A stretch of 59,814 nt of DNA, counting the filler. It is 3 parts of 3 records of this genome, joined end to end, with 100 filler letters (N's around TTAATTAATTAA, not from the genome) between each part and the next. Parts side by side here need not be neighbours in the genome. Positions count along the whole stretch, not along the records: positions 1 to 29,207 come from SRR22947725_2138; 2 more parts are not named here. One strand, given 5' to 3'. The notes beneath the pieces were generated by a model. The model was given only the letters and a program-made list of their open reading frames with translations. It made no database searches and was not told the DNA's origin. The translations under genes and the position numbers were made by a program. This document shows, in pieces, positions 1 through 59,814 of the stretch; positions within the stretch are counted from its first letter, which is position 1; each line of letters opens with the position of its first letter.

Positions 1-3000
1 GTAAGCACCGCTACCTACTGTAAATGACGCATCTTTTCTGTTTACCCAAGGAATCATACCGAGTCCTCTAGCATTAACAGCAGGCATAGTAAGACTGCCG
101 CCATCCATTCGCTTCCAAACTACATGCTCTGGTAAAAAGTTTCTAGCCGCACTTCTTTTACTGTAGTAGCCGAACAATCCGGTATTACCTTGATTGGCAC
201 TCGATGATAGATAATGCGTTGCTCCAGTTATACCTATACATTCAGTTGCATAAGTACCTTGGCTTTCATGGAAACTATTTTGCGAAACAGTACTTTCATC
301 CCAGAATAAATCGCCAGTAGGATATCTACAGGCATTGGCCCTAGCCATATCACCGCTCTGTATAGTACGATGCCATTTGGCGTCGGCTGGTAAAGCATTA
401 CCGGCGGGATAGTCGCCAGCAACAACAGGTACGAATTGACTTTTGTGAATCTGTACTTCTACATGAGGACCAGCAGTAGCAGGTCCAACATATCTGTCTT
501 TGTTGTGAACTTTAGCAGTGTCCCAAGCAATAGTACCGGCGTGGATAGAGTCTCCTACACCCACCATAGTCAGCATGTCACCTGTACAGGTAATACTGTC
601 ACGGTCAGCCTTAGCGACCAATGGTAGTTCACTCTCATGACTAATCACTATTAGGTGTCTACTAGATAACCCACTTACACAAAAGTCAGATACAAATGCA
701 GCCGACAAACCATCACCTGTCACTGGAGCAGGAGAAGAGCCAGCCAAACAAGTTTCAGCAGCGCCGTAAGGATTGAAACCTAAGAAAGGATGCCAAGCAC
801 CTAAACCAGCAGCATAGGTGTTACCAGTTATATCTAGTGAATTGAAGTAAGAATATCTCTCCCCATGCCAGCCGACTGCACCTACTGCTTTAGTTCGGTC
901 TACTGCGTCTACATAACCGCTAAAGTGAACTTGAGTCATATGGTCTCTGGCCGAGTTTCCAGAATCATTGTTATATCTGTGAGTACCTGCTTTAGTCCAA
1001 ACATAAGCCTCGTAAGTCGTACCTCCAGCAAGACTGGTCAGTTGGCTATGGTCATGAGGGTTTCTGAAATTAGTAGAAACTCCTCCAGTAGTATCTGGGT
1101 TTTTACCTAATGTTAGAGTTAAGTTAGGTGCTGAATAAGATGTTGACACATAAGGTGCGTAATAAGCATTAGTTCCGTCACTCAATCTTATCCAGCCATA
1201 TTCGGGTAATTTGTCAAAACTACCATTGATGACTACAGTAGCAGCGCTTTCGCCTTCTTCTTGTGAATAACTTTGAACAGTTGCTGTGACCCAACCATAT
1301 CTGTCTTGCTTGTGAGCATTTTGCATTGAGGGCATAAATGTACCACCCATAGCCTTGAGCGGGTCTTTACCGGGGAATGTATTGATTGAAGCACTAATAA
1401 TAGTAGCCAACTCTTCTGCGTTCTGAACACGAGTTGCATCGACTATGACTATGTTTTCATCAACAGTCTGATTAGTAGGTGTACCACCGTAAAAGCCCAA
1501 GTAAGCATTTGCTAACAAGCCACAAGGTCTGAAAACTGTAGGGTTCTTAGCAGCCCCGCTACCATTAGCGATTCTACCAGCAGTACCAGTAGGATGGTCA
1601 GGGTTTTTACTTACATGGTTATCTAAGAAATGACCACCCGGATGATATCCGCCATCCATGTGCCAAACAGCAGCAGACCGTCTAGTCTTAGGGAAGTTAG
1701 AACCGCCTATCGTATTTGCAGCACCTCCAGCAAGTGCTACAGGGACATGATTAAACGGATGGAAATGCTTGGGTAATACTCTACCAACTACTTGACTTGC
1801 TCCACTACCTTCGTAATAGAAAGCCTTTACATTTGTTTGGTCGTAACTTTTAGTAGCACTAGCATCTTCTGACGGGAAACCTTTGGTAGGTTGCCAGTTC
1901 ATAACATAATTAAACGCAGTCTCGTTGTTTTTCTGGAAGAAAGTAGTCATAGGTAAGTGAGCCAAAGCGCTACCTCTGTTGAAACCGCTATGCTCAGTCA
2001 AATCACCGTTAGCCAGTTGATTTGGTAGGAATGTATCTTTAGTCGCATCGTTGTTGTAATGAATAGGTACTGCGCTGTAACCATTACCTGTTGTAACTAT
2101 ATCAGCACCCTGTGGCTCATGTGCTGCTGTATTGTGAGGGAAAGCCTGACCCGGACCAAATATCATGTAGGTAGTTTGGTTATTTGTATCCCCCGATGAA
2201 CTATATCTAGCGTGAGGATGAGCGAATCTAAGAACTATTGGACTGGGGATGTTTACACTGACTGTGTTTGTGCCGTCAGTGTAATCTATTCCTGTCACTT
2301 TATCGTTAGCACCCTTAGCCATGTCGAAGGTAAGTATAGCATCTTGGTTGAAGAAAGGAGGATGATTTTGACCTTTGTGTTGGTCAAGATAAGGTGTACC
2401 GGGGAACATAGCCAGCATAGCATTGGTATCGAGTAGTGCGTAAGAGCCAGCCACCTCTCCTATATTCTGCATCCCGGCGCTACCTGTCGGGCCAGAAGAA
2501 TAAGGATGGGTATAGAATTCGCCGTAATCGTTTTGCGTACCGTCGTTTATGTCGACAACCGCACCGCTAAATCCACCACCGAAGTAGAGAGGCACCCAGT
2601 GGTCTGGGCTATCTCTACCGCCACGGAAGTAAAGGAATGGACTAGATTGTTTGCTACCTGCTCTTCTAATACCATCTGTTTTGATAGCATCGTAAGTGTC
2701 AGCGTATCCTTTGAAAATTATATCACTAGCCGATGGTGTAGGCCAATTAGAAGAACTAGCGTTGCCTACATAGACGACTCTAGTAACACAGGTTGAGCCG
2801 GGCTCACTTCTTACTGTAGCGTATTTATCAGAACTGTATCTAATCAAGAAAGGCTCACCCCAACTGACTGCATTGTTACATGCAAGTTTACCAAACAAAG
2901 CCCATGTTTGACCGCCTGCTACATCTATGTTAGTAGTTCCATGAGTGGCACTTATTAACGCAGATGGTGAATCAATTCTAGGTATAATCCTATCACCGGC

Positions 3001-6000
3001 TACATCAATGAAGTTTTCACCTCTTAGATTTCTTTGCCAGATTGTAGTATCGACTATGTTGTTTTGGCTATCGACTAGCACAGGGGTAGCCGTATTTGCA
3101 TTCGCTCCTCTATACTTGGTTGTAATTTGAAGTATAGTAGAAGGTATGTAACCAATGTCTAAGCGAGTACCTGCATCCATTTCACTTGTGGATAAACCAC
3201 CAGTGTGTTTACTACTTACCGCAGCATCAGTCGAAGCACCGTCAAGTAAACCGAAGTCTTTGGTTCTGTCTACTTCAAACAACTTACCTAGAGGCGTTTT
3301 GTTGTCAGCCATCGTCTTTATTCTAATAGCGGTAGGGCTGACACCCCAATCACCTAATGTTTTCCCATCGGGAGCGAACATGTGAGTACAGTCAAAACTA
3401 GATGCTTTTACACCTTCTTGCTCAGAGTTTGATGAGTTAATAGCATACTCTACAGCGGCAGCCATTACTTCGTCAGTTAGTAGACAAGTAAAGTTAATTC
3501 TCGGACTGAGTATTAGACCCGGCCCACCGGCTACTATCTCGGTTACATTTGTAACACCGTAGAAAAAATGCTTGTTAGATGTGCCACCGGCTTTAGCGAA
3601 ATGAGAGCGGCTAGTATAGAATGTAGTCATACCTTGGTTTCCGCTAGTTCCATCATCATCGCTTAACTGCAACATACCAGATTCTGGAAAACCAAGATAA
3701 CCTAATATATCTGGATGAGAAAAAGAGCCTACATTATGATAAGGGTCTGTTAGTACAACTTCAAGTGTAGTTCCACTAAGTGTTGCAGTAACATGCACAC
3801 CTACATGTGGACTCGGATAATTGTTCCATAAGTTACCTTTGAAAGGCTGCAAAGTTCCACCAGTCAATTCTCCGCAGACTTCACCTTTACCAACCATATG
3901 CTTACCTATGGTAAATCCACCTTGACCAACATCTCTATCATCAAAATGAATGACAACTTCTTCATCTAATGTAGGTGGTAAGTAGGTATTGTCGTTAGCG
4001 AAACTCTCACCAAACTGTCTGTAAACAAAACGAATGGTATGATTGTCTCCTCTATGGTCAACCATTCTTATGCCATAAAGCGGCGACTTGCCGATATTCT
4101 GCTTTTTCATATCATCTTGGGGTATGTATCCGCCAGTCGTACCAACTGTAGTCACAGTCATTGAATCGGCTGAGTTAGCAGCATTACCGTATTTAGTTCG
4201 GAAATTAGCCTGTGTGCCATCATTATCGTAGCCCCATTTACTTACATCAGGTGCCCAGCCCGGTATACCTGCTTGGGTTAAGCCACCAAAGTTAATTCTG
4301 GCTTTGGCTCTGGTACCCACTCTTAACCCGTCTACTAAGGTAGAGGAAGGGCTCTTAGTTTCAAATGATTCGTTAAGTAAAGTATTGCTATTTCTACCAC
4401 TGACTAATTCTATATTAGCATCGGCTAGTATTCCCGGACCAACTATACCGTCTGCTCCTAGATTGAGATTGTTTATGAATGGGTCACTAGGGTTTTCTGG
4501 AGGTAGGTGCTCTTTGAGTGTAGTAATAGGAGCAAATGGTCTACCGAATCTGTTGATAGGCATAGGGGCCGGGTGCATGTTTTCACCAGTTACCTCGTCA
4601 GGCTGGCACCAGTAATTTCTGAATCTACCACCGTGACCAATAAGGAACTGAGGTCTGTAAGGGCTCTGTGCCTTACTACTGTCTAACCAAGTACAGAAGT
4701 TTCTTCCAGCAGCACCCGGAACTGTTGAATGTATTACTATGGAAAAGCCCGGATTATCTTCTGAATCAAGTACTACTCTTCCTAAATGCGCTCTTACATA
4801 ACCCATGTGAGTACCACGGTCATGACTAGAGAAGGCCTTGCTTGTATCCCAGAATGGAGCAGGGTCGTGAGTAGAGGCGGTTGCTGCAAAGTCAGCATGA
4901 AGATGAGTGGCAGTAGGGTCTGTGTTGCTACTGTAAGCGTTTGATTTAGGACCGGGGCTGGTCAAGTCAAACTTTGAGCCATCGCCTAAGAATTGGTCAT
5001 TCGGTCTACGAGCGTGTGTCTTACCATTTTTGGCACCGGCTTGATTGATTAGCCTAACTACTTCTCTAGCAGCAGACTCTATGTTAGTCACACCGTCTTT
5101 GAGGCGCACTTCTCCTAAATCAACAGTAAGTCTTCTAACGAAGTCCATTTGGTTCCAATGGTTTAGGTACTGTAATCGACTTTCATCGTGAAATGTCAAA
5201 TCAAGAGTGGTGTTTCTTATACCCTTCATAGCCAAGAAAGTAGGTATTACCCTAGTACCGTCAGGTGTATCAAAGAAAGTAGATGATTCTCTACTAGTCG
5301 AGTCTATTATCTGGTGGTCGGTAATTGCATCGCTAGCAGATGCCACTGCTGGATTAGTCCTAACACTGTAACTATCTTTGGCTATATTGCCCAGCCCACC
5401 TACATTGTGTTCGGACAAGCCGCCGGTTACACTTTTATTAACATCAGAAGCATGTGCGTAACTGGCTTCTATAAAGTCTGATTTTTCTGTAGCGAGTAGT
5501 AATTTATTTTGACTAGGGAAACCTGCCGCTACATCTAGTTGAGAACCTAAACCAGTAACTGAATTTACTATAGTACCGGCTGCTGTAGTGGTTACATCTG
5601 AACCTATTTTAGCGGCAGCAGGGCTAGATTGTACTTGCATATGTAAATCTTGGAATGCAATAAATTCACGGTCATGACCTACATCGTACAGCAGTATCCT
5701 AACAAAGTCATCAGTGCACTGGTAAGGGTCTAAGTAAGCAACTACTGGTACAATTGCATCAGTGTTCAAAGCCTCGTAATTTAACACAATTGTTTTATTG
5801 ATATGTTGAACTAGATTCTTAGCAGTTTCTATACAAGTATTACCGATTAAGAAGTTCTCTAAAGGTATGCTATCTCTAGGGTTATTGTTAAGCGTACCTT
5901 GTCCACCATTAAAGCCAGTCCATACTTCTGCTTCGTTTAGCGTTCCCCGACTCTTACAAAACAAACCTTCGATTGCGTGAGGATTAGTATAGTGCATGTT

Positions 6001-9000
6001 CATCCATACAGTATCACCTTGTCTTAGACCGCCGGGGCAATAAGGATGTGCCCAAGCCCTATTGAGGAATGTTTCTAACACTTGAGGATATGTGGTGTTT
6101 CCGGGTATAACATGCAGGTCTTCAACATATATTTCGTCACCTACTGCGGGCGTAAATCCACTATCAGGACTAACAATAGTAAATACATTACCTACCCTGT
6201 TATCGTAAAATCCACGATTGACTGTTCCGCTTCCGTTCCTAAATGCAACTCTAAATTTGTAATTAGCATTAGGAGAACTGATAGGGAACAAACTAGCATC
6301 GTCTAGCGTAAGAGATGTAGCGGGACTTCCAGTTACAGCAACAACTGTTGCTCTAGGTCTTTTGCTGACTACTTTAGGAAGGTGAGGGTTAGTCGAGGGG
6401 CCTGCTTTTAATTCAATAGCACTGACATACTGCTTGAGTCCGTAATCGGTGTTACCACCTTGAGTCATTACATTTGACCTATCATAATAGAATGACCTGC
6501 GATTCTCATAACCTGCACTGATAAGGCTAGGATTATCAGCGATACTGTTGTAATTCATATCTTGATATCCGGGTGCTGGAGTAAGATGTGCGCCTACTTT
6601 GAGGTCACGGAAGAAATTTTCACTGGCTATAAAGTCATCACCATGAGCGCCAGCAACTTCTAAATAATGACTGGTAGTATTTCTTGCATCGTATATTACC
6701 CACTCGCCGTTTGGTAAGAAAGCCCTACGATACCTAGCACCTCCGCTAATACCTGCTACATCTGTAGCCGGTGCAGTAGGTATAGGGAAAATGTTAGCGT
6801 CTTCGACATATATCTTATGTCCACTAGTAGTATAGGGTTGAGTAACTTTAGTACCACTGCGATGTGATTTGTTTTGAATAGAATAAGAAAATGGGCCAAA
6901 TATCTCAGGGTCTTGCGGGGAAATCGAATCTGGTCTTCTACCTACAGGGTTAGGACTCCAAGAATGCGCTGTATGAGTAGCGTCTACATGCAGTTTCATA
7001 CTGTTGTCTGGTCCGGGGAATATACCTTTGTCGGGATTATCAAAGAAGAACTCCTCAAACAAAGGAATCTCAACCAAAGCCCTAGTACTGGCGTATTGCG
7101 TACCTAGTTGGTAGTCGTGCTGAACAGTATCTAAGGATTGAAAAAGTCTATCATTGATAGTAGTTCCATCATTGCACATTGACTCTTCACTAAACTTGTC
7201 GTCTACATGCAGTACACTACCCTTTACTATACCAGTAGCGGTTATCCAATCTGCAAATGTATCTGATTCACTACCGTCTGCTTGTAAGAATTTACCTGTC
7301 CCTAATTGGCTACCCGATGCAAATGTGAACACATCTCCTGTTTTACTAGCGTATTCAGCACTAGCAAACTGAATTTGCTCCCCTTGATTACCGGCTATTT
7401 CTAAGTATATTCTACCTGTTTTAGGGAAACAATATGTACCCCATGACTGTAAATCGGTAGCCTTGTTGTTAAGAGGTAGAACAGTAACAGTGGTAGAAGA
7501 AGTAGCACTGACTGCTGTTTGACAATCTCTTCGAGTGTTCCACGCTAGTCTAGCGAGTGGACTTGGGTCCCATGTTTCCTTGGTGTTAATCGCACCTTGA
7601 CCTGCGCCTCCAAGAGTAATCGCCACTACTGGTGCGCCCGGCATAATCTCTTTGACAATGTGAGAATCTGGACTTGCAGAGCCTTTTACGCTGACAGTAG
7701 AAGATGCAATGTCGCTAAGTAAACCGTGCGCTCTGAGTACCGTGTTACCGTCGCCATCATCTCCAAATGATAACACTCTACCTCTTGACATTAGATGCTC
7801 TACACTTATGTGATTTCTCATCTCTGTATCCTTTACTAGTTTAGACAACTGAGCAAAACGACTTCTGTCGCTAGGTTGTACAACTAGTGTAGTAATGTTG
7901 CTCCTTGATTTATGTTCAATAATGTCAAAGTATTCATGTACAGCAGTGCTTTGATTAGTACTACCTCTACCTGTTGATTGAGGTTCTAAGAACAATTCAT
8001 CTTTAATTACTACGGCATCAGAAGTACCTGCACCTATTGTAACACTGCCAGAAGCAACTGCTGTTACAGTACCTAGACTTTTACCATTGGCTTTGTAAAT
8101 AATGTCGTTAACTGCTATGGTATCGCTCACTGTACCGCCAATTACATTCATGGCACCAGTAGTAGACGCTGAATAGTCTGCACTAAATGTGAGGCCTAAT
8201 CTTTGCCTAGTACCATTGGTGGTTTTTCTTAACTTTACATTTGATATTTCTTCGTAATCAGCAGATTTAACAAAGTGATTACGGATTAGTATTTTATGAA
8301 AAACAGATGACCTAGAAGCCAGTTCAGATTGAGCGACGCTTATCGCTTGAGGAGTAGTTTGAGGAGTGTCAGTACTAGACTGAGGTAAATAATTAGTAGG
8401 GCACAGGCTCAGGTTTAATTGACTTTCTCCTACCAAACCTTCTGAATCATCGCCTTCTAATTGACCGTCGTCGAATGGGAATAAATTAGGAGTCTTGAAA
8501 GATAATACTCCTCCCGGAGAAACAACAGTCAAAGGTTTAGTATTAGCCGATGTCCTCATCAAGTCAAGAATACTAGTGGTACCTGTCACTATAGTACTAA
8601 CATCTGGTAAGGTTTTACTGACTAGTAATTTAGGAGAGTTGTCAATCATTTTTACTATTGCGTTATTAACTGCTGAGTTGTTAAAAGCGCTGTTATTAGG
8701 TGTCGCAGAGAAAACTATAGTCTTAGCAGCATGGTTTACTTTAGCAGTTTGGTTGGTAAAAGAAGTAAATGGTTTATGTCCATCTATTGATATTTTACTA
8801 GCAGGTACCGTCAATCCGTCTACGCCAAAACACTTGATACTCTGTAGAGTCAGTGTCGCTGTTGATATATTAGCAGTAAGCCTAGATGTGGCACTTACAT
8901 CAAAATGGTCGCCAGTTCTATCTACTGCATTATAATGAATTTGTACAAACGGTGCATAGTCATATGTTTCTAATTCTGGGAGTACGAGCGTAGCGATTCT

Positions 9001-10767
9001 ACTTTCGGCGGAAGGAATAATTGACTTTGCATCGTTACTCGAATCGGTAGAAGAAATAGACTTGAGTAGAAACGGCTCAGTGTTAAATTGAGGGCCTCCT
9101 ATCGCTAATAAACTTCGCTGGGTGTCATCTATGTCAGACATACCGTTTTCTACAAATGTAGATACAACCGAAGAATAAACCAAGTCATTGATAGGTAAAT
9201 TACCATGGTTATCAAAACTTGATATTATACTGTTAACTGGTACCAAGTCCTTTACGCTACCAAACTGAGGCATGAATGTAGCGTTTATTACATCACTACC
9301 TGCGTCTAACTTCTTTTCTACACTATGAGATTCAGGAGGTGGTAGAAGTCCCATAAAGGGATGGCTCTTGACATGATTCAGTATATGTCTACCACTATGA
9401 CCTATTAGGAATCCTTCACCCATGTTAGTCGTACTCGCTGAAAACTGGTTGTATTCGTGAGAGTCAACTGCCATACTCATTGAAAACATTAAGCCGTGAT
9501 TTTCAAAGTCACTTTCGTCTATGATGACCTGACCTTGCCTTTGTGAAAACTGAGTACCGCTACCTTGTGGCTGGAACACATTACCATTACCGCCGTCTAC
9601 AAGACAGTCGCCTGTAATAACTACGAACTCACCAGCGTCGTGAGCCATTAGCAATCCTCTTCGACCAGTACTAGATGCAGCAAAATCAAGGTGAATAGAT
9701 TCTACTACTATGTTACCAGTACTGCTGTCTATAGAAATTAATCTAACTCTTTCAGGGGCTTTGTTAGTAGGCTTACCAGTCTTTGTATTGTAACCTAGAG
9801 GATTTATCAATAGGTTGTAAGGTACCTTTGGAATAGATATGTCACTAGTAGAAGTCGCTGCATATTTCTTTACGGTGTAGTTACCTTGGCTATAGTCACT
9901 CGCTGGATGACTAAAGTTGGCAAAGGTTTGTCCAGTTTGTCCAGTTAACTCTTCAATCAACGCTGCGGCTGCGGTAGAACCTATAGAGATTGTAGACTGA
10001 CTGGTGCTGGCTGTCAAAGCAGGTGTAGCGACCCTTGTAGCAATAGGACTGATAGGTTCTTCAAATCGCCAAAGACCAAGTGTATTATCACCTTTCACTG
10101 GAGCAAACTGCTGTCTACCTGTAGGTAAAGCACTGGATGAAAAATGTACAGTTTCCAGTGTACCTCTAAAGTCACCACCTCTTCCGCCCAAAAACATTTG
10201 ACTTTGCTGAGGTACGAGTTCGTGCTCTTCTTCCAGAACTTGCTCGACAAGTAAATCACCGTTGACATGCATACTGATTATTCTTCTGTCGAAAGTTACA
10301 GTGACATTTAGCAATTCTCTAGTGCCGTCTGCGAAAGCGCTAACATCGTTAGAGTCAACACTAGACCCTAGGTTAGCAGAATTAATTGTTGAGTTGTTAG
10401 TAGGGAAAAGTATACCATCCCAGTAAGCAAGTAATCCGTTTGCCTTGTTTACGGCTTTAGCGCTACTCAGAGTGAAAACATTGTCTTTGCCATTATTCTT
10501 ATTCCTAAGTCTGACTTCAAAGAATGCAGGCGCTGCGCTACTAGGTGAGCCTACGGTAAGTCGCATAACATTGTCTTGTTCAAATATAGTCCCGCCAGAA
10601 TCAGGTACGAACCATGTTTCTAAAGTAAAAGAGCCCATCGAAGCAGGTAACCTTTTCCTTTCACCTTCTTGTATACCGTGTAGTCTAGTGTTACCAGTAG
10701 GTACTATAACGCTATCACTAATACCGTTGAACCTTAGTCCGTAACCAGCATCTATTAGTAAACTCAT
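1..10767 (-). CDS. Giant virion protein (at least 3589 aa, 3' end beyond window), N-terminal LamG-like domain; probable tail tip/fibre/adhesin
   Basis: ATG at 10767, 1 nt after the upstream stop: MSLLIDAGYGLRFNGISDSVIVP...GSFTLETWFVPD...MFLGGRGGDFRGTLE...LGLWRFEEP. The same frame is open in every segment I translated down to base 1 (GMIPWVNRKDASFTVGSGAY). The ORF track lists no long minus-strand ORF here, as expected if there is no stop. Confidence 0.9.
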   Translation of the reverse strand, partial: MSLLIDAGYGLRFNGISDSVIVPTGNTRLHGIQEGERKRLPASMGSFTLETWFVPDSGGTIFEQDNVMRLTVGSPSSAAPAFFEVRLRNKNNGKDNVFTLSSAKAVNKANGLLAYWDGILFPTNNSTINSANLGSSVDSNDVSAFADGTRELLNVTVTFDRRIISMHVNGDLLVEQVLEEEHELVPQQSQMFLGGRGGDFRGTLETVHFSSSALPTGRQQFAPVKGDNTLGLWRFEEPISPIATRVATPALTASTSQSTISIGSTAAAALIEELTGQTGQTFANFSHPASDYSQGNYTVKKYAATSTSDISIPKVPYNLLINPLGYNTKTGKPTNKAPERVRLISIDSSTGNIVVESIHLDFAASSTGRRGLLMAHDAGEFVVITGDCLVDGGNGNVFQPQGSGTQFSQRQGQVIIDESDFENHGLMFSMSMAVDSHEYNQFSASTTNMGEGFLIGHSGRHILNHVKSHPFMGLLPPPESHSVEKKLDAGSDVINATFMPQFGSVKDLVPVNSIISSFDNHGNLPINDLVYSSVVSTFVENGMSDIDDTQRSLLAIGGPQFNTEPFLLKSISSTDSSNDAKSIIPSAESRIATLVLPELETYDYAPFVQIHYNAVDRTGDHFDVSATSRLTANISTATLTLQSIKCFGVDGLTVPASKISIDGHKPFTSFTNQTAKVNHAAKTIVFSATPNNSAFNNSAVNNAIVKMIDNSPKLLVSKTLPDVSTIVTGTTSILDLMRTSANTKPLTVVSPGGVLSFKTPNLFPFDDGQLEGDDSEGLVGESQLNLSLCPTNYLPQSSTDTPQTTPQAISVAQSELASRSSVFHKILIRNHFVKSADYEEISNVKLRKTTNGTRQRLGLTFSADYSASTTGAMNVIGGTVSDTIAVNDIIYKANGKSLGTVTAVASGSVTIGAGTSDAVVIKDELFLEPQSTGRGSTNQSTAVHEYFDIIEHKSRSNITTLVVQPSDRSRFAQLSKLVKDTEMRNHISVEHLMSRGRVLSFGDDGDGNTVLRAHGLLSDIASSTVSVKGSASPDSHIVKEIMPGAPVVAITLGGAGQGAINTKETWDPSPLARLAWNTRRDCQTAVSATSSTTVTVLPLNNKATDLQSWGTYCFPKTGRIYLEIAGNQGEQIQFASAEYASKTGDVFTFASGSQLGTGKFLQADGSESDTFADWITATGIVKGSVLHVDDKFSEESMCNDGTTINDRLFQSLDTVQHDYQLGTQYASTRALVEIPLFEEFFFDNPDKGIFPGPDNSMKLHVDATHTAHSWSPNPVGRRPDSISPQDPEIFGPFSYSIQNKSHRSGTKVTQPYTTSGHKIYVEDANIFPIPTAPATDVAGISGGARYRRAFLPNGEWVIYDARNTTSHYLEVAGAHGDDFIASENFFRDLKVGAHLTPAPGYQDMNYNSIADNPSLISAGYENRRSFYYDRSNVMTQGGNTDYGLKQYVSAIELKAGPSTNPHLPKVVSKRPRATVVAVTGSPATSLTLDDASLFPISSPNANYKFRVAFRNGSGTVNRGFYDNRVGNVFTIVSPDSGFTPAVGDEIYVEDLHVIPGNTTYPQVLETFLNRAWAHPYCPGGLRQGDTVWMNMHYTNPHAIEGLFCKSRGTLNEAEVWTGFNGGQGTLNNNPRDSIPLENFLIGNTCIETAKNLVQHINKTIVLNYEALNTDAIVPVVAYLDPYQCTDDFVRILLYDVGHDREFIAFQDLHMQVQSSPAAAKIGSDVTTTAAGTIVNSVTGLGSQLDVAAGFPSQNKLLLATEKSDFIEASYAHASDVNKSVTGGLSEHNVGGLGNIAKDSYSVRTNPAVASASDAITDHQIIDSTSRESSTFFDTPDGTRVIPTFLAMKGIRNTTLDLTFHDESRLQYLNHWNQMDFVRRLTVDLGEVRLKDGVTNIESAAREVVRLINQAGAKNGKTHARRPNDQFLGDGSKFDLTSPGPKSNAYSSNTDPTATHLHADFAATASTHDPAPFWDTSKAFSSHDRGTHMGYVRAHLGRVVLDSEDNPGFSIVIHSTVPGAAGRNFCTWLDSSKAQSPYRPQFLIGHGGRFRNYWCQPDEVTGENMHPAPMPINRFGRPFAPITTLKEHLPPENPSDPFINNLNLGADGIVGPGILADANIELVSGRNSNTLLNESFETKSPSSTLVDGLRVGTRAKARINFGGLTQAGIPGWAPDVSKWGYDNDGTQANFRTKYGNAANSADSMTVTTVGTTGGYIPQDDMKKQNIGKSPLYGIRMVDHRGDNHTIRFVYRQFGESFANDNTYLPPTLDEEVVIHFDDRDVGQGGFTIGKHMVGKGEVCGELTGGTLQPFKGNLWNNYPSPHVGVHVTATLSGTTLEVVLTDPYHNVGSFSHPDILGYLGFPESGMLQLSDDDGTSGNQGMTTFYTSRSHFAKAGGTSNKHFFYGVTNVTEIVAGGPGLILSPRINFTCLLTDEVMAAAVEYAINSSNSEQEGVKASSFDCTHMFAPDGKTLGDWGVSPTAIRIKTMADNKTPLGKLFEVDRTKDFGLLDGASTDAAVSSKHTGGLSTSEMDAGTRLDIGYIPSTILQITTKYRGANANTATPVLVDSQNNIVDTTIWQRNLRGENFIDVAGDRIIPRIDSPSALISATHGTTNIDVAGGQTWALFGKLACNNAVSWGEPFLIRYSSDKYATVRSEPGSTCVTRVVYVGNASSSNWPTPSASDIIFKGYADTYDAIKTDGIRRAGSKQSSPFLYFRGGRDSPDHWVPLYFGGGFSGAVVDINDGTQNDYGEFYTHPYSSGPTGSAGMQNIGEVAGSYALLDTNAMLAMFPGTPYLDQHKGQNHPPFFNQDAILTFDMAKGANDKVTGIDYTDGTNTVSVNIPSPIVLRFAHPHARYSSSGDTNNQTTYMIFGPGQAFPHNTAAHEPQGADIVTTGNGYSAVPIHYNNDATKDTFLPNQLANGDLTEHSGFNRGSALAHLPMTTFFQKNNETAFNYVMNWQPTKGFPSEDASATKSYDQTNVKAFYYEGSGASQVVGRVLPKHFHPFNHVPVALAGGAANTIGGSNFPKTRRSAAVWHMDGGYHPGGHFLDNHVSKNPDHPTGTAGRIANGSGAAKNPTVFRPCGLLANAYLGFYGGTPTNQTVDENIVIVDATRVQNAEELATIISASINTFPGKDPLKAMGGTFMPSMQNAHKQDRYGWVTATVQSYSQEEGESAATVVINGSFDKLPEYGWIRLSDGTNAYYAPYVSTSYSAPNLTLTLGKNPDTTGGVSTNFRNPHDHSQLTSLAGGTTYEAYVWTKAGTHRYNNDSGNSARDHMTQVHFSGYVDAVDRTKAVGAVGWHGERYSYFNSLDITGNTYAAGLGAWHPFLGFNPYGAAETCLAGSSPAPVTGDGLSAAFVSDFCVSGLSSRHLIVISHESELPLVAKADRDSITCTGDMLTMVGVGDSIHAGTIAWDTAKVHNKDRYVGPATAGPHVEVQIHKSQFVPVVAGDYPAGNALPADAKWHRTIQSGDMARANACRYPTGDLFWDESTVSQNSFHESQGTYATECIGITGATHYLSSSANQGNTGLFGYYSKRSAARNFLPEHVVWKRMDGGSLTMPAVNARGLGMIPWVNRKDASFTVGSGAY

Positions 10768-10768
10768 A

Positions 10769-12769
10769 TCATACACCTATTACGAAGTCCGATGCCGATA
10801 ACTCAAGAGTATAGGCGTAGTAGTTGTTCCCAGCATCATAACGCACATGAAGTTTTTCAGGGATTATCCTAATACCGCCTTCATTTGCACTAGATAAGTT
10901 AGTTTGCAGAGTCAGCCATATTGCATCTTTGCCCAGTCCGACTAAGAAACCAAACAACGATTCTATCTCGTTTGGAGTTATCTGTTTTAGTTTTCTTTCA
11001 AACCAACTATCAGGGCTGTCATCTGTTTCCAGTCCAGTCATGTTTAGTAGTAAATTATCCATTTTCTTAGATGCGGCTCTAGTGTTGTTAGCAGAACCCT
11101 TGTCTAAAACAGGCACTTCGCCAAATGTCAAAAAGAAATTTCTGGCTACACCTGTTACACCTGTACTCTGTATTAGGCTGTCATATGGTATCTGTATGCC
11201 TCTAAGTAAATCATTAGTTCTGTCAGCATTAGAAACTATACCTATCAAATCTTGAGCCTTATCGCCCGCTGACTTCCTTGACTCTACCGGAGTAGTACTG
11301 GTGCTGTGAAATTCTTGCTCTTGAAAAAGCGCTTTCAAATCCGAACTTATAATACTAGGGTGCAGAATAGGTTCTGGTGGACTATAGACTTGTTCAAAAG
11401 TTAGTATGGTGCCGCTTTGGACTACTCTAAATGCATCAGTTAATTTTAAACTAGCACCAAGGGCGTTACTAGGTGCTGATAAAAATCCGGGCATTAATGA
11501 CCCCGTTATGATTGCATCACCACTTAATTCAAACGCCGCTTTTACTCTGTTAGCCATTTCTAAAGCGGGATTATCTACTGTATGTATATTTTTAATTGGT
11601 ACTTTGATTACAGCATCATTACTCGCTGCATCACGAAAAGAACCTGTTCTTGACTCAAATGCTTTATGTAGTATAGTCGGGGAAGAACTATAACTATTTA
11701 CTATATCAAACTGTAACCTAACACCTATACGGGGTGTAGAAGAGGACATTGTAGAAGAGCCAGCAACCGTAAGATTACTGTCCATAGAACTATCGTGGGT
11801 AACAGCGTTCTGTTTGTAAACCTTGTCAGGGTTAGAAAGCCAAAAACTAGGTATCAACTTTATAGTCTGCCCGGCAAAACGATTTGCTAATATTTGATTA
11901 CTTATGTCTACTTTTAACATTGAATTACCTAGAATAATAGAGTCGTTATTAGCGTAAAGTTTTATTGTGTAAACTGCTTTGTCTCCGTCTGCTATAGCAG
12001 GGTCGTCTATGATGTACTGTATATGTCCTACAAAATCTCCAATGTGATTAAATAACTGCGTGGCTATAGTTACTTGAGCAGTATTAGGTAAAGCGTTAGA
12101 TAAATTTCCGGTACAAGTAATTGTATTTCCAGAAACAGATTGAACAATACCTATCTCCGTTCCGTTTTGCTGTATTAGTTTATCACCTGCTAAAAAAACT
12201 TGCTCCGCTGTAGGTACATTTGAAGCAGAACCAGTATAAGATACGGTGAAAACACTAACGCTAGTAGAAAAAGTACTAGTAGATTCAAAATTCATATTTG
12301 GGTGTATGTTAATTTGGGCTGTACCACTATTGGCAAATTCAATGGAACTTCCGGGTAAAGCCATAGCGACTATGGTGTCAGTTTGCCCTTTACTATGTGC
12401 ATTTACAGATGAATATTGGTGCATACCAAAATGCCTTATTTGCGTAGTAAACGAAGCGTGTCTACTACCAAGTCTTGGTGACCTGCGGCTATTGGTAGGA
12501 AGAAACGCACCAAAATTAATTGCGCTTCTCATAGGTTCTGCCTCAAATATACCATCAGAATTAGCACTTACACCTTCGTCGTCAACGAATATACCGTTAA
12601 CTTCTATCTTTATCTGAGGCGTGTTAGTATCTATTGCGAAACGCTTGAGCATGTTATCGGGTGTAGGGAAAGCACTGGCTTTCCTGTCTACAGACATATC
12701 TATGCTTTGGGCTACCAAATCAATCTGGTCTTTACCGTTAGCAAGTAATAATCTGATTGGTATCGCCAT
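10769..12769 (-). CDS. Distal-tail (Dit/tube-initiator)-like structural protein with inserted beta domains, paralog 2
   Basis: 666 aa; GAGGTGA RBS; shares N- and C-terminal blocks with the adjacent 844-aa gene; lies after the tape-measure locus. Confidence 0.55.
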   Translation of the reverse strand: MAIPIRLLLANGKDQIDLVAQSIDMSVDRKASAFPTPDNMLKRFAIDTNTPQIKIEVNGIFVDDEGVSANSDGIFEAEPMRSAINFGAFLPTNSRRSPRLGSRHASFTTQIRHFGMHQYSSVNAHSKGQTDTIVAMALPGSSIEFANSGTAQINIHPNMNFESTSTFSTSVSVFTVSYTGSASNVPTAEQVFLAGDKLIQQNGTEIGIVQSVSGNTITCTGNLSNALPNTAQVTIATQLFNHIGDFVGHIQYIIDDPAIADGDKAVYTIKLYANNDSIILGNSMLKVDISNQILANRFAGQTIKLIPSFWLSNPDKVYKQNAVTHDSSMDSNLTVAGSSTMSSSTPRIGVRLQFDIVNSYSSSPTILHKAFESRTGSFRDAASNDAVIKVPIKNIHTVDNPALEMANRVKAAFELSGDAIITGSLMPGFLSAPSNALGASLKLTDAFRVVQSGTILTFEQVYSPPEPILHPSIISSDLKALFQEQEFHSTSTTPVESRKSAGDKAQDLIGIVSNADRTNDLLRGIQIPYDSLIQSTGVTGVARNFFLTFGEVPVLDKGSANNTRAASKKMDNLLLNMTGLETDDSPDSWFERKLKQITPNEIESLFGFLVGLGKDAIWLTLQTNLSSANEGGIRIIPEKLHVRYDAGNNYYAYTLELSASDFVIGV

Positions 12770-12778
12770 ATTTTCACC

Positions 12779-15313
12779 TCACATTATTATATCTGCTGCT
12801 ATGAACTTAAGACTGAATTCATACGCTTTCATTTCTGCTTCTCTATGAGTAACAAAGTCTGTTACTATACCGCTTATGCCATTTTTAAAATGACCTTCTG
12901 CTGTATTCGAAAACAAACGAGAAGCGTGTATGTTGTTAACAGAAGACAACTTATCACTAGTGTTACCTTCTGTGGTTAAGAAAAAGTTTCTTTGGGCAAC
13001 CTCGGTATCTAAGTTAGACTTACCTTTGGTAGCCAAAGAGTTGTAGGGTATCTGTATACCCCTTATGTAGTCACCCTGTGCATCTGGGCTGTTGTAAAAA
13101 GTATCTTGGACAAAACCACTCGCTACATCTATGACCTTAGCAATTCTGTTACTTGGTACGAAGTTAAGGAAGTTATTGCTGTTAGATAATATACCAATCA
13201 AATCCTGCGCTTTGTCTCCACCGCTCTTTACTCGCTTACCTGATTTACCCCCAGTAAACCCATCTATGATAGGTGCTTGCCCGACACCCAAATTAGTATT
13301 TATTTTGTCAGATAGTTTACCCAAAGATGTAGCGTGACTTTGGGTAATGGTTAATCTTGAATTGTGACCGCTAGAAGATTGCGATATTGCTGTGGTAAAC
13401 GCTTTGTCCAGCGTTAGATTACCTGCTGTATTAACTTGCTTACCTAGAGTAATGTAATTACTAGTTATCGCTTTGGAAAATAAATAAGTGATGTATTCGT
13501 CTGTTCTTGTCAGACTACCGCCGCTATCTCTAGTAGAGCCGTTTTGATGGGAAGGAAATTCAGGGCCGACTGCTTTTTCTGGAAGAGCCGACTCTTCAAA
13601 GGTATCAGCATTCTTAACTGGTATAATCAAAACTGGAGATAAATCGTTGCCGTTTAAACCGGAAGCATCTCCGTAATCAAAAGGCTCTATCCAAACTTGG
13701 TCTCCAGTAGCGTGAGTTGCACCGCCTTGCGACAAGTTAACTGTTATTTGACTAGAGGTAACAGCAGTAACTGTGCCAAAGTATTCTTGCGAACCGCTAG
13801 TTTTACGGTAACTTGCAGCACTATCGTTTTCTTTGAATACTATCCTCATGTTTCGGTTGTTTTCTGTAAGTTCAAACCACTCTCTTGGGTCTCCACCGGT
13901 AACAGGTAAAACAGCAGCACCTGATGATATAGAGTCCAATACCATGTTAGTCTTTCTTCTTTGATTTAAGAAACCATGCGGCTCCTTAACAGAACCAACT
14001 AATTCTTTGTCAAACCCTACTCTTAGGTGCTTATGGTCGTAGGAATATTGCGCTAAACCTTCGTATTTACCTTCTAACAAATGCAGCCCATATTTCCTAG
14101 CAAGATAACCTTCTATCTGATTTCTCTCGTCTGTAGTAACTGCTTTGTTGTAAATTAAAATCTCTTGTACAGCGCCATCTAAACTAGTGCTGGTATCGTG
14201 ACCTATGTACAGAGTACCACTAGTAGCAGGGGTGTAATCTACACCTGATGTTTTACTACCTACTTCTTCTCCACGAGAATATATCTTAACAGTATCTGCT
14301 TGGGCGTTACCGGTAGTGTCATCCATAGTGTAGCATATTAGTTGAGTGCTGTAACTTCTACTACTACCAGTACTAGACGCTTGTGTATCAGCAGAGCCAG
14401 ATTCATCCCAACCTGCTACTACTCTTGTATTACCTTGGTCAAAGGATAAAGAATAACCATTACTAGCAGTTTTCAAAATAGGCCGAACACCTGTTGAAAA
14501 GTTTCTAGCAATGACGAATATCGAAAACTCCTCGGAGTTGAGGAAAGCCGTGTAAGGTATATCTAGCCTATCAGTGCTGTTAAATACAACTTCTGCTAAT
14601 CCTCCGGTAGATGCAATTCTATGAAACGGTCTTAGTCCGGCAGTAGACTGAGTAGCGTGTCTGCCGTTACCGCTTGCATCATTCCATGTTTCGACAGTTG
14701 TATTTTCGTTACCAACTATATTTTCAGGCTTTAGCCATAACTGTAAACCAGTCTTCACAGGATTGTCCAGAGCAGTTGCTTCTTCTACCCAGTAAGCCAA
14801 AGGTAAATCTATGTACCTTTTACTCCAATGTTGTAATATACGATTCCCTAAATCTCCAGAAGATGTAGGGTGGCCACCTAGACCTCCACCAAAGCCTCCG
14901 CCAAATCCACCAGAAAAGCCGCCTCCGCTACCTAAACCAGTGCTACCTATAGCAGATACTCCCATGGCACCTTGAGTGTTAAACGCAGATGGCATCAGAC
15001 CGCCTGTCATACCTCCACCACCACCACTGTCAGGTCTAGGTGTAAACAGTTGTTGAGGCTGATAAAAGTCAATCAAGGCAGTTGCACTACTGGTTTCCTC
15101 TTGACCTACATCATCCGCTAGCACTCCTTGCACTTCTACTGCGACTGCGGCTTGGTTCAAATCTATACCTAACTTTTTAGCATCGAAGAAAGGAATTCCA
15201 AAATTACTGATTTGTCTTTCTACTACTATGTCTATACTTGTAGCATCCAGAGAGATAGTTTCACCGTTCTCTTGAACTAAGCGAACAGGCATTTTCTCTC
15301 CGGCGTCTACCAA
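12779..15313 (-). CDS. Distal-tail (Dit)-like structural protein with Gly-rich linker and LamG/ConA-like domain, paralog 1
   Basis: 844 aa; LQLWLKPE...WNDASGNGRHATQ...FSIFVIAR...LYIG...VQEILIYNKAV...IEGYLARKYGL is a LamG-type signature; immediately follows the TMP-like gene. Confidence 0.6.
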   Translation of the reverse strand: MVDAGEKMPVRLVQENGETISLDATSIDIVVERQISNFGIPFFDAKKLGIDLNQAAVAVEVQGVLADDVGQEETSSATALIDFYQPQQLFTPRPDSGGGGGMTGGLMPSAFNTQGAMGVSAIGSTGLGSGGGFSGGFGGGFGGGLGGHPTSSGDLGNRILQHWSKRYIDLPLAYWVEEATALDNPVKTGLQLWLKPENIVGNENTTVETWNDASGNGRHATQSTAGLRPFHRIASTGGLAEVVFNSTDRLDIPYTAFLNSEEFSIFVIARNFSTGVRPILKTASNGYSLSFDQGNTRVVAGWDESGSADTQASSTGSSRSYSTQLICYTMDDTTGNAQADTVKIYSRGEEVGSKTSGVDYTPATSGTLYIGHDTSTSLDGAVQEILIYNKAVTTDERNQIEGYLARKYGLHLLEGKYEGLAQYSYDHKHLRVGFDKELVGSVKEPHGFLNQRRKTNMVLDSISSGAAVLPVTGGDPREWFELTENNRNMRIVFKENDSAASYRKTSGSQEYFGTVTAVTSSQITVNLSQGGATHATGDQVWIEPFDYGDASGLNGNDLSPVLIIPVKNADTFEESALPEKAVGPEFPSHQNGSTRDSGGSLTRTDEYITYLFSKAITSNYITLGKQVNTAGNLTLDKAFTTAISQSSSGHNSRLTITQSHATSLGKLSDKINTNLGVGQAPIIDGFTGGKSGKRVKSGGDKAQDLIGILSNSNNFLNFVPSNRIAKVIDVASGFVQDTFYNSPDAQGDYIRGIQIPYNSLATKGKSNLDTEVAQRNFFLTTEGNTSDKLSSVNNIHASRLFSNTAEGHFKNGISGIVTDFVTHREAEMKAYEFSLKFIAADIIM

Positions 15314-15315
15314 GG

Positions 15316-15726
15316 TTAACCACTCCTACTAAAGCCGCTCTGTGCCAAAGAGCCACCAATCTTAGACTTCAACTCTTTAGTGACCATTGCGCTTATTTCT
15401 TTAGCCAATGTTCGCTTATCTGTTTTGTCTGTAACTCCACTAACATCTATTTTCAGATTAACCGTAACATTAGTTTCTTGATTAACGCCCCCACCAGATA
15501 CTGGTGCTATACTTTCACCTGTACTTTGTTGCATAGGCTGTGTCCTACTCATGTCTTTAAGAGACTTAGTAAGGTCAACTGTATTTGATTTAGTCATAGC
15601 CATTGACTTGGTAAACTTGTCCATTTGTTGCTGTAAAGCCTGCATATTTTCTTTAGCCGTTTTGCTATATTCACTAAAGTTTTTCATGGACTCTACGGTC
15701 CTTGGGTCTATGTTATCGTCTACCAC
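15316..15726 (-). CDS. Very short tape-measure-like protein
   Basis: 136 aa in the TMP slot; helical/coiled-coil N-half; C-terminal NVTVNLKIDVSG...LAKEISAMVTKELK resembles TMP C-termini; GGAGG RBS before GTG. Confidence 0.55.
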   Translation of the reverse strand: MVDDNIDPRTVESMKNFSEYSKTAKENMQALQQQMDKFTKSMAMTKSNTVDLTKSLKDMSRTQPMQQSTGESIAPVSGGGVNQETNVTVNLKIDVSGVTDKTDKRTLAKEISAMVTKELKSKIGGSLAQSGFSRSG

Positions 15727-15995
15727 TCGTCTTCCTCCAGTCTAGCCACTAAGTCGTAGCCCAGATAAACTGCGCCTTCGGCAGCCTGTTCTTCACCCTG
15801 CATAGCCTGAGCCCAGTAGAGAAGTTGCTTAGCGTCATTTATATTCATTTCCCTTACATCCTTAAGTGTCATACTGTAGTGTGTCATTAGTAAATATTCC
15901 ATTGCTTGTTTCTGATAGCGAAGCCGGTCACTCACAGGTCTCCCGTTAATGAAGTACTTGATTTGTCCAACTTCGCTGGCCGAAAAACTAGCCAT
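15720..15995 (-). CDS. Tail assembly chaperone -1-frame extension (gpT-like)
   Basis: Overlaps the upstream chaperone in the -1 frame; YLLMTHYSMTLKDVREMNINDAKQLL resembles gpT-type segments. Confidence 0.6.
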   Translation of the reverse strand: MASFSASEVGQIKYFINGRPVSDRLRYQKQAMEYLLMTHYSMTLKDVREMNINDAKQLLYWAQAMQGEEQAAEGAVYLGYDLVARLEEDEW

Positions 15996-16267
15996 TCCAT
16001 AACCTGACTAGGGTCTGGTAAAAGTTTAGTAAGTTTCTGACCATCTTTTGGAGATAGGTTCGCTATATCAATTTCTATAGAACGACCATCTGGGTCGGTA
16101 TAACTAAGCCAATGGCTAAAAGCATGTCGCCAGTAGTTTGAAAAATCTAGGCTACCGTGAGTCATTAGCGGTGCGATTTCTTGCACATGATAAAATGTTA
16201 ATCGCCGCTTGCTAACTTCTACTGGTTTACCGTTTATTGTTATTTTACTCTTGTTCTCCTGTGACAT
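15932..16267 (-). CDS. Tail assembly chaperone (gpG-like)
   Basis: 111 aa between tail tube and TMP slot; KITINGKPVEV..RLTF start; T-run near the 3' end. Confidence 0.6.
   Translation of the reverse strand: MSQENKSKITINGKPVEVSKRRLTFYHVQEIAPLMTHGSLDFSNYWRHAFSHWLSYTDPDGRSIEIDIANLSPKDGQKLTKLLPDPSQVMEWLVFRPAKLDKSSTSLTGDL
15982..15988 (-). promoter_or_regulatory. Putative -1 ribosomal frameshift site (GTT TTT C)
   Basis: CTA GTT TTT CGG in frame 0 versus AGT TTT TCG in the -1 frame, at the start of the overlap of the two chaperone ORFs. Confidence 0.55.
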
Positions 16268-16475
16268 ACTTACTCACTTCCTCGTCGGATAGTGCCTCTT
16301 GTGAGGGGCTATCCTCCAGTTTCAGGTGAGCGAATGGGTCATCACTGGCTCGCCCTGCTTCTGGGTCGAAGAGGTATTCTCCACCCTCTTCTTCTTCTTC
16401 TCTTTCCTGCTCAATTTTAGGATATACCGTTAGTTTGGCAAAGGGGTTGAGCGAAAATCTCTTCCTCATTGGCAT
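16245..16475 (-). CDS. Small acidic hypothetical protein
   Basis: 76 aa; GAGGAG RBS; basic N-terminus and poly-Glu tract; fills the gap between tube and chaperone genes. Confidence 0.7.
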   Translation of the reverse strand: MPMRKRFSLNPFAKLTVYPKIEQEREEEEEGGEYLFDPEAGRASDDPFAHLKLEDSPSQEALSDEEVSKYVTGEQE

Positions 16476-16484
16476 AGTATCTCC

Positions 16485-18560
16485 TCAGCAGTGGTAAATG
16501 GTATCTTCACTAATTACTTTAACATTCTGTGGTTTGAGTTTCAAAGTGGTAAATAATAACCCTTTGTCGTCAGGTACAGGTATTGCTAAATCAGTGATTA
16601 TGTAATCGTCAATAATGACTCTAAGGCTAGGGGTGGTATCGCTACCAGTAGTTACAGGTTTGGTAAAGTGCAACATTATTGTACCACCAGTAGAGCCAAC
16701 CGTACCGCCTCTTTGAGTGTGAGTTCTTAGTTCATGATAAAGTGCAGCGTCTTGTAAGGCCAGAGTAATTTCCATTTCGAATTGCTCTCGACCTTCTCTG
16801 ATAATAGATGCATTACGAGTGCCTCCGTAAGGAACTTGCTTAGTGCTCAGACCGTTGGCGTTTACAGTCTCTGGTATAGGGTTACTTTGGATTGTATGGA
16901 ATACTTCTACGCCAGTTTTCCCTCTAAGTTCAAAAGCACTAACAAAGCCTAGATTTTGGTCAAAGGCTGATATAGTACCGTTGTAAAACATAAACGGCTT
17001 TTCTGAGCCTTTGGCAATCCCTGACTCTTTTTTATTCTTTAGAGTATCAGCAGTATTTTGGAACATTCTGTGAGCGGTATACCTGTCGCCTGTGTTACTT
17101 GATTCTAGTCTACCTGTATCTGTATAACAGGACAGTGCGTCGAATATAGCACGATACTTTAGTTCTGCGTCGGTTGTACTGGACAATTCGTACTCAACAA
17201 TCTTACACCCTTTGAATACCCTAGTCAATTGCTTAGTATCACCGGCGGCACCCGGAGCAATGGTAGTTTCGTTGGTAGCGTTAAATGAACCTAAATCTCT
17301 AGTCCTTACACTGTGTTCTAAGCAAAAACTAGGAATTGTTTCTCCTGAAAAAATTAATCTACGGACAGGGTTGTCGATTTGACGACTAGACTGTACATGC
17401 GGGCTACCGTCAGCATTATTATCACGGTAATGTCTTAATTCAAGAGTATCGGCAGTAGTGTGTTCAAACTGCCAACTTCCGTCTACATACAATCGGAATT
17501 TACTACTTCCTAAACTTTCTATAGCGCTTATTCTTCTACACTCGCTACTTTCTGCCCATTCAAAGTGATGAGCGTCACTACCTAAATTAGAACTTGACTC
17601 AGACGGCCAGTATTTATCAGTGTCTAGTTCAGGAGTTTTGTAAGTAGTTGTAGGTACTATAGTAGTGTCCTTGACGAGTAAATAGTCACCCACTGTTGCA
17701 TTTGTACTACTACCGAACCTAACATTCGATGCATCGCTACTAGTAACATCAATGTAACCTTGACCGGGCGCTACAGATGCTAATATTGTAGGCACCGGAC
17801 TAGTATTGTGCACACGCTCTCCGCACTTATCTTTACTTACTACTTCTCTACCTAAACTGTAGAATAACCACTTAGGGCTATGAAGTGGCATTTCTATTGC
17901 ACCACCCATGTGATGAACTTTACCTGTCTGCTGAACAGCCACTTGCCTACCCAATCCAACTACATGGTAACTGTGTAAATCTACCTTAGTGTCAGGTAAT
18001 GTCATGTAAGATGCCAAACCTACAAACCCGTCAATCAAACTAACTTCTTTAGACAACTTTGCGGCTGCATTCATCTCAGAATTGGCATCACCCTGCACTG
18101 TAGGTAAACCAGTAGAGTGTACGAGTATAGCGTCTCCTGTACCGCTACTAACTGATGCTTGGAACGGAGACAAGGCGGGGACTATTTTTATCTTAGTAGA
18201 GTTGTTTCCGTCGGTATTAGCAGCAAAAGTATGGTCAACTATAGTGTAAAGTTTACTGTTCAAATCAGTGTAATAGTAAGAAGAAAAGTTATTGGTACCG
18301 ACAGTAGAAGAATGAAATGTAATTTTTTGACCTATTAACATACCGAGCGGTATTTTCAAAATAGGCAGGGCTGCCTCAAATATACTAGTGGCACCAGCCG
18401 CACCAGTTCCTCTAAACTCTATCTCAGTAAAGTCAGGTGAAGAAGTACTAGTAGTAGCAGTCCAAGTCCTAGGCTTACTATGTTCAATGAATAAACTAGT
18501 TTCTTGCCCCATAGTAACTTCTGAGACATCTCCCTTATAGTGAGCACCAAAGCCACTCAT
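16485..18560 (-). CDS. Major tail tube protein with inserted accessory domains
   Basis: 691 aa; tube-like motifs VVGLGRQ...GAIEMPL..PKWLFYSLG, IPSFCLEHS, RVFKGCKIVEYELS, PFMFYNGTI, IREGREQFEMEITL. Confidence 0.75.
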   Translation of the reverse strand: MSGFGAHYKGDVSEVTMGQETSLFIEHSKPRTWTATTSTSSPDFTEIEFRGTGAAGATSIFEAALPILKIPLGMLIGQKITFHSSTVGTNNFSSYYYTDLNSKLYTIVDHTFAANTDGNNSTKIKIVPALSPFQASVSSGTGDAILVHSTGLPTVQGDANSEMNAAAKLSKEVSLIDGFVGLASYMTLPDTKVDLHSYHVVGLGRQVAVQQTGKVHHMGGAIEMPLHSPKWLFYSLGREVVSKDKCGERVHNTSPVPTILASVAPGQGYIDVTSSDASNVRFGSSTNATVGDYLLVKDTTIVPTTTYKTPELDTDKYWPSESSSNLGSDAHHFEWAESSECRRISAIESLGSSKFRLYVDGSWQFEHTTADTLELRHYRDNNADGSPHVQSSRQIDNPVRRLIFSGETIPSFCLEHSVRTRDLGSFNATNETTIAPGAAGDTKQLTRVFKGCKIVEYELSSTTDAELKYRAIFDALSCYTDTGRLESSNTGDRYTAHRMFQNTADTLKNKKESGIAKGSEKPFMFYNGTISAFDQNLGFVSAFELRGKTGVEVFHTIQSNPIPETVNANGLSTKQVPYGGTRNASIIREGREQFEMEITLALQDAALYHELRTHTQRGGTVGSTGGTIMLHFTKPVTTGSDTTPSLRVIIDDYIITDLAIPVPDDKGLLFTTLKLKPQNVKVISEDTIYHC

Positions 18561-19030
18561 GGTATCAACTCCGCTAGTATTACTACCTCTACTTGGAAAG
18601 TGTGCCTAAACAGTTTCTTAGTTCGGTCAGACAAGTCAGTACGGGTCTTGAGTACCATACGGTCAAAATTTTCACCATCACCTTTACGAGTAGTATGTAT
18701 GACCCTCCTCATCTCGTTCTCCATTTTTCTAAGCCTAGACCTACCTCTGGCCGTTCTGATGTCAATAGTTATGTTGTACCTAGTAGTTACAAAGTTGTAA
18801 AGTAAATCAGGAACCCGCTCTTCAAAGGCAGTCTCGTAACATAGGATATAGTCATGGCGCTGTAAATCTAAACGCTTTCCTCTTTCTGGCCCTTCACTTG
18901 CTATGTCTATTATCACAGGTTTGACATTATCGGTGTTGGCTCTGTTCCAACCAGTACCTGCACCTGCGTCGTGGTTAGCCTTGAGTAAATCAATAACTGT
19001 CTCCAGCGGTTCTTTCCATGTAGCGCCCAT
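18557..19030 (-). CDS. Tail terminator/completion-like protein
   Basis: 157 aa directly before the tube gene; YNITIDIRT...EMRRVI...FRHTFQVEV pattern. Confidence 0.6.
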   Translation of the reverse strand: MGATWKEPLETVIDLLKANHDAGAGTGWNRANTDNVKPVIIDIASEGPERGKRLDLQRHDYILCYETAFEERVPDLLYNFVTTRYNITIDIRTARGRSRLRKMENEMRRVIHTTRKGDGENFDRMVLKTRTDLSDRTKKLFRHTFQVEVVILAELIP

Positions 19031-20739
19031 TAAGAGAACACCACCACTTCTTTGTAGCGGGCTAGTATTTCTGCGGCTTCTTTACGGAACAACTGAATCT
19101 TAGAACCTAAGTCGACATTCTGAGAGCCCTCTGGTATCAAAACGCTACGGTCATCCGACATCAATAAATCAGCCGCTACCATCTTAGTAGCAGCCTCTTG
19201 TATCGCTTTCTCTACATATCTTTCTCCGTAGATGTAGGATACCTTGACAGAGTTATGTTCAAAGAAAGGATAAGAGTTATTGAAGTAAATTATACCCATT
19301 TCAGAATCAATCCACCAATCACGGAGTCTCCCTTGGTCGCCACTGCTACTTCTGTCTACTGTCGTTTCACCGGTAACTGCATCAACTATAGAACTATTAG
19401 AACCAGCCTGTAAGTCAAGTTCAAACTTATGCTGAGTTACAGTATAATTTACATTGTCAGTTATCGCATCTCCAGCGAGTTTGACAACGCCCGTCAGCCC
19501 AGTTACATCTGGGCCTATTGAGCCGTATGTTTTACCTGTGTAACCAATTACACTCACATCTGTTGAGCCAGCCTTTCTTGCTATGGCTACACCATAATCA
19601 GCAAACGCAATGTCGCCAGAGGCTGAAAATGTACTACCGGTGTGTTGCATAATATTACTGACGACGCTTGTCTTAGAAACTGTCATAGCCTTGTCTTCTT
19701 TATCACTGTCGTAAACAACTATAGTAGCCTGCTCTCCGCCCTTTGCAGGCTGCATACTGGTAATTTTTATTTGACCATTACCGTAATCTGCATTAGCAGA
19801 AGCGAAGAATTCATTGTGAAGATGAATAGAAGAATCCCCAGTCGCAGAAGAGCCATCTGGTTGGGTGTAAGTAGTCCCGACTGGACTGTCAGTATTAGTA
19901 GTGAATGTTACATTAGAACGGTTTACCCTGTCTTCTTTGTTAATTAAATCAGCAATGTTTTGAGAAGTTGTTACCTTGTTAAAAGCCGCAGCCCATTGGT
20001 TTGTCCCAGAGCCCGGTGCTAATTTAGCAAAGCCTCCGCCACCCGGTGACAGAAATAAAGTAAAACTGGATGCTTCATTATGGTCAAGAAGTGTTAAACG
20101 AGCCTCAGCACCGCATATCTCTCGATAACTGTCGCCTTGCCATAGTTCGATTCTTAACATCTGCTGGACATTTCTAAACAACAAAGGAACTGTCCCTACA
20201 TAATCTGTGAAGTATCTACGCCTGTATGGTTTGTATGTATCGAAGTTCAGATACTCAGCCGCCACCAAATATGGCCTCCAAGCGTTGTGGGTAATGTTGT
20301 CAATGCGGTCTTGTATTTCTTTGATTCTAGTTTCAACAATTGACTTCTTCATACCACGAGTCTTACCGTTAGTAAATGCTGCTTGGTTTTCCACATAAGT
20401 GTTAGCAGCGGTAGTAAAGTTGCCATGGGTAAAAGATGTGTCAGTGACTAACTTTACCCCACTAGCGCCACCATTCGCAGTGGTTGTGATATTTAGTTCT
20501 GTACCTAGTGGGTCTAAGTCACTGTAAACAAGTACAGTGTCTCCGGCACTAAAGCCTACATTTCTGAAATCTCCACCAGTAACAAATACACCGTCTGACA
20601 CTGCGTTAGCGCTAGACAAAACGGCTTCACTAGGTCCAATACCTAGTAAGTCTGCTACCTTCTGAGCAGTAGTGTATACTATCGCATCAGGGTCAAGAGG
20701 GCGTGTTTCTGGCTCTCCGGGTGAAAATACTGCTGGCAT
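19030..20739 (-). CDS. Head-tail adaptor (gp6/gp15-like) with large insertions
   Basis: 569 aa; YTTAQKVADLL, RIKEIQDRIDNITHNAW, WWIDSEMGIIYF, VKVSYIYG..AIQEAATKMVAADLL. Confidence 0.65.
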   Translation of the reverse strand: MPAVFSPGEPETRPLDPDAIVYTTAQKVADLLGIGPSEAVLSSANAVSDGVFVTGGDFRNVGFSAGDTVLVYSDLDPLGTELNITTTANGGASGVKLVTDTSFTHGNFTTAANTYVENQAAFTNGKTRGMKKSIVETRIKEIQDRIDNITHNAWRPYLVAAEYLNFDTYKPYRRRYFTDYVGTVPLLFRNVQQMLRIELWQGDSYREICGAEARLTLLDHNEASSFTLFLSPGGGGFAKLAPGSGTNQWAAAFNKVTTSQNIADLINKEDRVNRSNVTFTTNTDSPVGTTYTQPDGSSATGDSSIHLHNEFFASANADYGNGQIKITSMQPAKGGEQATIVVYDSDKEDKAMTVSKTSVVSNIMQHTGSTFSASGDIAFADYGVAIARKAGSTDVSVIGYTGKTYGSIGPDVTGLTGVVKLAGDAITDNVNYTVTQHKFELDLQAGSNSSIVDAVTGETTVDRSSSGDQGRLRDWWIDSEMGIIYFNNSYPFFEHNSVKVSYIYGERYVEKAIQEAATKMVAADLLMSDDRSVLIPEGSQNVDLGSKIQLFRKEAAEILARYKEVVVFS

Positions 20740-21257
20740 TACTGTCCCTCATTTGGTGGAATGAAAGCAGATGGGTTTGGCTCAATGAATTGCATTGAGT
20801 TACCTGTTGGATATTGTGCATAATGTTCTCGCATGGTGTAATCATTTTGAGGGTCTATTGCGTTGTAATAATTAGCCTGTGCTATTTGTTCCTGCAATGT
20901 CGGAGGAGGTAAACCTCGCTGTTCACGAGTTCTATAATTACCTCTACCTTGAGGGTCTCTTTGAAGAGGGGAATAGAAATGATTAGTCGGGCTTGCATTA
21001 GCAAAACCTTCTGTTGCTAAAGGTATTCCCATTTCATCTACTATGTCGCCTATAGCATTGCGTTCAGCCATTGCAGAAAGAGCATCCCCTGCGCTCAGGG
21101 CTCTATCATAGCCTGTTTGCCTCGTCGGAAATGATTGGGCCCCGTATCTTTTATACGGGAAAGTCCGTTTAGCATTTCTAACAAATTGTTCGGGCGCACG
21201 ACTCTGGAAACCTTGTATTGATTTCAACAAATCCCACGCTGCATCAAAAGCCTTCAT
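20739..21257 (-). CDS. Hypothetical protein with N-terminal AFDAAWDLLKS motif; possible internal head protein
   Basis: 172 aa; GGGGAG RBS; low-complexity Q/P-rich body. Confidence 0.7.
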   Translation of the reverse strand: MKAFDAAWDLLKSIQGFQSRAPEQFVRNAKRTFPYKRYGAQSFPTRQTGYDRALSAGDALSAMAERNAIGDIVDEMGIPLATEGFANASPTNHFYSPLQRDPQGRGNYRTREQRGLPPPTLQEQIAQANYYNAIDPQNDYTMREHYAQYPTGNSMQFIEPNPSAFIPPNEGQ

Positions 21258-21301
21258 CTACTCTCCCCCTAACTAAGCCATGACACGATACATCATTAAA
21301 T

Positions 21302-21586
21302 CTACTGTTCTTTTACTCCTAAATTGAAGTCCATTTGTTTGCCACAAGTTCTGCACTTATCGACCCAGCAGAAGTAAAGCATTCCACAACCTTTGCATCG
21401 TGTACCGCTACCGATGTTCAGTACATCGCCAGCGTTCTTGTTACGATTGCGCTGTTTAATTGTCACGCCTTCTAAGGGCTTTTCGTCGTTGGTCTTTACA
21501 GAGCCGCCGTAAGATTCATTGAGTCGAATACCACGCTTTTGTAAACGCTTAATGTCATCGAGTCCTAGACTGCCGAATGCATCCAT
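21302..21586 (-). CDS. Small zinc-ribbon protein
   Basis: 94 aa; CKGC-x9-CRTC near the C-terminus. Confidence 0.75.
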   Translation of the reverse strand: MDAFGSLGLDDIKRLQKRGIRLNESYGGSVKTNDEKPLEGVTIKQRNRNKNAGDVLNIGSGTRCKGCGMLYFCWVDKCRTCGKQMDFNLGVKEQ

Positions 21587-21596
21587 CTAATCAGCC

Positions 21597-21788
21597 TCAC
21601 AAGAAGGTGATTAATATGTAATAATTACCCAAGACTAACATTGGGTCAGAAGCCACCAAACTAGATGTTGTTAACCCAGTAAGTGTACCTACATCGCTTT
21701 CTATCTTAGCAAGTAATGTAGCAGAGTCTGTGAATTCTTGAGGAGCATAAGGTCCTACCAACTTAAACTTAGGTTCTAGTGTTGCCAT
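21597..21788 (-). CDS. Small hypothetical virion protein
   Basis: 63 aa, in operon orientation with short spacers. Confidence 0.7.
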   Translation of the reverse strand: MATLEPKFKLVGPYAPQEFTDSATLLAKIESDVGTLTGLTTSSLVASDPMLVLGNYYILITFL

Positions 21789-21796
21789 ATCAATAC

Positions 21797-21847
21797 CTAC
21801 TTAGAACCTATTATTAGAAACTTCGCTATTTCGTAAAAGCCAGTCAA
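21797..21847 (-). CDS. 16-aa mini-ORF (MTGFYEIAKFLIIGSK) or gene remnant
   Basis: TTG start 5 nt after GGCGGTGA RBS; fills the 75-nt intergenic gap; TAG stop at 21797-21799. Confidence 0.45.
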   Translation of the reverse strand: MTGFYEIAKFLIIGSK

Positions 21848-21863
21848 TTAAGTCACCGCCTAA

Positions 21864-22400
21864 TCAGCGTTGACCTAGAATCCACCAGCGGCCTGCTTGG
21901 CCGGTACTGACACTGGTTGCACCAAGATTACCATTACCAAATATTACTCTACTATTAGTTTCGTCAATACTTACTGAAAGATTTCCATCAGTCAAAGTTA
22001 CTGCACCAGTGTTTGGTCCGTGTTTAAACAAACTTTTGTTATTGGGGTTTGCTACTAACGAACCTGCTTCTAGTGTAATTTGAGTAGCACTATCTACCGA
22101 AAGAATTCTTCCCATCCTTTCTCTAACAGCATTGTAAAGGTCTTCACCTCTATTAAAATGAATTCTTGCGTCTACAGTATCTACAGTTATTACTGTATCT
22201 CCAATTTCAACACCGTCTGGTGTATCATCAATTTTAATGCCGGTATCATATGCAGATGTTACATGCCCACCTGCTGCAAGAACAGTTGATAATACTCCAT
22301 CAAATGATACAGAAGTACCACCGTCAGTAAAAGTTCCTGTAAGCATGAGCATATCGCCCATTACATGTGTTCTTGTGTCTGCTGTGTGTGATGCTACCAT
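21864..22400 (-). CDS. Hypothetical structural protein with inserted beta-barrel module
   Basis: 178 aa, G/T/S-rich beta composition; FNRGEDLYN...GRILSVDSATQITL module. Confidence 0.7.
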   Translation of the reverse strand: MVASHTADTRTHVMGDMLMLTGTFTDGGTSVSFDGVLSTVLAAGGHVTSAYDTGIKIDDTPDGVEIGDTVITVDTVDARIHFNRGEDLYNAVRERMGRILSVDSATQITLEAGSLVANPNNKSLFKHGPNTGAVTLTDGNLSVSIDETNSRVIFGNGNLGATSVSTGQAGRWWILGQR

Positions 22401-22849
22401 TATTCTTCAACTCCGCTTGTCTCTACGAGTGAGTCCTCGGTTATAGTATCTTCTACTACTTCTTCTGCTACAGGCTCAGGAGCGACCTCCTCAACCACTG
22501 GCTCTGGTGCCGGTGGATTGAGTGTGGTCTTTACCTTATCCAAGAGTTTTGCTTTAGTAGCATACCCTGTGATAGATACTCCTTTGTCTTTTAACCAACC
22601 TGTGATATCTTTCTTAGTCCAACCTGAGTCGGGTAATCCATCACCATCAGCGTCTTCTGTAAAGCCTATTCCTGCTGTAGTCTTGGCATCGCCTTTGACT
22701 ACAAACGCTTCTGGGTTAGTACAGATAGCAGTACGGTTAGCATCTAGCCATTCTTGAGAGACTTCTTGAGGTACTCTCTTAGGCCAGATACTCTTTGTAC
22801 CCGGTACTTTTCTATAGGCGTAGTTACCTATGTATGTAACTGTAGGCAA
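22400..22849 (-). CDS. Hypothetical protein with HeH/Rho-N-like helical motif and acidic tail
   Basis: 149 aa; WTKKDITGWLKDKGV...ATKAKLLDKV; GGTGA RBS before TTG. Confidence 0.65.
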   Translation of the reverse strand: MPTVTYIGNYAYRKVPGTKSIWPKRVPQEVSQEWLDANRTAICTNPEAFVVKGDAKTTAGIGFTEDADGDGLPDSGWTKKDITGWLKDKGVSITGYATKAKLLDKVKTTLNPPAPEPVVEEVAPEPVAEEVVEDTITEDSLVETSGVEE

Positions 22850-22860
22850 GATTACTCACC

Positions 22861-23298
22861 TCAAGCGAGTAATAGCCAAAGTTCAGTCGCTGATACATCT
22901 GCTGCACTGTCATCGTGTTGCTTCAAATCAAAAGTCAATACTAAATCGCTTGTTTTAGTAATACCCATGATTGCAGTTGCGTCTACATGTGAACCTATAA
23001 CTGATACGATTTTGCTAACTTCTCCTGAAAGAGTAAGTGTGTTACCATCTGCCAATGATGAATTTAACGAAAGACAAACTAATCTTGGGTTTCTCTTACC
23101 TATGTTAGTTGTATCGTCATTGGTTGCTTGGAAGCCAGTAAGTGCTCCGGGGTATGTACCCGCTGCTGCACCTGCACCGCTTAACCAACCAGTTTCATCT
23201 TGGTCTACTCCACCTTGAAGTCCCAAATCTGAGTTTACAGTTGTTATGTAAGTCCCAGTTCCTGTATATGTTATTCCTCTATGTGTTGTTGCTGCCAT
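22861..23298 (-). CDS. Putative capsid decoration/minor head protein
   Basis: 145 aa directly after the MCP; strong AAGGAG RBS; T/G/A-rich. Confidence 0.55.
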   Translation of the reverse strand: MAATTHRGITYTGTGTYITTVNSDLGLQGGVDQDETGWLSGAGAAAGTYPGALTGFQATNDDTTNIGKRNPRLVCLSLNSSLADGNTLTLSGEVSKIVSVIGSHVDATAIMGITKTSDLVLTFDLKQHDDSAADVSATELWLLLA

Positions 23299-23337
23299 AT
23301 TTAATCATCTCCTTAATATTTTATTCTCCATTAATCC

Positions 23338-24471
23338 TCACTTCAAGTCACGGATAGAACCTTGACCTCCAAAGAAAGTTGTCCATACTTCACCCATTGT
23401 GCGGTAAAGTCCCTCTTGACCGAGGCGGTTAATGGCGAATGGGTCTCCAGTTTCAATTCCAGACTCAAAGTATTGAGTTGGTTTTGCAGTACTAAAGTAT
23501 AGGTAGTCAGTGTCCAGCATGTAAATTCTGCTGATAGCGTCACTAGCCATCTCTTTAGTTGGAATGATTGGTACACCGTTGTAAGTTGCTACGATGAAAC
23601 CTGCTTCCATACCCGGAACACCTTTTACACCGTTAAATGTTGGTACTACTCTCTTCTCTTCCATGAACCTTTGTTGGCTTTGTAGAAGTTGTTGAATTCT
23701 CATCAATGTATCATATCCAGTTAGCATAACCTTTGGATTTCCACCACGAGTCCAAACAAGTCTGAAAATTTCATCCAAGTGGTCAAGTGATAGAGTTCTG
23801 TTAGTAGAACCGCTGTCAGCAGAATCCTCAGCATATGACCAAGAGTTGGCTGCTACATTTCTGTCGATTGAGTAAATGTCTTCGTCGCCAGTATCGTAGT
23901 GAGTACCGGAAGTCATTGAGTTAACACCAGTGGTGATTCTGTCAAGTGATTCAAAGTCATTTCCTGCTACAGTTGTTACATCCTCAGTTAGCATATCGTT
24001 GATGTGCTCTGCGTGATGCTTACCCATTTCTTCTTTCAAGACTGAACGAATGTCACCTAGACCGTCGTCTTTGTCGTTTAGGAAGATTGCTGTCTCAGAC
24101 ATGTCGAATGAGTGAGCAATAGTTTTAGGCTTTGCTGCAACATTTTGGAAGGTAGGTTTGGTTGTGTCTGGTAGTGTACCGTTCTCTGCAATTCCGCCAC
24201 CAACAGTCTTGGAAGGCTTAGCAGTAACTACTCTCCATCCACTTCTGTCCCATGGTTTCTTTGGTAGAATTGAAAATGCGTTGAATTCTTGGTTTAGTTG
24301 TGACCAAACTTTTCTACCGTAGATTGCTTGGTATGTTCCTGCTGTTGTGCTTAACAATGGTGCATCAGCCTTCAATAGTTCTGAACCAGAGTATGAATAT
24401 CCCATACTTTGACCAGTACCGTAGTAGTAGCGCTCCATGTCGTTGATTGTTCTCATGTAATTTCTTGCCAT
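23338..24471 (-). CDS. Major capsid protein (HK97 fold)
   Basis: 377 aa after protease/scaffold; YGRKVWSQLN, LPKKPWDRSGWRV, FESLDRI, ATYNGVPIIP, GLYRTMGE; AAGGAG RBS. Confidence 0.9.
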   Translation of the reverse strand: MARNYMRTINDMERYYYGTGQSMGYSYSGSELLKADAPLLSTTAGTYQAIYGRKVWSQLNQEFNAFSILPKKPWDRSGWRVVTAKPSKTVGGGIAENGTLPDTTKPTFQNVAAKPKTIAHSFDMSETAIFLNDKDDGLGDIRSVLKEEMGKHHAEHINDMLTEDVTTVAGNDFESLDRITTGVNSMTSGTHYDTGDEDIYSIDRNVAANSWSYAEDSADSGSTNRTLSLDHLDEIFRLVWTRGGNPKVMLTGYDTLMRIQQLLQSQQRFMEEKRVVPTFNGVKGVPGMEAGFIVATYNGVPIIPTKEMASDAISRIYMLDTDYLYFSTAKPTQYFESGIETGDPFAINRLGQEGLYRTMGEVWTTFFGGQGSIRDLK

Positions 24472-24505
24472 ATATATCTCTCCTTAATTTTGTTTATCCT
24501 CTATT

Positions 24506-25360
24506 TCAGTTGTTGAAAACACTCCCAGCGAGGTTGTGTACCTCTGACCAGTCCATGCTTGCCATGTCCATTGTCGAAGGGACTTCGATAGTGGAAAGTT
24601 GTTTTCTGATTGTTGCTGCTTCTGCTGAGTTAGATGAACTGCTAATGTTATCAATTCTACCGCTCAAGTCAGATAGAGCCTTTTCGATGTTAGCAAGTGG
24701 TGTTCTTGCATCAAAGGAAGCGGCTTCTCTTGCTTGCGCTTCTGAAGTAAGTTCTTTGCTTAGTCTGTCAGAAAATACAATTCCTAAATTGGATTTGAAT
24801 TGTTCTTCAAGAGATGCTGCTTTGTAAACTTCATATGCTGCTTCAAGGTCAGTTGCGGAAACTCCACTTGGGTGTAAGTATCCTTTTGCTACTGCGCCGC
24901 TTCCGCCGCTGTTGACTTTACCGATAGCGTTAGTAGATGGTGAACCACCTTCTTGTGCTCTTCCTTTAACTTGTCCAGCGAAGTAATCTGCACCGTCGCC
25001 AATTGATTCTGGTGTACTACCTAGATTCTGCTTTGCTATACTATCAAAGTGACCTCTTGCGCCCATTATATCAACGCCTGCTGATTTAAGGGTGTTTTCC
25101 ATCCAGTTCAGATAGTCAGTAGTAATGACATCGGAATATCCTTTTGCCATATCTGCATCTTCTTTGTGCTCAGCACCGTACATTTTCTTATCTTCGTCTT
25201 CGGTCATTTCTTCAGCCTCGTCTTTTTTGGGTTTCTTCTCTTGAGATTCTTCAAGAGCCCTCTTTGCTGCGTCTGGCATTTCGCCTTTTTCCATAGCATC
25301 GAGTCTTCCGTTCAGTCTATCTAGTGTGCTTGACAATTCGCCTAATACATTATCGTTCAT
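24506..25360 (-). CDS. Putative nested in-frame scaffold protein (internal start Met180)
   Basis: AAGGAGG 8 nt upstream of an in-frame ATG at 25360, exactly at the protease/scaffold boundary. Confidence 0.6.
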   Translation of the reverse strand: MNDNVLGELSSTLDRLNGRLDAMEKGEMPDAAKRALEESQEKKPKKDEAEEMTEDEDKKMYGAEHKEDADMAKGYSDVITTDYLNWMENTLKSAGVDIMGARGHFDSIAKQNLGSTPESIGDGADYFAGQVKGRAQEGGSPSTNAIGKVNSGGSGAVAKGYLHPSGVSATDLEAAYEVYKAASLEEQFKSNLGIVFSDRLSKELTSEAQAREAASFDARTPLANIEKALSDLSGRIDNISSSSNSAEAATIRKQLSTIEVPSTMDMASMDWSEVHNLAGSVFNN

Positions 25361-25897
25361 ATTTGTGTCCTCCTTCAATATACGGAATGTCGCCTCCGGG
25401 TTAATACCTTTTTCGCAAATAGTAACCTCATGAAGTTCTAGTTTGGAGATTTCTGTATAGTCACCGTGTTTTTGGTCACTCTTTCGCATTCTCTTGAATG
25501 CTTGTCCTCCAATACTGAAACCTCTAAGGGCACCTTTGCGAATTTCTTTGGCAACTTCTCTTGCCTTTTCTATGTCGTCTCGTAGTTTAATGACTACGAA
25601 CATACCAGCATCATCAACGCCGGATTTCCAAACTCTACCGTTAGAGTCAGTGTAAGATGGTATTACGCTTCCTACTTGTATGTTAGAGTGAGCGAGTTGT
25701 ACATTTCGGAAACCGTCTGCTTTCATAAAGTCGTCAAACGCATTACCTAAAGCGCCTCTAGTAATCAAGTCACCTTGCTTGTCTACCATCTCTACAGATG
25801 CGTATCCAGCAATCACTAGGTCGCTGTCAGCCTTCAAAATACTAATACTTCCGCCGTGGTTAACGGGGGAAGTTCTCAGTGATGCAGATGCTGCCAT
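24506..25897 (-). CDS. HK97-family prohead protease fused to a scaffold domain
   Basis: IAGYASVEMVDKQGD, LAHSNIQVG (His), GFSIGG (Ser), LHEVTICEKGINPEATF; charged helical C-terminal half. Confidence 0.9.
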   Translation of the reverse strand: MAASASLRTSPVNHGGSISILKADSDLVIAGYASVEMVDKQGDLITRGALGNAFDDFMKADGFRNVQLAHSNIQVGSVIPSYTDSNGRVWKSGVDDAGMFVVIKLRDDIEKAREVAKEIRKGALRGFSIGGQAFKRMRKSDQKHGDYTEISKLELHEVTICEKGINPEATFRILKEDTNMNDNVLGELSSTLDRLNGRLDAMEKGEMPDAAKRALEESQEKKPKKDEAEEMTEDEDKKMYGAEHKEDADMAKGYSDVITTDYLNWMENTLKSAGVDIMGARGHFDSIAKQNLGSTPESIGDGADYFAGQVKGRAQEGGSPSTNAIGKVNSGGSGAVAKGYLHPSGVSATDLEAAYEVYKAASLEEQFKSNLGIVFSDRLSKELTSEAQAREAASFDARTPLANIEKALSDLSGRIDNISSSSNSAEAATIRKQLSTIEVPSTMDMASMDWSEVHNLAGSVFNN

Positions 25898-25920
25898 TGC
25901 TTCTATAGACTATGCTCATA

Positions 25921-25928
25921 CTATTTAA
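25921..25928 (-). promoter_or_regulatory. Archaeal TATA-box-like element (TTAAATAG) for the head operon, probably leaderless mRNA
   Basis: About 24-31 nt upstream of the protease ATG, which has no Shine-Dalgarno sequence. Confidence 0.5.
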
Positions 25929-28900
25929 TCAAGTATGGAAGACAGCCTTATCTGAATCTATCTCTAGTACACCTTCTGATACAGGTATGACCAAATGCTT
26001 TTTGTCCTCTTGGTCTTCTGTTTCTGGTTCTATAGAGGAGTCTTCTCCGGGGCGTTTTTTGTTGTCATAGTCAGGCAATGTCTTCTCGTCGTGAAGATTA
26101 GTCGGACCCATAGGTGATTCTATAGGAGTAGCGTAGTCGATACCTAATCCCATAGCACCAGTACTAGACTGTCCTACTGAACCTACCCCGCTCTTGAGTA
26201 ACTTCTCGATAAGTAAAAGACCCTTTACTAGTACTTTATCTCGCTCTTGGTTAACTGTCCACTTGGTTTCTTTTATTTTCTTAGGAGTAATTAGCGGTTT
26301 ACCATCACCCTTTGATTCGTGAACTTCGGCTTTATCTTCTTGCTCAGGCTCTTTAATATCTAAATTAGCCTTGAGTAAAGCACCTGCTATCGGCCCCCAG
26401 TATGCTCTTTGACTTTCAGACAACCTAATCAAATAATTATTAGATGATAAAGGACTATGTAAAGACCAGTTGCCAAGTGATTCTGTTGCTTTGTAAACTA
26501 CATCGCCTTGTGGCATGACCACTCTTATTCCGCTCTTTGCTCTATGTACTTCACATAGCCATTGTGAATCAAGAGACTTTGCTAGTAGACCGAGTGTTTC
26601 TCGGCTAACCAGACCTTCACCTTCTGCTTCACCTATGATATCTGAACCGGTTAATGTGTAAACATACTCGTCTTGTATAGACTCTACTTTAGTGACATTA
26701 GCCGCATTAACTCTAACATGGTCACCTTCGTTGTATTTATCTGTACTGTTAAATGCAACCCCTACTTCCATGTAAGTTTCTTCGCCCGACTCAACTGCTC
26801 GATTACCTATACTCTCTGCTTGAGTAATTGGACCAGTACCTAATCTGTAAGTATAAGGCCCGTTACCTCTTCTTTCCAATACTCTCAAGACTACATCTTT
26901 ACCGGGCTTGAGCATAACCCACTTAGGATGGCGGAGTTCACCCGCCATGTAAGTTGACTTTGCATCTCTTAGTAGTAGAGATTCATGTTCTTTCTGTAAA
27001 TCTTCAACTGCTAGTTTAAGACCAGCGTCGTCTGTAAGTCTAGTATCACTAGCGCTTGGAAGATGTATATTCTCAATACCTTCCATGCCTCCTCTTAGTA
27101 TCTTTATCCTATCATCAATAGTTACTTCGTGAACTTCTTTATCGTCAAACTCTAAGACATCAAAGATATAGTACCCTTCTTCTGTCTTAATCACATCTAT
27201 ATGGTAATTTTCGTCAGCAACTTTCTTGAAATTTTTCTCATCATCATCTGATAAATCAAATGTAGGCGATGTCACTTTATCATCATCTTTCTTGACAAAG
27301 CCTCTCTCACCTTCTGGCATAACAGATACCATCCAGTCGCCTGTAAAACCACGCAGGTGTTCGAGGTCATCAAGTTCAAAGATGCGATGCATAGGCTGTA
27401 AAGTAGGGACTTTGGGCCCTAGGTCTTTTCTGATAATGTCAGGATTAGTTAAATCAGCCAAGCCTATTTCTGATTTGTAAGTGGCTTTTGGGTCTTGGTT
27501 TCTTGAATAGGACACAGAATCTTGTACAAACTGAGCCCCCATCTTAGATGCTTCGTTTAATTTCTCCCTTGATTCTTGATGCTCAGGAGAATTAAGTTTA
27601 TCCAACCATTCAGGTGGCGCTATATCTTTCCAGAAAGAATAAAGCAAAGGCACTAACCTTTGCTTGTTACCATCAGGAGTAAGAGTAATCTTAGGAGTGC
27701 CGTCTGAGGATAAAGTATAATTGAAGTTTGGCTTCATTTCATGACCAAACTCATGTTTGAAACCTCCCGAATTGTAAATGCTATGCACAGTACTACTGTC
27801 GTGTCCAGTCGGCCCTACCTTGACACGACCTAAACCTCTAACTGTTTCAGTCGTACTTTGCGGTGCTTCCACTTCTGGGAAACTAGTAACCAAAGAGTTT
27901 AGGGTTTGCATTACTCTGTGTTTAACATCTTCAAATCTAGCATCTTTTTTCTTTGCACTTCCAAAACTAGAACGCCCTGTATGTAAGTCTTCATCAAATC
28001 TATCATCTAAATTATGTGCAAGTTGGAAACCTATACCAGCCTGCTTACTTCTTTCATCCGAACCTTTACGACCTAAAACTGCATATATCTGTTCTACTTT
28101 TCTAGCAAACTCTTTAACATCTGGTTTACCTCTTCTTTTATTATTATCCAAATCTGCAAGCATAGCGTCAATATCTATATCTGGATACTTCTGACTAATC
28201 AACTGTCGACCTGACATGACCGGTGGTATCGGTTTACCTTCGTTTAATCTAGGAAGTACGGTGTTGTCGATGTAATCTTTCATGGTCTGCCTTAATCTAT
28301 CATCAGATGTATCTAAGCCAAGTGAATTCATAAATGAGTTCTCAAACTCAATTCTCTTGTTTTCTGCATCTTTAACAAAAGGTTCGTATTTACTGGGGTT
28401 TTCTTGATATGGCTGGCTGTCTAATATCTGATTTATTCTAAAACTCTGATTAAAATAATCTTCTATAGCGTCTTCTGGTACACTAAACCCTGACGAAGAA
28501 ACCGAAGTTTTCAAATCAGCAGAAAAGTCATCAGTCTTTACAGACCTGCCAGTTACATCTGTATCTGTATTACCAACAGTGTGTATGTCGTGAGCATCAG
28601 AAGGAGCCCTGTGCAAATAGTCATTAGACATCTGTGCCCACATTCGCATGTTAGCAGCGATGGTTTGAAAATCAGCATTAGGGTTAAAGATTTCAGCAAG
28701 TAGTGACTGACCTTCTGGCGTTTGCATCATGTCTTGTTTTAACTTAATACCCGCTTCTGTTATGGCGTTAGTATCACTTCGCAAAACATTCTGCAAAGTA
28801 TTGTAATGACCGTCACCTCCGAAAGTTCTATCTTCGACTTTCTCTTTTCTTTCCCAATCTTTTGCCTTCCTTCTTAATTCTTCGAGTTCTTCACTCTTAG

Positions 28901-29207
28901 CAGGTTTCAACTGAGGCGGTAAATCAGGAAATTCATTTTCTAAAGATTCGATTTGTGTAAGTAATCCTTCATAATAATCAGACTCTTGCTCTAAACTATC
29001 TGGTCTATCAGTTACGGATAACTGACGGCTCAATGAGGCTACTGGATTTAATTCTCTTCCTGCATAACCAGCCATACCTATATCTTCTTCATTTTCATTT
29101 TCCAAATTGAATTGATGCTGTGCAAGGTTATTTTCGAGTCTATCAAGCATTCTTTGTTTACCAGCAGGTAATTCTTTCAACTCTTGCATCAAATTGGTTT
29201 TTTCAAA
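25929..29207 (-). CDS. Large protein (over 1090 aa, 5'-truncated) containing a degenerate ATP-dependent DNA ligase-like adenylation + OB module
   Basis: Frame open to the contig edge. WMVSVMPEGER (motif I position), YYIFDVL (IIIa), ESLLLRDAKSTY..G..RHPKWVMLKP (IV/V). Lysines of motifs I and V read as Met. Confidence 0.8.
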   Translation of the reverse strand, partial: FEKTNLMQELKELPAGKQRMLDRLENNLAQHQFNLENENEEDIGMAGYAGRELNPVASLSRQLSVTDRPDSLEQESDYYEGLLTQIESLENEFPDLPPQLKPAKSEELEELRRKAKDWERKEKVEDRTFGGDGHYNTLQNVLRSDTNAITEAGIKLKQDMMQTPEGQSLLAEIFNPNADFQTIAANMRMWAQMSNDYLHRAPSDAHDIHTVGNTDTDVTGRSVKTDDFSADLKTSVSSSGFSVPEDAIEDYFNQSFRINQILDSQPYQENPSKYEPFVKDAENKRIEFENSFMNSLGLDTSDDRLRQTMKDYIDNTVLPRLNEGKPIPPVMSGRQLISQKYPDIDIDAMLADLDNNKRRGKPDVKEFARKVEQIYAVLGRKGSDERSKQAGIGFQLAHNLDDRFDEDLHTGRSSFGSAKKKDARFEDVKHRVMQTLNSLVTSFPEVEAPQSTTETVRGLGRVKVGPTGHDSSTVHSIYNSGGFKHEFGHEMKPNFNYTLSSDGTPKITLTPDGNKQRLVPLLYSFWKDIAPPEWLDKLNSPEHQESREKLNEASKMGAQFVQDSVSYSRNQDPKATYKSEIGLADLTNPDIIRKDLGPKVPTLQPMHRIFELDDLEHLRGFTGDWMVSVMPEGERGFVKKDDDKVTSPTFDLSDDDEKNFKKVADENYHIDVIKTEEGYYIFDVLEFDDKEVHEVTIDDRIKILRGGMEGIENIHLPSASDTRLTDDAGLKLAVEDLQKEHESLLLRDAKSTYMAGELRHPKWVMLKPGKDVVLRVLERRGNGPYTYRLGTGPITQAESIGNRAVESGEETYMEVGVAFNSTDKYNEGDHVRVNAANVTKVESIQDEYVYTLTGSDIIGEAEGEGLVSRETLGLLAKSLDSQWLCEVHRAKSGIRVVMPQGDVVYKATESLGNWSLHSPLSSNNYLIRLSESQRAYWGPIAGALLKANLDIKEPEQEDKAEVHESKGDGKPLITPKKIKETKWTVNQERDKVLVKGLLLIEKLLKSGVGSVGQSSTGAMGLGIDYATPIESPMGPTNLHDEKTLPDYDNKKRPGEDSSIEPETEDQEDKKHLVIPVSEGVLEIDSDKAVFHT

Positions 29208-29307
29208 NNNNNNNNNNNNNNNNNNNNNNNNNNNNNNNNNNNNNNNNNNNNTTAATTAATTAANNNNNNNNNNNNNNNNNNNNNNNNNNNNNNNNNNNNN
29301 NNNNNNN
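29208..29307. other. Artificial contig spacer
   Basis: N44-TTAATTAATTAA-N44, stops in all six frames; composition and gene content change abruptly across it. Confidence 0.98.
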
Positions 29308-30176
29308 GGTTCACCCGCCAACGTGATGCGCTCAAAGGGGTTTCTGAAGAGACCACCACTGGCGTTTTGCGGCTTTATCAGCTTGCTGAAATGGGCGGAT
29401 TGCCTTTCCCAGCGATCAATGTGAATGACTCGGTTACCAAATCAAAATTTGACAATCTCTATGGCTGTCGCGAGTCATTGGTCGATGGCATTCGTCGCGC
29501 CACTGACGTGATGTTTGCTGGTAAGGTTGCGGTTGTTGCTGGCTACGGTGATGTTGGCAAAGGCTCGGCAGCGTCGCTTCGGCAAGGCGGTGCGCGGGTC
29601 ATGGTAACCGAGGTCGATCCGATCTGTGCGTTGCAGGCCGCGATGGAAGGCTATGAAGTCGTGACAATGGAACAGGCGGCGCCGAAGGCTGATATCTTTG
29701 TGACCGCAACCGGTAATCGTCATGTTATCACCATCGACCATATGCGTGAAATGAAAGACCGTGCGATCGTCTGTAACATTGGCCATTTTGATAATGAAAT
29801 CGATGTTGCGTCGCTGAACAATTACACTTGGTCCGAAGTAAAGCCGCAGGTTGATGAAATTGAATTTCCAAATGGCAAGCGGATGATCCTTCTTGCCAAG
29901 GGGCGTTTGGTTAATCTTGGATGCGGAACAGGACACCCGTCTTTCGTCATGTCGGCGTCATTTACCAATCAGGTGTTGGCGCAGATCGAGCTTTGGTCGT
30001 GTGGTGATCAATATGAAAACAAGGTCTATACCTTGCCGCGTCATCTCGATGAAAAAGTGGCAGCACTCCATCTTGCCAAGGTTGGCGCAAGCTTAAGCAC
30101 GCTTCGCCCTGATCAAGCCGATTATATTGGCGTTGAACAGCAAGGGCCGTTCAAGAGCGAACAATATCGCTATTAA
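29308..30176 (+). CDS. ahcY: Adenosylhomocysteinase (5'-truncated)
   Basis: [43 protein letters not shown]. Confidence 0.97.
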
Positions 30177-30182
30177 TCACCA

Positions 30183-30680
30183 ATGCCAGTTCTGCAATTA
30201 GAATTACCCGATCTGCCAGCAACCGAAACGCTTGGTTCGTTGCTAGCTGACGGGCTGGCGGCGGGTGATGTGATTTCATTAAGTGGGCCTCTTGGTTCAG
30301 GAAAATCGGCATTGGCGCGGGCGATTATTCAGGCGGCAAATCCTGCTGAAACCGATGTGCCGAGCCCCACCTTCACGCTTGTTCAAACCTATGAGCTTGG
30401 GGATGGAACGCCGCTTTGGCATCTTGATCTTTACCGGATTGAAAGCCCCGAAGATGCAATGCAGCTTGGGCTGGATGATGCGTTTATCGATGCGGTTTGT
30501 TTGATCGAATGGCCGGACCGACTAAAAAAGCTGCTACCAAAGACCAATCTTTCAATCCATCTTTACATGGCCGATGCTGATGATGGCGGTGAGTCGTCTT
30601 CCAGCATCCGGTATGCCGATATCACCGCGCCGCCGCATTGGGCCGCCCGAATGGCGGCCATTATCGCCAAAACGGGCTAG
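30183..30680 (+). CDS. tsaE: tRNA t6A biosynthesis ATPase
   Basis: GPLGSGKS, VPSPTFTLVQTY, HLDLYRI, LIEWPD. Confidence 0.96.
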   Translation: MPVLQLELPDLPATETLGSLLADGLAAGDVISLSGPLGSGKSALARAIIQAANPAETDVPSPTFTLVQTYELGDGTPLWHLDLYRIESPEDAMQLGLDDAFIDAVCLIEWPDRLKKLLPKTNLSIHLYMADADDGGESSSSIRYADITAPPHWAARMAAIIAKTG

Positions 30681-30787
30681 GTTTGGCGCCTCTTCGCAAG
30701 GGCTTGCCAACATCAATCCTAGGCCAGATTACCCACTTTTGGTAAACGGGTCTCGCCTTTCGATGTTGTTGCTTTTATAGTTGGCAC

Positions 30788-33700
30788 ATGACAAGCCCTT
30801 CCGTTTACAGCATTGATGCCGGCATGCCGTTTGCCCGTGAATTGGCCGTGGGCATTGCAAAGCTGGCTGACAGCCCCGAAAGGCTGGCGCGCGGTCTTGT
30901 TCTATTGCCATCACGCCGTGCTGCTCGCGCTCTTCAAGCCGCTTTTCTGGATGGTGTTGAAGGTGTGCCGATGCTGTTGCCGCGCATGTTGCCTGTTGGC
31001 GATTTTGGCAATGATGATGATGGCCGGTTAAGCCCATTTCTAGGCGATGATGCTGGCAGTGACTTGCCGCCGCCAATCTCAAAGATAAGACGGCAAATCT
31101 GCCTTGCTAAATTGCTTCGCCATTTTCCGCTTGGCGGACAATATCCAACCCAGCCACAGGCGATGCGCCTTGCCGACTCGCTTGGGCAATTGCTTGACCA
31201 GCTTTACAATGCCGATGCCAGTGCCGAGCAGCTTCGTGATTTATTGCCTGATCAATTTTCGGCGCATTGGCAGGATATTATGACCCTTCTTGGCATTTTG
31301 ATTGATCGCTGGCCGGATATTCTGGCGCAAGAAGGGCTTATTGACGTGGTTGACCGGCGCAACCGGCTGTTACGCCGCCGTGCCAAACAATGGCGCGACC
31401 AGCCACCTGATCAATTGATTGTAATTGCCGGATCGACCGGATCAATCGCGGCGACGCGTGAATTGATTGGCGTGGTGGCAAACCTTCCCGATGGTCATAT
31501 TGTTTTACCCGGGCTTGATCGTCATGCTGGTGATCAATGGTCGGCGATCTGCGAGGATAGTGGCCATCCCCAGCATCAGCTTGCCCAGCTTTTGGCCTAT
31601 CTTGAGATCACGCCTGATGCGGTCCAAGATTGGACAGGGTCAGCCGATCAGATACCGCCCGAATTGCCGGCAAGACGCGATTTGATGCGTGAGGTCTTTC
31701 GCCCTGCTGCAATCAGCGGCGGCTGGCAAAGGCTTGGCGATGCCGGCCCGATGATCAACCGAACCGCGCTTGCTGGTTTGAAAGTTATAACGGTGCGGGA
31801 TCGGCGCGAAGAGGCCAATCTGATTGCCCTATCGCTTCGCGAGGCGTTGGAAAAACCCAATCAAACCGCGGCAATGATTACCCCTGATCGCCAGCTTGCC
31901 GAATTGGTTATTGCCGATTTGCGCCGGTGGGATATCGTCATTGAGGATTCGGCAGGCAAACGATTGTCGCTTTGCCCGCCTGGCCGGTTCTTATCGCTTC
32001 TTTGTGATGCGGTCGATGCCAATTTTACGCCGCTTCGCCTGCTGTCATTGTTAAAACATCCCTATTGTGCAGGCGGAATGAACCCGATTCAATTTCGTCA
32101 TTTTGTCGATCAAATCGAATTGGCAGTATTGCGGGGCCCGCGTCCGGGTGATGGTTTGCCCGCGATTGCCGCGGCGCTTGATGATGCTGAGCTTTGTCAT
32201 TTTTTCGAAACGCATGTCATTGCCAATTTAGCCGCGCTTATTGATTGCTGGCAGGTGCCTAACCCGACTTTGGCAACCCTTGCAGACGGGATTGCTGACG
32301 CTGCTGAACGGCTATGCGCTACCGTGATGGACAGCAATGGTGCGGGTGCAGATCGCGGTGCAGGCGCAATCGAATTATGGAAAAATGCTGACGGCATGGC
32401 TGCAAGCGACCTGTTTCGCAGCCTTGCCGCTGATGGCCGTGATAGCGCGATTGATGCCGGTGATATGCCGCAGATTTTGCGCGAGCTTCTTGAAGATATA
32501 AATGTTCACCCCTTTGGCACACCGCATCCACGGCTTGCCATTCTTGGTGCGGTTGAGGCGCGAATGCATCCAGCACGCGCGGTTGACGCGCACCGTTTAA
32601 TTCTTGCTGGCTTTAATGAAGGCAATTGGCCGCCGCGTCCAGATGTCGACCCTTGGATGAATAGCGCGATGCGGGCAGCGGTTGGGTTGCCGCCGAAAAA
32701 CTGGCGAAGCGGATTAAGCGCGCATGACGTCTATATGGCCATTTGCAGCAAAAACATCATTGTCACCCGCGCCGATAAAGAGGCGGGAACCCCAACGACA
32801 AAAAGCCGTTGGTTACAGCGCATGGAAGTTGTGGTGAATGCGCTTGGTCTGAATGACAATATTGATGATGGCGCGATTGAAAAAGCTTGGCTTGCGAAAT
32901 TTGAACCAAAGACAATTCCCCAACCGGCGGTTCGGCCGTCACCTTGTCCGCCATTGGCAAGCCGCCCACGCCAGTTTTCGGCAACTGAAATTGATATCTG
33001 GATCACTGACCCCTATGCCATCTATGCCAAGAAAATTCTGGGGCTAAAACCGCTTGACGATATTGACCGCAGTGCTGATGCGGCGCTTTGCGGTATTTTG
33101 TTTCATGATGCGCTTGCCGATTTCAGCAAGGCAAATGCCACGGGCCAATTGGGCGAAGACGCATTGCAACAATTGCTGGATTTCGGCAAAACCAATTTTG
33201 CCAGCCAGATTGGTCAGCCCTCAATCCGCTATTTCTGGTGGACAAGATTCGAGGCGATGGCCGCATGGTTTATCGAAAATGAACATCGCCGCCGTGATGA
33301 TTTACAATCAATTCATGCTGAAATTAATGGGGTGATTTTTTTGCAGGCGGCGCAAGGGCCGGTAAAACTGACCGCGCGGGCGGATCGGCTGGAATATGAC
33401 AAAGACGGGGAATGGACGATTGTCGATTACAAAACCGGCACGGTGCCAAGCGGAAGCTTGATCAAAAAAGGCGCTCGCAACCAATTGGCGGTTGAAGGGC
33501 TGATTGCCTTTGACGGCGGGTTTGAATCACTGCCGGCGGGCGAGATAAGATCATTGGAATATTGGCAGTTAAGTGGCAAAAAATCGGCACCTGGTGAAAT
33601 TAAAATGCCGTATGCCGATTTGTTTGACGCCGATGAAGTCAGGGATCGCCTTGAAAGGCTGGCCAATTATTTTGATCAGGCCGACACTCCCTATCCAAGC

Positions 33701-33793
33701 GAGCTAGACCCGATCAATGTTCCGCCATTTAAGCCCTATCAGCATTTAAGCCGAAGCCGTGAATGGCTTTATGGAGACAATGCCGATGAATGA
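30788..33793 (+). CDS. addB: Double-strand break repair protein AddB
   Basis: LLPSRRAAR N-terminus; C-terminal PD-(D/E)xK nuclease RADRL..VDYKTG; adjacent to addA. Confidence 0.95.
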   Translation: MTSPSVYSIDAGMPFARELAVGIAKLADSPERLARGLVLLPSRRAARALQAAFLDGVEGVPMLLPRMLPVGDFGNDDDGRLSPFLGDDAGSDLPPPISKIRRQICLAKLLRHFPLGGQYPTQPQAMRLADSLGQLLDQLYNADASAEQLRDLLPDQFSAHWQDIMTLLGILIDRWPDILAQEGLIDVVDRRNRLLRRRAKQWRDQPPDQLIVIAGSTGSIAATRELIGVVANLPDGHIVLPGLDRHAGDQWSAICEDSGHPQHQLAQLLAYLEITPDAVQDWTGSADQIPPELPARRDLMREVFRPAAISGGWQRLGDAGPMINRTALAGLKVITVRDRREEANLIALSLREALEKPNQTAAMITPDRQLAELVIADLRRWDIVIEDSAGKRLSLCPPGRFLSLLCDAVDANFTPLRLLSLLKHPYCAGGMNPIQFRHFVDQIELAVLRGPRPGDGLPAIAAALDDAELCHFFETHVIANLAALIDCWQVPNPTLATLADGIADAAERLCATVMDSNGAGADRGAGAIELWKNADGMAASDLFRSLAADGRDSAIDAGDMPQILRELLEDINVHPFGTPHPRLAILGAVEARMHPARAVDAHRLILAGFNEGNWPPRPDVDPWMNSAMRAAVGLPPKNWRSGLSAHDVYMAICSKNIIVTRADKEAGTPTTKSRWLQRMEVVVNALGLNDNIDDGAIEKAWLAKFEPKTIPQPAVRPSPCPPLASRPRQFSATEIDIWITDPYAIYAKKILGLKPLDDIDRSADAALCGILFHDALADFSKANATGQLGEDALQQLLDFGKTNFASQIGQPSIRYFWWTRFEAMAAWFIENEHRRRDDLQSIHAEINGVIFLQAAQGPVKLTARADRLEYDKDGEWTIVDYKTGTVPSGSLIKKGARNQLAVEGLIAFDGGFESLPAGEIRSLEYWQLSGKKSAPGEIKMPYADLFDADEVRDRLERLANYFDQADTPYPSELDPINVPPFKPYQHLSRSREWLYGDNADE

Positions 33794-36700
33794 GATGATC
33801 GCCCGCGCCAGTGCAGCCCAGGCCAAGGCTTCTGATCCGGCGGCTTCGGTATTTGTGTCGGCAAATGCGGGAACGGGTAAAACCAAATTGCTAACCGATC
33901 GCGTGCTTCGCTTGCTGTTATCCGGTGCGCCAGCCGATGGTATTTTATGCGTCACTTACACGCGTGCGGCGGCGGCTGAAATGCGTAACCGCATTTTCAA
34001 ACGTCTTGCCAATTGGGCGACGATTCCGGCAAAGGCGCTGGGCGAAGATCTGGAAAATATGGGCATTGTCACGCCAAGTCAGGATATGCGCCGTCGGGCG
34101 CGAAGCCTATTTGCCGAAATTCTGGATAATGATGATGGGCCGCGTGTAGAGACTGTGCATTCTTTTTGCCAGTCAATTTTGCGGCGCTTTCCAATTGAGG
34201 CTGGTGTTGCCCCGCATGTACAGCTTGCTGATGATGATGAACAAAGCCGGTTAAAGGCGATGGCACGCGCCAATATTCTATATCATCCAAGTCCGGAACT
34301 TGCCGCTTCGGTGTTGTTGATTGCCGAAGCCGTCAGCGAGGGACGCGCTGATGAAATTGTTGATTATTTTGTCAATCGGGCAGAGGGGCTTGAGTCGCCT
34401 GACTGCCTTGCGCGGATCGAGTCGCATTTCCGTGATGATCTTGGCGTTGTTTCTGCTGCACATGAACGCGATGTGGTGATGGCAAGGCTGGATTCGATTC
34501 AGGACGAAAGGCTGCGATCAGTATCGGTGGCTTTGCAGGCATCTGGTTCCAAAACCCAAATTGATCGCGGCGCGAAAATGGATGTCTGGTTGGCGCAAAC
34601 AGGCGATGGTAGGATCGAGAAATTGTCATTTCTGGTCGATGCACTATTTAGTGCTGGCAAGGCCCGCAAACAATTATCAAATGCCTATCTTCGTGAGACA
34701 GTGCCGCAAATTGACGCGATTCAAAAACAGGTCATTGAAATCATTAAACCGTTATTATTTGGTCAGGCAGCACAGATATGCCGTGATCGAACCATGGCGC
34801 TTTACCGGTTTGGCATGGCCTTTAATCAGGAATATAGCCGCCTGAAAACCCAACGCGCTTTGCTTGATTATAATGATCTGATTATCCGCACCAATAATCT
34901 GCTGGCGGCAAGCGAGGCGGCACAATGGGTGGCATGGAAATTAGATAATGGTATCCAGCATCTATTGATTGATGAGGCGCAGGATACCAGTCCGGCACAG
35001 TGGAAATTGCTGCGGCGGCTGGTTGATGAATTCTTTGATGGCGAGGGGGCAAGCTTCTATATCGCATCGGGGGCAACAAGCTTGCCGCGAACGATGTTTG
35101 CCGTTGGTGATTTCAAACAATCGATCTATTCCTTTCAGGGTGCAGACCCGCTGGTTATGAATCAGAATCGAAGCGAGCTGTCCAGCCGCGCCAAAGCCAT
35201 TCAAGCCGATTTCCGCGATGTGCCTTTGTCGGTGTCGTTCCGGTCAGCAAGCCCTATTCTGGATCTGGTCAATAAAACCATTCCCGACCTTGGCGGGATT
35301 GATGATTTTACCATCCATGAAATGGCGCGAAGCGGGGCAGGCGGCTTTGTTGAATTATGGCCGGTGGTGAAAGGCAATGATGATTTTGGTGCTGAAATCA
35401 TTGCTGCTACGCAATTGGCGCGGCGTGTCAAAAGCTGGATTGGCAATCGGCGTTTGCCATCGGGAAATCTTGTCGGGGCCGGTGACATTCTGATTCTGCT
35501 TCGCAAACGCGGCCGGTTTTTCGAATTGTTATTATCGGCATTGCAGATTGCCAATGTTCAGGTGGCTGGCGCTGATCGGATGCGGCTTGCTGAACAAATT
35601 GAAATTCAGGATCTTTTGGCGCTTGGTGATGTAATGCATCTTGCCGATGATGATCTGCAGCTTGCCGCCGTTTTGAAATCGCCTTTATTCGGGATGAACG
35701 AAGACCAGCTTTACGAGCTTGCCTATGATCGTGGCAAGGCCAGCTTGATGTCACGGTTGATGGTGCATCGCGGCGCTGATGGTGATTTGGGCAAGATGGC
35801 CGACCAATTGGCACGCTGGCAAAGCTGCGCTGAATATGAGTCGGTTTTTGGTTTTTTCAGCTTTGTTCTTGTCGATGGTGGCCGCCAGAAATTCCGCGAC
35901 CGGCTTGGCCGTGCGGTTGATGAATCGCTCGATCACTTCTTGAATCTGGCGCAGAATTTTGCCCTTGGCGGCGGCGTGTCCTTGCTTGAGTTTCTAACAA
36001 GCATCCGCAGCAGTGGCGGCGAGGTGAAGCGCGACATGGACGCATCAGGTACGGATGAGGTACGGATCATGACAATCCATGGCGCAAAGGGGCTTGAAGC
36101 GCCAATCGTGATTCTGCCTGATATGCTGGCCAGCCGTGGAAAATCCGAACCGGTTTTGCCGGCGGTTGATGGGTCGGTTCATTACTGGTTGCCGCCATCT
36201 GATTTGGCGCGCCCTGCCTTTGTCGAACAGGCGCGTGAGGCGGCGGCCACGCTTCGCACCGAAGAAAGCAACCGTTTGCTATATGTTGCGATGACGCGCG
36301 CGCGTGATGGTTTGGTGATTGGCGGCTGGGAAAAACCGCATGGCGTCCGCCGCCTAGACGGCAGTGATTACGCGCTGTTAAGCAGGGTGATCAAAGCAAC
36401 CGAAACCGCTATCGAACATGATGATGGCACGGTTTCAATCACCGCTGAACAAACTGCTACGATTGATAAAGATCAAGATAAAGAACCAAAGCTGCCACCG
36501 AAAAAACTGGTTGATGATACGGCTGATTGGTTGCTTCGTCCTGCCCCGATAGATGATAAATCAGGCCGCCCCATCCGGCCATCGCAACCGGGTCTTGACC
36601 ATGACCCTCAATCGCTTGCCGCCAGCGCTGCAAAGCAGAATAGTCAAAACCGTCACATTGGTCTTGCCTATGGCAAGCTTGCACACCGGTTGCTCGAACA

Positions 36701-37178
36701 GCTTCCCTCAATTGATCCGTTATTGCGGCGTGACCGCGCTATAAAGATTGCTGGCCAAAGCCGTGATGTGCCTGACGCAATGGTAGCAGGCCTTATCGAC
36801 AAGCTGTTGACGCTGATTGATCTGCCCGCATTTGCCCCGCTTTTTGGCAAGGATGCGTTGGTTGAGGTTCCGATTAACGGGCGCTTGAATGGCATTGGCA
36901 TCGCTGGCCAGATTGACCGGCTGTTTGTCGATGACAAGCTCATTATTCTGGCTGATTTCAAAACGGGTCGGCCACGCGAAAATGCGATACCGCGAAACTA
37001 TCTTCATCAAATGGCGCTTTATGACGGCCTTCTTCAGAAAATTTATCCCGGGCGAGACATTGATTGTTGGCTTGTTTGGATTGACACGCTTGAATATCAG
37101 CCGATTGATCGTGACGCTAGAAAGCAGGCACTGGCTGATATTTTTGCCGCTTATGACTCTTTGCGCTCGTCAAAATAG
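33786..37178 (+). CDS. addA: Double-strand break repair helicase/nuclease AddA (start could be 33780)
   Basis: ANAGTGKT, IDEAQD, MTIHGAKGLE, YVAMTRA, GQIDRL..DFKTG. Confidence 0.96.
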   Translation: MNEMIARASAAQAKASDPAASVFVSANAGTGKTKLLTDRVLRLLLSGAPADGILCVTYTRAAAAEMRNRIFKRLANWATIPAKALGEDLENMGIVTPSQDMRRRARSLFAEILDNDDGPRVETVHSFCQSILRRFPIEAGVAPHVQLADDDEQSRLKAMARANILYHPSPELAASVLLIAEAVSEGRADEIVDYFVNRAEGLESPDCLARIESHFRDDLGVVSAAHERDVVMARLDSIQDERLRSVSVALQASGSKTQIDRGAKMDVWLAQTGDGRIEKLSFLVDALFSAGKARKQLSNAYLRETVPQIDAIQKQVIEIIKPLLFGQAAQICRDRTMALYRFGMAFNQEYSRLKTQRALLDYNDLIIRTNNLLAASEAAQWVAWKLDNGIQHLLIDEAQDTSPAQWKLLRRLVDEFFDGEGASFYIASGATSLPRTMFAVGDFKQSIYSFQGADPLVMNQNRSELSSRAKAIQADFRDVPLSVSFRSASPILDLVNKTIPDLGGIDDFTIHEMARSGAGGFVELWPVVKGNDDFGAEIIAATQLARRVKSWIGNRRLPSGNLVGAGDILILLRKRGRFFELLLSALQIANVQVAGADRMRLAEQIEIQDLLALGDVMHLADDDLQLAAVLKSPLFGMNEDQLYELAYDRGKASLMSRLMVHRGADGDLGKMADQLARWQSCAEYESVFGFFSFVLVDGGRQKFRDRLGRAVDESLDHFLNLAQNFALGGGVSLLEFLTSIRSSGGEVKRDMDASGTDEVRIMTIHGAKGLEAPIVILPDMLASRGKSEPVLPAVDGSVHYWLPPSDLARPAFVEQAREAAATLRTEESNRLLYVAMTRARDGLVIGGWEKPHGVRRLDGSDYALLSRVIKATETAIEHDDGTVSITAEQTATIDKDQDKEPKLPPKKLVDDTADWLLRPAPIDDKSGRPIRPSQPGLDHDPQSLAASAAKQNSQNRHIGLAYGKLAHRLLEQLPSIDPLLRRDRAIKIAGQSRDVPDAMVAGLIDKLLTLIDLPAFAPLFGKDALVEVPINGRLNGIGIAGQIDRLFVDDKLIILADFKTGRPRENAIPRNYLHQMALYDGLLQKIYPGRDIDCWLVWIDTLEYQPIDRDARKQALADIFAAYDSLRSSK

Positions 37179-37288
37179 ATAAATATTCCTGACGCCAAGC
37201 TTGACGCGGCAGCAGCCAAACCATAAATTTAAATCCGAGAGCGCAGCGGCACATACGCCGCAGATTTTTACGATGAAATGGAATCATA

Positions 37289-37609
37289 ATGGCAACGTCA
37301 AAAACCACGGATAGCGATTTTACCGCAGATGTTCTGCAATCAGACAAACCTGTGTTGGTTGATTTCTGGGCTGAATGGTGTGGCCCATGCAAGGCGATTG
37401 GCCCTGCGCTTGAGGAAATTGCTGGTGAAAAGCTAGGCAGCCTGTCAATCGTCAAGCTGAATATCGACGAAAACCCACTAACGCCGCAGAAATATAATGT
37501 TCGCGGTATTCCAACATTGCTGATTTTCAAAAATGGCGAAGTCGTTGCTGAAAAAATGGGTGCCTTGCCAAAATCGCAGCTGGAAAGCTGGATTGATCAA
37601 TCAGTCTAA
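37289..37609 (+). CDS. trxA: Thioredoxin
   Basis: WCGPC motif; follows addA. Confidence 0.98.
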
Positions 37610-37644
37610 CGCCAATTTACATAAAGATGATGTGAAACGCTGTC

Positions 37645-38976
37645 CTAGTCGGGCAGCGTTTTATTTTGCACAAGAACATGACCGGCAAGATATAGCGAGC
37701 CGCAAATAATAACCGGATAGGTGGGGTCTAGCTGGTCAAATGCCGTTATGATGCTTGTTGCGGCGGTGGCGTCCAGACCCTGTGCCAAGGCGGCAGCGGT
37801 CATGTCGGCAGCGCTTAGGCTGGCTGGTTGGTCAGGGATGGCAAGACAGCGAACCGATCCGGCAAGGGGGGCAAGTGGCGCTAGAAATTCAGCCGGATCA
37901 CGCGTGTTTAGCGTGCCGCAAATAATATTCCATTTACCATCATCAATTTGACCAAGTGTTTTGGCCAAAGCCCGCGCCCCATGGGCATTATGCGCGCCAT
38001 CAAGCCAGATTGGGCGATGTGGCCATAATTCTGCCAACAGGCCGCCATATAATGGCTGAACGCGCCCGGGCCAAATAGCCGATTTAATGCCGCTGGCAAA
38101 CGCATTTGCCGCTTGGGCCTGGCCGCATGATGGCAATCGGTTTTTTGCCGCAAGATCAAAAAGGCAAGCCGCTGCCAGCCCAGCATTATCAAGCTGATGC
38201 GCGCCACGTAGCCCCGGTGCCGGAAGCAAGAAATCTTCGCCTGCACAAGATAGGTGAATGCCGCCATCATCGGTTTCGGCCAGATGGAAATCACGACCAG
38301 CGACCTGCAGTGACGCGCCGATATTTTCAGCATGCGCAATCAGAACATGCATGGCCTCAGCCTGTTGATCGGCGCAGTAACAGGCTGTTTGCGCCCGCAT
38401 GATTCCGGCCTTTTGACTGGCAATCTGGCCTAAGTCAGTGCCAAGAAAATGCTCGTGATCTTGGGCAATCGGGGTGATAATTGTGGCAAGCGGCGTTGTT
38501 AATACATTGGTCGAGTCAAGCGCGCCACCAAGCCCAGTTTCCAAAAGCAATAAATCGGCTGGTACCCGCGAAAATGCCAGCATTGCGGCCGCCGTGGTGA
38601 CTTCGAAAAAGGTCACGGCCATGTCGCCATTGGCGGTTTCGACGTCTTCCAGTAAATCGGCAAGCCCGCCATCGTCGATCAGCCGTCCGGCAAGCCGGAT
38701 ACGTTCATTAAACCGGCATAGATGCGGCGAGCTATAGACATGAACCTTAAGGCCGGCTTCTTCAGCCATCGCTCTTAGAAACGCAATTGTTGAGCCTTTG
38801 CCATTCGTGCCAGCAACATGGATTGTTGGCGGCAAATGATGATGTGGATTGCCAAGCTTTTCCAGTAAGGCAAAGCTGCGATCAAGCCCAAGATCAATTA
38901 ATTTTGGATGTAGCCATGCCAGCCGGTCAAGCGCCGCTGCGGCGCGGTCGGCTGCGGCCATTGCTGCCGGTGGCAT
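37645..38976 (-). CDS. folC: Folylpolyglutamate synthase/dihydrofolate synthase
   Basis: HVAGTNGKGS, ETGLGGALDSTN, DGAHN, GSLYLAG. Confidence 0.96.
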   Translation of the reverse strand: MPPAAMAAADRAAAALDRLAWLHPKLIDLGLDRSFALLEKLGNPHHHLPPTIHVAGTNGKGSTIAFLRAMAEEAGLKVHVYSSPHLCRFNERIRLAGRLIDDGGLADLLEDVETANGDMAVTFFEVTTAAAMLAFSRVPADLLLLETGLGGALDSTNVLTTPLATIITPIAQDHEHFLGTDLGQIASQKAGIMRAQTACYCADQQAEAMHVLIAHAENIGASLQVAGRDFHLAETDDGGIHLSCAGEDFLLPAPGLRGAHQLDNAGLAAACLFDLAAKNRLPSCGQAQAANAFASGIKSAIWPGRVQPLYGGLLAELWPHRPIWLDGAHNAHGARALAKTLGQIDDGKWNIICGTLNTRDPAEFLAPLAPLAGSVRCLAIPDQPASLSAADMTAAALAQGLDATAATSIITAFDQLDPTYPVIICGSLYLAGHVLVQNKTLPD

Positions 38977-39845
38977 TAGGCGCGCTTTCTGCTGTCTTTC
39001 GATCCCATCATGAAATCCAGAAGCCTGCCAATATATTCAGGCTGTTCGGTGCGCGGTACAACGGCATCGACCATACCGTGATCCATCAGATATTCGGCTG
39101 TCTGGAAATCTTCAGGCAGTTTTTCACGAACCGTTTCTTCGATTACACGGCGACCGGCAAAACCAATAATGGCACCAGGCTCGGCAATCTGAATATCGCC
39201 AAGCATGGCAAATGAAGCCGTTACACCGCCGGTTGTTGGATGCGCCAATAAGACAAAATAGGGAAGGCCTGCATCACGAACCAGCTCAACAGCGGCGATG
39301 GTGCGTGGTAATTGCATAAGTGATAACACGCCTTCTTGCATACGTGCACCGCCGGTTGATGGCACGGTGATCAGCGCGCCCTTGCGGGCAACTGCTTCTT
39401 TTGCAGCGCGAACAATGCCATTGCCAACCATGCGTCCCATTGATCCGCCCATGAAACGGAAATCAAATGCGGCGATCACGCAAGAATATCCATTGATTTG
39501 CCCTGCCCCAACGGCAATCGCGTCATTTAAGCCGGTTTTGTTGCGCGTGTCGCGAAGCCGGTCAGTATATTTTTTGCTATCGCGGAATTTCAAAGGATCA
39601 TCTTCAATCGGCGAAAGCGAGATCACATCATATTTGCCACCGTCAAATAACATGGCAAAACGGTGTTCGGGCGGAAGTGGGGCATGATGACCGCATGTGG
39701 CGCAACAGTTAAATGCCTGTTCATATTCACGATGAAAAATCATCTGGCTACAGGCACTGCATTTGATCCACAGATTATCCGGCACATCATCGGCCTGAAC
39801 CCATGCCTTGATTTTGGGAAGGACAGAATTTGTAATCCAATTCAT
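38976..39845 (-). CDS. accD: Acetyl-CoA carboxylase carboxyltransferase beta subunit
   Basis: Start MNWITN at 39845 with RBS; CxxC...CxxC finger; FMGGSMG, GGARMQEG. Confidence 0.97.
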   Translation of the reverse strand: MNWITNSVLPKIKAWVQADDVPDNLWIKCSACSQMIFHREYEQAFNCCATCGHHAPLPPEHRFAMLFDGGKYDVISLSPIEDDPLKFRDSKKYTDRLRDTRNKTGLNDAIAVGAGQINGYSCVIAAFDFRFMGGSMGRMVGNGIVRAAKEAVARKGALITVPSTGGARMQEGVLSLMQLPRTIAAVELVRDAGLPYFVLLAHPTTGGVTASFAMLGDIQIAEPGAIIGFAGRRVIEETVREKLPEDFQTAEYLMDHGMVDAVVPRTEQPEYIGRLLDFMMGSKDSRKRA

Positions 39846-39855
39846 TAAAATCTCC

Positions 39856-40689
39856 CTATGCGCGTATGGCGGAACTAAGCTCGCCGACAAATGCGGCAAC
39901 TTTACGGACAATCGCCGCACGGTTTTCAGCCGCATCTGGGCTTGATGGCTTTGCCACGCCATCAGCAATGATATCAACAACGGCAGAGCCGACAACTGCG
40001 CCGTCACTTAAACGTGCTGATTCGGCAGCCTGTTCGGGGGTGCGGATGCCAAATCCGGTTACAATCGGAAGATCGGTTTGTTTGCGGATGCGCTGATAGG
40101 CATCGGAAATGCTGGTCGCCGCAGCGCTTGCCATGCCGGTAATGCCGGTAACCGAGACATAATAAACAAATCCGCTGGCCTGTGCCAAAATGGCTGGCAA
40201 ACGCTGATCATGGCTTGTCGGGGTGATTAGCCGAACAACATTCAAACCAGCATCGCGTGCCGGAATGCAAAGTTCTGAATCTTCTTCTGGTGGCAAATCA
40301 ACGATGATCAACCCATCAACACCAGCCGCCACTGAATCTGCAATGAACCGGTCATTGCCATAGATATAGATCGGGTTGTAATAGCCCATCAGAACAAGCG
40401 GCATATCAGGGTGCCGTTGGCGAAAATTACGCGCAATTTCAAGTGTTGTGGTTAGGGTCATGCCGCTCTTTAACGCTCTAAGTGACGCTGCCTGAATGGC
40501 GGGGCCATCGGCCATTGGGTCGGAAAAAGGCATGCCAAGTTCGATAAAATCAACACCAGCGTCAACCAGCCCGTCGAGCAAGGCTTCAGTGGTGGTGGCG
40601 TCAGGATCGCCAGCGGTAATAAAAACGCCCAAGCTGCCGCGATTTTCGGCTTTGGCCTTTGCAAATGCGGTATCGATGCGACCTGCCAT
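39856..40689 (-). CDS. trpA: Tryptophan synthase alpha chain
   Basis: [27 protein letters not shown]. Confidence 0.98.
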
Positions 40690-40723
40690 AATTAACTCTT
40701 TTCCAATCTAAATGGGCTTTGGC

Positions 40724-41947
40724 TTACATCCAGCCAAGTTTTTCAAAAACCGGAAGAACTGCGCCCAAATCCTTGTCGCCGCGGCCACACATGTTCAAAA
40801 TGACAATATCATCAGAATCCATATCTCCAATGACGGTGCTAAGATAGGCCAGTGCATGTGATGGTTCGAGCGCCGGAATGATGCCTTCAAGACGCGCACA
40901 AAGCTGAAAAGCGACAAGCGCTTCTTCATCGGTGGCACTGACATAATTGACGCGGCCAATATCATGAAGCCATGAATGTTCAGGGCCGATTCCCGGATAA
41001 TCCAGACCAGCCGAAATCGAATGGGCATCGGTGATTTGCCCATCATCATTTTGCAAAAGATAGGTTCGGTTGCCATGCAAGATGCCCGGTGTTCCGCCGG
41101 TAAGTGACGCAGCATGAAGGCCGCTGCCAAGACCTTTGCCTGCAGCTTCGACACCATAGATGGCCACATCCGTATCATCAAGAAACGGATAGAAAAGCCC
41201 AATCGCATTTGACCCGCCACCGATACAGGCGACAAGCGCATTTGGCAGGCGGCCTTCGGCTTCGAGAATTTGTTCGCGCGCCTCGGTGCCGATAACTGAT
41301 TGGAAATCGCGCACCATTTGCGGATAGGGGTGTGGGCCTGCGGCGGTGCCGATAATGTAAAAATGCGTTTCGGCATTGGTAACCCAATAGCGAAGCGCCT
41401 CATTCATTGCGTCTTTAAGCGTGCCGGTGCCTGATGTGACAGGGTGGATTTTGGCACCAAGAAGACGCATCCGGTCGACATTCGGCTTTTGCCGTTCAAC
41501 ATCTTCAGCGCCCATAAAGACTTCGCATTCCATATTGAAAAGCGCGCAGGCTGTTGCTGTGGCAACGCCATGCTGGCCAGCGCCAGTTTCGGCAATGATT
41601 TTGGTTTTGCCCATGCGTTTGGCGAGAAGTGCCTGACCCAAAACATTGTTGATCTTGTGCGCGCCAGTATGGTTCAGCTCATCACGTTTTAGATATAGCT
41701 TGGCACCACCAAAATGCGTGGTCATGCGCTCGGCAAAATAGAGGGGACTTGGGCGACCAATATAATGCTTTTGGTAATAGTACATTTCACGCTGAAATGA
41801 TTTATCGGCGCTGGCTTCTTTATAGGCTTTTTCGACATTCAAAATCAGCGGCATCAGCGTTTCAGCGACAAAGCGGCCACCATGAATGCCAAAGCGGCCA
41901 GCCTCATCGGGCTGGTTGCGGAATGTGTTAAGGTTTGTTTTGCTCAT
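40724..41947 (-). CDS. trpB: Tryptophan synthase beta chain
   Basis: [31 protein letters not shown]. Confidence 0.98.
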
Positions 41948-42001
41948 CAAAAGCTCTCATCCTGTAAAGTCGGTGAAATCGACGCGGCCGCCAGAATTGT
42001 T

Positions 42002-42652
42002 TTAGCCTAATTGGGTCGCCCGAATAAAGGCATGAATCTCTTCTGCGTCCTTTTTTCCGGGGTATGATTCAACACCCGATGACACATCCAGCGCCTTCGC
42101 CGCGCTAATCTTGATTGCATTTGCCACATTATGGCGGTCAAGCCCACCTGCCAACATCCATGGTAACTGCCCGCGATAATTGGCAAGGATTGTCCAATCA
42201 AACTGATGGCCGGTACCGCCGGGCTGCGATCCGGCTTTGACCTTGGCGTCAAACAGCAACCAATCGGCAAGATTATCCCATTTGGCGCATTGATCAAGGT
42301 CGGCCGCTGTTTCAACGGCAATTGCCTTGATTACCGGTAAACCGGTGCGGGCTTTGATATCGTCAACATCCTGACAGGTTTCTTTGCCATGAAGCTGCAG
42401 CATATCTGGCCGCGCCGCCTCGATGATTGGCATAAGCTTTTCCCCAACGATATCAACGCTTAGCAAAACGCGTTCAGGCGCGTCAGAACCAAGAGAGTCG
42501 GCGCAATCTGCCAATGCTGCTAGGCCAGCTAGATCAAGATGGCGTGATGATCCGGGGTAATAGACCATGCCTGTCCAGCGCGCACCGGCATCGCGGCAAA
42601 TGATATAATCATTCGCCGTTGATATGCCGCAGATTTTAACCTCGGGCGCCAT
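42002..42652 (-). CDS. trpF: Phosphoribosylanthranilate isomerase
   Basis: VKICGI, QLHGKE, GGTG..FDW, LAGGL, DVSSGVE. Confidence 0.96.
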   Translation of the reverse strand: MAPEVKICGISTANDYIICRDAGARWTGMVYYPGSSRHLDLAGLAALADCADSLGSDAPERVLLSVDIVGEKLMPIIEAARPDMLQLHGKETCQDVDDIKARTGLPVIKAIAVETAADLDQCAKWDNLADWLLFDAKVKAGSQPGGTGHQFDWTILANYRGQLPWMLAGGLDRHNVANAIKISAAKALDVSSGVESYPGKKDAEEIHAFIRATQLG

Positions 42653-42713
42653 GGGCAATCCTTATGCTTGATGGGTCTTCAATTCAGACTCGATAATGGA
42701 GTTCGGCGCTTGC

Positions 42714-43046
42714 TTAACCTAGCCGCCGAGCGGTGGTCAATTGATTTGATGCGGCCGGTTCGGCTGTCATTTTACCGGTTTTTGCCTGCAATTTGTTGAA
42801 ACGCCCCTCAAGACGCCACAGCTTTGCCCGAATCGCCAGCCATTGCCCCCAGAGTAAAATAGCACTCAGCAATCCGCCAATGATAAAGCTGGATAGAATC
42901 AACAGCCAAACTGGCGCGGTTAGCACGCTGTCAAATGGCCAAAGATAAAGCGTGATAAGCGTTTTATTCGATGTGGCAAACACAATGGCAAACATAACCA
43001 AGAACAAGGTAATGCTCAGCCATAAAAGGCGGCCTAATATTCGCAT
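42714..43046 (-). CDS. LapA/DUF1049-family membrane protein
   Basis: Two hydrophobic helices, FA..N...TL.LWP motif; follows ihfB. Confidence 0.8.
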   Translation of the reverse strand: MRILGRLLWLSITLFLVMFAIVFATSNKTLITLYLWPFDSVLTAPVWLLILSSFIIGGLLSAILLWGQWLAIRAKLWRLEGRFNKLQAKTGKMTAEPAASNQLTTARRLG

Positions 43047-43058
43047 AATTTGATCCGT

Positions 43059-43337
43059 CTAGCGGTTTAACCTCTCACGCATGCCTTTGCCCATTTTGAA
43101 AAATGGCACTTTCTTTTCAGATACTTCTACACTTGTTCCGGTTCTTGGATTGCGCCCAAGGCGGGATTTGCGCTCGCGCACTGAAAAGGCGCCAAACCCA
43201 CGAAGCTCAACCCTGTTACCACGTTCAAGCGCGCCGCCGATTTCATCAAGGATTGTTCCAACCAGCCGCTCAATATCACGGTGGTAAAGTGCTGGATTCC
43301 TAGCCGCTAATTTCGCGATAAGTTCTGACCGTGTCAC
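43059..43337 (-). CDS. ihfB: Integration host factor beta subunit
   Basis: [18 protein letters not shown]; downstream of rpsA. Confidence 0.96.
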
Positions 43338-43471
43338 AGAGTTCGCTCCCTTAATTCTTGTGTTCTAAAACTTTAAGTTAGGATGCCTGTTTGCAAATGG
43401 CGGGTCAACTTAGAATTGATTTCTAACGTTAATAAGAATGATAAAATTCATTAACATAGCCAAGCCAGCCA

Positions 43472-43507
43472 TAAAAAACGCCAGCCGATGGATGCATCGG
43501 CTGGCGT
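43472..43507 (-). terminator. Rho-independent terminator after rpsA
   Basis: 13-bp stem ACGCCAGCCGATG/CATCGGCTGGCGT followed by a T-run on the minus strand. Confidence 0.85.
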
Positions 43508-43538
43508 GAAGGTAGACAGATTGGCGAGTGTGCCAGCC

Positions 43539-45254
43539 TTACTTTTCGTCGTTTGTGTCTTTCTTGGCAAGAGCGGCGCCAAGTATATCACCGAGGCTGG
43601 CGCCGCTGTCTGATGAGCCAAACTCGGCCATGGCCTGCTTTTCTTCGGCAGATTCGCGCGCCTTGATCGACAGTGACAATTTGCGGGTTTTCTTGTCAAC
43701 ACTGGTGACGATGGCATCAACTTTTTCACCAACAGCAAACCGGTCAGCGCGCTGTTCAGCACGATCACGGCTAAGATCAGTCCGGCGGATAAAGCCAGTC
43801 ATGTTCTCACCGATGGTAACGTCGATGCCGTTGTCTGTTACCGCGCTGACGGTACAGGTTACGACTTCGCCTTTGCGATAGGCATCAGCCTGACCCGCAA
43901 ATGGATCGTCAGTTAGCTGTTTGATGCCAAGTGATATACGCTCTTTATTGACGTCGATATCAAGGACTTTTGCCTTAACCATGTCGCCTTTGGTAAAACC
44001 TTCAAGGGCTTCTTCGCCATCGTTTTCCCAGCTGATATCTGACAGGTGAACAAGACCGTCAATATCGTCATTCAGGCCAACAAACAGACCAAATTCGGTG
44101 ATGTTCCGGATTTCGCCGTCGATCTCGGTGCCAACTGGATAGGTGGCGCTAAGGTCTTCCCAAGGATTGGTTGTGCATTGCTTGAGGCCAAGTGAAATAC
44201 GGCGCTTTGACAGATCAACGTCAAGAACCATAACTTCGACTTGCTGACTGGTTGAAACGATTTTGCCAGGATGAACATTCTTCTTTGTCCAGCTCATCTC
44301 AGATACATGGACAAGACCTTCGACACCGGCTTCCAGCTCAACAAATGCGCCGTAATCGGTGATGTTGGTAACGCGGCCTTCCATTTTCGCCCCAATCGGG
44401 AATTTGCCTTCGACATTTTCCCATGGATCTGACAGCAGCTGCTTCATGCCAAGCGAGATACGCTGGGTTTCAGCATTAAAGCGAATGACCTGAACTTCAA
44501 CAGTTTCACCAATTTGCAGTGCTTCAGATGGATGGCTGATGCGCTGCCATGCAATGTCGGTGACATGCAACAAGCCGTCAACACCGCCAAGATCGACAAA
44601 GGCGCCGTAATCGGTGATGTTCTTGACCACACCTTGAAGAACCTGACCTTCTTGCAGATTAGAGACAAGCTCTGATCTTGCTTCGGCGCGTGATTCTTCC
44701 AGAACGGCGCGGCGTGAAACAACAATATTGCCACGACGACGGTCGATTTTCAGAATTTGGAATGGCTGTGGTGTTCCCATCAATGGGCCAAGATCGCGAA
44801 CAGGGCGAATATCGACCTGACTTCCTGGCAAAAAGGCTGTTGCCCCTGACAGATCGACAGTGAAACCGCCTTTAACCTTGCCAAAGATAACTCCGGTAAC
44901 GCGCTCTTGCTTTTCAAATGATGCTTCGAGAACGCCCCATGCTTCTTCGCGGCGGGCTTTATCGCGGCTTAATACGGCCTGACCATTACGGTCTTCCATA
45001 CGCTCGACGTAAACCTCAATCTCATCGCCGATTGAAACATCGGCTTGTTGTCCGGGGGCGGCAAGTTCCTTTAGCGGAACGCGGCCTTCAGATTTCAAGC
45101 CAACATCAATGATGACAGCGTCACCTTCGATGCCGATAACAAAGCCGCGGACAACACTGCCCTCAACATGCGTGCCTTCACCAAAGCTTTCAGCTAAAAG
45201 ATCGGCAAAGTTCTCAGTGGCAGCGTCGGCTGCCGAATTCGTTGTAGATGTCAA
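43539..45254 (-). CDS. rpsA: 30S ribosomal protein S1
   Basis: Six S1 repeats (YGAFVDLG, GLLHVTDI, GLVHVSEM); likely TTG start at 45254 after GGAG. Confidence 0.98.
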   Translation of the reverse strand: MTSTTNSAADAATENFADLLAESFGEGTHVEGSVVRGFVIGIEGDAVIIDVGLKSEGRVPLKELAAPGQQADVSIGDEIEVYVERMEDRNGQAVLSRDKARREEAWGVLEASFEKQERVTGVIFGKVKGGFTVDLSGATAFLPGSQVDIRPVRDLGPLMGTPQPFQILKIDRRRGNIVVSRRAVLEESRAEARSELVSNLQEGQVLQGVVKNITDYGAFVDLGGVDGLLHVTDIAWQRISHPSEALQIGETVEVQVIRFNAETQRISLGMKQLLSDPWENVEGKFPIGAKMEGRVTNITDYGAFVELEAGVEGLVHVSEMSWTKKNVHPGKIVSTSQQVEVMVLDVDLSKRRISLGLKQCTTNPWEDLSATYPVGTEIDGEIRNITEFGLFVGLNDDIDGLVHLSDISWENDGEEALEGFTKGDMVKAKVLDIDVNKERISLGIKQLTDDPFAGQADAYRKGEVVTCTVSAVTDNGIDVTIGENMTGFIRRTDLSRDRAEQRADRFAVGEKVDAIVTSVDKKTRKLSLSIKARESAEEKQAMAEFGSSDSGASLGDILGAALAKKDTNDEK

Positions 45255-45497
45255 AAAAATCTCCGTTTTGTCGCTATTTCGATTGGGGGTGCAATACCCC
45301 CCTAAAAGGATCAAAATATATGTGCCTCAGCCGGCATGAGGGCCGCATTGAACGAACGGTAACCAAATTATTTTGCCTTGTTTTGGCAATATAGCCTGGT
45401 TCCAAGCGGGTTTTTTGGCGACCAGTTTGTTTCGCCGGCAGTCAGTTAATCAAAAATATGAACCGGAAATGTTCGTATGATCTCCGGTTCGGGCTCA

Positions 45498-46142
45498 TTA
45501 TTCTGATGGGCCGACACGATCAATATGTGACAGGGCTAGAGCTAGAACCGCCGCCGCATCCGTTTTGGATGTGTCGATGATAATTGCGTCATCTGCGGCC
45601 TTTAATGGAGCCACTGATCTAGTCCTGTCCCGATCATCACGCGCCTTCATATCCGCCAGAACGTCGCGGAACATAACCGATTGTCCTGCCTGAAGCAACT
45701 CTTTGGTGCGGCGCTCGGCGCGAATATCAAGATCGGCATCAATGAAGAATTTTATATCGGCGTTGGGAAGCACGATCGTGCCAATGTCACGACCATCAAG
45801 AACCGCCCCTTTGCCCGATGGTGGTGCCGCGGCAAAGGATCGCTGAAGCGCCAGCAATTCAGCCCGAACGGGGCTAATGGCGGCCACAATTGACGCAAGG
45901 ACAGCCACTTTATCGGTGCGTATTTCAGCCGTTTGCGTTAGCGAAAGATCAAGTGTAGATGTAGCGTTAAAAGCCTGTTTTTCATCAATATTATTGCTAT
46001 TTACGCCAGCGTTTAACAGGCTAAGGGCAACCGCACGATACAGCGCCCCCGTATCCAGATAATCATAGCCGAATTCGGCTGCTACCCGTTTGGCAAGCGT
46101 GCCTTTGCCGCTGGCAGCCGACCCATCAATGGCGATAATCAC
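45498..46142 (-). CDS. cmk: Cytidylate kinase
   Basis: IAIDGSAASGKGT, LDTGALYR, DGRDIGT. Confidence 0.97.
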   Translation of the reverse strand: MIIAIDGSAASGKGTLAKRVAAEFGYDYLDTGALYRAVALSLLNAGVNSNNIDEKQAFNATSTLDLSLTQTAEIRTDKVAVLASIVAAISPVRAELLALQRSFAAAPPSGKGAVLDGRDIGTIVLPNADIKFFIDADLDIRAERRTKELLQAGQSVMFRDVLADMKARDDRDRTRSVAPLKAADDAIIIDTSKTDAAAVLALALSHIDRVGPSE

Positions 46143-47482
46143 GTTGCGGTTCCGTCAATGATGCTGGCACCAAGCTGGTTCATGCCGCTGGCAAATCCGG
46201 GAAAGCTTGTTTCGATGGTGGCACAGCCGGTTACAGTGATTGGATGTTCGGCAACAAGGCCAAGCGTCAGAAATGACATGGCGATTCGGTGATCATGCTG
46301 CGCTGAAAGGGTTGCCCCGCCGGTTATGGTGCTGGTGGAAACGCGCATTGAATCATCATCATAATCAACGGTGACGCCGCAGGCGGCAAGGCCATCAGCC
46401 ATTACCTTGATGCGGTCGGTTTCCTTGACGCGCAATTCGGCAACGCCAAGCATTTCGGTTGTGCCGTTTGCGGTTGCGGCGGCGACTGACAGAATTGGAA
46501 ATTCATCAATCATCGAGGCCGCACGTTCGGCCGGAACGGTAATGCCTTTCAACTGACTATGCCGGACGCGCAAATCAGCAACGGCCTCGCCGCCTTCAAT
46601 CCGATCATTGCTTTTGACAATATCGCCGCCCATTTCGATAAGGGTTGTCAAAAGGCCGGTTCGAAGCGGGCTCATGCCAATACCAACAAGCGTGATATCG
46701 CTTTGCGGGGTAATCAGCGCCGCAACAATGGCAAACGCGGCAGAAGATGGATCGCTTGGCACGATGATATCAGCGGCGCGAAGTGTTGCCTCACCTGCAA
46801 GCGTAACATGATGCGCCCCATCGGCGTCGATATGCTGCTGAACCGATGCGCCAAAATGCCGAAGCATTGACTCGCTGTGATCGCGTGATGCGCGCGGTTC
46901 GATGATATTTGTGGTGCCACGCGCGTTCAGCCCGGCAAGCAAGATCGCTGATTTGATTTGTGCTGAGGCCACTTTTGAGCGATGTCTCAACGCCATTAGA
47001 TTTGTCGCCCCCTTGATGGTGACGGGCAGCAAGCCACCGTCACGGCAGGTGATTTCAGCGCCCATTTCGGCAAGCGGATCGGTAATCCGCGCCATTGGCC
47101 GCACGCTAAGCGAGGCATCGCCGCAGAATGTTGCCGTGATGTTCTGACCGGCAACAACCCCCATCAACAGGCGCGCACCCGTCCCCGAATTGCCAAGATT
47201 AAGCGGTGTTGTAGGCGAAATCATGCCATGCAATCCAACGCCGGTAATATGCCAAACGCCGCCGGCATCACGCTCGATGCCGGCACCAAGCGCCACAAGT
47301 GCGTCTTTTGTCGACATGACATCAGCGCCTTCAAGAAGGCCGCGAACCTTGGTTGTGCCAATCGCAAGGCTGCCGAAAATCAGTGAACGATGCGAGATGG
47401 ATTTATCACCCGGAATGGGCACTGAGCCCACAAGCGGACCGGCTTTTCTCGAAACAAGTTGATCATGCGGATGAGGTGACAT
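46139..47482 (-). CDS. aroA: EPSP synthase
   Basis: PGDKSISHR, GNSGT, SAQIKSA, RDHSE, KETDRI, DHRIAM. Confidence 0.98.
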   Translation of the reverse strand: MSPHPHDQLVSRKAGPLVGSVPIPGDKSISHRSLIFGSLAIGTTKVRGLLEGADVMSTKDALVALGAGIERDAGGVWHITGVGLHGMISPTTPLNLGNSGTGARLLMGVVAGQNITATFCGDASLSVRPMARITDPLAEMGAEITCRDGGLLPVTIKGATNLMALRHRSKVASAQIKSAILLAGLNARGTTNIIEPRASRDHSESMLRHFGASVQQHIDADGAHHVTLAGEATLRAADIIVPSDPSSAAFAIVAALITPQSDITLVGIGMSPLRTGLLTTLIEMGGDIVKSNDRIEGGEAVADLRVRHSQLKGITVPAERAASMIDEFPILSVAAATANGTTEMLGVAELRVKETDRIKVMADGLAACGVTVDYDDDSMRVSTSTITGGATLSAQHDHRIAMSFLTLGLVAEHPITVTGCATIETSFPGFASGMNQLGASIIDGTAT

Positions 47483-47736
47483 CAAAAGGCCTTTTACGAT
47501 TTGCTAATAGGAAGTTTTGCCCCGTTAATTTCGGTAACGGCAGCTTGTAACATTTTTCTAGGGTGCTAAGCAATCAGCGCCATACAAATGCCGAATCCTT
47601 TTGATAGTAAGCCAGCGTGAAAATAAAATTTGGAAACCGGCAGAAAATTATTTTGACAGCTTGCAAAATTTGTTTCAAATCCCCTAAAGATGAATAGTCC
47701 TTATTTTTGACGGTTAAGTACAGGGGATTAAAAAGA

Positions 47737-48123
47737 ATGGCAAAGGTTGAGCTTGGCTTGAAGCGTACCTGTCTATCATGTGATATGCGCTTTTATGATT
47801 TTAAACGTAGTCCCATTATTTGTCCGGGCTGCGGCACAGAATTTGATCCGGAAAATCTTTTAAAAAGCCGTAAAAGCCGGGCTGCGCCGAAAAGCGCGGC
47901 GAAGGCAGATGTGTCTGATGATGCTGATGATCTGGATGAAACAGAATTTGACTATGAAGACGTGAATGTTGCTGTCACTAAAGACGATGATGATGACGAT
48001 GATATGGATTTTGACGAAGATGATGTTGATGTTGATGATACGGACGGTCCGGGAATCATTCAGGACGATATCACTGATGGCGACGAATTATTGCCCAACC
48101 TAGATAATAAGGATGATCAGTAA
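47737..48123 (+). CDS. TIGR02300 (FYDLN acid domain) family protein
   Basis: MAKVELGLKRTCLSC..RFYD....ICPGCG plus acidic tail; divergent from aroA. Confidence 0.92.
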   Translation: MAKVELGLKRTCLSCDMRFYDFKRSPIICPGCGTEFDPENLLKSRKSRAAPKSAAKADVSDDADDLDETEFDYEDVNVAVTKDDDDDDDMDFDEDDVDVDDTDGPGIIQDDITDGDELLPNLDNKDDQ

Positions 48124-48332
48124 GCATCTTGCCTGCTTGATGCTGGCAAATTTGATTGGTTTGGCGGCGGTGCCATAAAAAACCCGCCGCCAGACAAAAA
48201 TTTGCTTGCGCAGGGTGTCGCCCCTGCGATACACATCCCTCGCAGCGTTTTCTGCACTGCACGAATTGGAACTGAATTGGCGTTTTGGCGATGCCCCTTA
48301 GTTAGGGCATTGCAGGTCAGACACGGTACCAA

Positions 48333-48362
48333 GGGGCTATAGCTCAGCTGGGAGAGCGCTAC
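48333..48362 (+). tRNA. tRNA-Ala, 5' fragment truncated by contig end
   Basis: GGGGCTATAGCTCAGCTGGGAGAGCGC is a canonical tRNA-Ala 5' end; anticodon not visible. Confidence 0.88.
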
Positions 48363-48462
48363 NNNNNNNNNNNNNNNNNNNNNNNNNNNNNNNNNNNNNN
48401 NNNNNNTTAATTAATTAANNNNNNNNNNNNNNNNNNNNNNNNNNNNNNNNNNNNNNNNNNNN
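48363..48462. other. Artificial contig spacer
   Basis: N44-TTAATTAATTAA-N44. Confidence 0.98.
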
Positions 48463-48492
48463 CCTTTGCTCTACCAACTGAGCTAAGGTACC
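48463..48492 (-). tRNA. tRNA 5' fragment, probably tRNA-Phe
   Basis: Reverse complement GGTACCTTAGCTCAGTTGGTAGAGCAAAGG; anticodon not visible. Confidence 0.75.
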
Positions 48493-48513
48493 ATTGCTTT
48501 TTTTTTGCAAGAG

Positions 48514-48544
48514 CAAATATAAATTCTTTTATTAGAGAAGCAAA
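48514..48544 (-). promoter_or_regulatory. Bacteroidota housekeeping promoter for the tRNA
   Basis: TTTG-N19-TATATTTG matches the -33/-7 consensus TTTG...TAnnTTTG. Confidence 0.75.
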
Positions 48545-48592
48545 AAATCATTAAATAAATCTTCTTTATTTTTAGACTTAAATACAAATAAA

Positions 48593-49315
48593 TTGAATTT
48601 AGTAGTAGATATAGGGAATTCCTCGCTTAAAGTCGCGATCTTTGATAAAAAATTAATGACAAGTAAATTCATTTACACCAATCAATCATTAAATATTTTT
48701 TCAGACCTTTTCAAAAATAACGTTATTGATAATTGTCTTATATCTAATGTTTCAACTATTGATAAAAATATTTTAGATTTTTTAAAAATCAATTCTAATT
48801 TATTTTCTATAAATGAATCTATTAATTTACCATTCATTAATTTATACAAAACTAAAAACACACTAGGTCATGATCGAATAGCACTTGTAAGTGCAGCAGC
48901 AATTGATTTTCCAGATCAAAACATATTAATTATTGATACAGGAACTTGTATTACGTATGATTTTAAAAACAGTGAAAACGAGTATTTAGGAGGTGGAATT
49001 TCACCTGGAATTCAAATGAGATTTAAATCATTAAATTCGCAAACATCTAAACTTCCTTTGTCAACAATTAATCTAGACTATAAATTAATTGGTGATGATA
49101 CAAATAGTTCAATCAACTCAGGTGTTGTACACGGGGTTATCTCAGAAATTAATGGTATAATTAATCAGTATCAAGAAAGGTTTAAAAACATTAAGATAAT
49201 TTTAACAGGAGGTGATTCTAATTTTTTGCTCAAGAAGATAAAAAATACCATCTTTGCTGATCAAAATTTCCTTCTTAAAGGATTAAACTATCTTTTAGAG
49301 GATAATATTAAATAA
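48593..49315 (+). CDS. coaX: Type III pantothenate kinase
   Basis: VDIGNS, LGHDR, IDTGTCIT, GGGISPG, LTGGD. Confidence 0.95.
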   Translation: MNLVVDIGNSSLKVAIFDKKLMTSKFIYTNQSLNIFSDLFKNNVIDNCLISNVSTIDKNILDFLKINSNLFSINESINLPFINLYKTKNTLGHDRIALVSAAAIDFPDQNILIIDTGTCITYDFKNSENEYLGGGISPGIQMRFKSLNSQTSKLPLSTINLDYKLIGDDTNSSINSGVVHGVISEINGIINQYQERFKNIKIILTGGDSNFLLKKIKNTIFADQNFLLKGLNYLLEDNIK

Positions 49316-50571
49316 TGAAAAAACTTTTATATACTATTTTATTTTTAGTTATCACCTTAAATACTTATTCTCAATCGGGTACTTCATCGCCCTATTCTTT
49401 TTATGGGGTTGGTACTAGTACTTTTAAAGGTTCTATTGATAACAGATCAATGGGCGGATTAAGTGTTTATTCAGATAGTATTAATTTAAATTTAACAAAT
49501 CCTGCTTCTTTATCTGAATTAAAGAGAGTTAATTATTCGCTAGGAATAACTTATGACAATTTAACTTTTAAGTCTGAAAATGCTAATGAGAACTCAAACA
49601 GCTCTAATGTTAATTATTTAGCCGTTGCAATACCAACTAAACACTTTACATTTGCTTTTGGTGTAATCCCACAAACTTCAGTAGGTTATCTTTTAGAAAG
49701 TACAGATGAGACTGTTATTCCAAATGTTATAGATAGATACAGAGGAGAGGGTGGTGTTAATACTGCTTTTTTATCTTTTGGTTTCAAACTTTTTAATAAG
49801 ATAAGCGTTGGACTAACAACTAATTATGAATTCGGAAATTTAAATCATATAACTACTCGATTTTTAGAAGATGTTGAGTTAGCTACCAGACTTGAGAGTA
49901 ATTCATCTTTAAGTGGTTTAAATAATGTTTATTCTCTAATGTACAGAGAAAAAATTTCAAATAAATTAACATTACATGCCACATATGTATCTAGTCAAAA
50001 ATTTGAGTTGACCTCTAACAATACTCAAACTTTATCTACATATTCATTAACCTATCAGTATGGTGGTGATGAAGAACAAATAGATTTAGGTGCATTGAAT
50101 TTAGAAAAAACAGAAATTACAGTTCCTAAATTTCAAACATTTGGACTAGGATTTGGAGTCGATACTAAATGGTTTTTAGGAGCTGAGTATAAGTTAGTTG
50201 AAGGAGGAGGATTAAACAATAAATTATTTGATCTTGATGATGTTGAATTTAAAAAAGGTTCTAAATTATCAATGGGCGGTTTTTATATACCTAAATATGA
50301 TTCTTTTACCAGTTTTTTCAGTAGACTTGTTTACAGAGGAGGTTTTAGAATTGAAGACTCAGGTCTTCACATAGACAATCAGTCAATTAAAGAGGTCGGG
50401 TTTAATTTTGGATTCGGAATCCCTTTTCAAGGATTTTCAAGTATTAATTTGGGATTTGAAGTTGGTAAAAGAGGAACTACAAACGCAGGTTTAATTCAAG
50501 AAAACTTTTTTAGTGTTAGACTGGGTATGTCTTTAAGTGATCTTTGGTTTGTAAAAAACAAATACAATTAA
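49315..50571 (+). CDS. Outer-membrane beta-barrel protein (FadL-like Bacteroidota family)
   Basis: Signal peptide; SPYSFYGVG...SMGG...NPA; C-terminal WF.K.KYN. Confidence 0.8.
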   Translation: MKKLLYTILFLVITLNTYSQSGTSSPYSFYGVGTSTFKGSIDNRSMGGLSVYSDSINLNLTNPASLSELKRVNYSLGITYDNLTFKSENANENSNSSNVNYLAVAIPTKHFTFAFGVIPQTSVGYLLESTDETVIPNVIDRYRGEGGVNTAFLSFGFKLFNKISVGLTTNYEFGNLNHITTRFLEDVELATRLESNSSLSGLNNVYSLMYREKISNKLTLHATYVSSQKFELTSNNTQTLSTYSLTYQYGGDEEQIDLGALNLEKTEITVPKFQTFGLGFGVDTKWFLGAEYKLVEGGGLNNKLFDLDDVEFKKGSKLSMGGFYIPKYDSFTSFFSRLVYRGGFRIEDSGLHIDNQSIKEVGFNFGFGIPFQGFSSINLGFEVGKRGTTNAGLIQENFFSVRLGMSLSDLWFVKNKYN

Positions 50572-50620
50572 TAAATTGGGCATCGTTTTTGATTTCATCA
50601 ATAATATGTAATAAAACACA

Positions 50621-52009
50621 ATGAAAAAAGTTATATTTTTTAGTCTTATATTCTTAATTTCTTTAACTACTTTTTCTCAGTCAAAAGAAGAATGTTTTTC
50701 AAACCTTTCAATTTTCGCAGAGTATGCTAAAGTTAAAAACTACAAAGAAGCATATCAGCCTTGGCTAGACTTAAAAAGTGAGTGTCCTGATATAAATTCT
50801 GCAGTTTATGTTTTAGGTGAAAGAATGCTGAAATCTTTTATAAAAACATCTGATGGTGATGTTAAACAAAAATATAAAAATGATTTAGTTAATCTATACG
50901 GTGAATGGTTAACCTATTTTCCTAAAAATAAAAGAGGAGTGAGTGAGGTTGGTAAGATTCTAGCTATAAAAGCTCAAACTATGATTGATTACAAATTGGC
51001 TGAGGATAGTGAGATATTTGAAATATACGACCAGGCATTTAAAAAAGACTCGAAAAGTTTTAAATCTCCAAAAGGTTTATACAATTATTTTAAAATATAC
51101 TTTAGACTATACAAAGATGGTAATAATGATGTATCCTTAGAGCAGGTTTTTGATAAGTATGAAGAATTAACTGAAAAATTTGAGTTTGAGATGGGAGCTT
51201 ATACATCTAAGTTGGATAAACTATTACAAAAAGAAAATAATAGTGATCCATTAACATCTAGAGAGGTTAGAAACAAGAAGGTTTATGAAGTTAATATGGT
51301 TGCTTGTAATACTTATTTAAACAATCTTAATGCTATAATTGCAAAGGAATCTACCTGTGAAAACTTAATTCCATTATACAGAAAAAACTTTGATAAATTT
51401 AAGTCTGATTCAGTTTGGCTAAACAGAGCTGCTAGTAGAATGGATAGTAAAGATTGCTCAGATGACCCATTATTCGTTGAGCTTGTTGAAGCTTTACACG
51501 AATTAAATCCTTCTGCAAATTCAGCATATTATTTAGGGTTGTTAAATGATAAAAAAGGAGATACTAAATTAGCAATACAATACTACAATGAATCTATTGA
51601 TTTAGAAACTGACAATTTGAAGAAAGCTAAAACACTTTATAAAATTGCAATTAAGTTCAAGAAATCTGGACAATTCTCAAAATCTAGAACATATGCTAAT
51701 AAAGCTTTAGTATTTCAACCTTCCATGGGAAGAGCATATTTGCTTATTGCTAATTTGTATGCTAGTAGTGCAAATAATTGTGGTAAAACTCAGTTCGAAA
51801 AAAGGTCCATTTATTGGCTTGCTTTGAAAGAAGCAAAAAAAGCAGCTTCTGTCGATGCCTCTGTAAGAGAACTTGCTAATAAAACAGCTATAAGCTATGA
51901 GGGAAGAGCACCATCTAAAACTGATATTTTTAGTGAAGCAATGAGTGGTAAAACAATTTCTTTTAAATGTTGGATAGGTAAATCAGTTACCGTACCTTCA
52001 TTGAACTGA
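50621..52009 (+). CDS. Secreted TPR-repeat protein
   Basis: Signal peptide; TPR-like helices (AYYLG...AIQYYNESIDL). Confidence 0.8.
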   Translation: MKKVIFFSLIFLISLTTFSQSKEECFSNLSIFAEYAKVKNYKEAYQPWLDLKSECPDINSAVYVLGERMLKSFIKTSDGDVKQKYKNDLVNLYGEWLTYFPKNKRGVSEVGKILAIKAQTMIDYKLAEDSEIFEIYDQAFKKDSKSFKSPKGLYNYFKIYFRLYKDGNNDVSLEQVFDKYEELTEKFEFEMGAYTSKLDKLLQKENNSDPLTSREVRNKKVYEVNMVACNTYLNNLNAIIAKESTCENLIPLYRKNFDKFKSDSVWLNRAASRMDSKDCSDDPLFVELVEALHELNPSANSAYYLGLLNDKKGDTKLAIQYYNESIDLETDNLKKAKTLYKIAIKFKKSGQFSKSRTYANKALVFQPSMGRAYLLIANLYASSANNCGKTQFEKRSIYWLALKEAKKAASVDASVRELANKTAISYEGRAPSKTDIFSEAMSGKTISFKCWIGKSVTVPSLN

Positions 52010-52539
52010 TGAATTTTTTAAGATTTTTAGTATTTTTTTTTCTTTTTTCGTGTGAAGATAATTTTCAAGAAATACAAAACATAAATAGCAAAAACACTTT
52101 ACCCGTAGGTATTACTGAAAATTTAAAATTAATATATACTGATTCTGCAAAAGTTAAAGCTATTCTTTACTCTAGCTTAAACAAAGATTTTACCAATAAA
52201 ATTTTTCCTTATTCAGAATTTCCAAATGGAATTAAAATAACATTTTTTGATAAAGATAATAATGAAACAAATGTTATTTCTGATTATGCAATAATGTATA
52301 GTAAAACTAATATTGTTGACATGAAAGGAAATGTAATTATTAATAATTATGACGGTTCTGAACTCAAAACAAGTCAATTGTTTTGGGATCCTGACCAAGA
52401 ATGGTTGTTCACAGAAAAAAAATTTACATTTAAAAATATTGATTATGATATTGCAGCTACAAGATTAGATGCTAATAGATCATTTACTATATTTAACACA
52501 GGAAAACTCGACGGTAAAGTATTAGTTGAAGATAATTAA
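52009..52539 (+). CDS. lptC: LPS export periplasmic protein LptC (lipoprotein)
   Basis: Lipobox LFSC; EFPNGI, L.TSQLFWD; conserved Bacteroidota context. Confidence 0.85.
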   Translation: MNFLRFLVFFFLFSCEDNFQEIQNINSKNTLPVGITENLKLIYTDSAKVKAILYSSLNKDFTNKIFPYSEFPNGIKITFFDKDNNETNVISDYAIMYSKTNIVDMKGNVIINNYDGSELKTSQLFWDPDQEWLFTEKKFTFKNIDYDIAATRLDANRSFTIFNTGKLDGKVLVEDN

Positions 52540-52546
52540 TGAATTT

Positions 52547-52735
52547 ATGAACAATTACAGAAGAATTTCAGAATACATATATTTAGTCATTTCCTTTGTT
52601 TCAATATTTGAATATTTTTTTGGTGACAATTCATCTCAAAAAAGCAATATTTTTTTAATATTGGCTATATTTTCATTTGGAATGTTTTTGTTTCGCAGAC
52701 ACTACAGAATTAAATTTAAAAACAGAAGAAAATAG
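52547..52735 (+). CDS. Small two-helix membrane protein
   Basis: Two hydrophobic segments and a basic C-terminus. Confidence 0.7.
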   Translation: MNNYRRISEYIYLVISFVSIFEYFFGDNSSQKSNIFLILAIFSFGMFLFRRHYRIKFKNRRK

Positions 52736-52740
52736 ATTTA

Positions 52741-54006
52741 ATGGATAATCATTTTTTAGTTATTCTTATTTCTATTGTTTTTTCAGGCTTTTTCTCCGGC
52801 ATGGAGATTGCGTTTGTTTCAACCAACAAAATTTTTTTAGAAATAGAAAAAAAACAAAAAGGTTTAGTTTCTTTTTTTATTAAAAAAATCACCATAAATC
52901 CCTCAAAATTTATTACCACAATGTTACTTGGTAATAATATTGCTTTAGTTATTTACGGTATATACTCAGGAAGGTTAATTATTAATGTTTTTTTTCCTGA
53001 ACTTATTAATGAAACTTCAATTGATTTTAAATATATCTTTTATCAAACATTGATTTCTACTCTTGTTATTTTAATAACTGCTGAATTTTTGCCTAAAGTT
53101 TTTTTTCAAATTTACGCCAATAGACTTTTTAAATTATTTTCTTTTCCAGCTTTTATTTTTTATTATTTATTCTCACCATTAACCTTTGTATTTAATTCGA
53201 TTTCTGATTGTGTTTTAAATAAGTATTTTAAAACTAAAAAAGATGAATTAAAAATGGTATTTAGTAAAGATGAGTTGGGAGATTATATTAATCAAGAGAT
53301 AGGTGCTGATAATGAAATGGAGTTAGATTCAGAAATTCAAATTTTTCAAAAAGCTTTAGAATTTTCTAAGGTAAGAGCTAGAGAAATAATGATTCCTAGA
53401 GCTGAAATAGTTTCGGTTGACAGGTACGTAACTCCTTCAAAATTGAAAGAAATTTTTATTAACACAGGCCTTTCAAAAATATTAGTTCATCAAGAAAATA
53501 TTGATAACATTGTTGGTTATATAAGTATTCAACATATGTTTAAGGATTTTAAAAAATTTAAATCACTAATAATTTCGATTGAATTTGTGCCTGAATCTAT
53601 GTTTATTAATGACTTATTAAATCTTTTAACTAAAAAACGAAAGAGTGTCGCGGTTGTTATTGATGAATACGGAGGAACGTCTGGCATTATAACTGTTGAA
53701 GATATAATTGAAGAACTAGTTGGTGAAATTGAGGATGAACATGATTCTCCAAAACATCTAGAAAAAAAATTAGGAAATAATTACTTTAGATTATCAGCAA
53801 GGGTGGAAATTGATTATTTAAATAAAAAATTTAAACTAAATATTCCTGTAAGTGAACAATATGAAACTTTGGGTGGATTTATTATTAGTTTGAATGAGAA
53901 AATCCCCGAAAATGATGATAAAATATTTTACAATAACTTGATGTTTAAAATCATTAATGTGTCAAGCTCAAAAATTGAGATTGTTGAATTAATTATTGAA
54001 GATTAA
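52741..54006 (+). CDS. HlyC/CorC (CNNM + CBS + CorC) family membrane protein
   Basis: FFSGMEIAF, AEFLPK, VIDEYGGTSGIITVEDIIEELVGEI. Confidence 0.93.
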   Translation: MDNHFLVILISIVFSGFFSGMEIAFVSTNKIFLEIEKKQKGLVSFFIKKITINPSKFITTMLLGNNIALVIYGIYSGRLIINVFFPELINETSIDFKYIFYQTLISTLVILITAEFLPKVFFQIYANRLFKLFSFPAFIFYYLFSPLTFVFNSISDCVLNKYFKTKKDELKMVFSKDELGDYINQEIGADNEMELDSEIQIFQKALEFSKVRAREIMIPRAEIVSVDRYVTPSKLKEIFINTGLSKILVHQENIDNIVGYISIQHMFKDFKKFKSLIISIEFVPESMFINDLLNLLTKKRKSVAVVIDEYGGTSGIITVEDIIEELVGEIEDEHDSPKHLEKKLGNNYFRLSARVEIDYLNKKFKLNIPVSEQYETLGGFIISLNEKIPENDDKIFYNNLMFKIINVSSSKIEIVELIIED

Positions 54007-54074
54007 TTTTAAGAGTTTAACTTTTTTTAATTCCTAAGTATATTGTATTTTCGTTTGCTACAAAAAAATAAATT

Positions 54075-56201
54075 ATGGCTATTCTAGGACAAATTCGATC
54101 TAAATCTATTTTTTTAATTATTGTGATAGGTTTAGCTCTGTTTGCATTTGTAATTTCTGGTGTTTTTGACGGTAAAGGTTATCAAGCTCAACAACCAGTA
54201 GGTGTTATTAATGGTGAGGAGGTATTAATAGAAGACTTTAGAGGACAAGTTGACTTTTTAGAAAGAAACTACAATCAACAGGGAATGATTGCTGTAAATA
54301 ATGTTTGGAATCAAAGGTTAAGATCTGAAATTTTAAGACAACAATTTGAAATTTCTGGAATTCAATCTGGTAAAGATCATTTGCAAAATATTTTAAAAAA
54401 CAACCCTACTTTTAATTCAGATCCGCAATTTTTGAATGAAGCTGGAATGTTCGATATAGATAAATTTAAAACTTTAATTATTGAACTAAAGACAACAAAT
54501 CCAGAAGCTTACGAGCAATGGAAAAGTCAAGAAAAGATTTTCGAATCTCAATCTAATGAACAGATATATTTAAACTTAGTTAATGCTGGTGTTAATTACA
54601 CTCAAGCAGACGGTAAATTTGAATATACATTACAAAATGACAATGTAGACATTGAGTACATTCAAATTCCTTATTCGTCTGTTGAAGACTCATTAATCTC
54701 TTATTCAGAATCTGACTTAAAAAAATATATTAATAATAATGAAGATGAATTTAAAGTAAATTCTTCTCGTGACATTGAGTATGTTATTTTTGAAGAAAAA
54801 CCTTCTTTTGATGATGAAAAAGCTGTAAAAAATCGTTTAAGTAAATTTTTAAAAGAGTCAAAAGAATTTAATCAGGTGTCAAAATTGGAAGAGATTACCC
54901 CAAGTTTAACAACTGCTAAAAATATTAAAGAGTTTATTAATGAATATTCCGAGTCTAGTTTTGATTCAATTTATTTACCAAAAGGCTCTCTTCCAGCTGA
55001 TCATGCAAATTTGCTTTTTAATTTAAATATTGATCAAACGTATGGACCCTACCTTGACGGAGGGTATTTTAAAATTTCTAGAATGTTGGATAAAAAAACA
55101 GGAGGATCTGTCAGAGCTAGTCATATCCTTGTTGCATATAAAGGATCTAAAAACGCCAATCCTAATGTTTCAAGATCTAAGAATGAAGCTAAAAAAGAAG
55201 CTAATAATATTTTAAGAAAAATAAGAAAATCCCCAAAAAGTTTTACTGAATTAGCCTTTGAGTTTTCTGATGGACCATCAAAGTCTAGAGGTGGAGATCT
55301 AGGGTTTGTTCAAGATGGTAATATGGTTAAGCCTTTCAATGATTTTATTTTTTCAAAAAGAATTGGTTCTACTGGAGTTGTCGAAACTGATTTTGGTTTT
55401 CATGTTATAAAAGTAGTAGCTAAAGATGACTTAGTTTTACTTGCTTCAATTACTGAAAAAAATGTTCCCTCTGACGCGACAAGCGATAAAGTTTTTAATT
55501 CAGCAACAAAATTAGAAATGAGTTTATCTAAAGATGAAGATTTAAATACTTTATCTAACAAAGAAAATTATACTGTTAAAACAGTAAATGGAATCCAAAT
55601 ATTAGACAACGATTTTCCAGGATTAAAAGACCAAAGAAGAATTGTTCAATGGTTGTTTAATGAATCAACTAATGTGTCAGATTTTAAAAGGTTTGATTTG
55701 CCAAAAGGAGGTTATTTAATAGCACAAGTCACTAAAATAGTTGATGAGGGACTTTCTAACGTCCAAGATGTTTCTTATAAGGTACTTCCAATGGTTTTAA
55801 AATCTAAAAAAGCTGATTTTATAATCAGTAAAAACGATAATTCTCTTAGTCTTGAGGAAATTGCTGAGATTAACGGAACTGAAGTTAGAAAGGCACTAGC
55901 ATTAAATCAAAAAAATGCAACAATTACTGGTTCAGGTTTAGAACCTTTAGTTATAGGGGCTTCTTTTGGTACTAATATTAATGAAACTTCAGATTTTATT
56001 ATAGGAGAAAATGGAATTTATAAATTAAAAGTTATTAAAAGAAAAGATACTAACACAAATTCTGATTCAATTGATTCAAATTTCATTATTTCTTATAAAA
56101 ATCAGTTATTAAATTTAAATAGAACTTCATCTTTTGCAAGAGTTTACGAATCTCTAAAAGAAAATGCGGAGGTTACAGACAATAGATCAGTTTATTATTA
56201 A
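54075..56201 (+). CDS. ppiD: Peptidyl-prolyl isomerase with SurA N-terminal domain (PpiD-like)
   Basis: N-terminal membrane anchor; parvulin motifs RASHIL, GGDLG, ETDFGFHVI. Confidence 0.88.
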   Translation: MAILGQIRSKSIFLIIVIGLALFAFVISGVFDGKGYQAQQPVGVINGEEVLIEDFRGQVDFLERNYNQQGMIAVNNVWNQRLRSEILRQQFEISGIQSGKDHLQNILKNNPTFNSDPQFLNEAGMFDIDKFKTLIIELKTTNPEAYEQWKSQEKIFESQSNEQIYLNLVNAGVNYTQADGKFEYTLQNDNVDIEYIQIPYSSVEDSLISYSESDLKKYINNNEDEFKVNSSRDIEYVIFEEKPSFDDEKAVKNRLSKFLKESKEFNQVSKLEEITPSLTTAKNIKEFINEYSESSFDSIYLPKGSLPADHANLLFNLNIDQTYGPYLDGGYFKISRMLDKKTGGSVRASHILVAYKGSKNANPNVSRSKNEAKKEANNILRKIRKSPKSFTELAFEFSDGPSKSRGGDLGFVQDGNMVKPFNDFIFSKRIGSTGVVETDFGFHVIKVVAKDDLVLLASITEKNVPSDATSDKVFNSATKLEMSLSKDEDLNTLSNKENYTVKTVNGIQILDNDFPGLKDQRRIVQWLFNESTNVSDFKRFDLPKGGYLIAQVTKIVDEGLSNVQDVSYKVLPMVLKSKKADFIISKNDNSLSLEEIAEINGTEVRKALALNQKNATITGSGLEPLVIGASFGTNINETSDFIIGENGIYKLKVIKRKDTNTNSDSIDSNFIISYKNQLLNLNRTSSFARVYESLKENAEVTDNRSVYY

Positions 56202-56689
56202 ACTAAGATTATCGTATAAACTTTATAGAAGTATATTCCCAGGAAAACAGTTGAAATAATAAATTTTAAAGCTGTTCCTATAGCTAGTCCTATAAATGTT
56301 CCTAATGCAGGCTTTAAAGCCATTTTAAAGTTAGTTTTGTCCATAAATTCACCGCTTAATGCGCCTAGAAACGCTCCAAGAATTAATCCGAATGGCCCAC
56401 CGATAAAAAGCCCAAGAATTAATCCAATTGTAGCTCCTATTAATCCGTTTTTAGAGCCCCCGAGTTTTTTTAATCCAATTATTGGAATAAAAATATCTAA
56501 TAAAAAAACAATAAAAGCTATTAGAAAAGTAGTTATTAATAACTTATTACTAAAAGGTATATATGACGTAAAATGAATTATTAAAATACCTAGCCAACTT
56601 GATAAAGGACCAGGAATTATTGGAGTAAAGCTTCCTATTATTCCAGTTATACATAGAATTAACCCTAATATTAAAAGAAAAACATCCAT
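56198..56689 (-). CDS. DUF456-family membrane protein
   Basis: GSF.PIIPGP, GGSK.G..GA..G pattern. Confidence 0.85.
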   Translation of the reverse strand: MDVFLLILGLILCITGIIGSFTPIIPGPLSSWLGILIIHFTSYIPFSNKLLITTFLIAFIVFLLDIFIPIIGLKKLGGSKNGLIGATIGLILGLFIGGPFGLILGAFLGALSGEFMDKTNFKMALKPALGTFIGLAIGTALKFIISTVFLGIYFYKVYTIILV

Positions 56690-56751
56690 AAAATTTTTAA
56701 ATAGATTATTTATTTAAAATTATACTTAATTTTAGAATAAATAAATTAAAC

Positions 56752-57213
56752 GTGAAATTAAAGCAAGTTTTATTTTTATTGTTTTTAATTGTGGGTTGTA
56801 ATTATAATCCTAATAATTCAACTTACAAAGCTCCTGAGGTTAAGTGGACAACAAAAGACGAACACCCTTCAATAGATAAATGTGATGAATATGAAATTGA
56901 AATTGATAGAATAAACTGTTTTAATTCTAAACTTATTAACTTGATTTATTCGAATATTAATTTAGGGGATATTTTAGTTTCAAAAAAACTTAACGACACT
57001 GTATTTCTTTCTTTGTTAGTTGACGAGCAAGGTAAACTTTCGTTATTAAATATTGAAAATAAAAAAAGCATTACGAATGAAATTCCTAATATAGATTTAA
57101 TAATAAAAAATTCACTAAATAATATTCCTTCTTTATATCCAGCTACCAAAACTAATTTTGGTATTCCTGTAAGCACTAAATTTCAGTTACCTTTAATATT
57201 AAAATCAAACTAA
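56752..57213 (+). CDS. Hypothetical lipoprotein (TonB C-terminal-like)
   Basis: Lipobox IVGC; PA.K..GIPV.TKFQLP. Confidence 0.7.
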   Translation: MKLKQVLFLLFLIVGCNYNPNNSTYKAPEVKWTTKDEHPSIDKCDEYEIEIDRINCFNSKLINLIYSNINLGDILVSKKLNDTVFLSLLVDEQGKLSLLNIENKKSITNEIPNIDLIIKNSLNNIPSLYPATKTNFGIPVSTKFQLPLILKSN

Positions 57214-57219
57214 AACAAG

Positions 57220-57783
57220 TTGAAAGTTCAAAGGGAAAAAATAATTTTGGGAATTGATCCAGGTACAACAATTATGGGGTTTGGATTAATAAAAGTTGTT
57301 GGTAATAAAATGAGTTTTCTTTTGCTGAATGAACTTGTTTTAAATAAACTTGATGATCATTATCTCAGACTAAAATATATTTTTGAAAGAACTATAGATT
57401 TGATAGAGAAGTATCATCCGGACGAAATAGCAATTGAAGCTCCTTTCTTTGGAAAGAACGTTCAATCTATGCTTAAATTGGGCAGGGCACAGGGCGTTGC
57501 AATGGCTGCGGGCCTTTCAAAAGAAATACCAATAACTGAGTATTCACCAAAAAAAATAAAGATGTCTATTACTGGAAGCGGAAATGCTTCTAAAGAACAG
57601 GTTGCCAAAATGCTTCAAAGTTTACTTGGAATCAAAAAGTTGCCAAAAAATTTAGATTCTACTGACGGTTTAGCTGCTGCAGTATGTCACTTTTATAATC
57701 AAAATAATAAATTAAGCTCTGAAAAAAATTATTCAGGTTGGAGTGCGTTTGTTAAACAAAATGAAAAAAGAATTAAGAAATGA
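57220..57783 (+). CDS. ruvC: Holliday junction resolvase
   Basis: ILGIDPG, IAIE, KLGRAQG, G.G.ASKEQV, DSTDGLA. Confidence 0.97.
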   Translation: MKVQREKIILGIDPGTTIMGFGLIKVVGNKMSFLLLNELVLNKLDDHYLRLKYIFERTIDLIEKYHPDEIAIEAPFFGKNVQSMLKLGRAQGVAMAAGLSKEIPITEYSPKKIKMSITGSGNASKEQVAKMLQSLLGIKKLPKNLDSTDGLAAAVCHFYNQNNKLSSEKNYSGWSAFVKQNEKRIKK

Positions 57784-57824
57784 TGATTTTTTTCAAACAG
57801 TTTTTTAATCTAAAATAATTTTTT

Positions 57825-58952
57825 GTGTCAGGAATATATATTCATATACCTTATTGTAAACAAGCCTGTCATTATTGTAACTATCATTTTTCAACTTCTT
57901 TAAACAATAAGGAAAGTGTAATTAATTCAATGTTAAAAGAAATTGAGATTAAATCTGCTGGGAGTAATGATTTAATACAAACTATTTATTTTGGAGGAGG
58001 AACACCATCTTTTTTTGCCACAAAAGAAATAAATAAAATAATTAATTCGATTTTTGAAAAATTTCAAATATCTGAAAACCCTGAAATAACTTTAGAAGCT
58101 AATCCTGATGATCTATCTAAAGCTAAACTTATAGAATTGTCACAGAGTTATATCAATAGACTAAGTATTGGTGTTCAGTCATTTAATGATGATGAGCTAA
58201 AACTTATGAATAGATCACACAATTCCAATGATGCTAAAACTTGCATTGATAATGCATTAAAATATTATGACAATATTTCTATTGATTTAATTTTTGGTAT
58301 GCCTAATAGTAATTTAAAAACGTGGGAATCAAATTTAAATTATGTTACTAGTTGGAATCTTAACCATATGTCTGCATATGCTCTGACTGTTGAGCCCAAA
58401 ACTGCTTTGGAATCGTTTGTAAAAAAAAATATTATTAAACCATTAAATGAAGACTTGGTATTTGAGCAACACGAATTTATGTGTAATAAAATGTCAAATC
58501 ATGAATACGTAAATTATGAATTGTCAAGCTTTGCAAAAAAAGGATATTTTTCAAGAAATAATTCTGCTTATTGGCTACGAAAAAAATATATTGGAATAGG
58601 ACCTTCAGCTCATAGTTTTGATGGATCTTATAGAAGTTGGAATGTGTCAAATAATTCATTATATATTAAAGACATAAGTGAAAACAAAATGTTTTCTGGA
58701 AGAGAAAAGCTTTCAATTATTGATAAGTATAATGAATATGTAATGACCGGCTTAAGAACTAAGTGGGGAATATCACTTACACATTTGGAAAATAACTTTG
58801 GTCCATACTACAAAAATAATTTTGAAACTAGAATTGTAAAATATGTGAACACATCTCTAGTTGTAATAAAGGATGATGTTTTTAGAACGACAATTAAAGG
58901 TAAATTTCTTGCAGATGGAATTGCATCTGAATTATTTTTAATTAATCCTTAG
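57825..58952 (+). CDS. hemW: Radical SAM heme chaperone HemW
   Basis: IYIHIPYCKQACHYC, FGGGTPS, EANPDD, GIGPSAHS. Confidence 0.93.
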   Translation: MSGIYIHIPYCKQACHYCNYHFSTSLNNKESVINSMLKEIEIKSAGSNDLIQTIYFGGGTPSFFATKEINKIINSIFEKFQISENPEITLEANPDDLSKAKLIELSQSYINRLSIGVQSFNDDELKLMNRSHNSNDAKTCIDNALKYYDNISIDLIFGMPNSNLKTWESNLNYVTSWNLNHMSAYALTVEPKTALESFVKKNIIKPLNEDLVFEQHEFMCNKMSNHEYVNYELSSFAKKGYFSRNNSAYWLRKKYIGIGPSAHSFDGSYRSWNVSNNSLYIKDISENKMFSGREKLSIIDKYNEYVMTGLRTKWGISLTHLENNFGPYYKNNFETRIVKYVNTSLVVIKDDVFRTTIKGKFLADGIASELFLINP

Positions 58953-59814
58953 ACAATTTTGTAAAATAATAATAAAATTTAGAGATAGTTTCAATTCCAT
59001 TTAAAAAATTTGAAACTCCGTAGTGTTCATTTGGCGAATGAATCGCATCACTATCTAATCCAAATCCCATTAAAATAGTTTTGCTATTTAACTCTTGTTC
59101 AAAAAGGGCTATTATTGGAATACTCCCCCCATCTCTTGTAGCAATTGGTTTTTTGTTAAAGACATCTTCATAAGCTTTACTAGCAGCTGCAAAACCAATT
59201 GTATCTGTTGGAGCGACATAAGGTTGTCCTCCATGATGTTCAGTAACTTTTACACTAACTGTGTCGGGAGCAATATCCGTAATATGTTTTGCAAATAAAT
59301 CATTAATTCTTTTCCAATTTTGTCCTGGAACTAATCTCATTGAAATTTTAGCAAATGCTTTACTTGGTAAAACAGTTTTAGCACCTTCCTCTGTATAACC
59401 TCCCCATATTCCATTTACATCTAAGGCTGGTCTAATTGATTGTCTTTCAATTGTAGTATAGCCTTCCTCCCCATGCTCTTTTTTAAGACCAATTGAACTT
59501 TTGAATTCATCAATATTGAAGGGAGCTAAATTCATTTTTTTTCTATCATCATCAGAAACTTTAATCACATTATCATAAAAACCTGGTATAGTAATTTTAT
59601 TATTTGAATCGTGCAACTCATTAATAATTTTAGATAAAACATTTATTGGATTAGCTACTGTTCCGCCGTAATGACCAGAATGTAAATCTCTATTAGGACC
59701 AGTTAACTCAACCTCCATATAAGATAATCCTCTTAAACCTGTTGTTATAGAAGGGGTTGTTTTACTAATCATTCCTGTGTCTGAAACTAATATTATATCA
59801 TTAGATAATTTTTC
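58942..59814 (-). CDS. M20 family dipeptidase (5'-truncated)
   Basis: SDTGM, GLRG, DLHSG, GGSIP, IHSPNE; frame open to window end. Confidence 0.92.
   Translation of the reverse strand, partial: EKLSNDIILVSDTGMISKTTPSITTGLRGLSYMEVELTGPNRDLHSGHYGGTVANPINVLSKIINELHDSNNKITIPGFYDNVIKVSDDDRKKMNLAPFNIDEFKSSIGLKKEHGEEGYTTIERQSIRPALDVNGIWGGYTEEGAKTVLPSKAFAKISMRLVPGQNWKRINDLFAKHITDIAPDTVSVKVTEHHGGQPYVAPTDTIGFAAASKAYEDVFNKKPIATRDGGSIPIIALFEQELNSKTILMGFGLDSDAIHSPNEHYGVSNFLNGIETISKFYYYFTKLSKD

Follow-up and report, generated by a model that had tools for sequence, protein, structure and literature searches.

The window (the whole 59,814-nucleotide stretch of DNA analysed here) carries, on the minus strand from position 10767 to position 1, the greater part of a real and strongly conserved gene, which is a core gene of the virus group to which its contig belongs, the magroviruses. 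Its complete product, referred to below as the giant, would be about 5,600 residues long and resembles no described family beyond a LamG-like domain at its N-terminus. We put at about even the chance that the giant is carried in the virion as part of the distal tail or baseplate and helps attachment.

Results

The open reading frame and its length

Translation from the ATG at 10767 to base 1 gives 3,589 codons and zero stops, as an earlier note on this DNA had claimed. The ORF listing shows the frame solely when open ends are allowed (1..10776, minus strand, 3,592 aa, from an upstream GTG, 3'-open); the lack of a stop explains why an ORF caller that needs one would skip it. The ATG lies one base past the TGA of the co-oriented upstream gene, and the same first residues stand at the start of the orthologs.

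The window joins three contigs, with G+C contents of about 42%, 52% and 28%, respectively. The G+C blocks and the linkers, the second of which lies at 48407-48418, mark the joins and thereby define 1-29208 as the viral contig. The giant ORF is cut by the contig end at base 1, not merely by the edge of the window.

1..10767, minus strand: giant gene, first 3,589 codons (about 64%), the 3' part lying beyond the contig end (open frame, orthologs)
29209..29327, no strand: artificial spacer joining contigs, N-run and six-frame stop linker TTAATTAATTAA

In the second set of loci collected from IMG/VR, 30 ORFs have both ends and encode 5,191-5,747 aa; these full-length orthologs are colinear with few indels and are 53-93% identical to the window. 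The closest (L068) has 5,590 aa and is 93% identical over 3,583 aligned residues, and another (L099) has 5,607 aa and is 90% identical. Judged by these two, the window holds about 64% of a gene with a true size of about 5,600 aa.

The concatenation of contigs in the window, and the mixture of three compositions in the bin, might suggest an artefact, either a frame that is open by chance or a chimeric assembly. We give this explanation practically no credence and regard it as already refuted: the ORF lies entirely within one contig, and many independent assemblies hold orthologs with the same length and order. Chance is excluded by the length of the open frame at 42% G+C and by the 510 of 3,589 positions that are invariant in 131 aligned sequences.

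Distribution

With the first 1,000 aa as query in IMG/VR, 69 of 77 candidate stretches encode a relative; they gave 67 loci with 32-83% identity, and the frame is open across the 13 kb examined in nearly all loci of this first set. The last 1,000 aa of the window ORF found a relative in 253 of 255 candidate stretches; we retained the best 80, which correspond to 78 loci. Among 5.8 billion proteins, a word-indexed search returned at least 280 clusters at E ≤ 1e-3 (2,128 scored); the 120 clusters listed are mostly of 5,100-6,017 aa, come from contigs of at most 150,014 bp and have 'hypothetical protein' as their sole name. A profile of residues 2101-3300, searched exhaustively against 1.84 billion representatives, returned no more than 161 proteins at E ≤ 1e-3. 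Homologs that are cellular non-virion proteins would have spoken against the earlier note; in neither of these protein searches was a relative seen on a contig of cellular size (none above about 150 kb).

Among the members at NCBI are a 5,203-aa 'hypothetical protein', encoded in the MAG of a Candidatus Poseidoniales archaeon, and a partial sequence named 'LamG domain-containing protein [bacterium]'. No match was found by tblastn with 3,000 aa of the giant in 50,697 GenBank phage records, or to residues 1001-2100 in the nearest genome (G001, 80% complete). The gene accounts for 15.7% of one record (104,980 bp, 98% complete) and for 17.8% of another (96,799 bp, 91% complete). The DNA, or part of it, occurs in 19 sequencing-run rows from 10 studies, with no RNA run among those listed.

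The virus and its virion genes

Upstream of the giant, the contig carries a block of co-oriented genes that ends with the capsid gene, a protease and a ligase.

10769..12769, minus strand: g666, upstream neighbour of the giant, a fast-evolving paralog of g844 that has the small module described below (BLASTP; identity to relatives 30-71%)
12779..15313, minus strand: g844, LamG-containing virion structural protein (Laminin_G_3 E 7e-10; phrog_10356 'virion structural protein' E 1.1e-16)
15720..16267, minus strand: g111 and g91, small ORFs with a 64-nt overlap that follow g691, candidate tail assembly chaperone pair
16485..18560, minus strand: g691, conserved beta-type protein (sequence and composition; 26-29% identical to L151_725)
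21864..22400, minus strand: g178, small protein encoded in the head-tail connector region, with the small module (giant HMM 854-939 against residues 50-136, E 7.4e-08)
23338..24471, minus strand: major capsid protein, HK97/SU10 type (SU10_MCP E 2.1e-10; phrog_24667 E 1.2e-55)
24506..25897, minus strand: prohead serine protease (Peptidase_S78 E 1.9e-10)
25929..29192, minus strand: 1,087-aa ORF with an ATP-dependent DNA ligase domain, adjoining the protease (DNA_ligase_A_M E 3.4e-06, 27.3 bits against a cutoff of 26.2)

Over 99% of its length, the capsid protein shows 31-34% identity to its counterparts in Haloarcula tailed viruses, and the contig thus combines a halovirus-like HK97 capsid with a ligase inside the structural module; the ligase ORF is probably cut by the contig end. 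In the text available to us of Philosof et al. 2017 (PMC5434244), an ATP-dependent ligase embedded in the structural module is a hallmark of magrovirus groups A and B. The replication and chaperonin genes typical of the group are found on related records, not on the 29-kb contig itself: of five related records that encode the giant, fused or split, DNA_pol_B is present in four (the fifth is a 69% complete record) and the Cpn60_TCP1 chaperonin in all five. With capsid, protease and ligase on the contig, and polymerase and chaperonin in the related records, the earlier call of a magrovirus, an archaeal head-tail virus, holds, and the assignment of the contig to the magrovirus type, of the order Magrovirales, is sound.

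The tail genes are harder to name. The paralogs g666 and g844 have N- and C-terminal modules in common and differ in their middles (BLASTP). g691, which may be the major tail protein, is not tape-measure-like in sequence or composition, and no helical tape-measure candidate was found in the module. It weakly resembles the HVTV-1 gene gp128 (tblastn E 0.002), which precedes the annotated chaperone, and the place of g111 and g91 directly after it makes a chaperone pair possible. The links between the module and the annotated HVTV-1 tail genes are weak, and profile-versus-PDB searches with g666 and g691 returned nothing below E 0.01. The giant had been placed in the slot after the distal-tail genes; it does lie downstream of virion genes on the same strand, but the distal-tail identity of those upstream genes is putative, g844 being the sole one to match a 'virion structural protein' PHROG and Laminin_G_3. 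As the tail genes are poorly identified and a helical tape measure was not found, the tail-distal slot is deduced from position alone.

Composition and rate of change

The giant is rich in Gly (9.3%), Ser (9.1%), Thr (8.7%) and Asn (6.2%), and its composition is even along its length (G+S+T+N 33%, K+R 7.5%, Cys 0.6%), in agreement with the description as G/S/T/N-rich. No hydrophobic window reaches the level of a transmembrane segment, and the translated N-terminus has no signal peptide-like start. The beta-type 'modules' proposed earlier are not repeats, for self-BLAST of the closest full-length ortholog at E ≤ 1e-3 returned the self-hit alone. A repeat-array adhesin is accordingly ruled out, the ortholog having no tandem arrays and the small module being single in 28 of 30 orthologs. 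The idea of a tape measure protein is likewise rejected on account of the 33% of G+S+T+N and by models that consist mostly of strands and coil with short helices.

In the 131 aligned sequences the invariant positions fall together in stretches enriched in Gly, His, Asp, Asn, Pro, Trp and Tyr, and the C-terminal 2,300 aa, seen in the orthologs alone, are at least as conserved as the rest. Rates were compared in 22 loci, chosen from the 67 of the first set because they extend about 10 kb upstream, and the upstream gene order is the same in all 22. By best-HSP identity, residues 1001-2100 are closer to their relatives than g666 is in 21 of these loci and than g844 is in 20; in a divergent clade, represented by six of the loci compared, g666 and g844 align over just 9-33% of their length. 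Host-recognition proteins are usually the fastest to evolve. The greater conservation of residues 1001-2100 argues that the bulk of the giant is not the specificity determinant, and g666 and g844 fit the picture of a fast-evolving recognition protein better than the giant. The label 'adhesin' therefore fits poorly, there being no repeat array and the middle of the protein evolving more slowly than the two upstream genes.

Domains, conserved blocks and a three-gene form

Within the window the following parts of the giant can be told apart.

10057..10731, minus strand: LamG/ConA-like N-terminal domain, residues ~13-237 (Laminin_G_3 in orthologs)
9433..10767, minus strand: part A, residues ~1-445, equivalent to the first gene of the three-gene form (matches HMM 25-442)
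7951..8229, minus strand: small mobile module of ~75-90 aa, residues 847-939 (found in several virion-block genes)
4468..4905, minus strand: conserved block 1, residues ~1955-2100, with invariant His/Arg/Gly/Pro (columns common to giants and short homologs)
2623..4320, minus strand: multi-domain region with a confident predicted fold, residues ~2150-2715, of mixed alpha/beta type and including small beta-barrels
2428..2610, minus strand: conserved block 2, residues ~2720-2780, the motif with the widest distribution in the family (invariant Gly/Asp/Tyr/His columns)

Laminin_G_3 (PF13385) was found at the N-terminus of 19 of 35 aligned orthologs (E ≤ 1, best E 1.6e-07), and precomputed matches to it exist for 23 of the 120 orthologs listed. 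The LamG-like start described earlier is thus seen in the orthologs, but the window copy itself is below threshold (E 0.0019, 18.8 bits against a cutoff of 27.6, residues 146-214).

Of the 30 full-length orthologs, 28 have a single copy of the small module, L131 has six and L133 has two. It also occurs in g666 (residues 147-233), in g178, in a 635-aa gene downstream of the giant in L099 and in the genes of the split form, so that the giant is flanked by virion-block genes that share a module with it. No identification of the module was obtained, a profile-versus-PDB search included (nothing below E 0.01). The length differences among orthologs consist of discrete inserts of ~65-130 aa at many sites and two larger ones. 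Near the C-terminus, five of the 30 orthologs have an insert of ~240-255 aa (the region spans 284-301 aa, against 47-48 aa elsewhere); Laminin_G_3 matches it in three of four tested, one of them above cutoff, and in L068 it matches phrog_10356, 'virion structural protein'.

The exhaustive search also returned 18 shorter proteins, 517-2,208 aa in length, whose match is confined to the ~55-residue core of block 2; many of them have a Laminin_G_3 domain at the C-terminus. An HMM built from the 30 full-length giants was run on these short homologs and their contigs. The longer ones have at least five blocks in common with the giant, in the same order, and all short homologs of 739 aa or more match block 1. 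On four contigs (L151, L153, L154 and L156, the results for the last two being identical and perhaps from one virus), three consecutive genes match the giant colinearly.

Part A, 875-1,147 aa: first gene of the split form, giant HMM 25-442
Part B, 1,722-1,940 aa: second gene, giant HMM 453-2780
Part C, 2,800-2,947 aa: third gene, giant HMM 3617-5244

A fifth locus (L147) has the first two genes (971 and 1,944 aa) and a third, cut at the locus end, without a match. The split genes come after g691-like and g844-like genes, as the giant does. From this colinearity we conclude that the giant is the fused form of three neighbouring genes, or the three-gene block a split form of the giant. In L099 the gene directly downstream of the giant encodes an HD-domain phosphohydrolase and is followed by genes with sub-threshold tail-like matches.

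Searches for a known family or fold

Beyond the weak LamG match, neither Pfam nor PHROGs identified a family in the window ORF. Five diverse full-length orthologs, searched in halves against Pfam at E ≤ 1, gave nothing real, and profile-versus-PDB sequence searches returned nothing below E 0.01 for five segments that span the whole protein or for one short homolog. No enzyme family appeared in the window ORF (E ≤ 0.1), in the five orthologs (E ≤ 1) or in the five profile-versus-PDB searches. Comparison by hhalign of the N-terminal 1,000 aa with g844 gave a mere 36-column match with a probability of 2%.

The AlphaFold model of residues 1001-2100 is poor (mean pLDDT 50.8), and blocks 1 and 2 are the most conserved parts of the protein, yet have pLDDT values below 50 in the AlphaFold models. 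Foldseek returned nothing for the giant models at E ≤ 0.001, and their VIA fold scores are all below 8, the chance level by the calibration of the tool; by these two measures there is no family or fold match to any tail protein. A structure search of BFVD returned solely an unnamed ortholog. In the ESM Atlas, residues 1-1000 gave sub-0.9 leads to viral ConA-like proteins and residues 1930-2830 gave no usable match. A homotrimer prediction for residues 1949-2154 scored 0.00, was made without an alignment and carries no weight either way. The statement that no family could be recognised past the LamG-like domain has thus withstood Pfam, PHROGs, PDB profiles and two AlphaFold models.

Discussion

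We suggest that the single gene of ~5,600 codons at the distal end of the virion gene block of these Poseidoniales-associated magroviruses would encode a non-repetitive chain of many small globular domains arranged on a fixed scaffold. Part A would comprise the LamG-like, lectin-type domain and a conserved domain, part B the long middle that holds the best-conserved blocks, and part C the C-terminal ~2,500 aa, which lie outside the window. The scaffold may carry optional inserts that differ between lineages, namely the small beta-type module and a second LamG-like domain near the C-terminus. In such an arrangement the conserved scaffold would serve as the assembly and structural core, and the LamG-like domains and inserts would bind glycans of the host surface and so bring about attachment and perhaps entry. 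Presence in the virion, location at the tail and binding of glycans are all features that we infer. The distal-tail reading is favoured by the position of the gene, the fusion of three neighbours, the lectin-type domains, the inserts and the module shared with virion genes.

The strong conservation and the invariant blocks are also compatible with an enzymatic or metal-dependent core, or with packaged cargo; judged from the alignment, the invariant His, Arg, Asp and Tyr residues would suit an enzyme or a metal site as well as a structural one. A cargo or ejection protein that enters the host with the DNA, and in which the His/Asp/Arg blocks are catalytic, would belong to the right size class, and it would fit the lack of repeats, an evolution slower than that of the neighbouring genes and the invariant His/Arg/Asp/Tyr/Gly columns at ~1955-2100 and ~2720-2780, which recur in the short homologs. 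The models, in which the conserved blocks appear not to fold as a monomer, may point the same way. We nevertheless consider such a role distinctly unlikely: no polymerase, nuclease, peptidase or other enzyme was matched (Pfam at E ≤ 1 in five orthologs; PDB profiles), lectin domains and surface-type inserts are hard to explain in an internal protein, and the beta- and coil-rich, acidic-polar composition, with its 7.5% of K+R, is not that of a nucleic-acid-binding protein. Cargo apart, a bolder proposal, to which we give a small but real chance, is that a virion mega-protein of ~600 kDa stands in place of a three-protein distal-tail assembly, and that its invariant His/Arg/Asp/Tyr blocks (~1955-2100 and ~2720-2780) make up a putative catalytic or metal-dependent site, of a kind not seen before, that acts on the Poseidoniales surface layer during entry.

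A virion location off the tail tip, as a head, neck or whisker-type fibre or as a decoration network, seems improbable to us, for the giant follows the tail-type genes and occupies the end of the block farthest from the capsid gene, and the split genes keep that order. The HD-domain gene that directly follows the giant in L099 is non-structural, and this, together with the lack of homology to structural families, would be expected if the giant were a non-virion protein that remodels the cell surface or acts as a virus-factory scaffold. This we hold to be improbable, since the giant has neither a signal peptide-like start nor a transmembrane segment for a surface role, the module is shared with virion-block genes on both sides, the C-terminal insert matches a 'virion structural protein' PHROG and the upstream structural gene is co-oriented and 1 nt away. 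A distal-tail or baseplate component remains our preferred reading.

Should the giant prove to be an attachment or entry device, it would be a key to host range in a major group of marine archaeal viruses and a ready probe for the Poseidoniales cell surface; if the mega-protein proposal is true, about one-sixth of the genome would be an entry machine with no known counterpart. The relation between split and fused forms provides natural domain boundaries for expression and structural work. In the parts of the literature available to us, magroviruses rank among the most abundant planktonic viruses of the surface ocean, with hosts that have yet to be cultured (PMC5434244, PMC10160649).

The available text of PMC5434244, PMC10160649, PMC5332604 and PMC10768690, supplements aside, holds no description of the giant gene. 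One sentence in the portion available of a 2025 paper (PMC11706807) mentions a large LamG-like protein with function unknown in the morphogenetic module of Poseidoniales viruses. This is very likely the same gene or part of it, although the size stated there is 6 kb, against ~16-17 kb for the giant gene here. Apart from that mention, the literature text available to us reports neither the full length, the split and fused forms, the conserved blocks and the pattern of inserts, nor the absence of a detectable relative outside these viruses.

To our knowledge, no described archaeal virus protein approaches the giant, at 5,100-6,017 aa, in size. The giant is four to five times larger than the central fibre or tail tip proteins of siphoviruses (lambda gpJ, phage Chi), with which it has no sequence match; it gave no Phage-tail_3 match, and its fold scores do not rise above chance level. 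Bacterial and archaeal giant repeat adhesins, which are arrays of Ig-like or cadherin-like domains, resemble it in size and in their G/S/T/N-rich, beta-type composition, but the magrovirus protein has no internal repeats, no signal peptide-like start and no anchor. The virion RNA polymerase of phage N4 (3,500 aa) and the giant cargo proteins of crAss-like phages are, like the giant, non-repetitive viral proteins of several thousand residues that are conserved within their group; the giant differs from them in having LamG-like domains and no detected polymerase family or motif. The 'evolved' Dit proteins of siphophages of lactic acid bacteria are proteins of a few hundred residues that carry carbohydrate-binding modules on the Dit fold in the baseplate. 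They share with the giant a conserved scaffold in whose loops lectin-type and small beta-domains are inserted in a lineage-dependent manner; in the giant, however, the scaffold exceeds 5,000 aa and does not have a recognisable Dit fold.

Genes around the giant gene and its relatives

The features discussed here are as follows.

Window 10769-15313, minus strand: g666 and g844, a paralog pair just upstream of the giant gene
Window 15720-16267, minus strand: two small ORFs of 111 and 91 aa, overlapping by 64 nt
Window 25929-29192, minus strand: ORF of 1,087 aa whose residues 660-762 hold an ATP-dependent DNA ligase domain
L099 (locus of a full-length ortholog of the giant gene) 18835-19269: HD-domain phosphohydrolase gene (HD_4; phrog_990, E 1e-35)

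The products of g666 and g844 have in common an N-terminal module of ~65 aa (41% identical) and a C-terminal module of ~110 aa (39% identical), between which their middles differ, and the two genes diverge faster than the giant gene. In our reading, host recognition may really be the task of these two genes rather than of the giant gene. A long stretch rich in Gly lies near residues ~95-160 of the g844 product.

The small module of ~75-90 aa found in the giant protein has the behaviour of a mobile insert: most orthologs carry it once, and the L131 ortholog (1730-18895) has six copies at scattered sites. The giant frame is interrupted in two relatives, restarting at 14134 in L009 and ending at 7974 in L048; the cause may be an assembly error, a frameshift or a true break. 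In L099, its stop codon is overlapped by the HD-domain phosphohydrolase gene.

Tail assembly chaperone genes that use a programmed frameshift overlap in a similar way to the two small ORFs; no helical tape-measure gene was found after these ORFs. The ligase-domain ORF, which adjoins the prohead protease gene, probably runs on beyond the contig end; the ligase domain is the one part of its product with an assignment.

Make-up of the window and comparison with magroviruses

The window bin combines virus and cellular contigs of widely differing composition. Stretches of N with six-frame stop linkers join the three contigs, at window 29209-29327 and 48407-48418; the contigs have a G+C content of ~42%, ~52% and ~28%. 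The second contig opens mid-gene, within a cut AdoHcyase gene.

The record that holds L133, another full-length ortholog, carries a DNA polymerase of family B (G003:C1:73771-74918) that matches in two adjacent pieces, at profile positions 33-88 and 113-451. Split polymerase genes are reported for magrovirus group B1 by Philosof et al. (PMC5434244), and it is these that the two-piece match resembles.

Follow-up and report, generated by a model that had tools for sequence, protein, structure and literature searches.

What keeps a viral genome fragment free of several short palindromes that should each occur tens of times? This question is raised by contig 1 of the window, i.e., the whole stretch of 59,814 nucleotides that was analyzed. 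Contig 1 (1..29207; GC 0.419) is viral, with all genes called on the minus strand, and artificial linkers at 29208..29307 (44 N, TTAATTAATTAA, and 44 N) and at 48363-48462 join it to unrelated contigs. The initial annotation had listed GATC, AGCT, and CCWGG as avoided in contig 1 and had read this as a record of the restriction specificities of an uncultured host.

The viral contig and its missing words

The genes of contig 1 form the structural module of a magrovirus, probably a group-A-like one; such tailed viruses have been linked to Marine Group II archaea (Poseidoniales). The contig's HK97-type major capsid protein of 377 aa (23338..24471, minus strand; Pfam SU10_MCP, 2e-10; PHROG 24667, major head protein, 1e-55) is 31-33.5% identical, across 99% of its length, to those of haloviruses HVTV-1, HCTV-1, and HCTV-5, which is the kinship that marks magroviruses, and 99% identical to that of IMG/VR locus L001. 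The same strand encodes a prohead maturation protease of 463 aa (24506..25897; Peptidase_S78, 1.9e-10; head maturation protease PHROGs), a virion structural protein of 844 aa with a Laminin_G_3/concanavalin-like domain (12779..15313; 7e-10; phrog_10356, 1e-16), and a large ORF of 1087 aa (25929..29192) weakly matching the ATP-dependent DNA ligase domain (PF01068, 3.4e-6), which, judging from the 1929 aa of its homologue in relative G002 (L087:13022-18811), is probably truncated where the contig stops. A giant minus-strand ORF of at least 3592 aa (1..10776) runs off the contig; it showed no family match in Pfam and PHROG searches and is likewise free of all avoided words. Magroviruses are homologous to haloviruses, and group A is characterized by its replicative module, which includes PolB, a thermosome subunit, and an SNF2 helicase (Philosof 2017). 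All three are present in G002, whose capsid protein is 94% identical and which lacks the same five short words; contig 1 itself, a fragment, does not encode them. That Poseidoniales (MGII) are the hosts of magroviruses is a published inference, with which the GC (~0.42) and the identity of depleted words common to the virus and Poseidoniales loci are consistent, without proving it.

We counted words against a null of 500 synonymous-codon shuffles within genes, with Markov nulls and base composition alongside. As claimed initially, GATC and AGCT are absent although about 100 copies of each would be expected: the shuffles give 68.4 ± 6.0 and 122.1 ± 9.2 (minima of 51 and 97), and base composition gives 107 for both. 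CCWGG (CC[AT]GG), whose avoidance had been deduced from its codon signature, is also missing (0 vs. 36.5 ± 4.1 in the shuffles, minimum 23, and 32 from base composition). The proposed triplet thus stands, but it is too small, since at least five words are avoided: ACGT and CGCG have no copy either (65.7 ± 6.1 and 20.9 ± 4.1 in the shuffles). For each of the five words, none of the 500 shuffles reached the observed count or came near zero, and the Markov nulls agree. GATC, AGCT, ACGT, and CGCG are the only zero-count words among the 256 tetranucleotides. Among longer words, CGTCC/GGACG is missing (20.7 ± 3.9 in the shuffles), as are TCTAGA, TTGCAA, and CTGCAG, and CTGAAG/CTTCAG has just two copies. 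CTTAAG, GCATGC, TGCGCA, ATCGAT, and TTCGAA are weaker candidates, with expectations too low for a call from contig 1 alone. GTAC is normal (129 vs. 130 expected), and CTAG is indeed abundant (142 vs. 122 ± 8 in the shuffles).

GATC and AGCT are common elsewhere in the window, as had been noted, with 116 and 74 copies in contig 2 and 26 and 54 in contig 3. However, these contigs cannot stand in for the host. Contig 2, with AddAB and ribosomal protein S1, is of alphaproteobacterial origin, and contig 3 is part of a 1.3-Mb genome (G001); both come from unrelated bacteria and therefore control for ordinary DNA, not for the host.

Codon choice and purifying selection

The absences arise from context-dependent synonymous codon choice, and the switching is complete. 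Proline preceding glycine is encoded by CCC or CCG in 29/29 cases, whereas elsewhere it is mostly CCT or CCA (332/397), just as the initial annotation described; its three quoted examples map to 23611, 20716, and 7012 on the minus strand, which is the coding one. Aspartate before a codon starting with C is GAC in 60/60 cases, alanine following a codon ending in A is never GCT (0/193, vs. 310/537 elsewhere), and tyrosine, histidine, asparagine, and aspartate before valine always use the T-ending codon (95/95).

Substitutions tell the same story. One of the five words would arise through 6.7% of all possible single substitutions in contig 1. Yet the 2002 differences that actually separate it from relative L002 yield only three forbidden words (scored in a gap-ignoring hybrid), compared to 95.7 ± 9.6 under random placement, and the real differences to four further relatives yield 0-2 compared to 12-37 expected. 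These findings show that the target of selection is the DNA word itself, not the encoded protein: synonymous codons are chosen so as to avoid the words, and purifying selection removes substitutions that would recreate them.

It is therefore extremely improbable that the sites are under no selection and went missing by chance, through a bias in mutation or codon use, or as an artefact of the assembly or the library. Words containing CG do run somewhat low in contig 1 (CpG at 0.70 of expectation), and several of the words are also scarce in host DNA of similar GC. Yet TCGA (54 copies) and CCGG (65) contain CG and are present, the codon- and protein-preserving nulls expect 21 to 122 copies per word, and a general bias would account neither for a codon switch that is both context-dependent and complete nor for real substitutions creating 0-3 words where 12-96 are expected. 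Moreover, dozens of independent metagenomes contain contigs with the same absences, relatives of equal GC differ in the words they lack, and host DNA retains hundreds of copies.

Relatives, Poseidoniales DNA, and the selective agent

Avoidance was scored in 80 relatives, in rows with at least 10 copies expected, and changes were mapped on the capsid tree. Outright absence is found in 79 relatives for AGCT, 80 for CCWGG, and 70 for GATC. AGCT is avoided in 80/80 and CCWGG in 61/61, both with no change on the tree, and GATC in 70/80 with two changes (relative L077 is GATC-positive). Five other words flip repeatedly between missing and normal: ACGT (avoided in 43/80, 10 changes), CGCG (49/72, 9 changes), CTAG (26/80, 7 changes), TCGA (10/80, 4 changes), and GTAC (5/80, 3 changes). 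Seven other palindromic tetramers are avoided in none of the family, and TATA in 2/80 only. In the 55 loci that measure 8 kb or more, this produces 22 different patterns, and an identical pattern reappears in distant capsid clades of similar GC. Relatives lack up to eight short words and many longer ones, including asymmetric 5-mers purged on both strands, such as CCAGA/TCTGG in G002 (1 vs. 207) and CCTGA/TCAGG in magrovirus relatives (0/189).

This distribution bears on the idea that the virus protects itself, i.e., that magrovirus site-specific nucleases degrade host DNA and that the viral genome is purged for want of a matching methyltransferase. A conserved viral gene would predict the core set of AGCT, CCWGG, and mostly GATC common to essentially all 80 relatives, and such an attack could also deplete the same words in the host. 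Furthermore, relatives encode PD-(D/E)XK and ERCC4 nucleases together with many ORFs of no known family, and an ICTV profile cites "restriction enzyme-like nucleases" in a related family. Against this, Pfam shows no restriction-endonuclease family among the 82 ORFs of G002 or the 76 of G003 (both ~90% complete), each variable word changes state between 3 and 10 times along the capsid tree, with combinations recurring in distant clades, and methylation of GATC, CGCG, GTAC, and AGCT in hosts, as given in published methylomes, is what host restriction-modification predicts. We regard viral self-protection as unlikely.

As for viral methyltransferases, we found none among the 17 ORFs of contig 1, which is a fragment, and PF00145 and PF01555 (C5 and N4/N6 methyltransferases) have matches in 0/4 near-complete relative records. 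A D12 methyltransferase occurs in one of the four, G002, which has no GATC; scanning for relatives of this protein returned two contigs only, one of them G002. The anti-restriction protein ArdA is encoded by both G002 and G003.

We then turned to host DNA, represented by 31 Poseidoniales loci (390,280 bases) that are related variants of one syntenic region and were identified by the NCBI names of exact or clustered proteins. These loci hold 719 copies of GATC, 690 of AGCT, 550 of ACGT, 352 of CGCG, and 299 of CCWGG. The possibility, raised at the outset, that the host chromosome has the same depletion was thus checked: depletion is only partial, so the viral absences are not a shared compositional feature. 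Nevertheless, when all 256 tetramers are ranked by their ratio to the maximal-order Markov expectation, none falls as low as GATC (0.35) and AGCT (0.55), GTAC and CGCG come fourth and fifth, and CCWGG stands at 0.60 vs. 0.96 for CCSGG; together, these five words are down 1.5- to 3-fold. When 11 loci were taken singly, GATC and AGCT were depleted in all while GTAC and CGCG varied, a division that matches the one in the viruses between words avoided throughout and words avoided by some. In the accessible text of the methylome papers, archaeal MAGs carry modified GATC, modification of CGCG and GTAC is given for MAGs of Euryarchaeota or MGIIA, and AGCT is weakly modified across Poseidoniia; modification of CCWGG in Poseidoniales was not met there.

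Two other routes did not lead to the host. A capsid-protein scan of the genome collection returned only magrovirus contigs mis-binned in bacterial MAGs, which contained no archaeal ribosomal protein L15e, and thermosome homologues gave, among the best 120 matches, only contigs of at most 110 kb, judged to carry viral copies.

Several observations count against host restriction. ACGT, missing in the virus, is not depleted in host loci by the maximal-order Markov measure (0.96; 0.38 from base composition). GTAC, depleted in host loci, is normal in contig 1. Methyltransferases of marine MAGs are mostly orphans, with only four methyltransferase/endonuclease pairs predicted to have a common motif, according to Hiraoka 2022. 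The last point favors a host-driven but nonclassical process, in which words that host orphan methyltransferases could mark are avoided, the virus thereby keeping clear of nucleases that would attack its methylated DNA in the next host, or of effects that would disturb its replication or expression. It would fit the GATC methylation widespread in archaeal MAGs and the link of GATC avoidance to a methyl-dependent Type IIM enzyme (PMC6286503). We nonetheless give it little credence, because it leaves the depletion of the same words in the host chromosome unexplained, asymmetric words purged on both strands fit nucleases that cut unmodified DNA, and both near-complete relatives carry ArdA.

Taken together, these findings make the purging of sites under host restriction the best reading, and a likely one; the initial proposal of host-driven avoidance is supported by synonymous codon choice, substitutions that rarely create sites, combinatorial word sets, host depletion, and the published methylomes. 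We infer that the selection is exerted by host restriction enzymes. The magrovirus genome would have been purged of their recognition words, mainly the Type II palindromes GATC, AGCT, ACGT, CGCG, and CCWGG, probably also TCTAGA, CTGCAG, and TTGCAA, and also a few asymmetric words (CGTCC/GGACG and CTGAAG), so that unmethylated incoming viral DNA could escape cutting. Context-dependent synonymous codons achieve the purge, and purifying selection against substitutions recreating sites maintains it, while the different word combinations purged by virus lineages would mirror the restriction repertoires of host populations. Because relatives lack different sets of words and the probable host shows partial depletion of those missing in contig 1, the avoided words are probably a record of the defences of an uncultured archaeon of the ocean.

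Significance and comparison with known systems

Poseidoniales are abundant, uncultured, and the ocean's dominant planktonic archaea, and we know of no experimental work on their antiviral defences. The words purged in the virus and those most depleted in the host name candidate restriction specificities that are directly testable, and the combinatorial patterns could help assign magrovirus lineages to host clades. We tentatively suggest, as a possibility short of an even chance, that each magrovirus lineage has its own "avoidance barcode" of five to more than 10 fully purged words, including asymmetric 5-mers missing from both strands, and that these barcodes mirror the graded depletion in Poseidoniales chromosomes. 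Should they match the sets of restriction systems present in individual host clades, restriction specificities could be read out and viruses paired with hosts without culturing, and restriction of AGCT, CCWGG, and GATC would be ancient and order-wide in Poseidoniales.

Since restriction-site avoidance is textbook knowledge, we see here a known principle extended to a new, extreme case and no new mechanism; this instance appears to be undescribed and unusually extensive. Prokaryotic chromosomes reportedly avoid the sites of their own restriction-modification systems. Depletion in Poseidoniales is similarly moderate, as expected of cells carrying such systems, but unlike for the chromosomes of Rusinov et al. 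2015, the link is drawn from word statistics and published methylomes.

Among viruses, complete or near-complete elimination of sites concerns about a tenth of genomes, Type I, IIG, and III sites are essentially not avoided, and GATC avoidance is tied to a methyl-dependent Type IIM enzyme, according to Rusinov et al. 2018 (PMC6286503). Magroviruses resemble the phages of that survey in targeting mainly orthodox Type II palindromes, with near-total elimination, an effect strongest in non-temperate dsDNA viruses. They differ in that relatives eliminate asymmetric 5-mers on both strands and contig 1 lacks CGTCC/GGACG.

The closest parallel in archaea bears out the initial statement that palindrome avoidance is known in haloviruses. 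Haloarchaeal tailed viruses without a Dam methyltransferase purge GATC, which Liu et al. 2021 (PMC8651126) read as escape from host restriction-modification. Contig 1 is, like them, an archaeal Caudoviricetes genome devoid of a restriction-type palindrome, and HVTV-1, which among cultured viruses has the most similar capsid protein (33.5% identity), has 0 GATC vs. 182 expected in its first 50 kb. However, HVTV-1 does not share the avoidance of AGCT (75/182) and CCWGG (117/154), and the halovirus rule that viruses with Dam keep the motif does not hold for G002, which has a D12 methyltransferase yet no GATC. Whereas GATC is purged in haloarchaeal viruses, five words are missing in contig 1 and up to eight short ones in its relatives.

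Composition of the window and identity of contig 1

The linkers at 29208-29307 and 48363-48462 are artificial, each consisting of TTAATTAATTAA flanked by 44 N on either side. They join contigs from three sources: an archaeal virus (contig 1, 1-29207; GC 0.42, every gene on the minus strand), an alphaproteobacterium and a low-GC, small-genome organism. Since contig 2 (GC 0.52) encodes alphaproteobacterial AddA/AddB, ribosomal protein S1, TrpB and AroA, and contig 3 (GC 0.28) matches a contig of a 1.3-Mb genome (G001) at 100% identity, both are bacteria unrelated to contig 1; they were rejected as host controls and are useful only as ordinary-DNA controls. These mixed origins suggest a contaminated bin. 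Three other magrovirus contigs, L084, L085 (Parvibaculum MAG) and L086 (Flavobacteriaceae MAG), are deposited within bacterial MAGs of a species-genome collection; no archaeal ribosomal protein L15e was found in these MAGs, and the placements look like binning errors.

Contig 1 encodes an HK97 capsid protein, a prohead protease and a structural protein with a Laminin_G_3 domain. It also carries a giant minus-strand ORF (1-10776, at least 3592 aa) that continues past the end of the contig and matches nothing in Pfam or PHROG. In G002, a relative of 91.9 kb that is 89% complete, a 2194-aa ORF (L091:5213-11797) occupies the homologous place, at the end of its record. Another very large minus-strand ORF (25929-29192, 1087 aa) is located upstream of the gene for the prohead protease; it is probably truncated in the window, its counterparts being 1929 aa in G002 (L087:13022-18811) and ~1943 aa in a second relative, G003 (L095:552-6383). 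It weakly matches an ATP-dependent DNA ligase domain (3.4e-6; G002 copy, 9e-4). IMG/VR yielded at least 600 matches to the capsid protein, and the best 80 of these share 79-99% identity with it. The G002 capsid protein is 94% identical to it, and G002 further encodes PolB, a thermosome subunit, an SNF2 helicase, RFC-like ATPases and a terminase. These features are those of group A magroviruses (Philosof 2017) and of MGII virus clade 1 (Nishimura 2017), for which both papers infer MGII archaea as putative hosts.

Words absent from contig 1

The initial annotation had reported that contig 1 contains no GATC or AGCT and avoids CCWGG, and the counts are 0, 0 and 0. It missed ACGT and CGCG, which are also at zero; together with GATC and AGCT, these are the only zero-count tetranucleotides among the 256. 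Base composition predicts 107 copies each of GATC, AGCT and ACGT, 56 of CGCG and 32 of CCWGG. In 500 synonymous shuffles, which preserved all proteins and the codon usage of each gene, we counted 68.4 ± 6.0 GATC (lowest shuffle 51), 122.1 ± 9.2 AGCT (97), 65.7 ± 6.1 ACGT (51), 20.9 ± 4.1 CGCG (11) and 36.5 ± 4.1 CCWGG (23). Other palindromes are normal (CTAG 142 observed vs. 122 in shuffles, GTAC 129 vs. 130, and CATG 90 vs. 92), and GATC (116 and 26 copies) and AGCT (74 and 54) are common in contigs 2 and 3, as had been noted. The absences are real and stronger than first reported; that bias or artefact produced them is highly improbable.

Longer words are depleted as well. Contig 1 has 0 CGTCC/GGACG (shuffles 20.7 ± 3.9), 2 CTGAAG/CTTCAG (23.1 ± 4.2), 0 TCTAGA (9.6), 0 TTGCAA (10.4) and 0 CTGCAG (10.7), with observed/expected counts of 0/65, 9/88, 0/43, 4/47 and 0/30, respectively, when contig 1 and nine close relatives are counted together (109 kb; these sequences are related and so not independent).

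Codon use reveals how the words are avoided. Proline before glycine is CCC/CCG in 29/29 cases and elsewhere CCT/CCA in 332/397, in line with the codon pattern originally described, and CCSGG is correspondingly enriched (33 vs. 12.5 in shuffles). Asp before a C-starting codon is GAC in 60/60 cases; GCT, the commonest Ala codon (310/537), follows a codon ending in A in 0/193; and Tyr, His, Asn or Asp before Val is T-ending in 95/95, as against about half elsewhere. The absences thus arise from synonymous codon choice that depends on context.

Contig 1 allows 87621 single substitutions, of which 5875 (6.7%) would create one of the five words. We introduced the real differences of a relative into the window and compared the outcome with that of equally many changes, of identical spectrum, placed at random. 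The 2002 differences of L002 (among 12739 aligned positions) created 3 forbidden words, as against 95.7 ± 9.6 at random positions, and even these 3 are an artefact of ignoring gaps, because both real sequences contain none. For L001, L003, L007 and L021, the differences created 0, 1, 2 and 0 words vs. 11.8, 29.4, 36.9 and 26.8, respectively. Selection against forbidden words in this lineage is ongoing.

Avoidance across relatives and in the putative host

In the best 80 of the at least 600 IMG/VR matches, no AGCT occurs in 79 loci (L037 has 2 copies); CCWGG is missing from every locus and GATC from 70. We tabulated the window and these loci (81 rows), retaining for each word rows with an expectation of at least 10 copies, calling a word avoided at ≤5% of expectation and counting minimum changes on the capsid tree. 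AGCT (80/80 rows) and CCWGG (61/61) showed 0 changes and GATC (70/80) 2, followed by ACGT (43/80, 10 changes), CGCG (49/72, 9), CTAG (26/80, 7), TCGA (10/80, 4) and GTAC (5/80, 3). GGCC, CCGG, GCGC, TGCA, CATG, AATT, TTAA and ATAT were never avoided in the 81 rows. For the eight variously avoided words, 55 loci of at least 8 kb display 22 distinct patterns, which are not independent events because many loci are close relatives; an identical pattern recurs in distant capsid clades of similar GC. In L085, a more distant relative, all eight are absent from 18.6 kb (~69 copies per tetramer and 23 CCWGG expected).

Whole relatives have lost further words, which in G002-G004 (L087-L100) include asymmetric 5-mers removed from both strands. 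Observed/expected counts are 1/207 for CCAGA/TCTGG, 1/90 for GCTCC/GGAGC, 0/75 for TGACCA and 18/212 for GGCC in whole G002; 0/189 for CCTGA/TCAGG, 0/153 for CCAGA/TCTGG, 0/376 for TCGA and 3/376 for CTAG in whole G003, where every CCWGR is absent, counting CCWGG too; and 1/142 for CCAGA/TCTGG in G004. The window keeps CCAGA/TCTGG (71 copies) and CCTGA/TCAGG (45 copies); sister clades avoid CCAGA/TCTGG and not CTGAAG.

For host statistics, we started from a marine cellular thermosome (P0314; one member of its cluster lies on a 312-kb contig) and retrieved 35 marine loci with 57-97% identity to it. The DnaK of one, L139, exactly matches a protein named '[Candidatus Poseidoniales archaeon]' at NCBI, and proteins that cluster with its KatG and HMG-CoA synthase bear the names Poseidoniaceae, Poseidoniales or Thermoplasmatota. 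The statistics cover 31 loci (390,280 bases, GC 0.38-0.44), all variants of one syntenic region, which contain 719 GATC, 690 AGCT, 550 ACGT, 352 CGCG and 299 CCWGG. Relative to a maximal-order Markov expectation, GATC (0.35) and AGCT (0.55) rank 1 and 2 among 256 tetramers, GTAC (0.66) and CGCG (0.67) 4 and 5, and ACGT (0.96), CTAG (1.08) and TCGA (1.11) 92, 178 and 203; CCWGG, unranked as a 5-mer, is at 0.60 vs. 0.96 for CCSGG. In single loci, GATC (0.30-0.44) and AGCT (0.35-0.64) are low in 11/11 examined, and GTAC (0.32-0.82) and CGCG (0.38-1.18) are variable, so that the universal and variable words of the host parallel the viral ones. ACGT is a misfit to this parallel under the Markov null.

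Two host-side observations may be added. An outlier, L141, whose thermosome is 57% identical to the Poseidoniales one, has 1 CTAG vs. 82 expected (0.06 in the single-locus statistics) and 189 TCGA vs. 82 expected, and may represent a host lineage matching CTAG-avoiding virus clades. The Poseidoniales contig L139 has a 303-aa ORF (6132-7043) with weak kinase-domain matches to the defence kinases BREX PglW and MADS6 (~1e-6, far below the family cut-offs), probably just a protein kinase.

Restriction as the probable cause and known systems

The best explanation, which we consider probable, is that restriction sites were purged from contig 1 under host pressure. Self-protection from viral nucleases is unlikely: Pfam detected no restriction-endonuclease families in 82 G002 and 76 G003 ORFs, many of which are matchless. 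C5 or N4/N6 methyltransferases were not found in four large relatives, with a D12 N6-adenine methyltransferase in one of the four (G002, L090:3182-3961), whose only other close copy found in IMG/VR is in L110 (83% identity); since G002 lacks any GATC, the target of this enzyme must be another word. Both ~90%-complete records encode the anti-restriction protein ArdA (G002, L089:4432-4965, Pfam 1e-18; G003, L093:11548-12117, 5e-21), which fits defence of archaeal viruses against Type I systems beside Type II site purging. Rusinov 2018 (PMC6286503) reports avoidance for orthodox Type II sites and only rarely for those of Type I, IIG and III.

Avoidance of host methylation is an equally unlikely alternative.

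As for published methylomes, Hiraoka 2022 reports GATC modified at 19-99% in archaeal MAGs, CGCG and GTAC modified in Euryarchaeota MAGs and AGCT weakly modified (2-19%) across Poseidoniia, with methyltransferases mostly orphans and m5C poorly detected by SMRT sequencing; Seong 2022 reports CGCG, GGTAG and TCGCGA methylated in MGIIA.

Our literature searches turned up no account of magroviruses avoiding restriction sites, and nothing relevant in the main texts of Philosof 2017, Nishimura 2017 and a 2025 Poseidoniales-virus paper; the methyltransferase and motif tables that accompany Hiraoka 2022 and Liu 2021 may bear on it. The phenomenon itself is already known, and contig 1 is a new, unusually extensive case. 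GATC is absent from haloarchaeal tailed viruses without Dam (Liu 2021, PMC8651126), and the contig 1 capsid protein shares 31-33.5% identity with its counterparts in haloviruses HVTV-1, HCTV-1 and HCTV-5. Like contig 1, HVTV-1 lacks GATC (0/182), with CTAG nearly gone (11/182), but it keeps AGCT (75/182) and CCWGG (117/154), of which contig 1 has none; the AGCT/CCWGG core thus belongs specifically to the marine lineage.

Follow-up and report, generated by a model that had tools for sequence, protein, structure and literature searches.

A probable 136-residue tape measure protein and a possible stub tail in a marine archaeal tailed virus

The length of a virus tail is set by a protein ruler, a textbook mechanism. 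How short such a ruler can be is the question raised by the locus described here, a tail module, probably of a marine archaeal virus, in which the gene in the slot of the tape measure protein (TMP) has just 136 codons. Among the cases found in the literature examined, the shortest with a structure is RcGTA, whose TMP of 216 residues comprises a 113-residue helix and 103 further residues; its tail, as described in the available part of PMC7296036, has five tube discs at a pitch of 38.3 Å and is 49 nm long. Literature searches on short or truncated tape measures returned only unrelated papers.

A viral contig and its tail genes

The window (the whole stretch of DNA analyzed, 59,814 nucleotides) consists of three contigs joined by linkers of N44, 12 bases and N44 at 29208-29307 and 48363-48462. 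Only positions 1-29207 are viral, a single 29.2-kb contig that ends at the first of these artificial joints (29208..29307, the 12 bases being a stop linker). Portal and terminase genes are absent from it, so the window holds only part of the viral genome. By its major capsid protein (MCP; 23338..24471, minus strand), which is accompanied by a prohead serine protease gene (24506..25897, minus strand), the contig falls among marine/haloarchaeal tailed viruses, in an MCP clade shared with Druskaviridae and the magroviruses. The closest cultured viruses by MCP are HVTV-1, HCTV-1 and HCTV-5 (Druskaviridae), with 31-33.5% identity over 99%. A magrovirus-like placement is suggested by these halovirus matches, by the marine sources of homologues, by the 90-105-kb contigs of relatives and by the available part of PMC8651126. 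A DNA search of the phage collection with 10769-29192 gave no match.

Read along the minus strand, MCP and a set of small genes are followed by genes for a 569-aa adaptor-like protein, a 157-aa terminator-like protein and a 691-aa tube protein; after the tube come a pair of 0/-1 overlapping ORFs, the 136-aa ORF, paralogous proteins of 844 and 666 aa and a protein of more than 3592 aa. All of the tail-module ORFs are present where the preliminary description had placed them, on the minus strand. A scan of genome contigs yielded a single related locus, L003, which reaches just 2.7 kb beyond its TMP gene and encodes, in the same order, proteins of 523, 157, 697, 87, 121/90, 139 and 847 aa. The siphovirus-type order that had been described stands for the tube, for the TMP homologue and, at the level of reading frames, for the chaperone-like overlap, while the adaptor and terminator labels are leads from a language model.

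For the 569-aa protein (19030..20739), a head-tail adaptor candidate with a large insertion, the Atlas language-model leads are to Phage_connect_1/HCP (0.86-0.87), and phrog_17057, a family of unknown function, matches residues 442-568. The 157-aa protein (18557..19030), a candidate for a tail terminator or tail completion protein, is led by Atlas to terminator families (0.92-0.93) and is matched by phrog_19972 (E 4e-5), also annotated as function unknown; a Pfam scan of the two proteins gave no match. Their genes abut in both the window and L003, in agreement with the earlier statement that no separate gene lies between them. The idea of a minimal neck that went with this statement is unsupported, since neither label is more than a lead and one of the six small upstream ORFs could encode a stopper. 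The absence of a sheath was borne out, no sheath-like gene being found among the 19 viral ORFs scanned.

The 691-aa protein (16485..18560) is confirmed by its modeled fold as a non-contractile tail tube protein of the T5 pb6/P74-26 kind. An AF2 model (pLDDT 73.4, pTM 0.79) has the tubes 8xan_A, P74-26 and T5 pb6 as top Foldseek matches (E 7e-8 to 5e-5, prob 1.00; chains 8xan_A, 8ed0_A, 7qg9_A and 5ngj_B). Pfam family PF18906, Phage_tube_2, is above cut-off in two of four homologues (37.3 and 27.8 against 27 bits) and just below it in one (25.7), with no match in the fourth or in the window protein itself; the fold and these homologues together vindicate the tube label. Sequence comparison with T5 pb6, P74-26 and DT57C chains found no match, and hhalign of the two halves of the protein detected no internal duplication. 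In T5 pb6, P74-26 and DT57C each tube protein has two tube domains fused together and assembles into rings of three, and by analogy a trimeric ring may be inferred for the 691-aa protein. It is about 230-380 aa longer than these tubes, and extra (decoration) domains make up about 340 aa of it.

Between the tube gene and the overlapping pair lies an acidic 76-aa ORF (16245..16475), which is kept in L003 as the 87-aa ORF. Within the pair, a 111-aa ORF (15932..16267), a G-like tail assembly chaperone candidate, overlaps by 64 nt a 91-aa ORF (15720..15995) that lies in the -1 frame relative to it and would be the T-like part of a G/GT-type pair; the stop of the 91-aa ORF in turn overlaps the start of the 136-aa ORF. 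The L003 counterparts, 9475-9840 and 9732-10004, have the same 0/-1 arrangement. What remains of the G/GT chaperones in the preliminary description is this conserved overlap; a canonical slippery heptamer (X XXY YYZ) was not found in it, and the 111- and 91-aa ORFs match no Pfam or PHROG family, even at E up to 10. The sole conserved stretch in which both frames are open, read from the overlaps of the window and L003, is G-TTTTT-CGG (15980..15988, minus strand), a candidate slip site that frame 0 reads as GTT TTT CGG, and a P-site slip on TTT is possible.

Distal to the 136-aa ORF, the 844-aa protein (12779..15313, minus strand) occupies the Dit slot. From N- to C-terminus it has a first core, a Gly-rich stretch, a lectin domain (Laminin_G_3, residues 273-396) and a second core, and its matches in the phage collection run through the lectin domain only. 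Both cores are common to the 666-aa paralogue (10769..12769, minus strand), the model of which has a pLDDT of 63.8 overall and below 60 in the N- and C-terminal cores. In the PDB this model is closest to a tail tube (9n71_A, E 7e-4), T5 Dit pb9 reaches only E 0.17-0.27, and a 'Major tail protein' ranks third in BFVD (E 6e-5); a tube/Dit-family fold is only weakly indicated, and no relation to the tube family was detected when the profiles of the two families were compared. The tip connector of the archaeal siphovirus HFTV1, in the description available, is a pseudo-hexameric trimer, and the 844/666-aa pair might be a similar solution. The last gene (1..10776, minus strand) encodes a giant distal protein of more than 3592 aa, cut by the window edge, with no family match and no long helical stretch.

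The 136-residue protein and its relatives

The ORF in the TMP slot (15316..15726, minus strand) is a real and conserved gene. Its frame has no room to extend, being closed from stop to stop at 15319-15741, and 137 homologues were found, across many marine metagenomes and on contigs of up to about 105 kb. Among the 120 homologues listed, 105 look full-length, at 121-163 aa; 66 of these have 136-142 aa, 36 have 159-163 aa and 3 are of other lengths, so that the two main classes differ by about 23 residues. Distant full-length representatives, from a search with a family profile, have 145-195 aa. The described size of just 136 aa therefore holds, with small size kept in relatives.

Residues 9-63 form one stretch of 55 residues that is free of proline and glycine and patterned in heptads, and the heptad-spaced hydrophobic positions are conserved in the family alignment. 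No other viral ORF in the window has a long stretch of this kind, and a helical structure can be inferred for it from the sequence pattern. A variable Gly-rich linker (residues 64-85) leads to a conserved C-terminal TMP domain (residues 86-136). A three-copy complex prediction, in which the alignment was not used, scored 0.00 with an own-fold pLDDT below 50, a result that carries no weight for or against a trimer. The N-terminal half of the family has many invariant columns, which is unusually conserved for a ruler, and relatives of this half outside the family were not found; on both counts its role might be one other than measuring.

The family is linked to known tape measures through its C-terminus. 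A profile of 26 members, searched against 1.84 billion representatives with a cut-off of E<=1e-3, gave 124 matches, 79 of them in proteins of 201-600 aa. In every one of these 79 the match is at the extreme C-terminus, ending 13 residues or fewer from the end; it covers profile positions of about 90-135, some 45 residues (range about 40-50), at E values from 5e-9 to 9e-4. When 18 of the hits were sampled, all but one matched PHROG families that carry the name tail length tape measure protein. The C-terminal third of phrog_15478, to which the annotated HVTV-1 TMP belongs, is matched by at least 13 hits, and by way of these intermediate sequences that family shares its C-terminal domain with the 136-aa ORF. 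A reverse profile, built from the last 75 residues of the 79 proteins, had the 136-aa ORF as its sole match among 519 six-frame window ORFs (E 7e-20), a check that is partly circular since the 79 proteins had been chosen by the first profile. Short profile hits (124-190 aa, C-terminal domain only) were considered as further mini-TMP lineages and rejected; their alignment begins at about residue 3 and falls in the C-terminal part of the profiles of long TMPs, which gives them the look of gene fragments.

Direct searches gave no comparable signal. The 136-aa protein alone has no Pfam, PHROG or PDB family match, the protein search of the phage collection gave no match for it or for the tube, and the sequences of the 136-, 691- and 844-aa proteins, like profiles A1, A2 and A3, returned nothing meaningful when run against the PDB; nor does the 136-aa family match any PDB chain. 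The HVTV-1 TMP has 480 aa, and its hhalign comparison with the family is not significant (probability 1.2%). The profile of TMP C-termini falls near the C-terminus of the HVTV-1 TMP at E 0.55, insignificant though suggestive in position, and does not match vir519 ORFs.

Gene order agrees with the profile result. The 136-aa ORF adjoins the 0/-1 pair that follows the tube gene, and precedes the tip genes, an order identical in L003. HVTV-1 likewise has MCP, small genes, a tube-sized gene (a 337-aa protein in the tube position), a frameshifted chaperone and the TMP, and its gp128, gp129-130 (the joined chaperone) and gp131 TMP parallel the tube, ORF pair and 136-aa ORF of the window. The C-terminal match and the PHROG identities of the matched proteins make the 136-aa ORF a tape measure homologue with a minimal ruler, as the preliminary description had supposed from its slot. 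On balance, we consider it probable that this ORF is the TMP, serving as the ruler of a stub tail, of a marine archaeal tailed virus.

Ring number and tail form

Two known tails allow an estimate of what such a ruler would measure. The 341-aa TMP of HFTV1 (gp40), as described in the available part of PMC12494034, is helical over residues 2-316 and spans 11 tube rings, with which its coiled coil matches one-to-one, and its last ~25 residues dock into the tip. This calibration gives 28.6 (about 29) helical residues per ring; by the same arithmetic 55 residues correspond to 1.9 rings and 85 to 3, and about 2-3 rings would be predicted for the 136-aa ruler.

The closer parallel in form is RcGTA, which also has siphovirus-type parts, a very short ruler (TMP g11) and a short tail, the TMP filling the tube and Dit channel in the available part of PMC7296036. 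Its 216 residues with a helix of 113 compare with 136 residues, at most about 55 of them helical, in the window protein, and from the shorter ruler fewer rings than the five of RcGTA are predicted here. The two systems differ in their tubes and hosts (in RcGTA the tube proteins are small and hexameric and the host is bacterial, against a 691-aa T5/P74-26-kind tube and an archaeal virus lineage here), and no sequence relation of the tail proteins to those of RcGTA was found. In P22 the podovirus needle gp26, a short trimeric rod, plugs a tail that is itself short, whereas the context here, with tube and chaperones, is of siphovirus type. A link between short TMPs and needles has been proposed by the RcGTA authors in the portion of PMC7296036 available.

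Assembly can be pictured from these comparisons. The C-terminal domain, the same one that closes longer TMPs, would dock into the tip as in HFTV1, and the conserved N-terminal part would presumably be handled by the G/GT-like chaperones, with the helical ruler between the two ends cut down to about 50-55 residues. With a ruler of this length, the tube would polymerize from the tip complex for about 2-3 rings and then stop, and the terminator-like 157-aa protein would cap the tube. The outcome would be a non-contractile tail of a few tens of nanometers at most, built from siphovirus parts with a podovirus-like outline and carrying the lectin-bearing tip proteins and the giant distal protein. 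A stub tail is the most economical reading, because by comparison with both HFTV1 and RcGTA a TMP of 136 aa corresponds to about 2-3 rings. Of the virion proposed in the preliminary description, the TMP homologue, the T5/P74-26-type tube with large extra domains and the giant distal protein were recovered, and the count of a few rings would follow by analogy.

The strongest competitor, which we regard as unlikely but worth keeping in view, takes the 136-aa protein for a TMP-derived remnant that plugs or primes the tip through its C-terminal domain, with length set by a second ruler encoded elsewhere in a genome of ~90-105 kb, by an intrinsic property of the tube protein or by several copies in series, in a tail of perhaps ordinary length. 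It draws on an N-terminal half far more conserved than typical ruler segments, on a window that holds just 29.2 kb of virus when relatives lie on contigs of up to about 105 kb, and on published descriptions that, on the analogy of haloviruses, take the tails to be ordinary and helical. Against it, the gene lies behind the chaperone pair, the canonical place for a ruler and the one that the ruler gene occupies in known tails; none of the 19 viral ORFs has a TMP-family match, and no other ORF has a long helical stretch. In known systems, tail length is uncontrolled where a ruler is lacking, and the two length classes of the family, about 23 residues or roughly one ring apart by the HFTV1 calibration, are as would be expected of a ruler.

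It seems quite improbable that the ORF is unrelated to tape measures and encodes a small assembly or structural protein whose C-terminal likeness is convergent or compositional. The matched region is short, with E values of 5e-9 to 9e-4, the protein alone has no family match and the hhalign comparison with the HVTV-1 TMP is insignificant; yet the match lies at the very C-terminus of all 79 long proteins, independent PHROG profiles identify 17 of the 18 sampled hits as TMPs, the aligned consensus shows that the motif is not of low complexity, and synteny agrees. A module from a contractile or other tail, with its sheath or further tube parts outside the window, is scarcely credible. The genome is incomplete and several ORFs between MCP and the adaptor-like gene are without assignment, but sheath genes usually sit between terminator and tube genes, and here these two have no gene between them; the best fold matches of the tube protein are to tubes of the non-contractile T5/P74-26 type, which have bulky outer domains, and no scan gave a sheath match.

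Beyond the single gene, the ruler reading leads to a more tentative proposal, to which we would give somewhat less than even weight: that a widespread group of marine archaeal (magrovirus-like) viruses has its own morphotype, in which a full siphovirus pathway of tube, frameshifted chaperones, ruler and terminator is compressed into a stub of 2-3 heavily decorated trimeric T5-type rings, with the ruler stepping by single rings between subclades through one helical insert of ~23 residues. For this virus group the literature examined gives only a 'predicted helical tail', assumed by analogy. In one magrovirus paper that mentions a tape measure the mention concerns a pelagiphage, and the available supplement text of PMC11706807 and PMC5434244 contains no tape-measure or tail-tube annotation.

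If the proposal is true, these particles would be taken in micrographs for podoviruses or even for viruses with no tail. The prediction that these uncultured archaeal viruses look short-tailed bears on counts of marine morphotypes. A conserved ruler of 136 residues would push the lower limit below that of RcGTA; it would be the smallest tape measure in nature and would offer a minimal system in which to test ring counting, and the compact module of tube, two chaperone ORFs, ruler and two tip paralogues could be used in tests of length control by the ruler.

A small gene in the tape measure position

The tail genes of the viral contig follow one another on the minus strand, as in the preliminary description. 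In order, they encode an adaptor-like protein (569 aa; 19030-20739), a terminator-like protein (157 aa; 18557-19030), the tube protein (691 aa; 16485-18560), a small acidic protein without a family match (76 aa; 16245-16475), candidate G-like (111 aa; 15932-16267) and T-like (91 aa; 15720-15995) chaperones, the 136-aa product in the slot of the tape measure protein (TMP; 15316-15726), two putative tail-tip paralogues (844 aa, 12779-15313, then 666 aa, 10769-12769) and a giant distal ORF (>3592 aa; 1-10776) that is cut by the window edge. Gene order was compared with one related viral locus, L003, and the series agrees: a protease (463 aa) and the major capsid protein (MCP; 375 aa) are followed by products of 523, 157, 697, 87, 121/90, 139 and 847 aa. 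The very acidic ORF that separates the tube gene from the chaperone pair, 76 aa in the window and 87 aa in L003 (9237-9500), has a conserved Glu-run and following motif.

The 136-aa ORF is a genuine gene, and its small size is conserved. Of 150 candidate homologues, 137 pass E<=0.01, and conserved N- and C-terminal ends are both present in 105 of the 120 homologues listed; the lengths of those 105 are 136-142 aa (66 proteins), 159-163 aa (36), and 121, 131 or 146 aa (3). Stop-to-stop, the frame extends upstream by five codons at most. The family alignment has three parts: conserved residues 1-63 with invariant hydrophobics at heptad-like spacing, a variable Gly-rich linker to which the longer class adds a helical-looking insert of ~23 residues, and a nearly invariant C-terminal 50 residues.

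By itself, the 136-aa protein has no match in Pfam, PHROG or PDB sequence searches. A profile of 26 family members, searched against 1.84 billion representatives, gave 124 matches, the full-length ones being 145-195 aa long. Another size class, 201-600 aa, accounts for 79 matches, and in all 79 only profile positions about 90-135 are covered, ending 0-13 residues from the C-terminus. When a sample of 18 of these matches was scanned against PHROG (one protein of 195 aa, the others of 252-600 aa), 17 matched families annotated as 'tail length tape measure protein', typically via the C-terminal end of the profile; the exception, without a tape-measure family match, is the 195-aa protein. At least 13 profile hits match the C-terminal third of phrog_15478, to which the annotated TMP of HVTV-1, gp131, belongs (E 2e-208); direct comparison of the family with gp131 was insignificant. 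In the opposite direction, a profile of the 75 C-terminal residues of the 79 long proteins, a partly circular search, picks only the 136-aa ORF out of 519 ORFs in the six-frame translation of the window (E 7e-20). The points against a TMP assignment are the insignificant gp131 comparison, a homology confined to about 45 residues, and an N-terminal half that has no relatives beyond the family itself. The C-terminal homology, taken together with synteny, makes assignment of the 136-aa protein as the TMP well supported.

Ruler length and predicted tail length

Two structures allow tail length to be estimated from a short ruler. In HFTV1, according to the text of PMC12494034, TMP residues 2-316 are helical and span 11 tube rings, and residues 317-341 are docked in the tip proteins of a tail that measures 560 A; by arithmetic, each ring corresponds to about 28.6 helical residues. 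In RcGTA, the text of PMC7296036 describes a TMP made up of a 113-residue helix, strands and loops totalling 83 residues, and a C-terminal helix of 20 residues, which fills five tube discs and Dit at a pitch of 38.3 A in a tail of 49 nm. Residues 9-63 of the 136-aa protein form a 55-residue stretch free of proline and glycine; the other tail ORFs contain only short stretches of this kind. On the HFTV1 calibration, these 55 residues correspond to about 2 rings, and the 85 residues ahead of the C-terminal domain to about 3; fully extended at about 3.4 A per residue, the 85-residue chain would reach at most about 29 nm. Since the ruler gives about 2-3 rings, against five discs in RcGTA, the tube is predicted to be shorter than that of RcGTA. 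The gap of 23 residues between the two length classes equals about 0.8 ring; this step in the bimodal family lengths approaches HFTV1's ~29 residues per tube ring.

The best explanation, which we consider probable, is that the 136-aa TMP sets a stub tail of a predicted ~2-3 tube rings. Its main rival sees the protein as a remnant TMP, with tail length determined by something else. The giant distal ORF, which has no Pfam or PHROG match and no long helical stretch, is not a hidden ruler. We regard the remnant as unlikely, and favor the short ruler. The observation in the preliminary description is confirmed and its interpretation partly supported: the short gene in the TMP slot, the decorated tube and the lack of any sheath-like match hold up, while the number of rings and the stub tail itself are extrapolated from HFTV1 and RcGTA.

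The mechanism of ruler, chaperones and tube is already known. What is new is the combination of an extremely shortened ruler with a decorated tube of T5 type, in a lineage of archaeal viruses that is abundant and uncultured. For magroviruses and their relatives, helical tails are only 'predicted', by analogy with haloviruses, in the texts consulted (PMC5434244, PMC10160649, PMC11706807, PMC12999244). The term 'tape measure' is absent from the searched text of the first three, beyond which supplementary gene tables may exist; where checked text pairs 'magrovirus' with 'tape measure', the mention concerns a pelagiphage.

Tube, chaperone pair, neck and tip

The 691-aa protein by itself lacks Pfam, PHROG and PDB sequence matches. 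It has 604 homologues at E<=1e-3, and three of four that were scanned match Pfam PF18906 (Phage_tube_2), two of them above the curated cut-off. An AlphaFold2 model from a 29-sequence alignment (pLDDT 73.4, pTM 0.79) finds as its best PDB fold match the major tail protein of SH-Ab15497 (8xan_A, E 6.8e-8, probability 1.00), followed, also at probability 1.00, by the P74-26 tail tube (8ed0_A, 1.4e-7), T5 pb6 (7qg9_A, 9iny_A, 5ngj_B) and DT57C. These best-matching tube proteins have two fused tube domains and assemble as trimeric rings. By analogy, the 691-aa protein may also be a two-domain builder of trimeric rings; sequence comparison of its halves revealed no duplication. The fold alignments cover some 300-350 columns, around half the length of the protein, and some of the remainder resembles N-terminal parts of tailspikes and lyases (7w1c_D, 130 columns), which bears out the earlier description of the tube as heavily decorated. 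No sheath-like match arose in family scans of the viral ORFs or in the tube fold search.

Neither the 111-aa nor the 91-aa chaperone candidate has a family match. The 91-aa ORF overlaps the 111-aa ORF by 64 nt and is read in its -1 frame; in L003, a 90-aa ORF similarly lies in the -1 frame of a 121-aa ORF. A conserved G-TTTTT-CGG run (15980-15988 in the window) is the only shared slip candidate, because the -1 frame opens just a few codons earlier in both loci. Frame 0 of the run reads GTT TTT CGG and does not match the canonical X XXY YYZ heptamer; the slip would be that of a P-site tRNA on TTT before CGG. The overlapping pair is a candidate of G/GT type that would work like G/GT, and in HVTV-1 the annotation gives the chaperone at the equivalent position as a joined CDS. 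All three frames are used in turn: 0 by the G-like ORF, -1 by the T-like ORF, and -1 again, relative to T, by the TMP. The TMP start overlaps the T stop, as GTG..TAG in the window (15720-15726, minus strand) and ATGA in L003 (10001-10004), most simply read as translational coupling.

At the neck, the adaptor-like gene directly adjoins the terminator-like gene, both in the window and in L003; the earlier remark that no gene separates them is therefore correct. The 157-aa protein, whose only family match is a PHROG of unknown function, is a lead for a tail terminator or completion protein, families that supply its nearest Atlas clusters (0.92-0.93). The last 127 residues of the 569-aa protein also match a PHROG of unknown function; Atlas points to a candidate Phage_connect_1/HCP adaptor (0.86-0.87). 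Six small ORFs without family assignment lie between the MCP and adaptor-like genes. In this head-tail region, a 94-aa ORF (21302-21586, minus strand) without a family match has two CxxC pairs near its C-terminus, which look zinc-ribbon-like.

The 844-aa and 666-aa paralogues share an N-terminal core (41% identity, E 4e-10) and a C-terminal core (39%, E 3e-9), between which lie different large inserts, that of the 844-aa protein being a Gly-rich stretch and a Laminin_G_3 lectin domain. The two may build a mixed tail-tip ring. An AF2 model of the 666-aa protein (pLDDT 63.8) is confident in the inserts only; its best PDB match is a tail tube (9n71_A, E 7e-4), T5 Dit scores no better than E 0.17-0.27, and 'Major tail protein' ranks third in BFVD. 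With such a model, 'Dit-like' is a reasonable but unproven name for the pair. By eye, the N-terminus of the giant distal ORF has the look of a concanavalin/LamG-type domain.

Virus lineage and make-up of the window

The MCP (377 aa; 23338-24471, minus strand) matches phrog_24667 (E 1e-55) and Pfam SU10_MCP, and the gene before it encodes a prohead S78 protease. It matches 11 records in a collection of cultured and annotated phages. Eight are from Druskaviridae haloarchaeal siphoviruses (HVTV-1, HVTV-2, HCTV-1, HCTV-5, HCTV-16; 31-33.5% identity over 99% of the protein), and three, more distant, from two metagenomic methanogen viruses. The tail proteins have homologues in marine metagenomes, Tara among them, on contigs of up to about 105-109 kb. 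For the closest homologues of the TMP, the tube protein and the 666-aa protein, the longest contig is 90,848 bp in each case, while other homologues lie on contigs of 97-108 kb. According to the text of Liu et al. (2021, PMC8651126), the MCP clade that contains Druskaviridae is mainly marine and also includes magroviruses and viruses of marine Thaumarchaeota and Thermoplasmata. From the MCP matches, the marine homologue sources and this clade, the contig is assigned to a marine archaeal tailed virus of the Druskaviridae/magrovirus MCP clade, plausibly a magrovirus. In BK063666.1 (vir519), a methanogen virus with a related MCP, the head genes are followed by products of 334 (tube-sized), 94, 610, 605 and 1436 aa (17316-26535); it has no annotated TMP, and a profile of TMP C-termini matched nothing there.

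The 59.8-kb window is a chain of three contigs rather than a single genome. It has three GC regimes, of about 42%, 52% and 28%, separated by artificial joints (29208-29307 and 48363-48462), each composed of N44, a 12-base all-frame stop linker and N44. Only 1-29207 is viral, with all viral genes on the minus strand; portal and terminase genes are absent from this contig. One non-viral piece carries bacterial housekeeping genes for a truncated AdoHcy hydrolase, TsaE, AddAB-like nucleases, trp functions, S1 and EPSP synthase, and the other carries CoaX, LptC, SurA-like, RuvC and HemN-like genes. The second (52% GC) and third (28% GC) pieces are bacterial and differ strongly in composition, so the bin appears to be mixed and the viral contig mis-binned. 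L003, another viral contig, was itself binned in a Parvibaculum MAG.

The leftmost viral ORF runs past the window edge, and the rightmost (1087 aa; 25929-29192, minus strand) ends at the contig joint, so that its N-terminus is probably missing. The latter contains an ATP-dependent DNA ligase domain (PF01068, residues 660-762; 27.3 bits, cut-off 26.2) and sits upstream of the prohead protease, the place occupied in HVTV-1 by the large multi-domain proteins gp113 and gp115.
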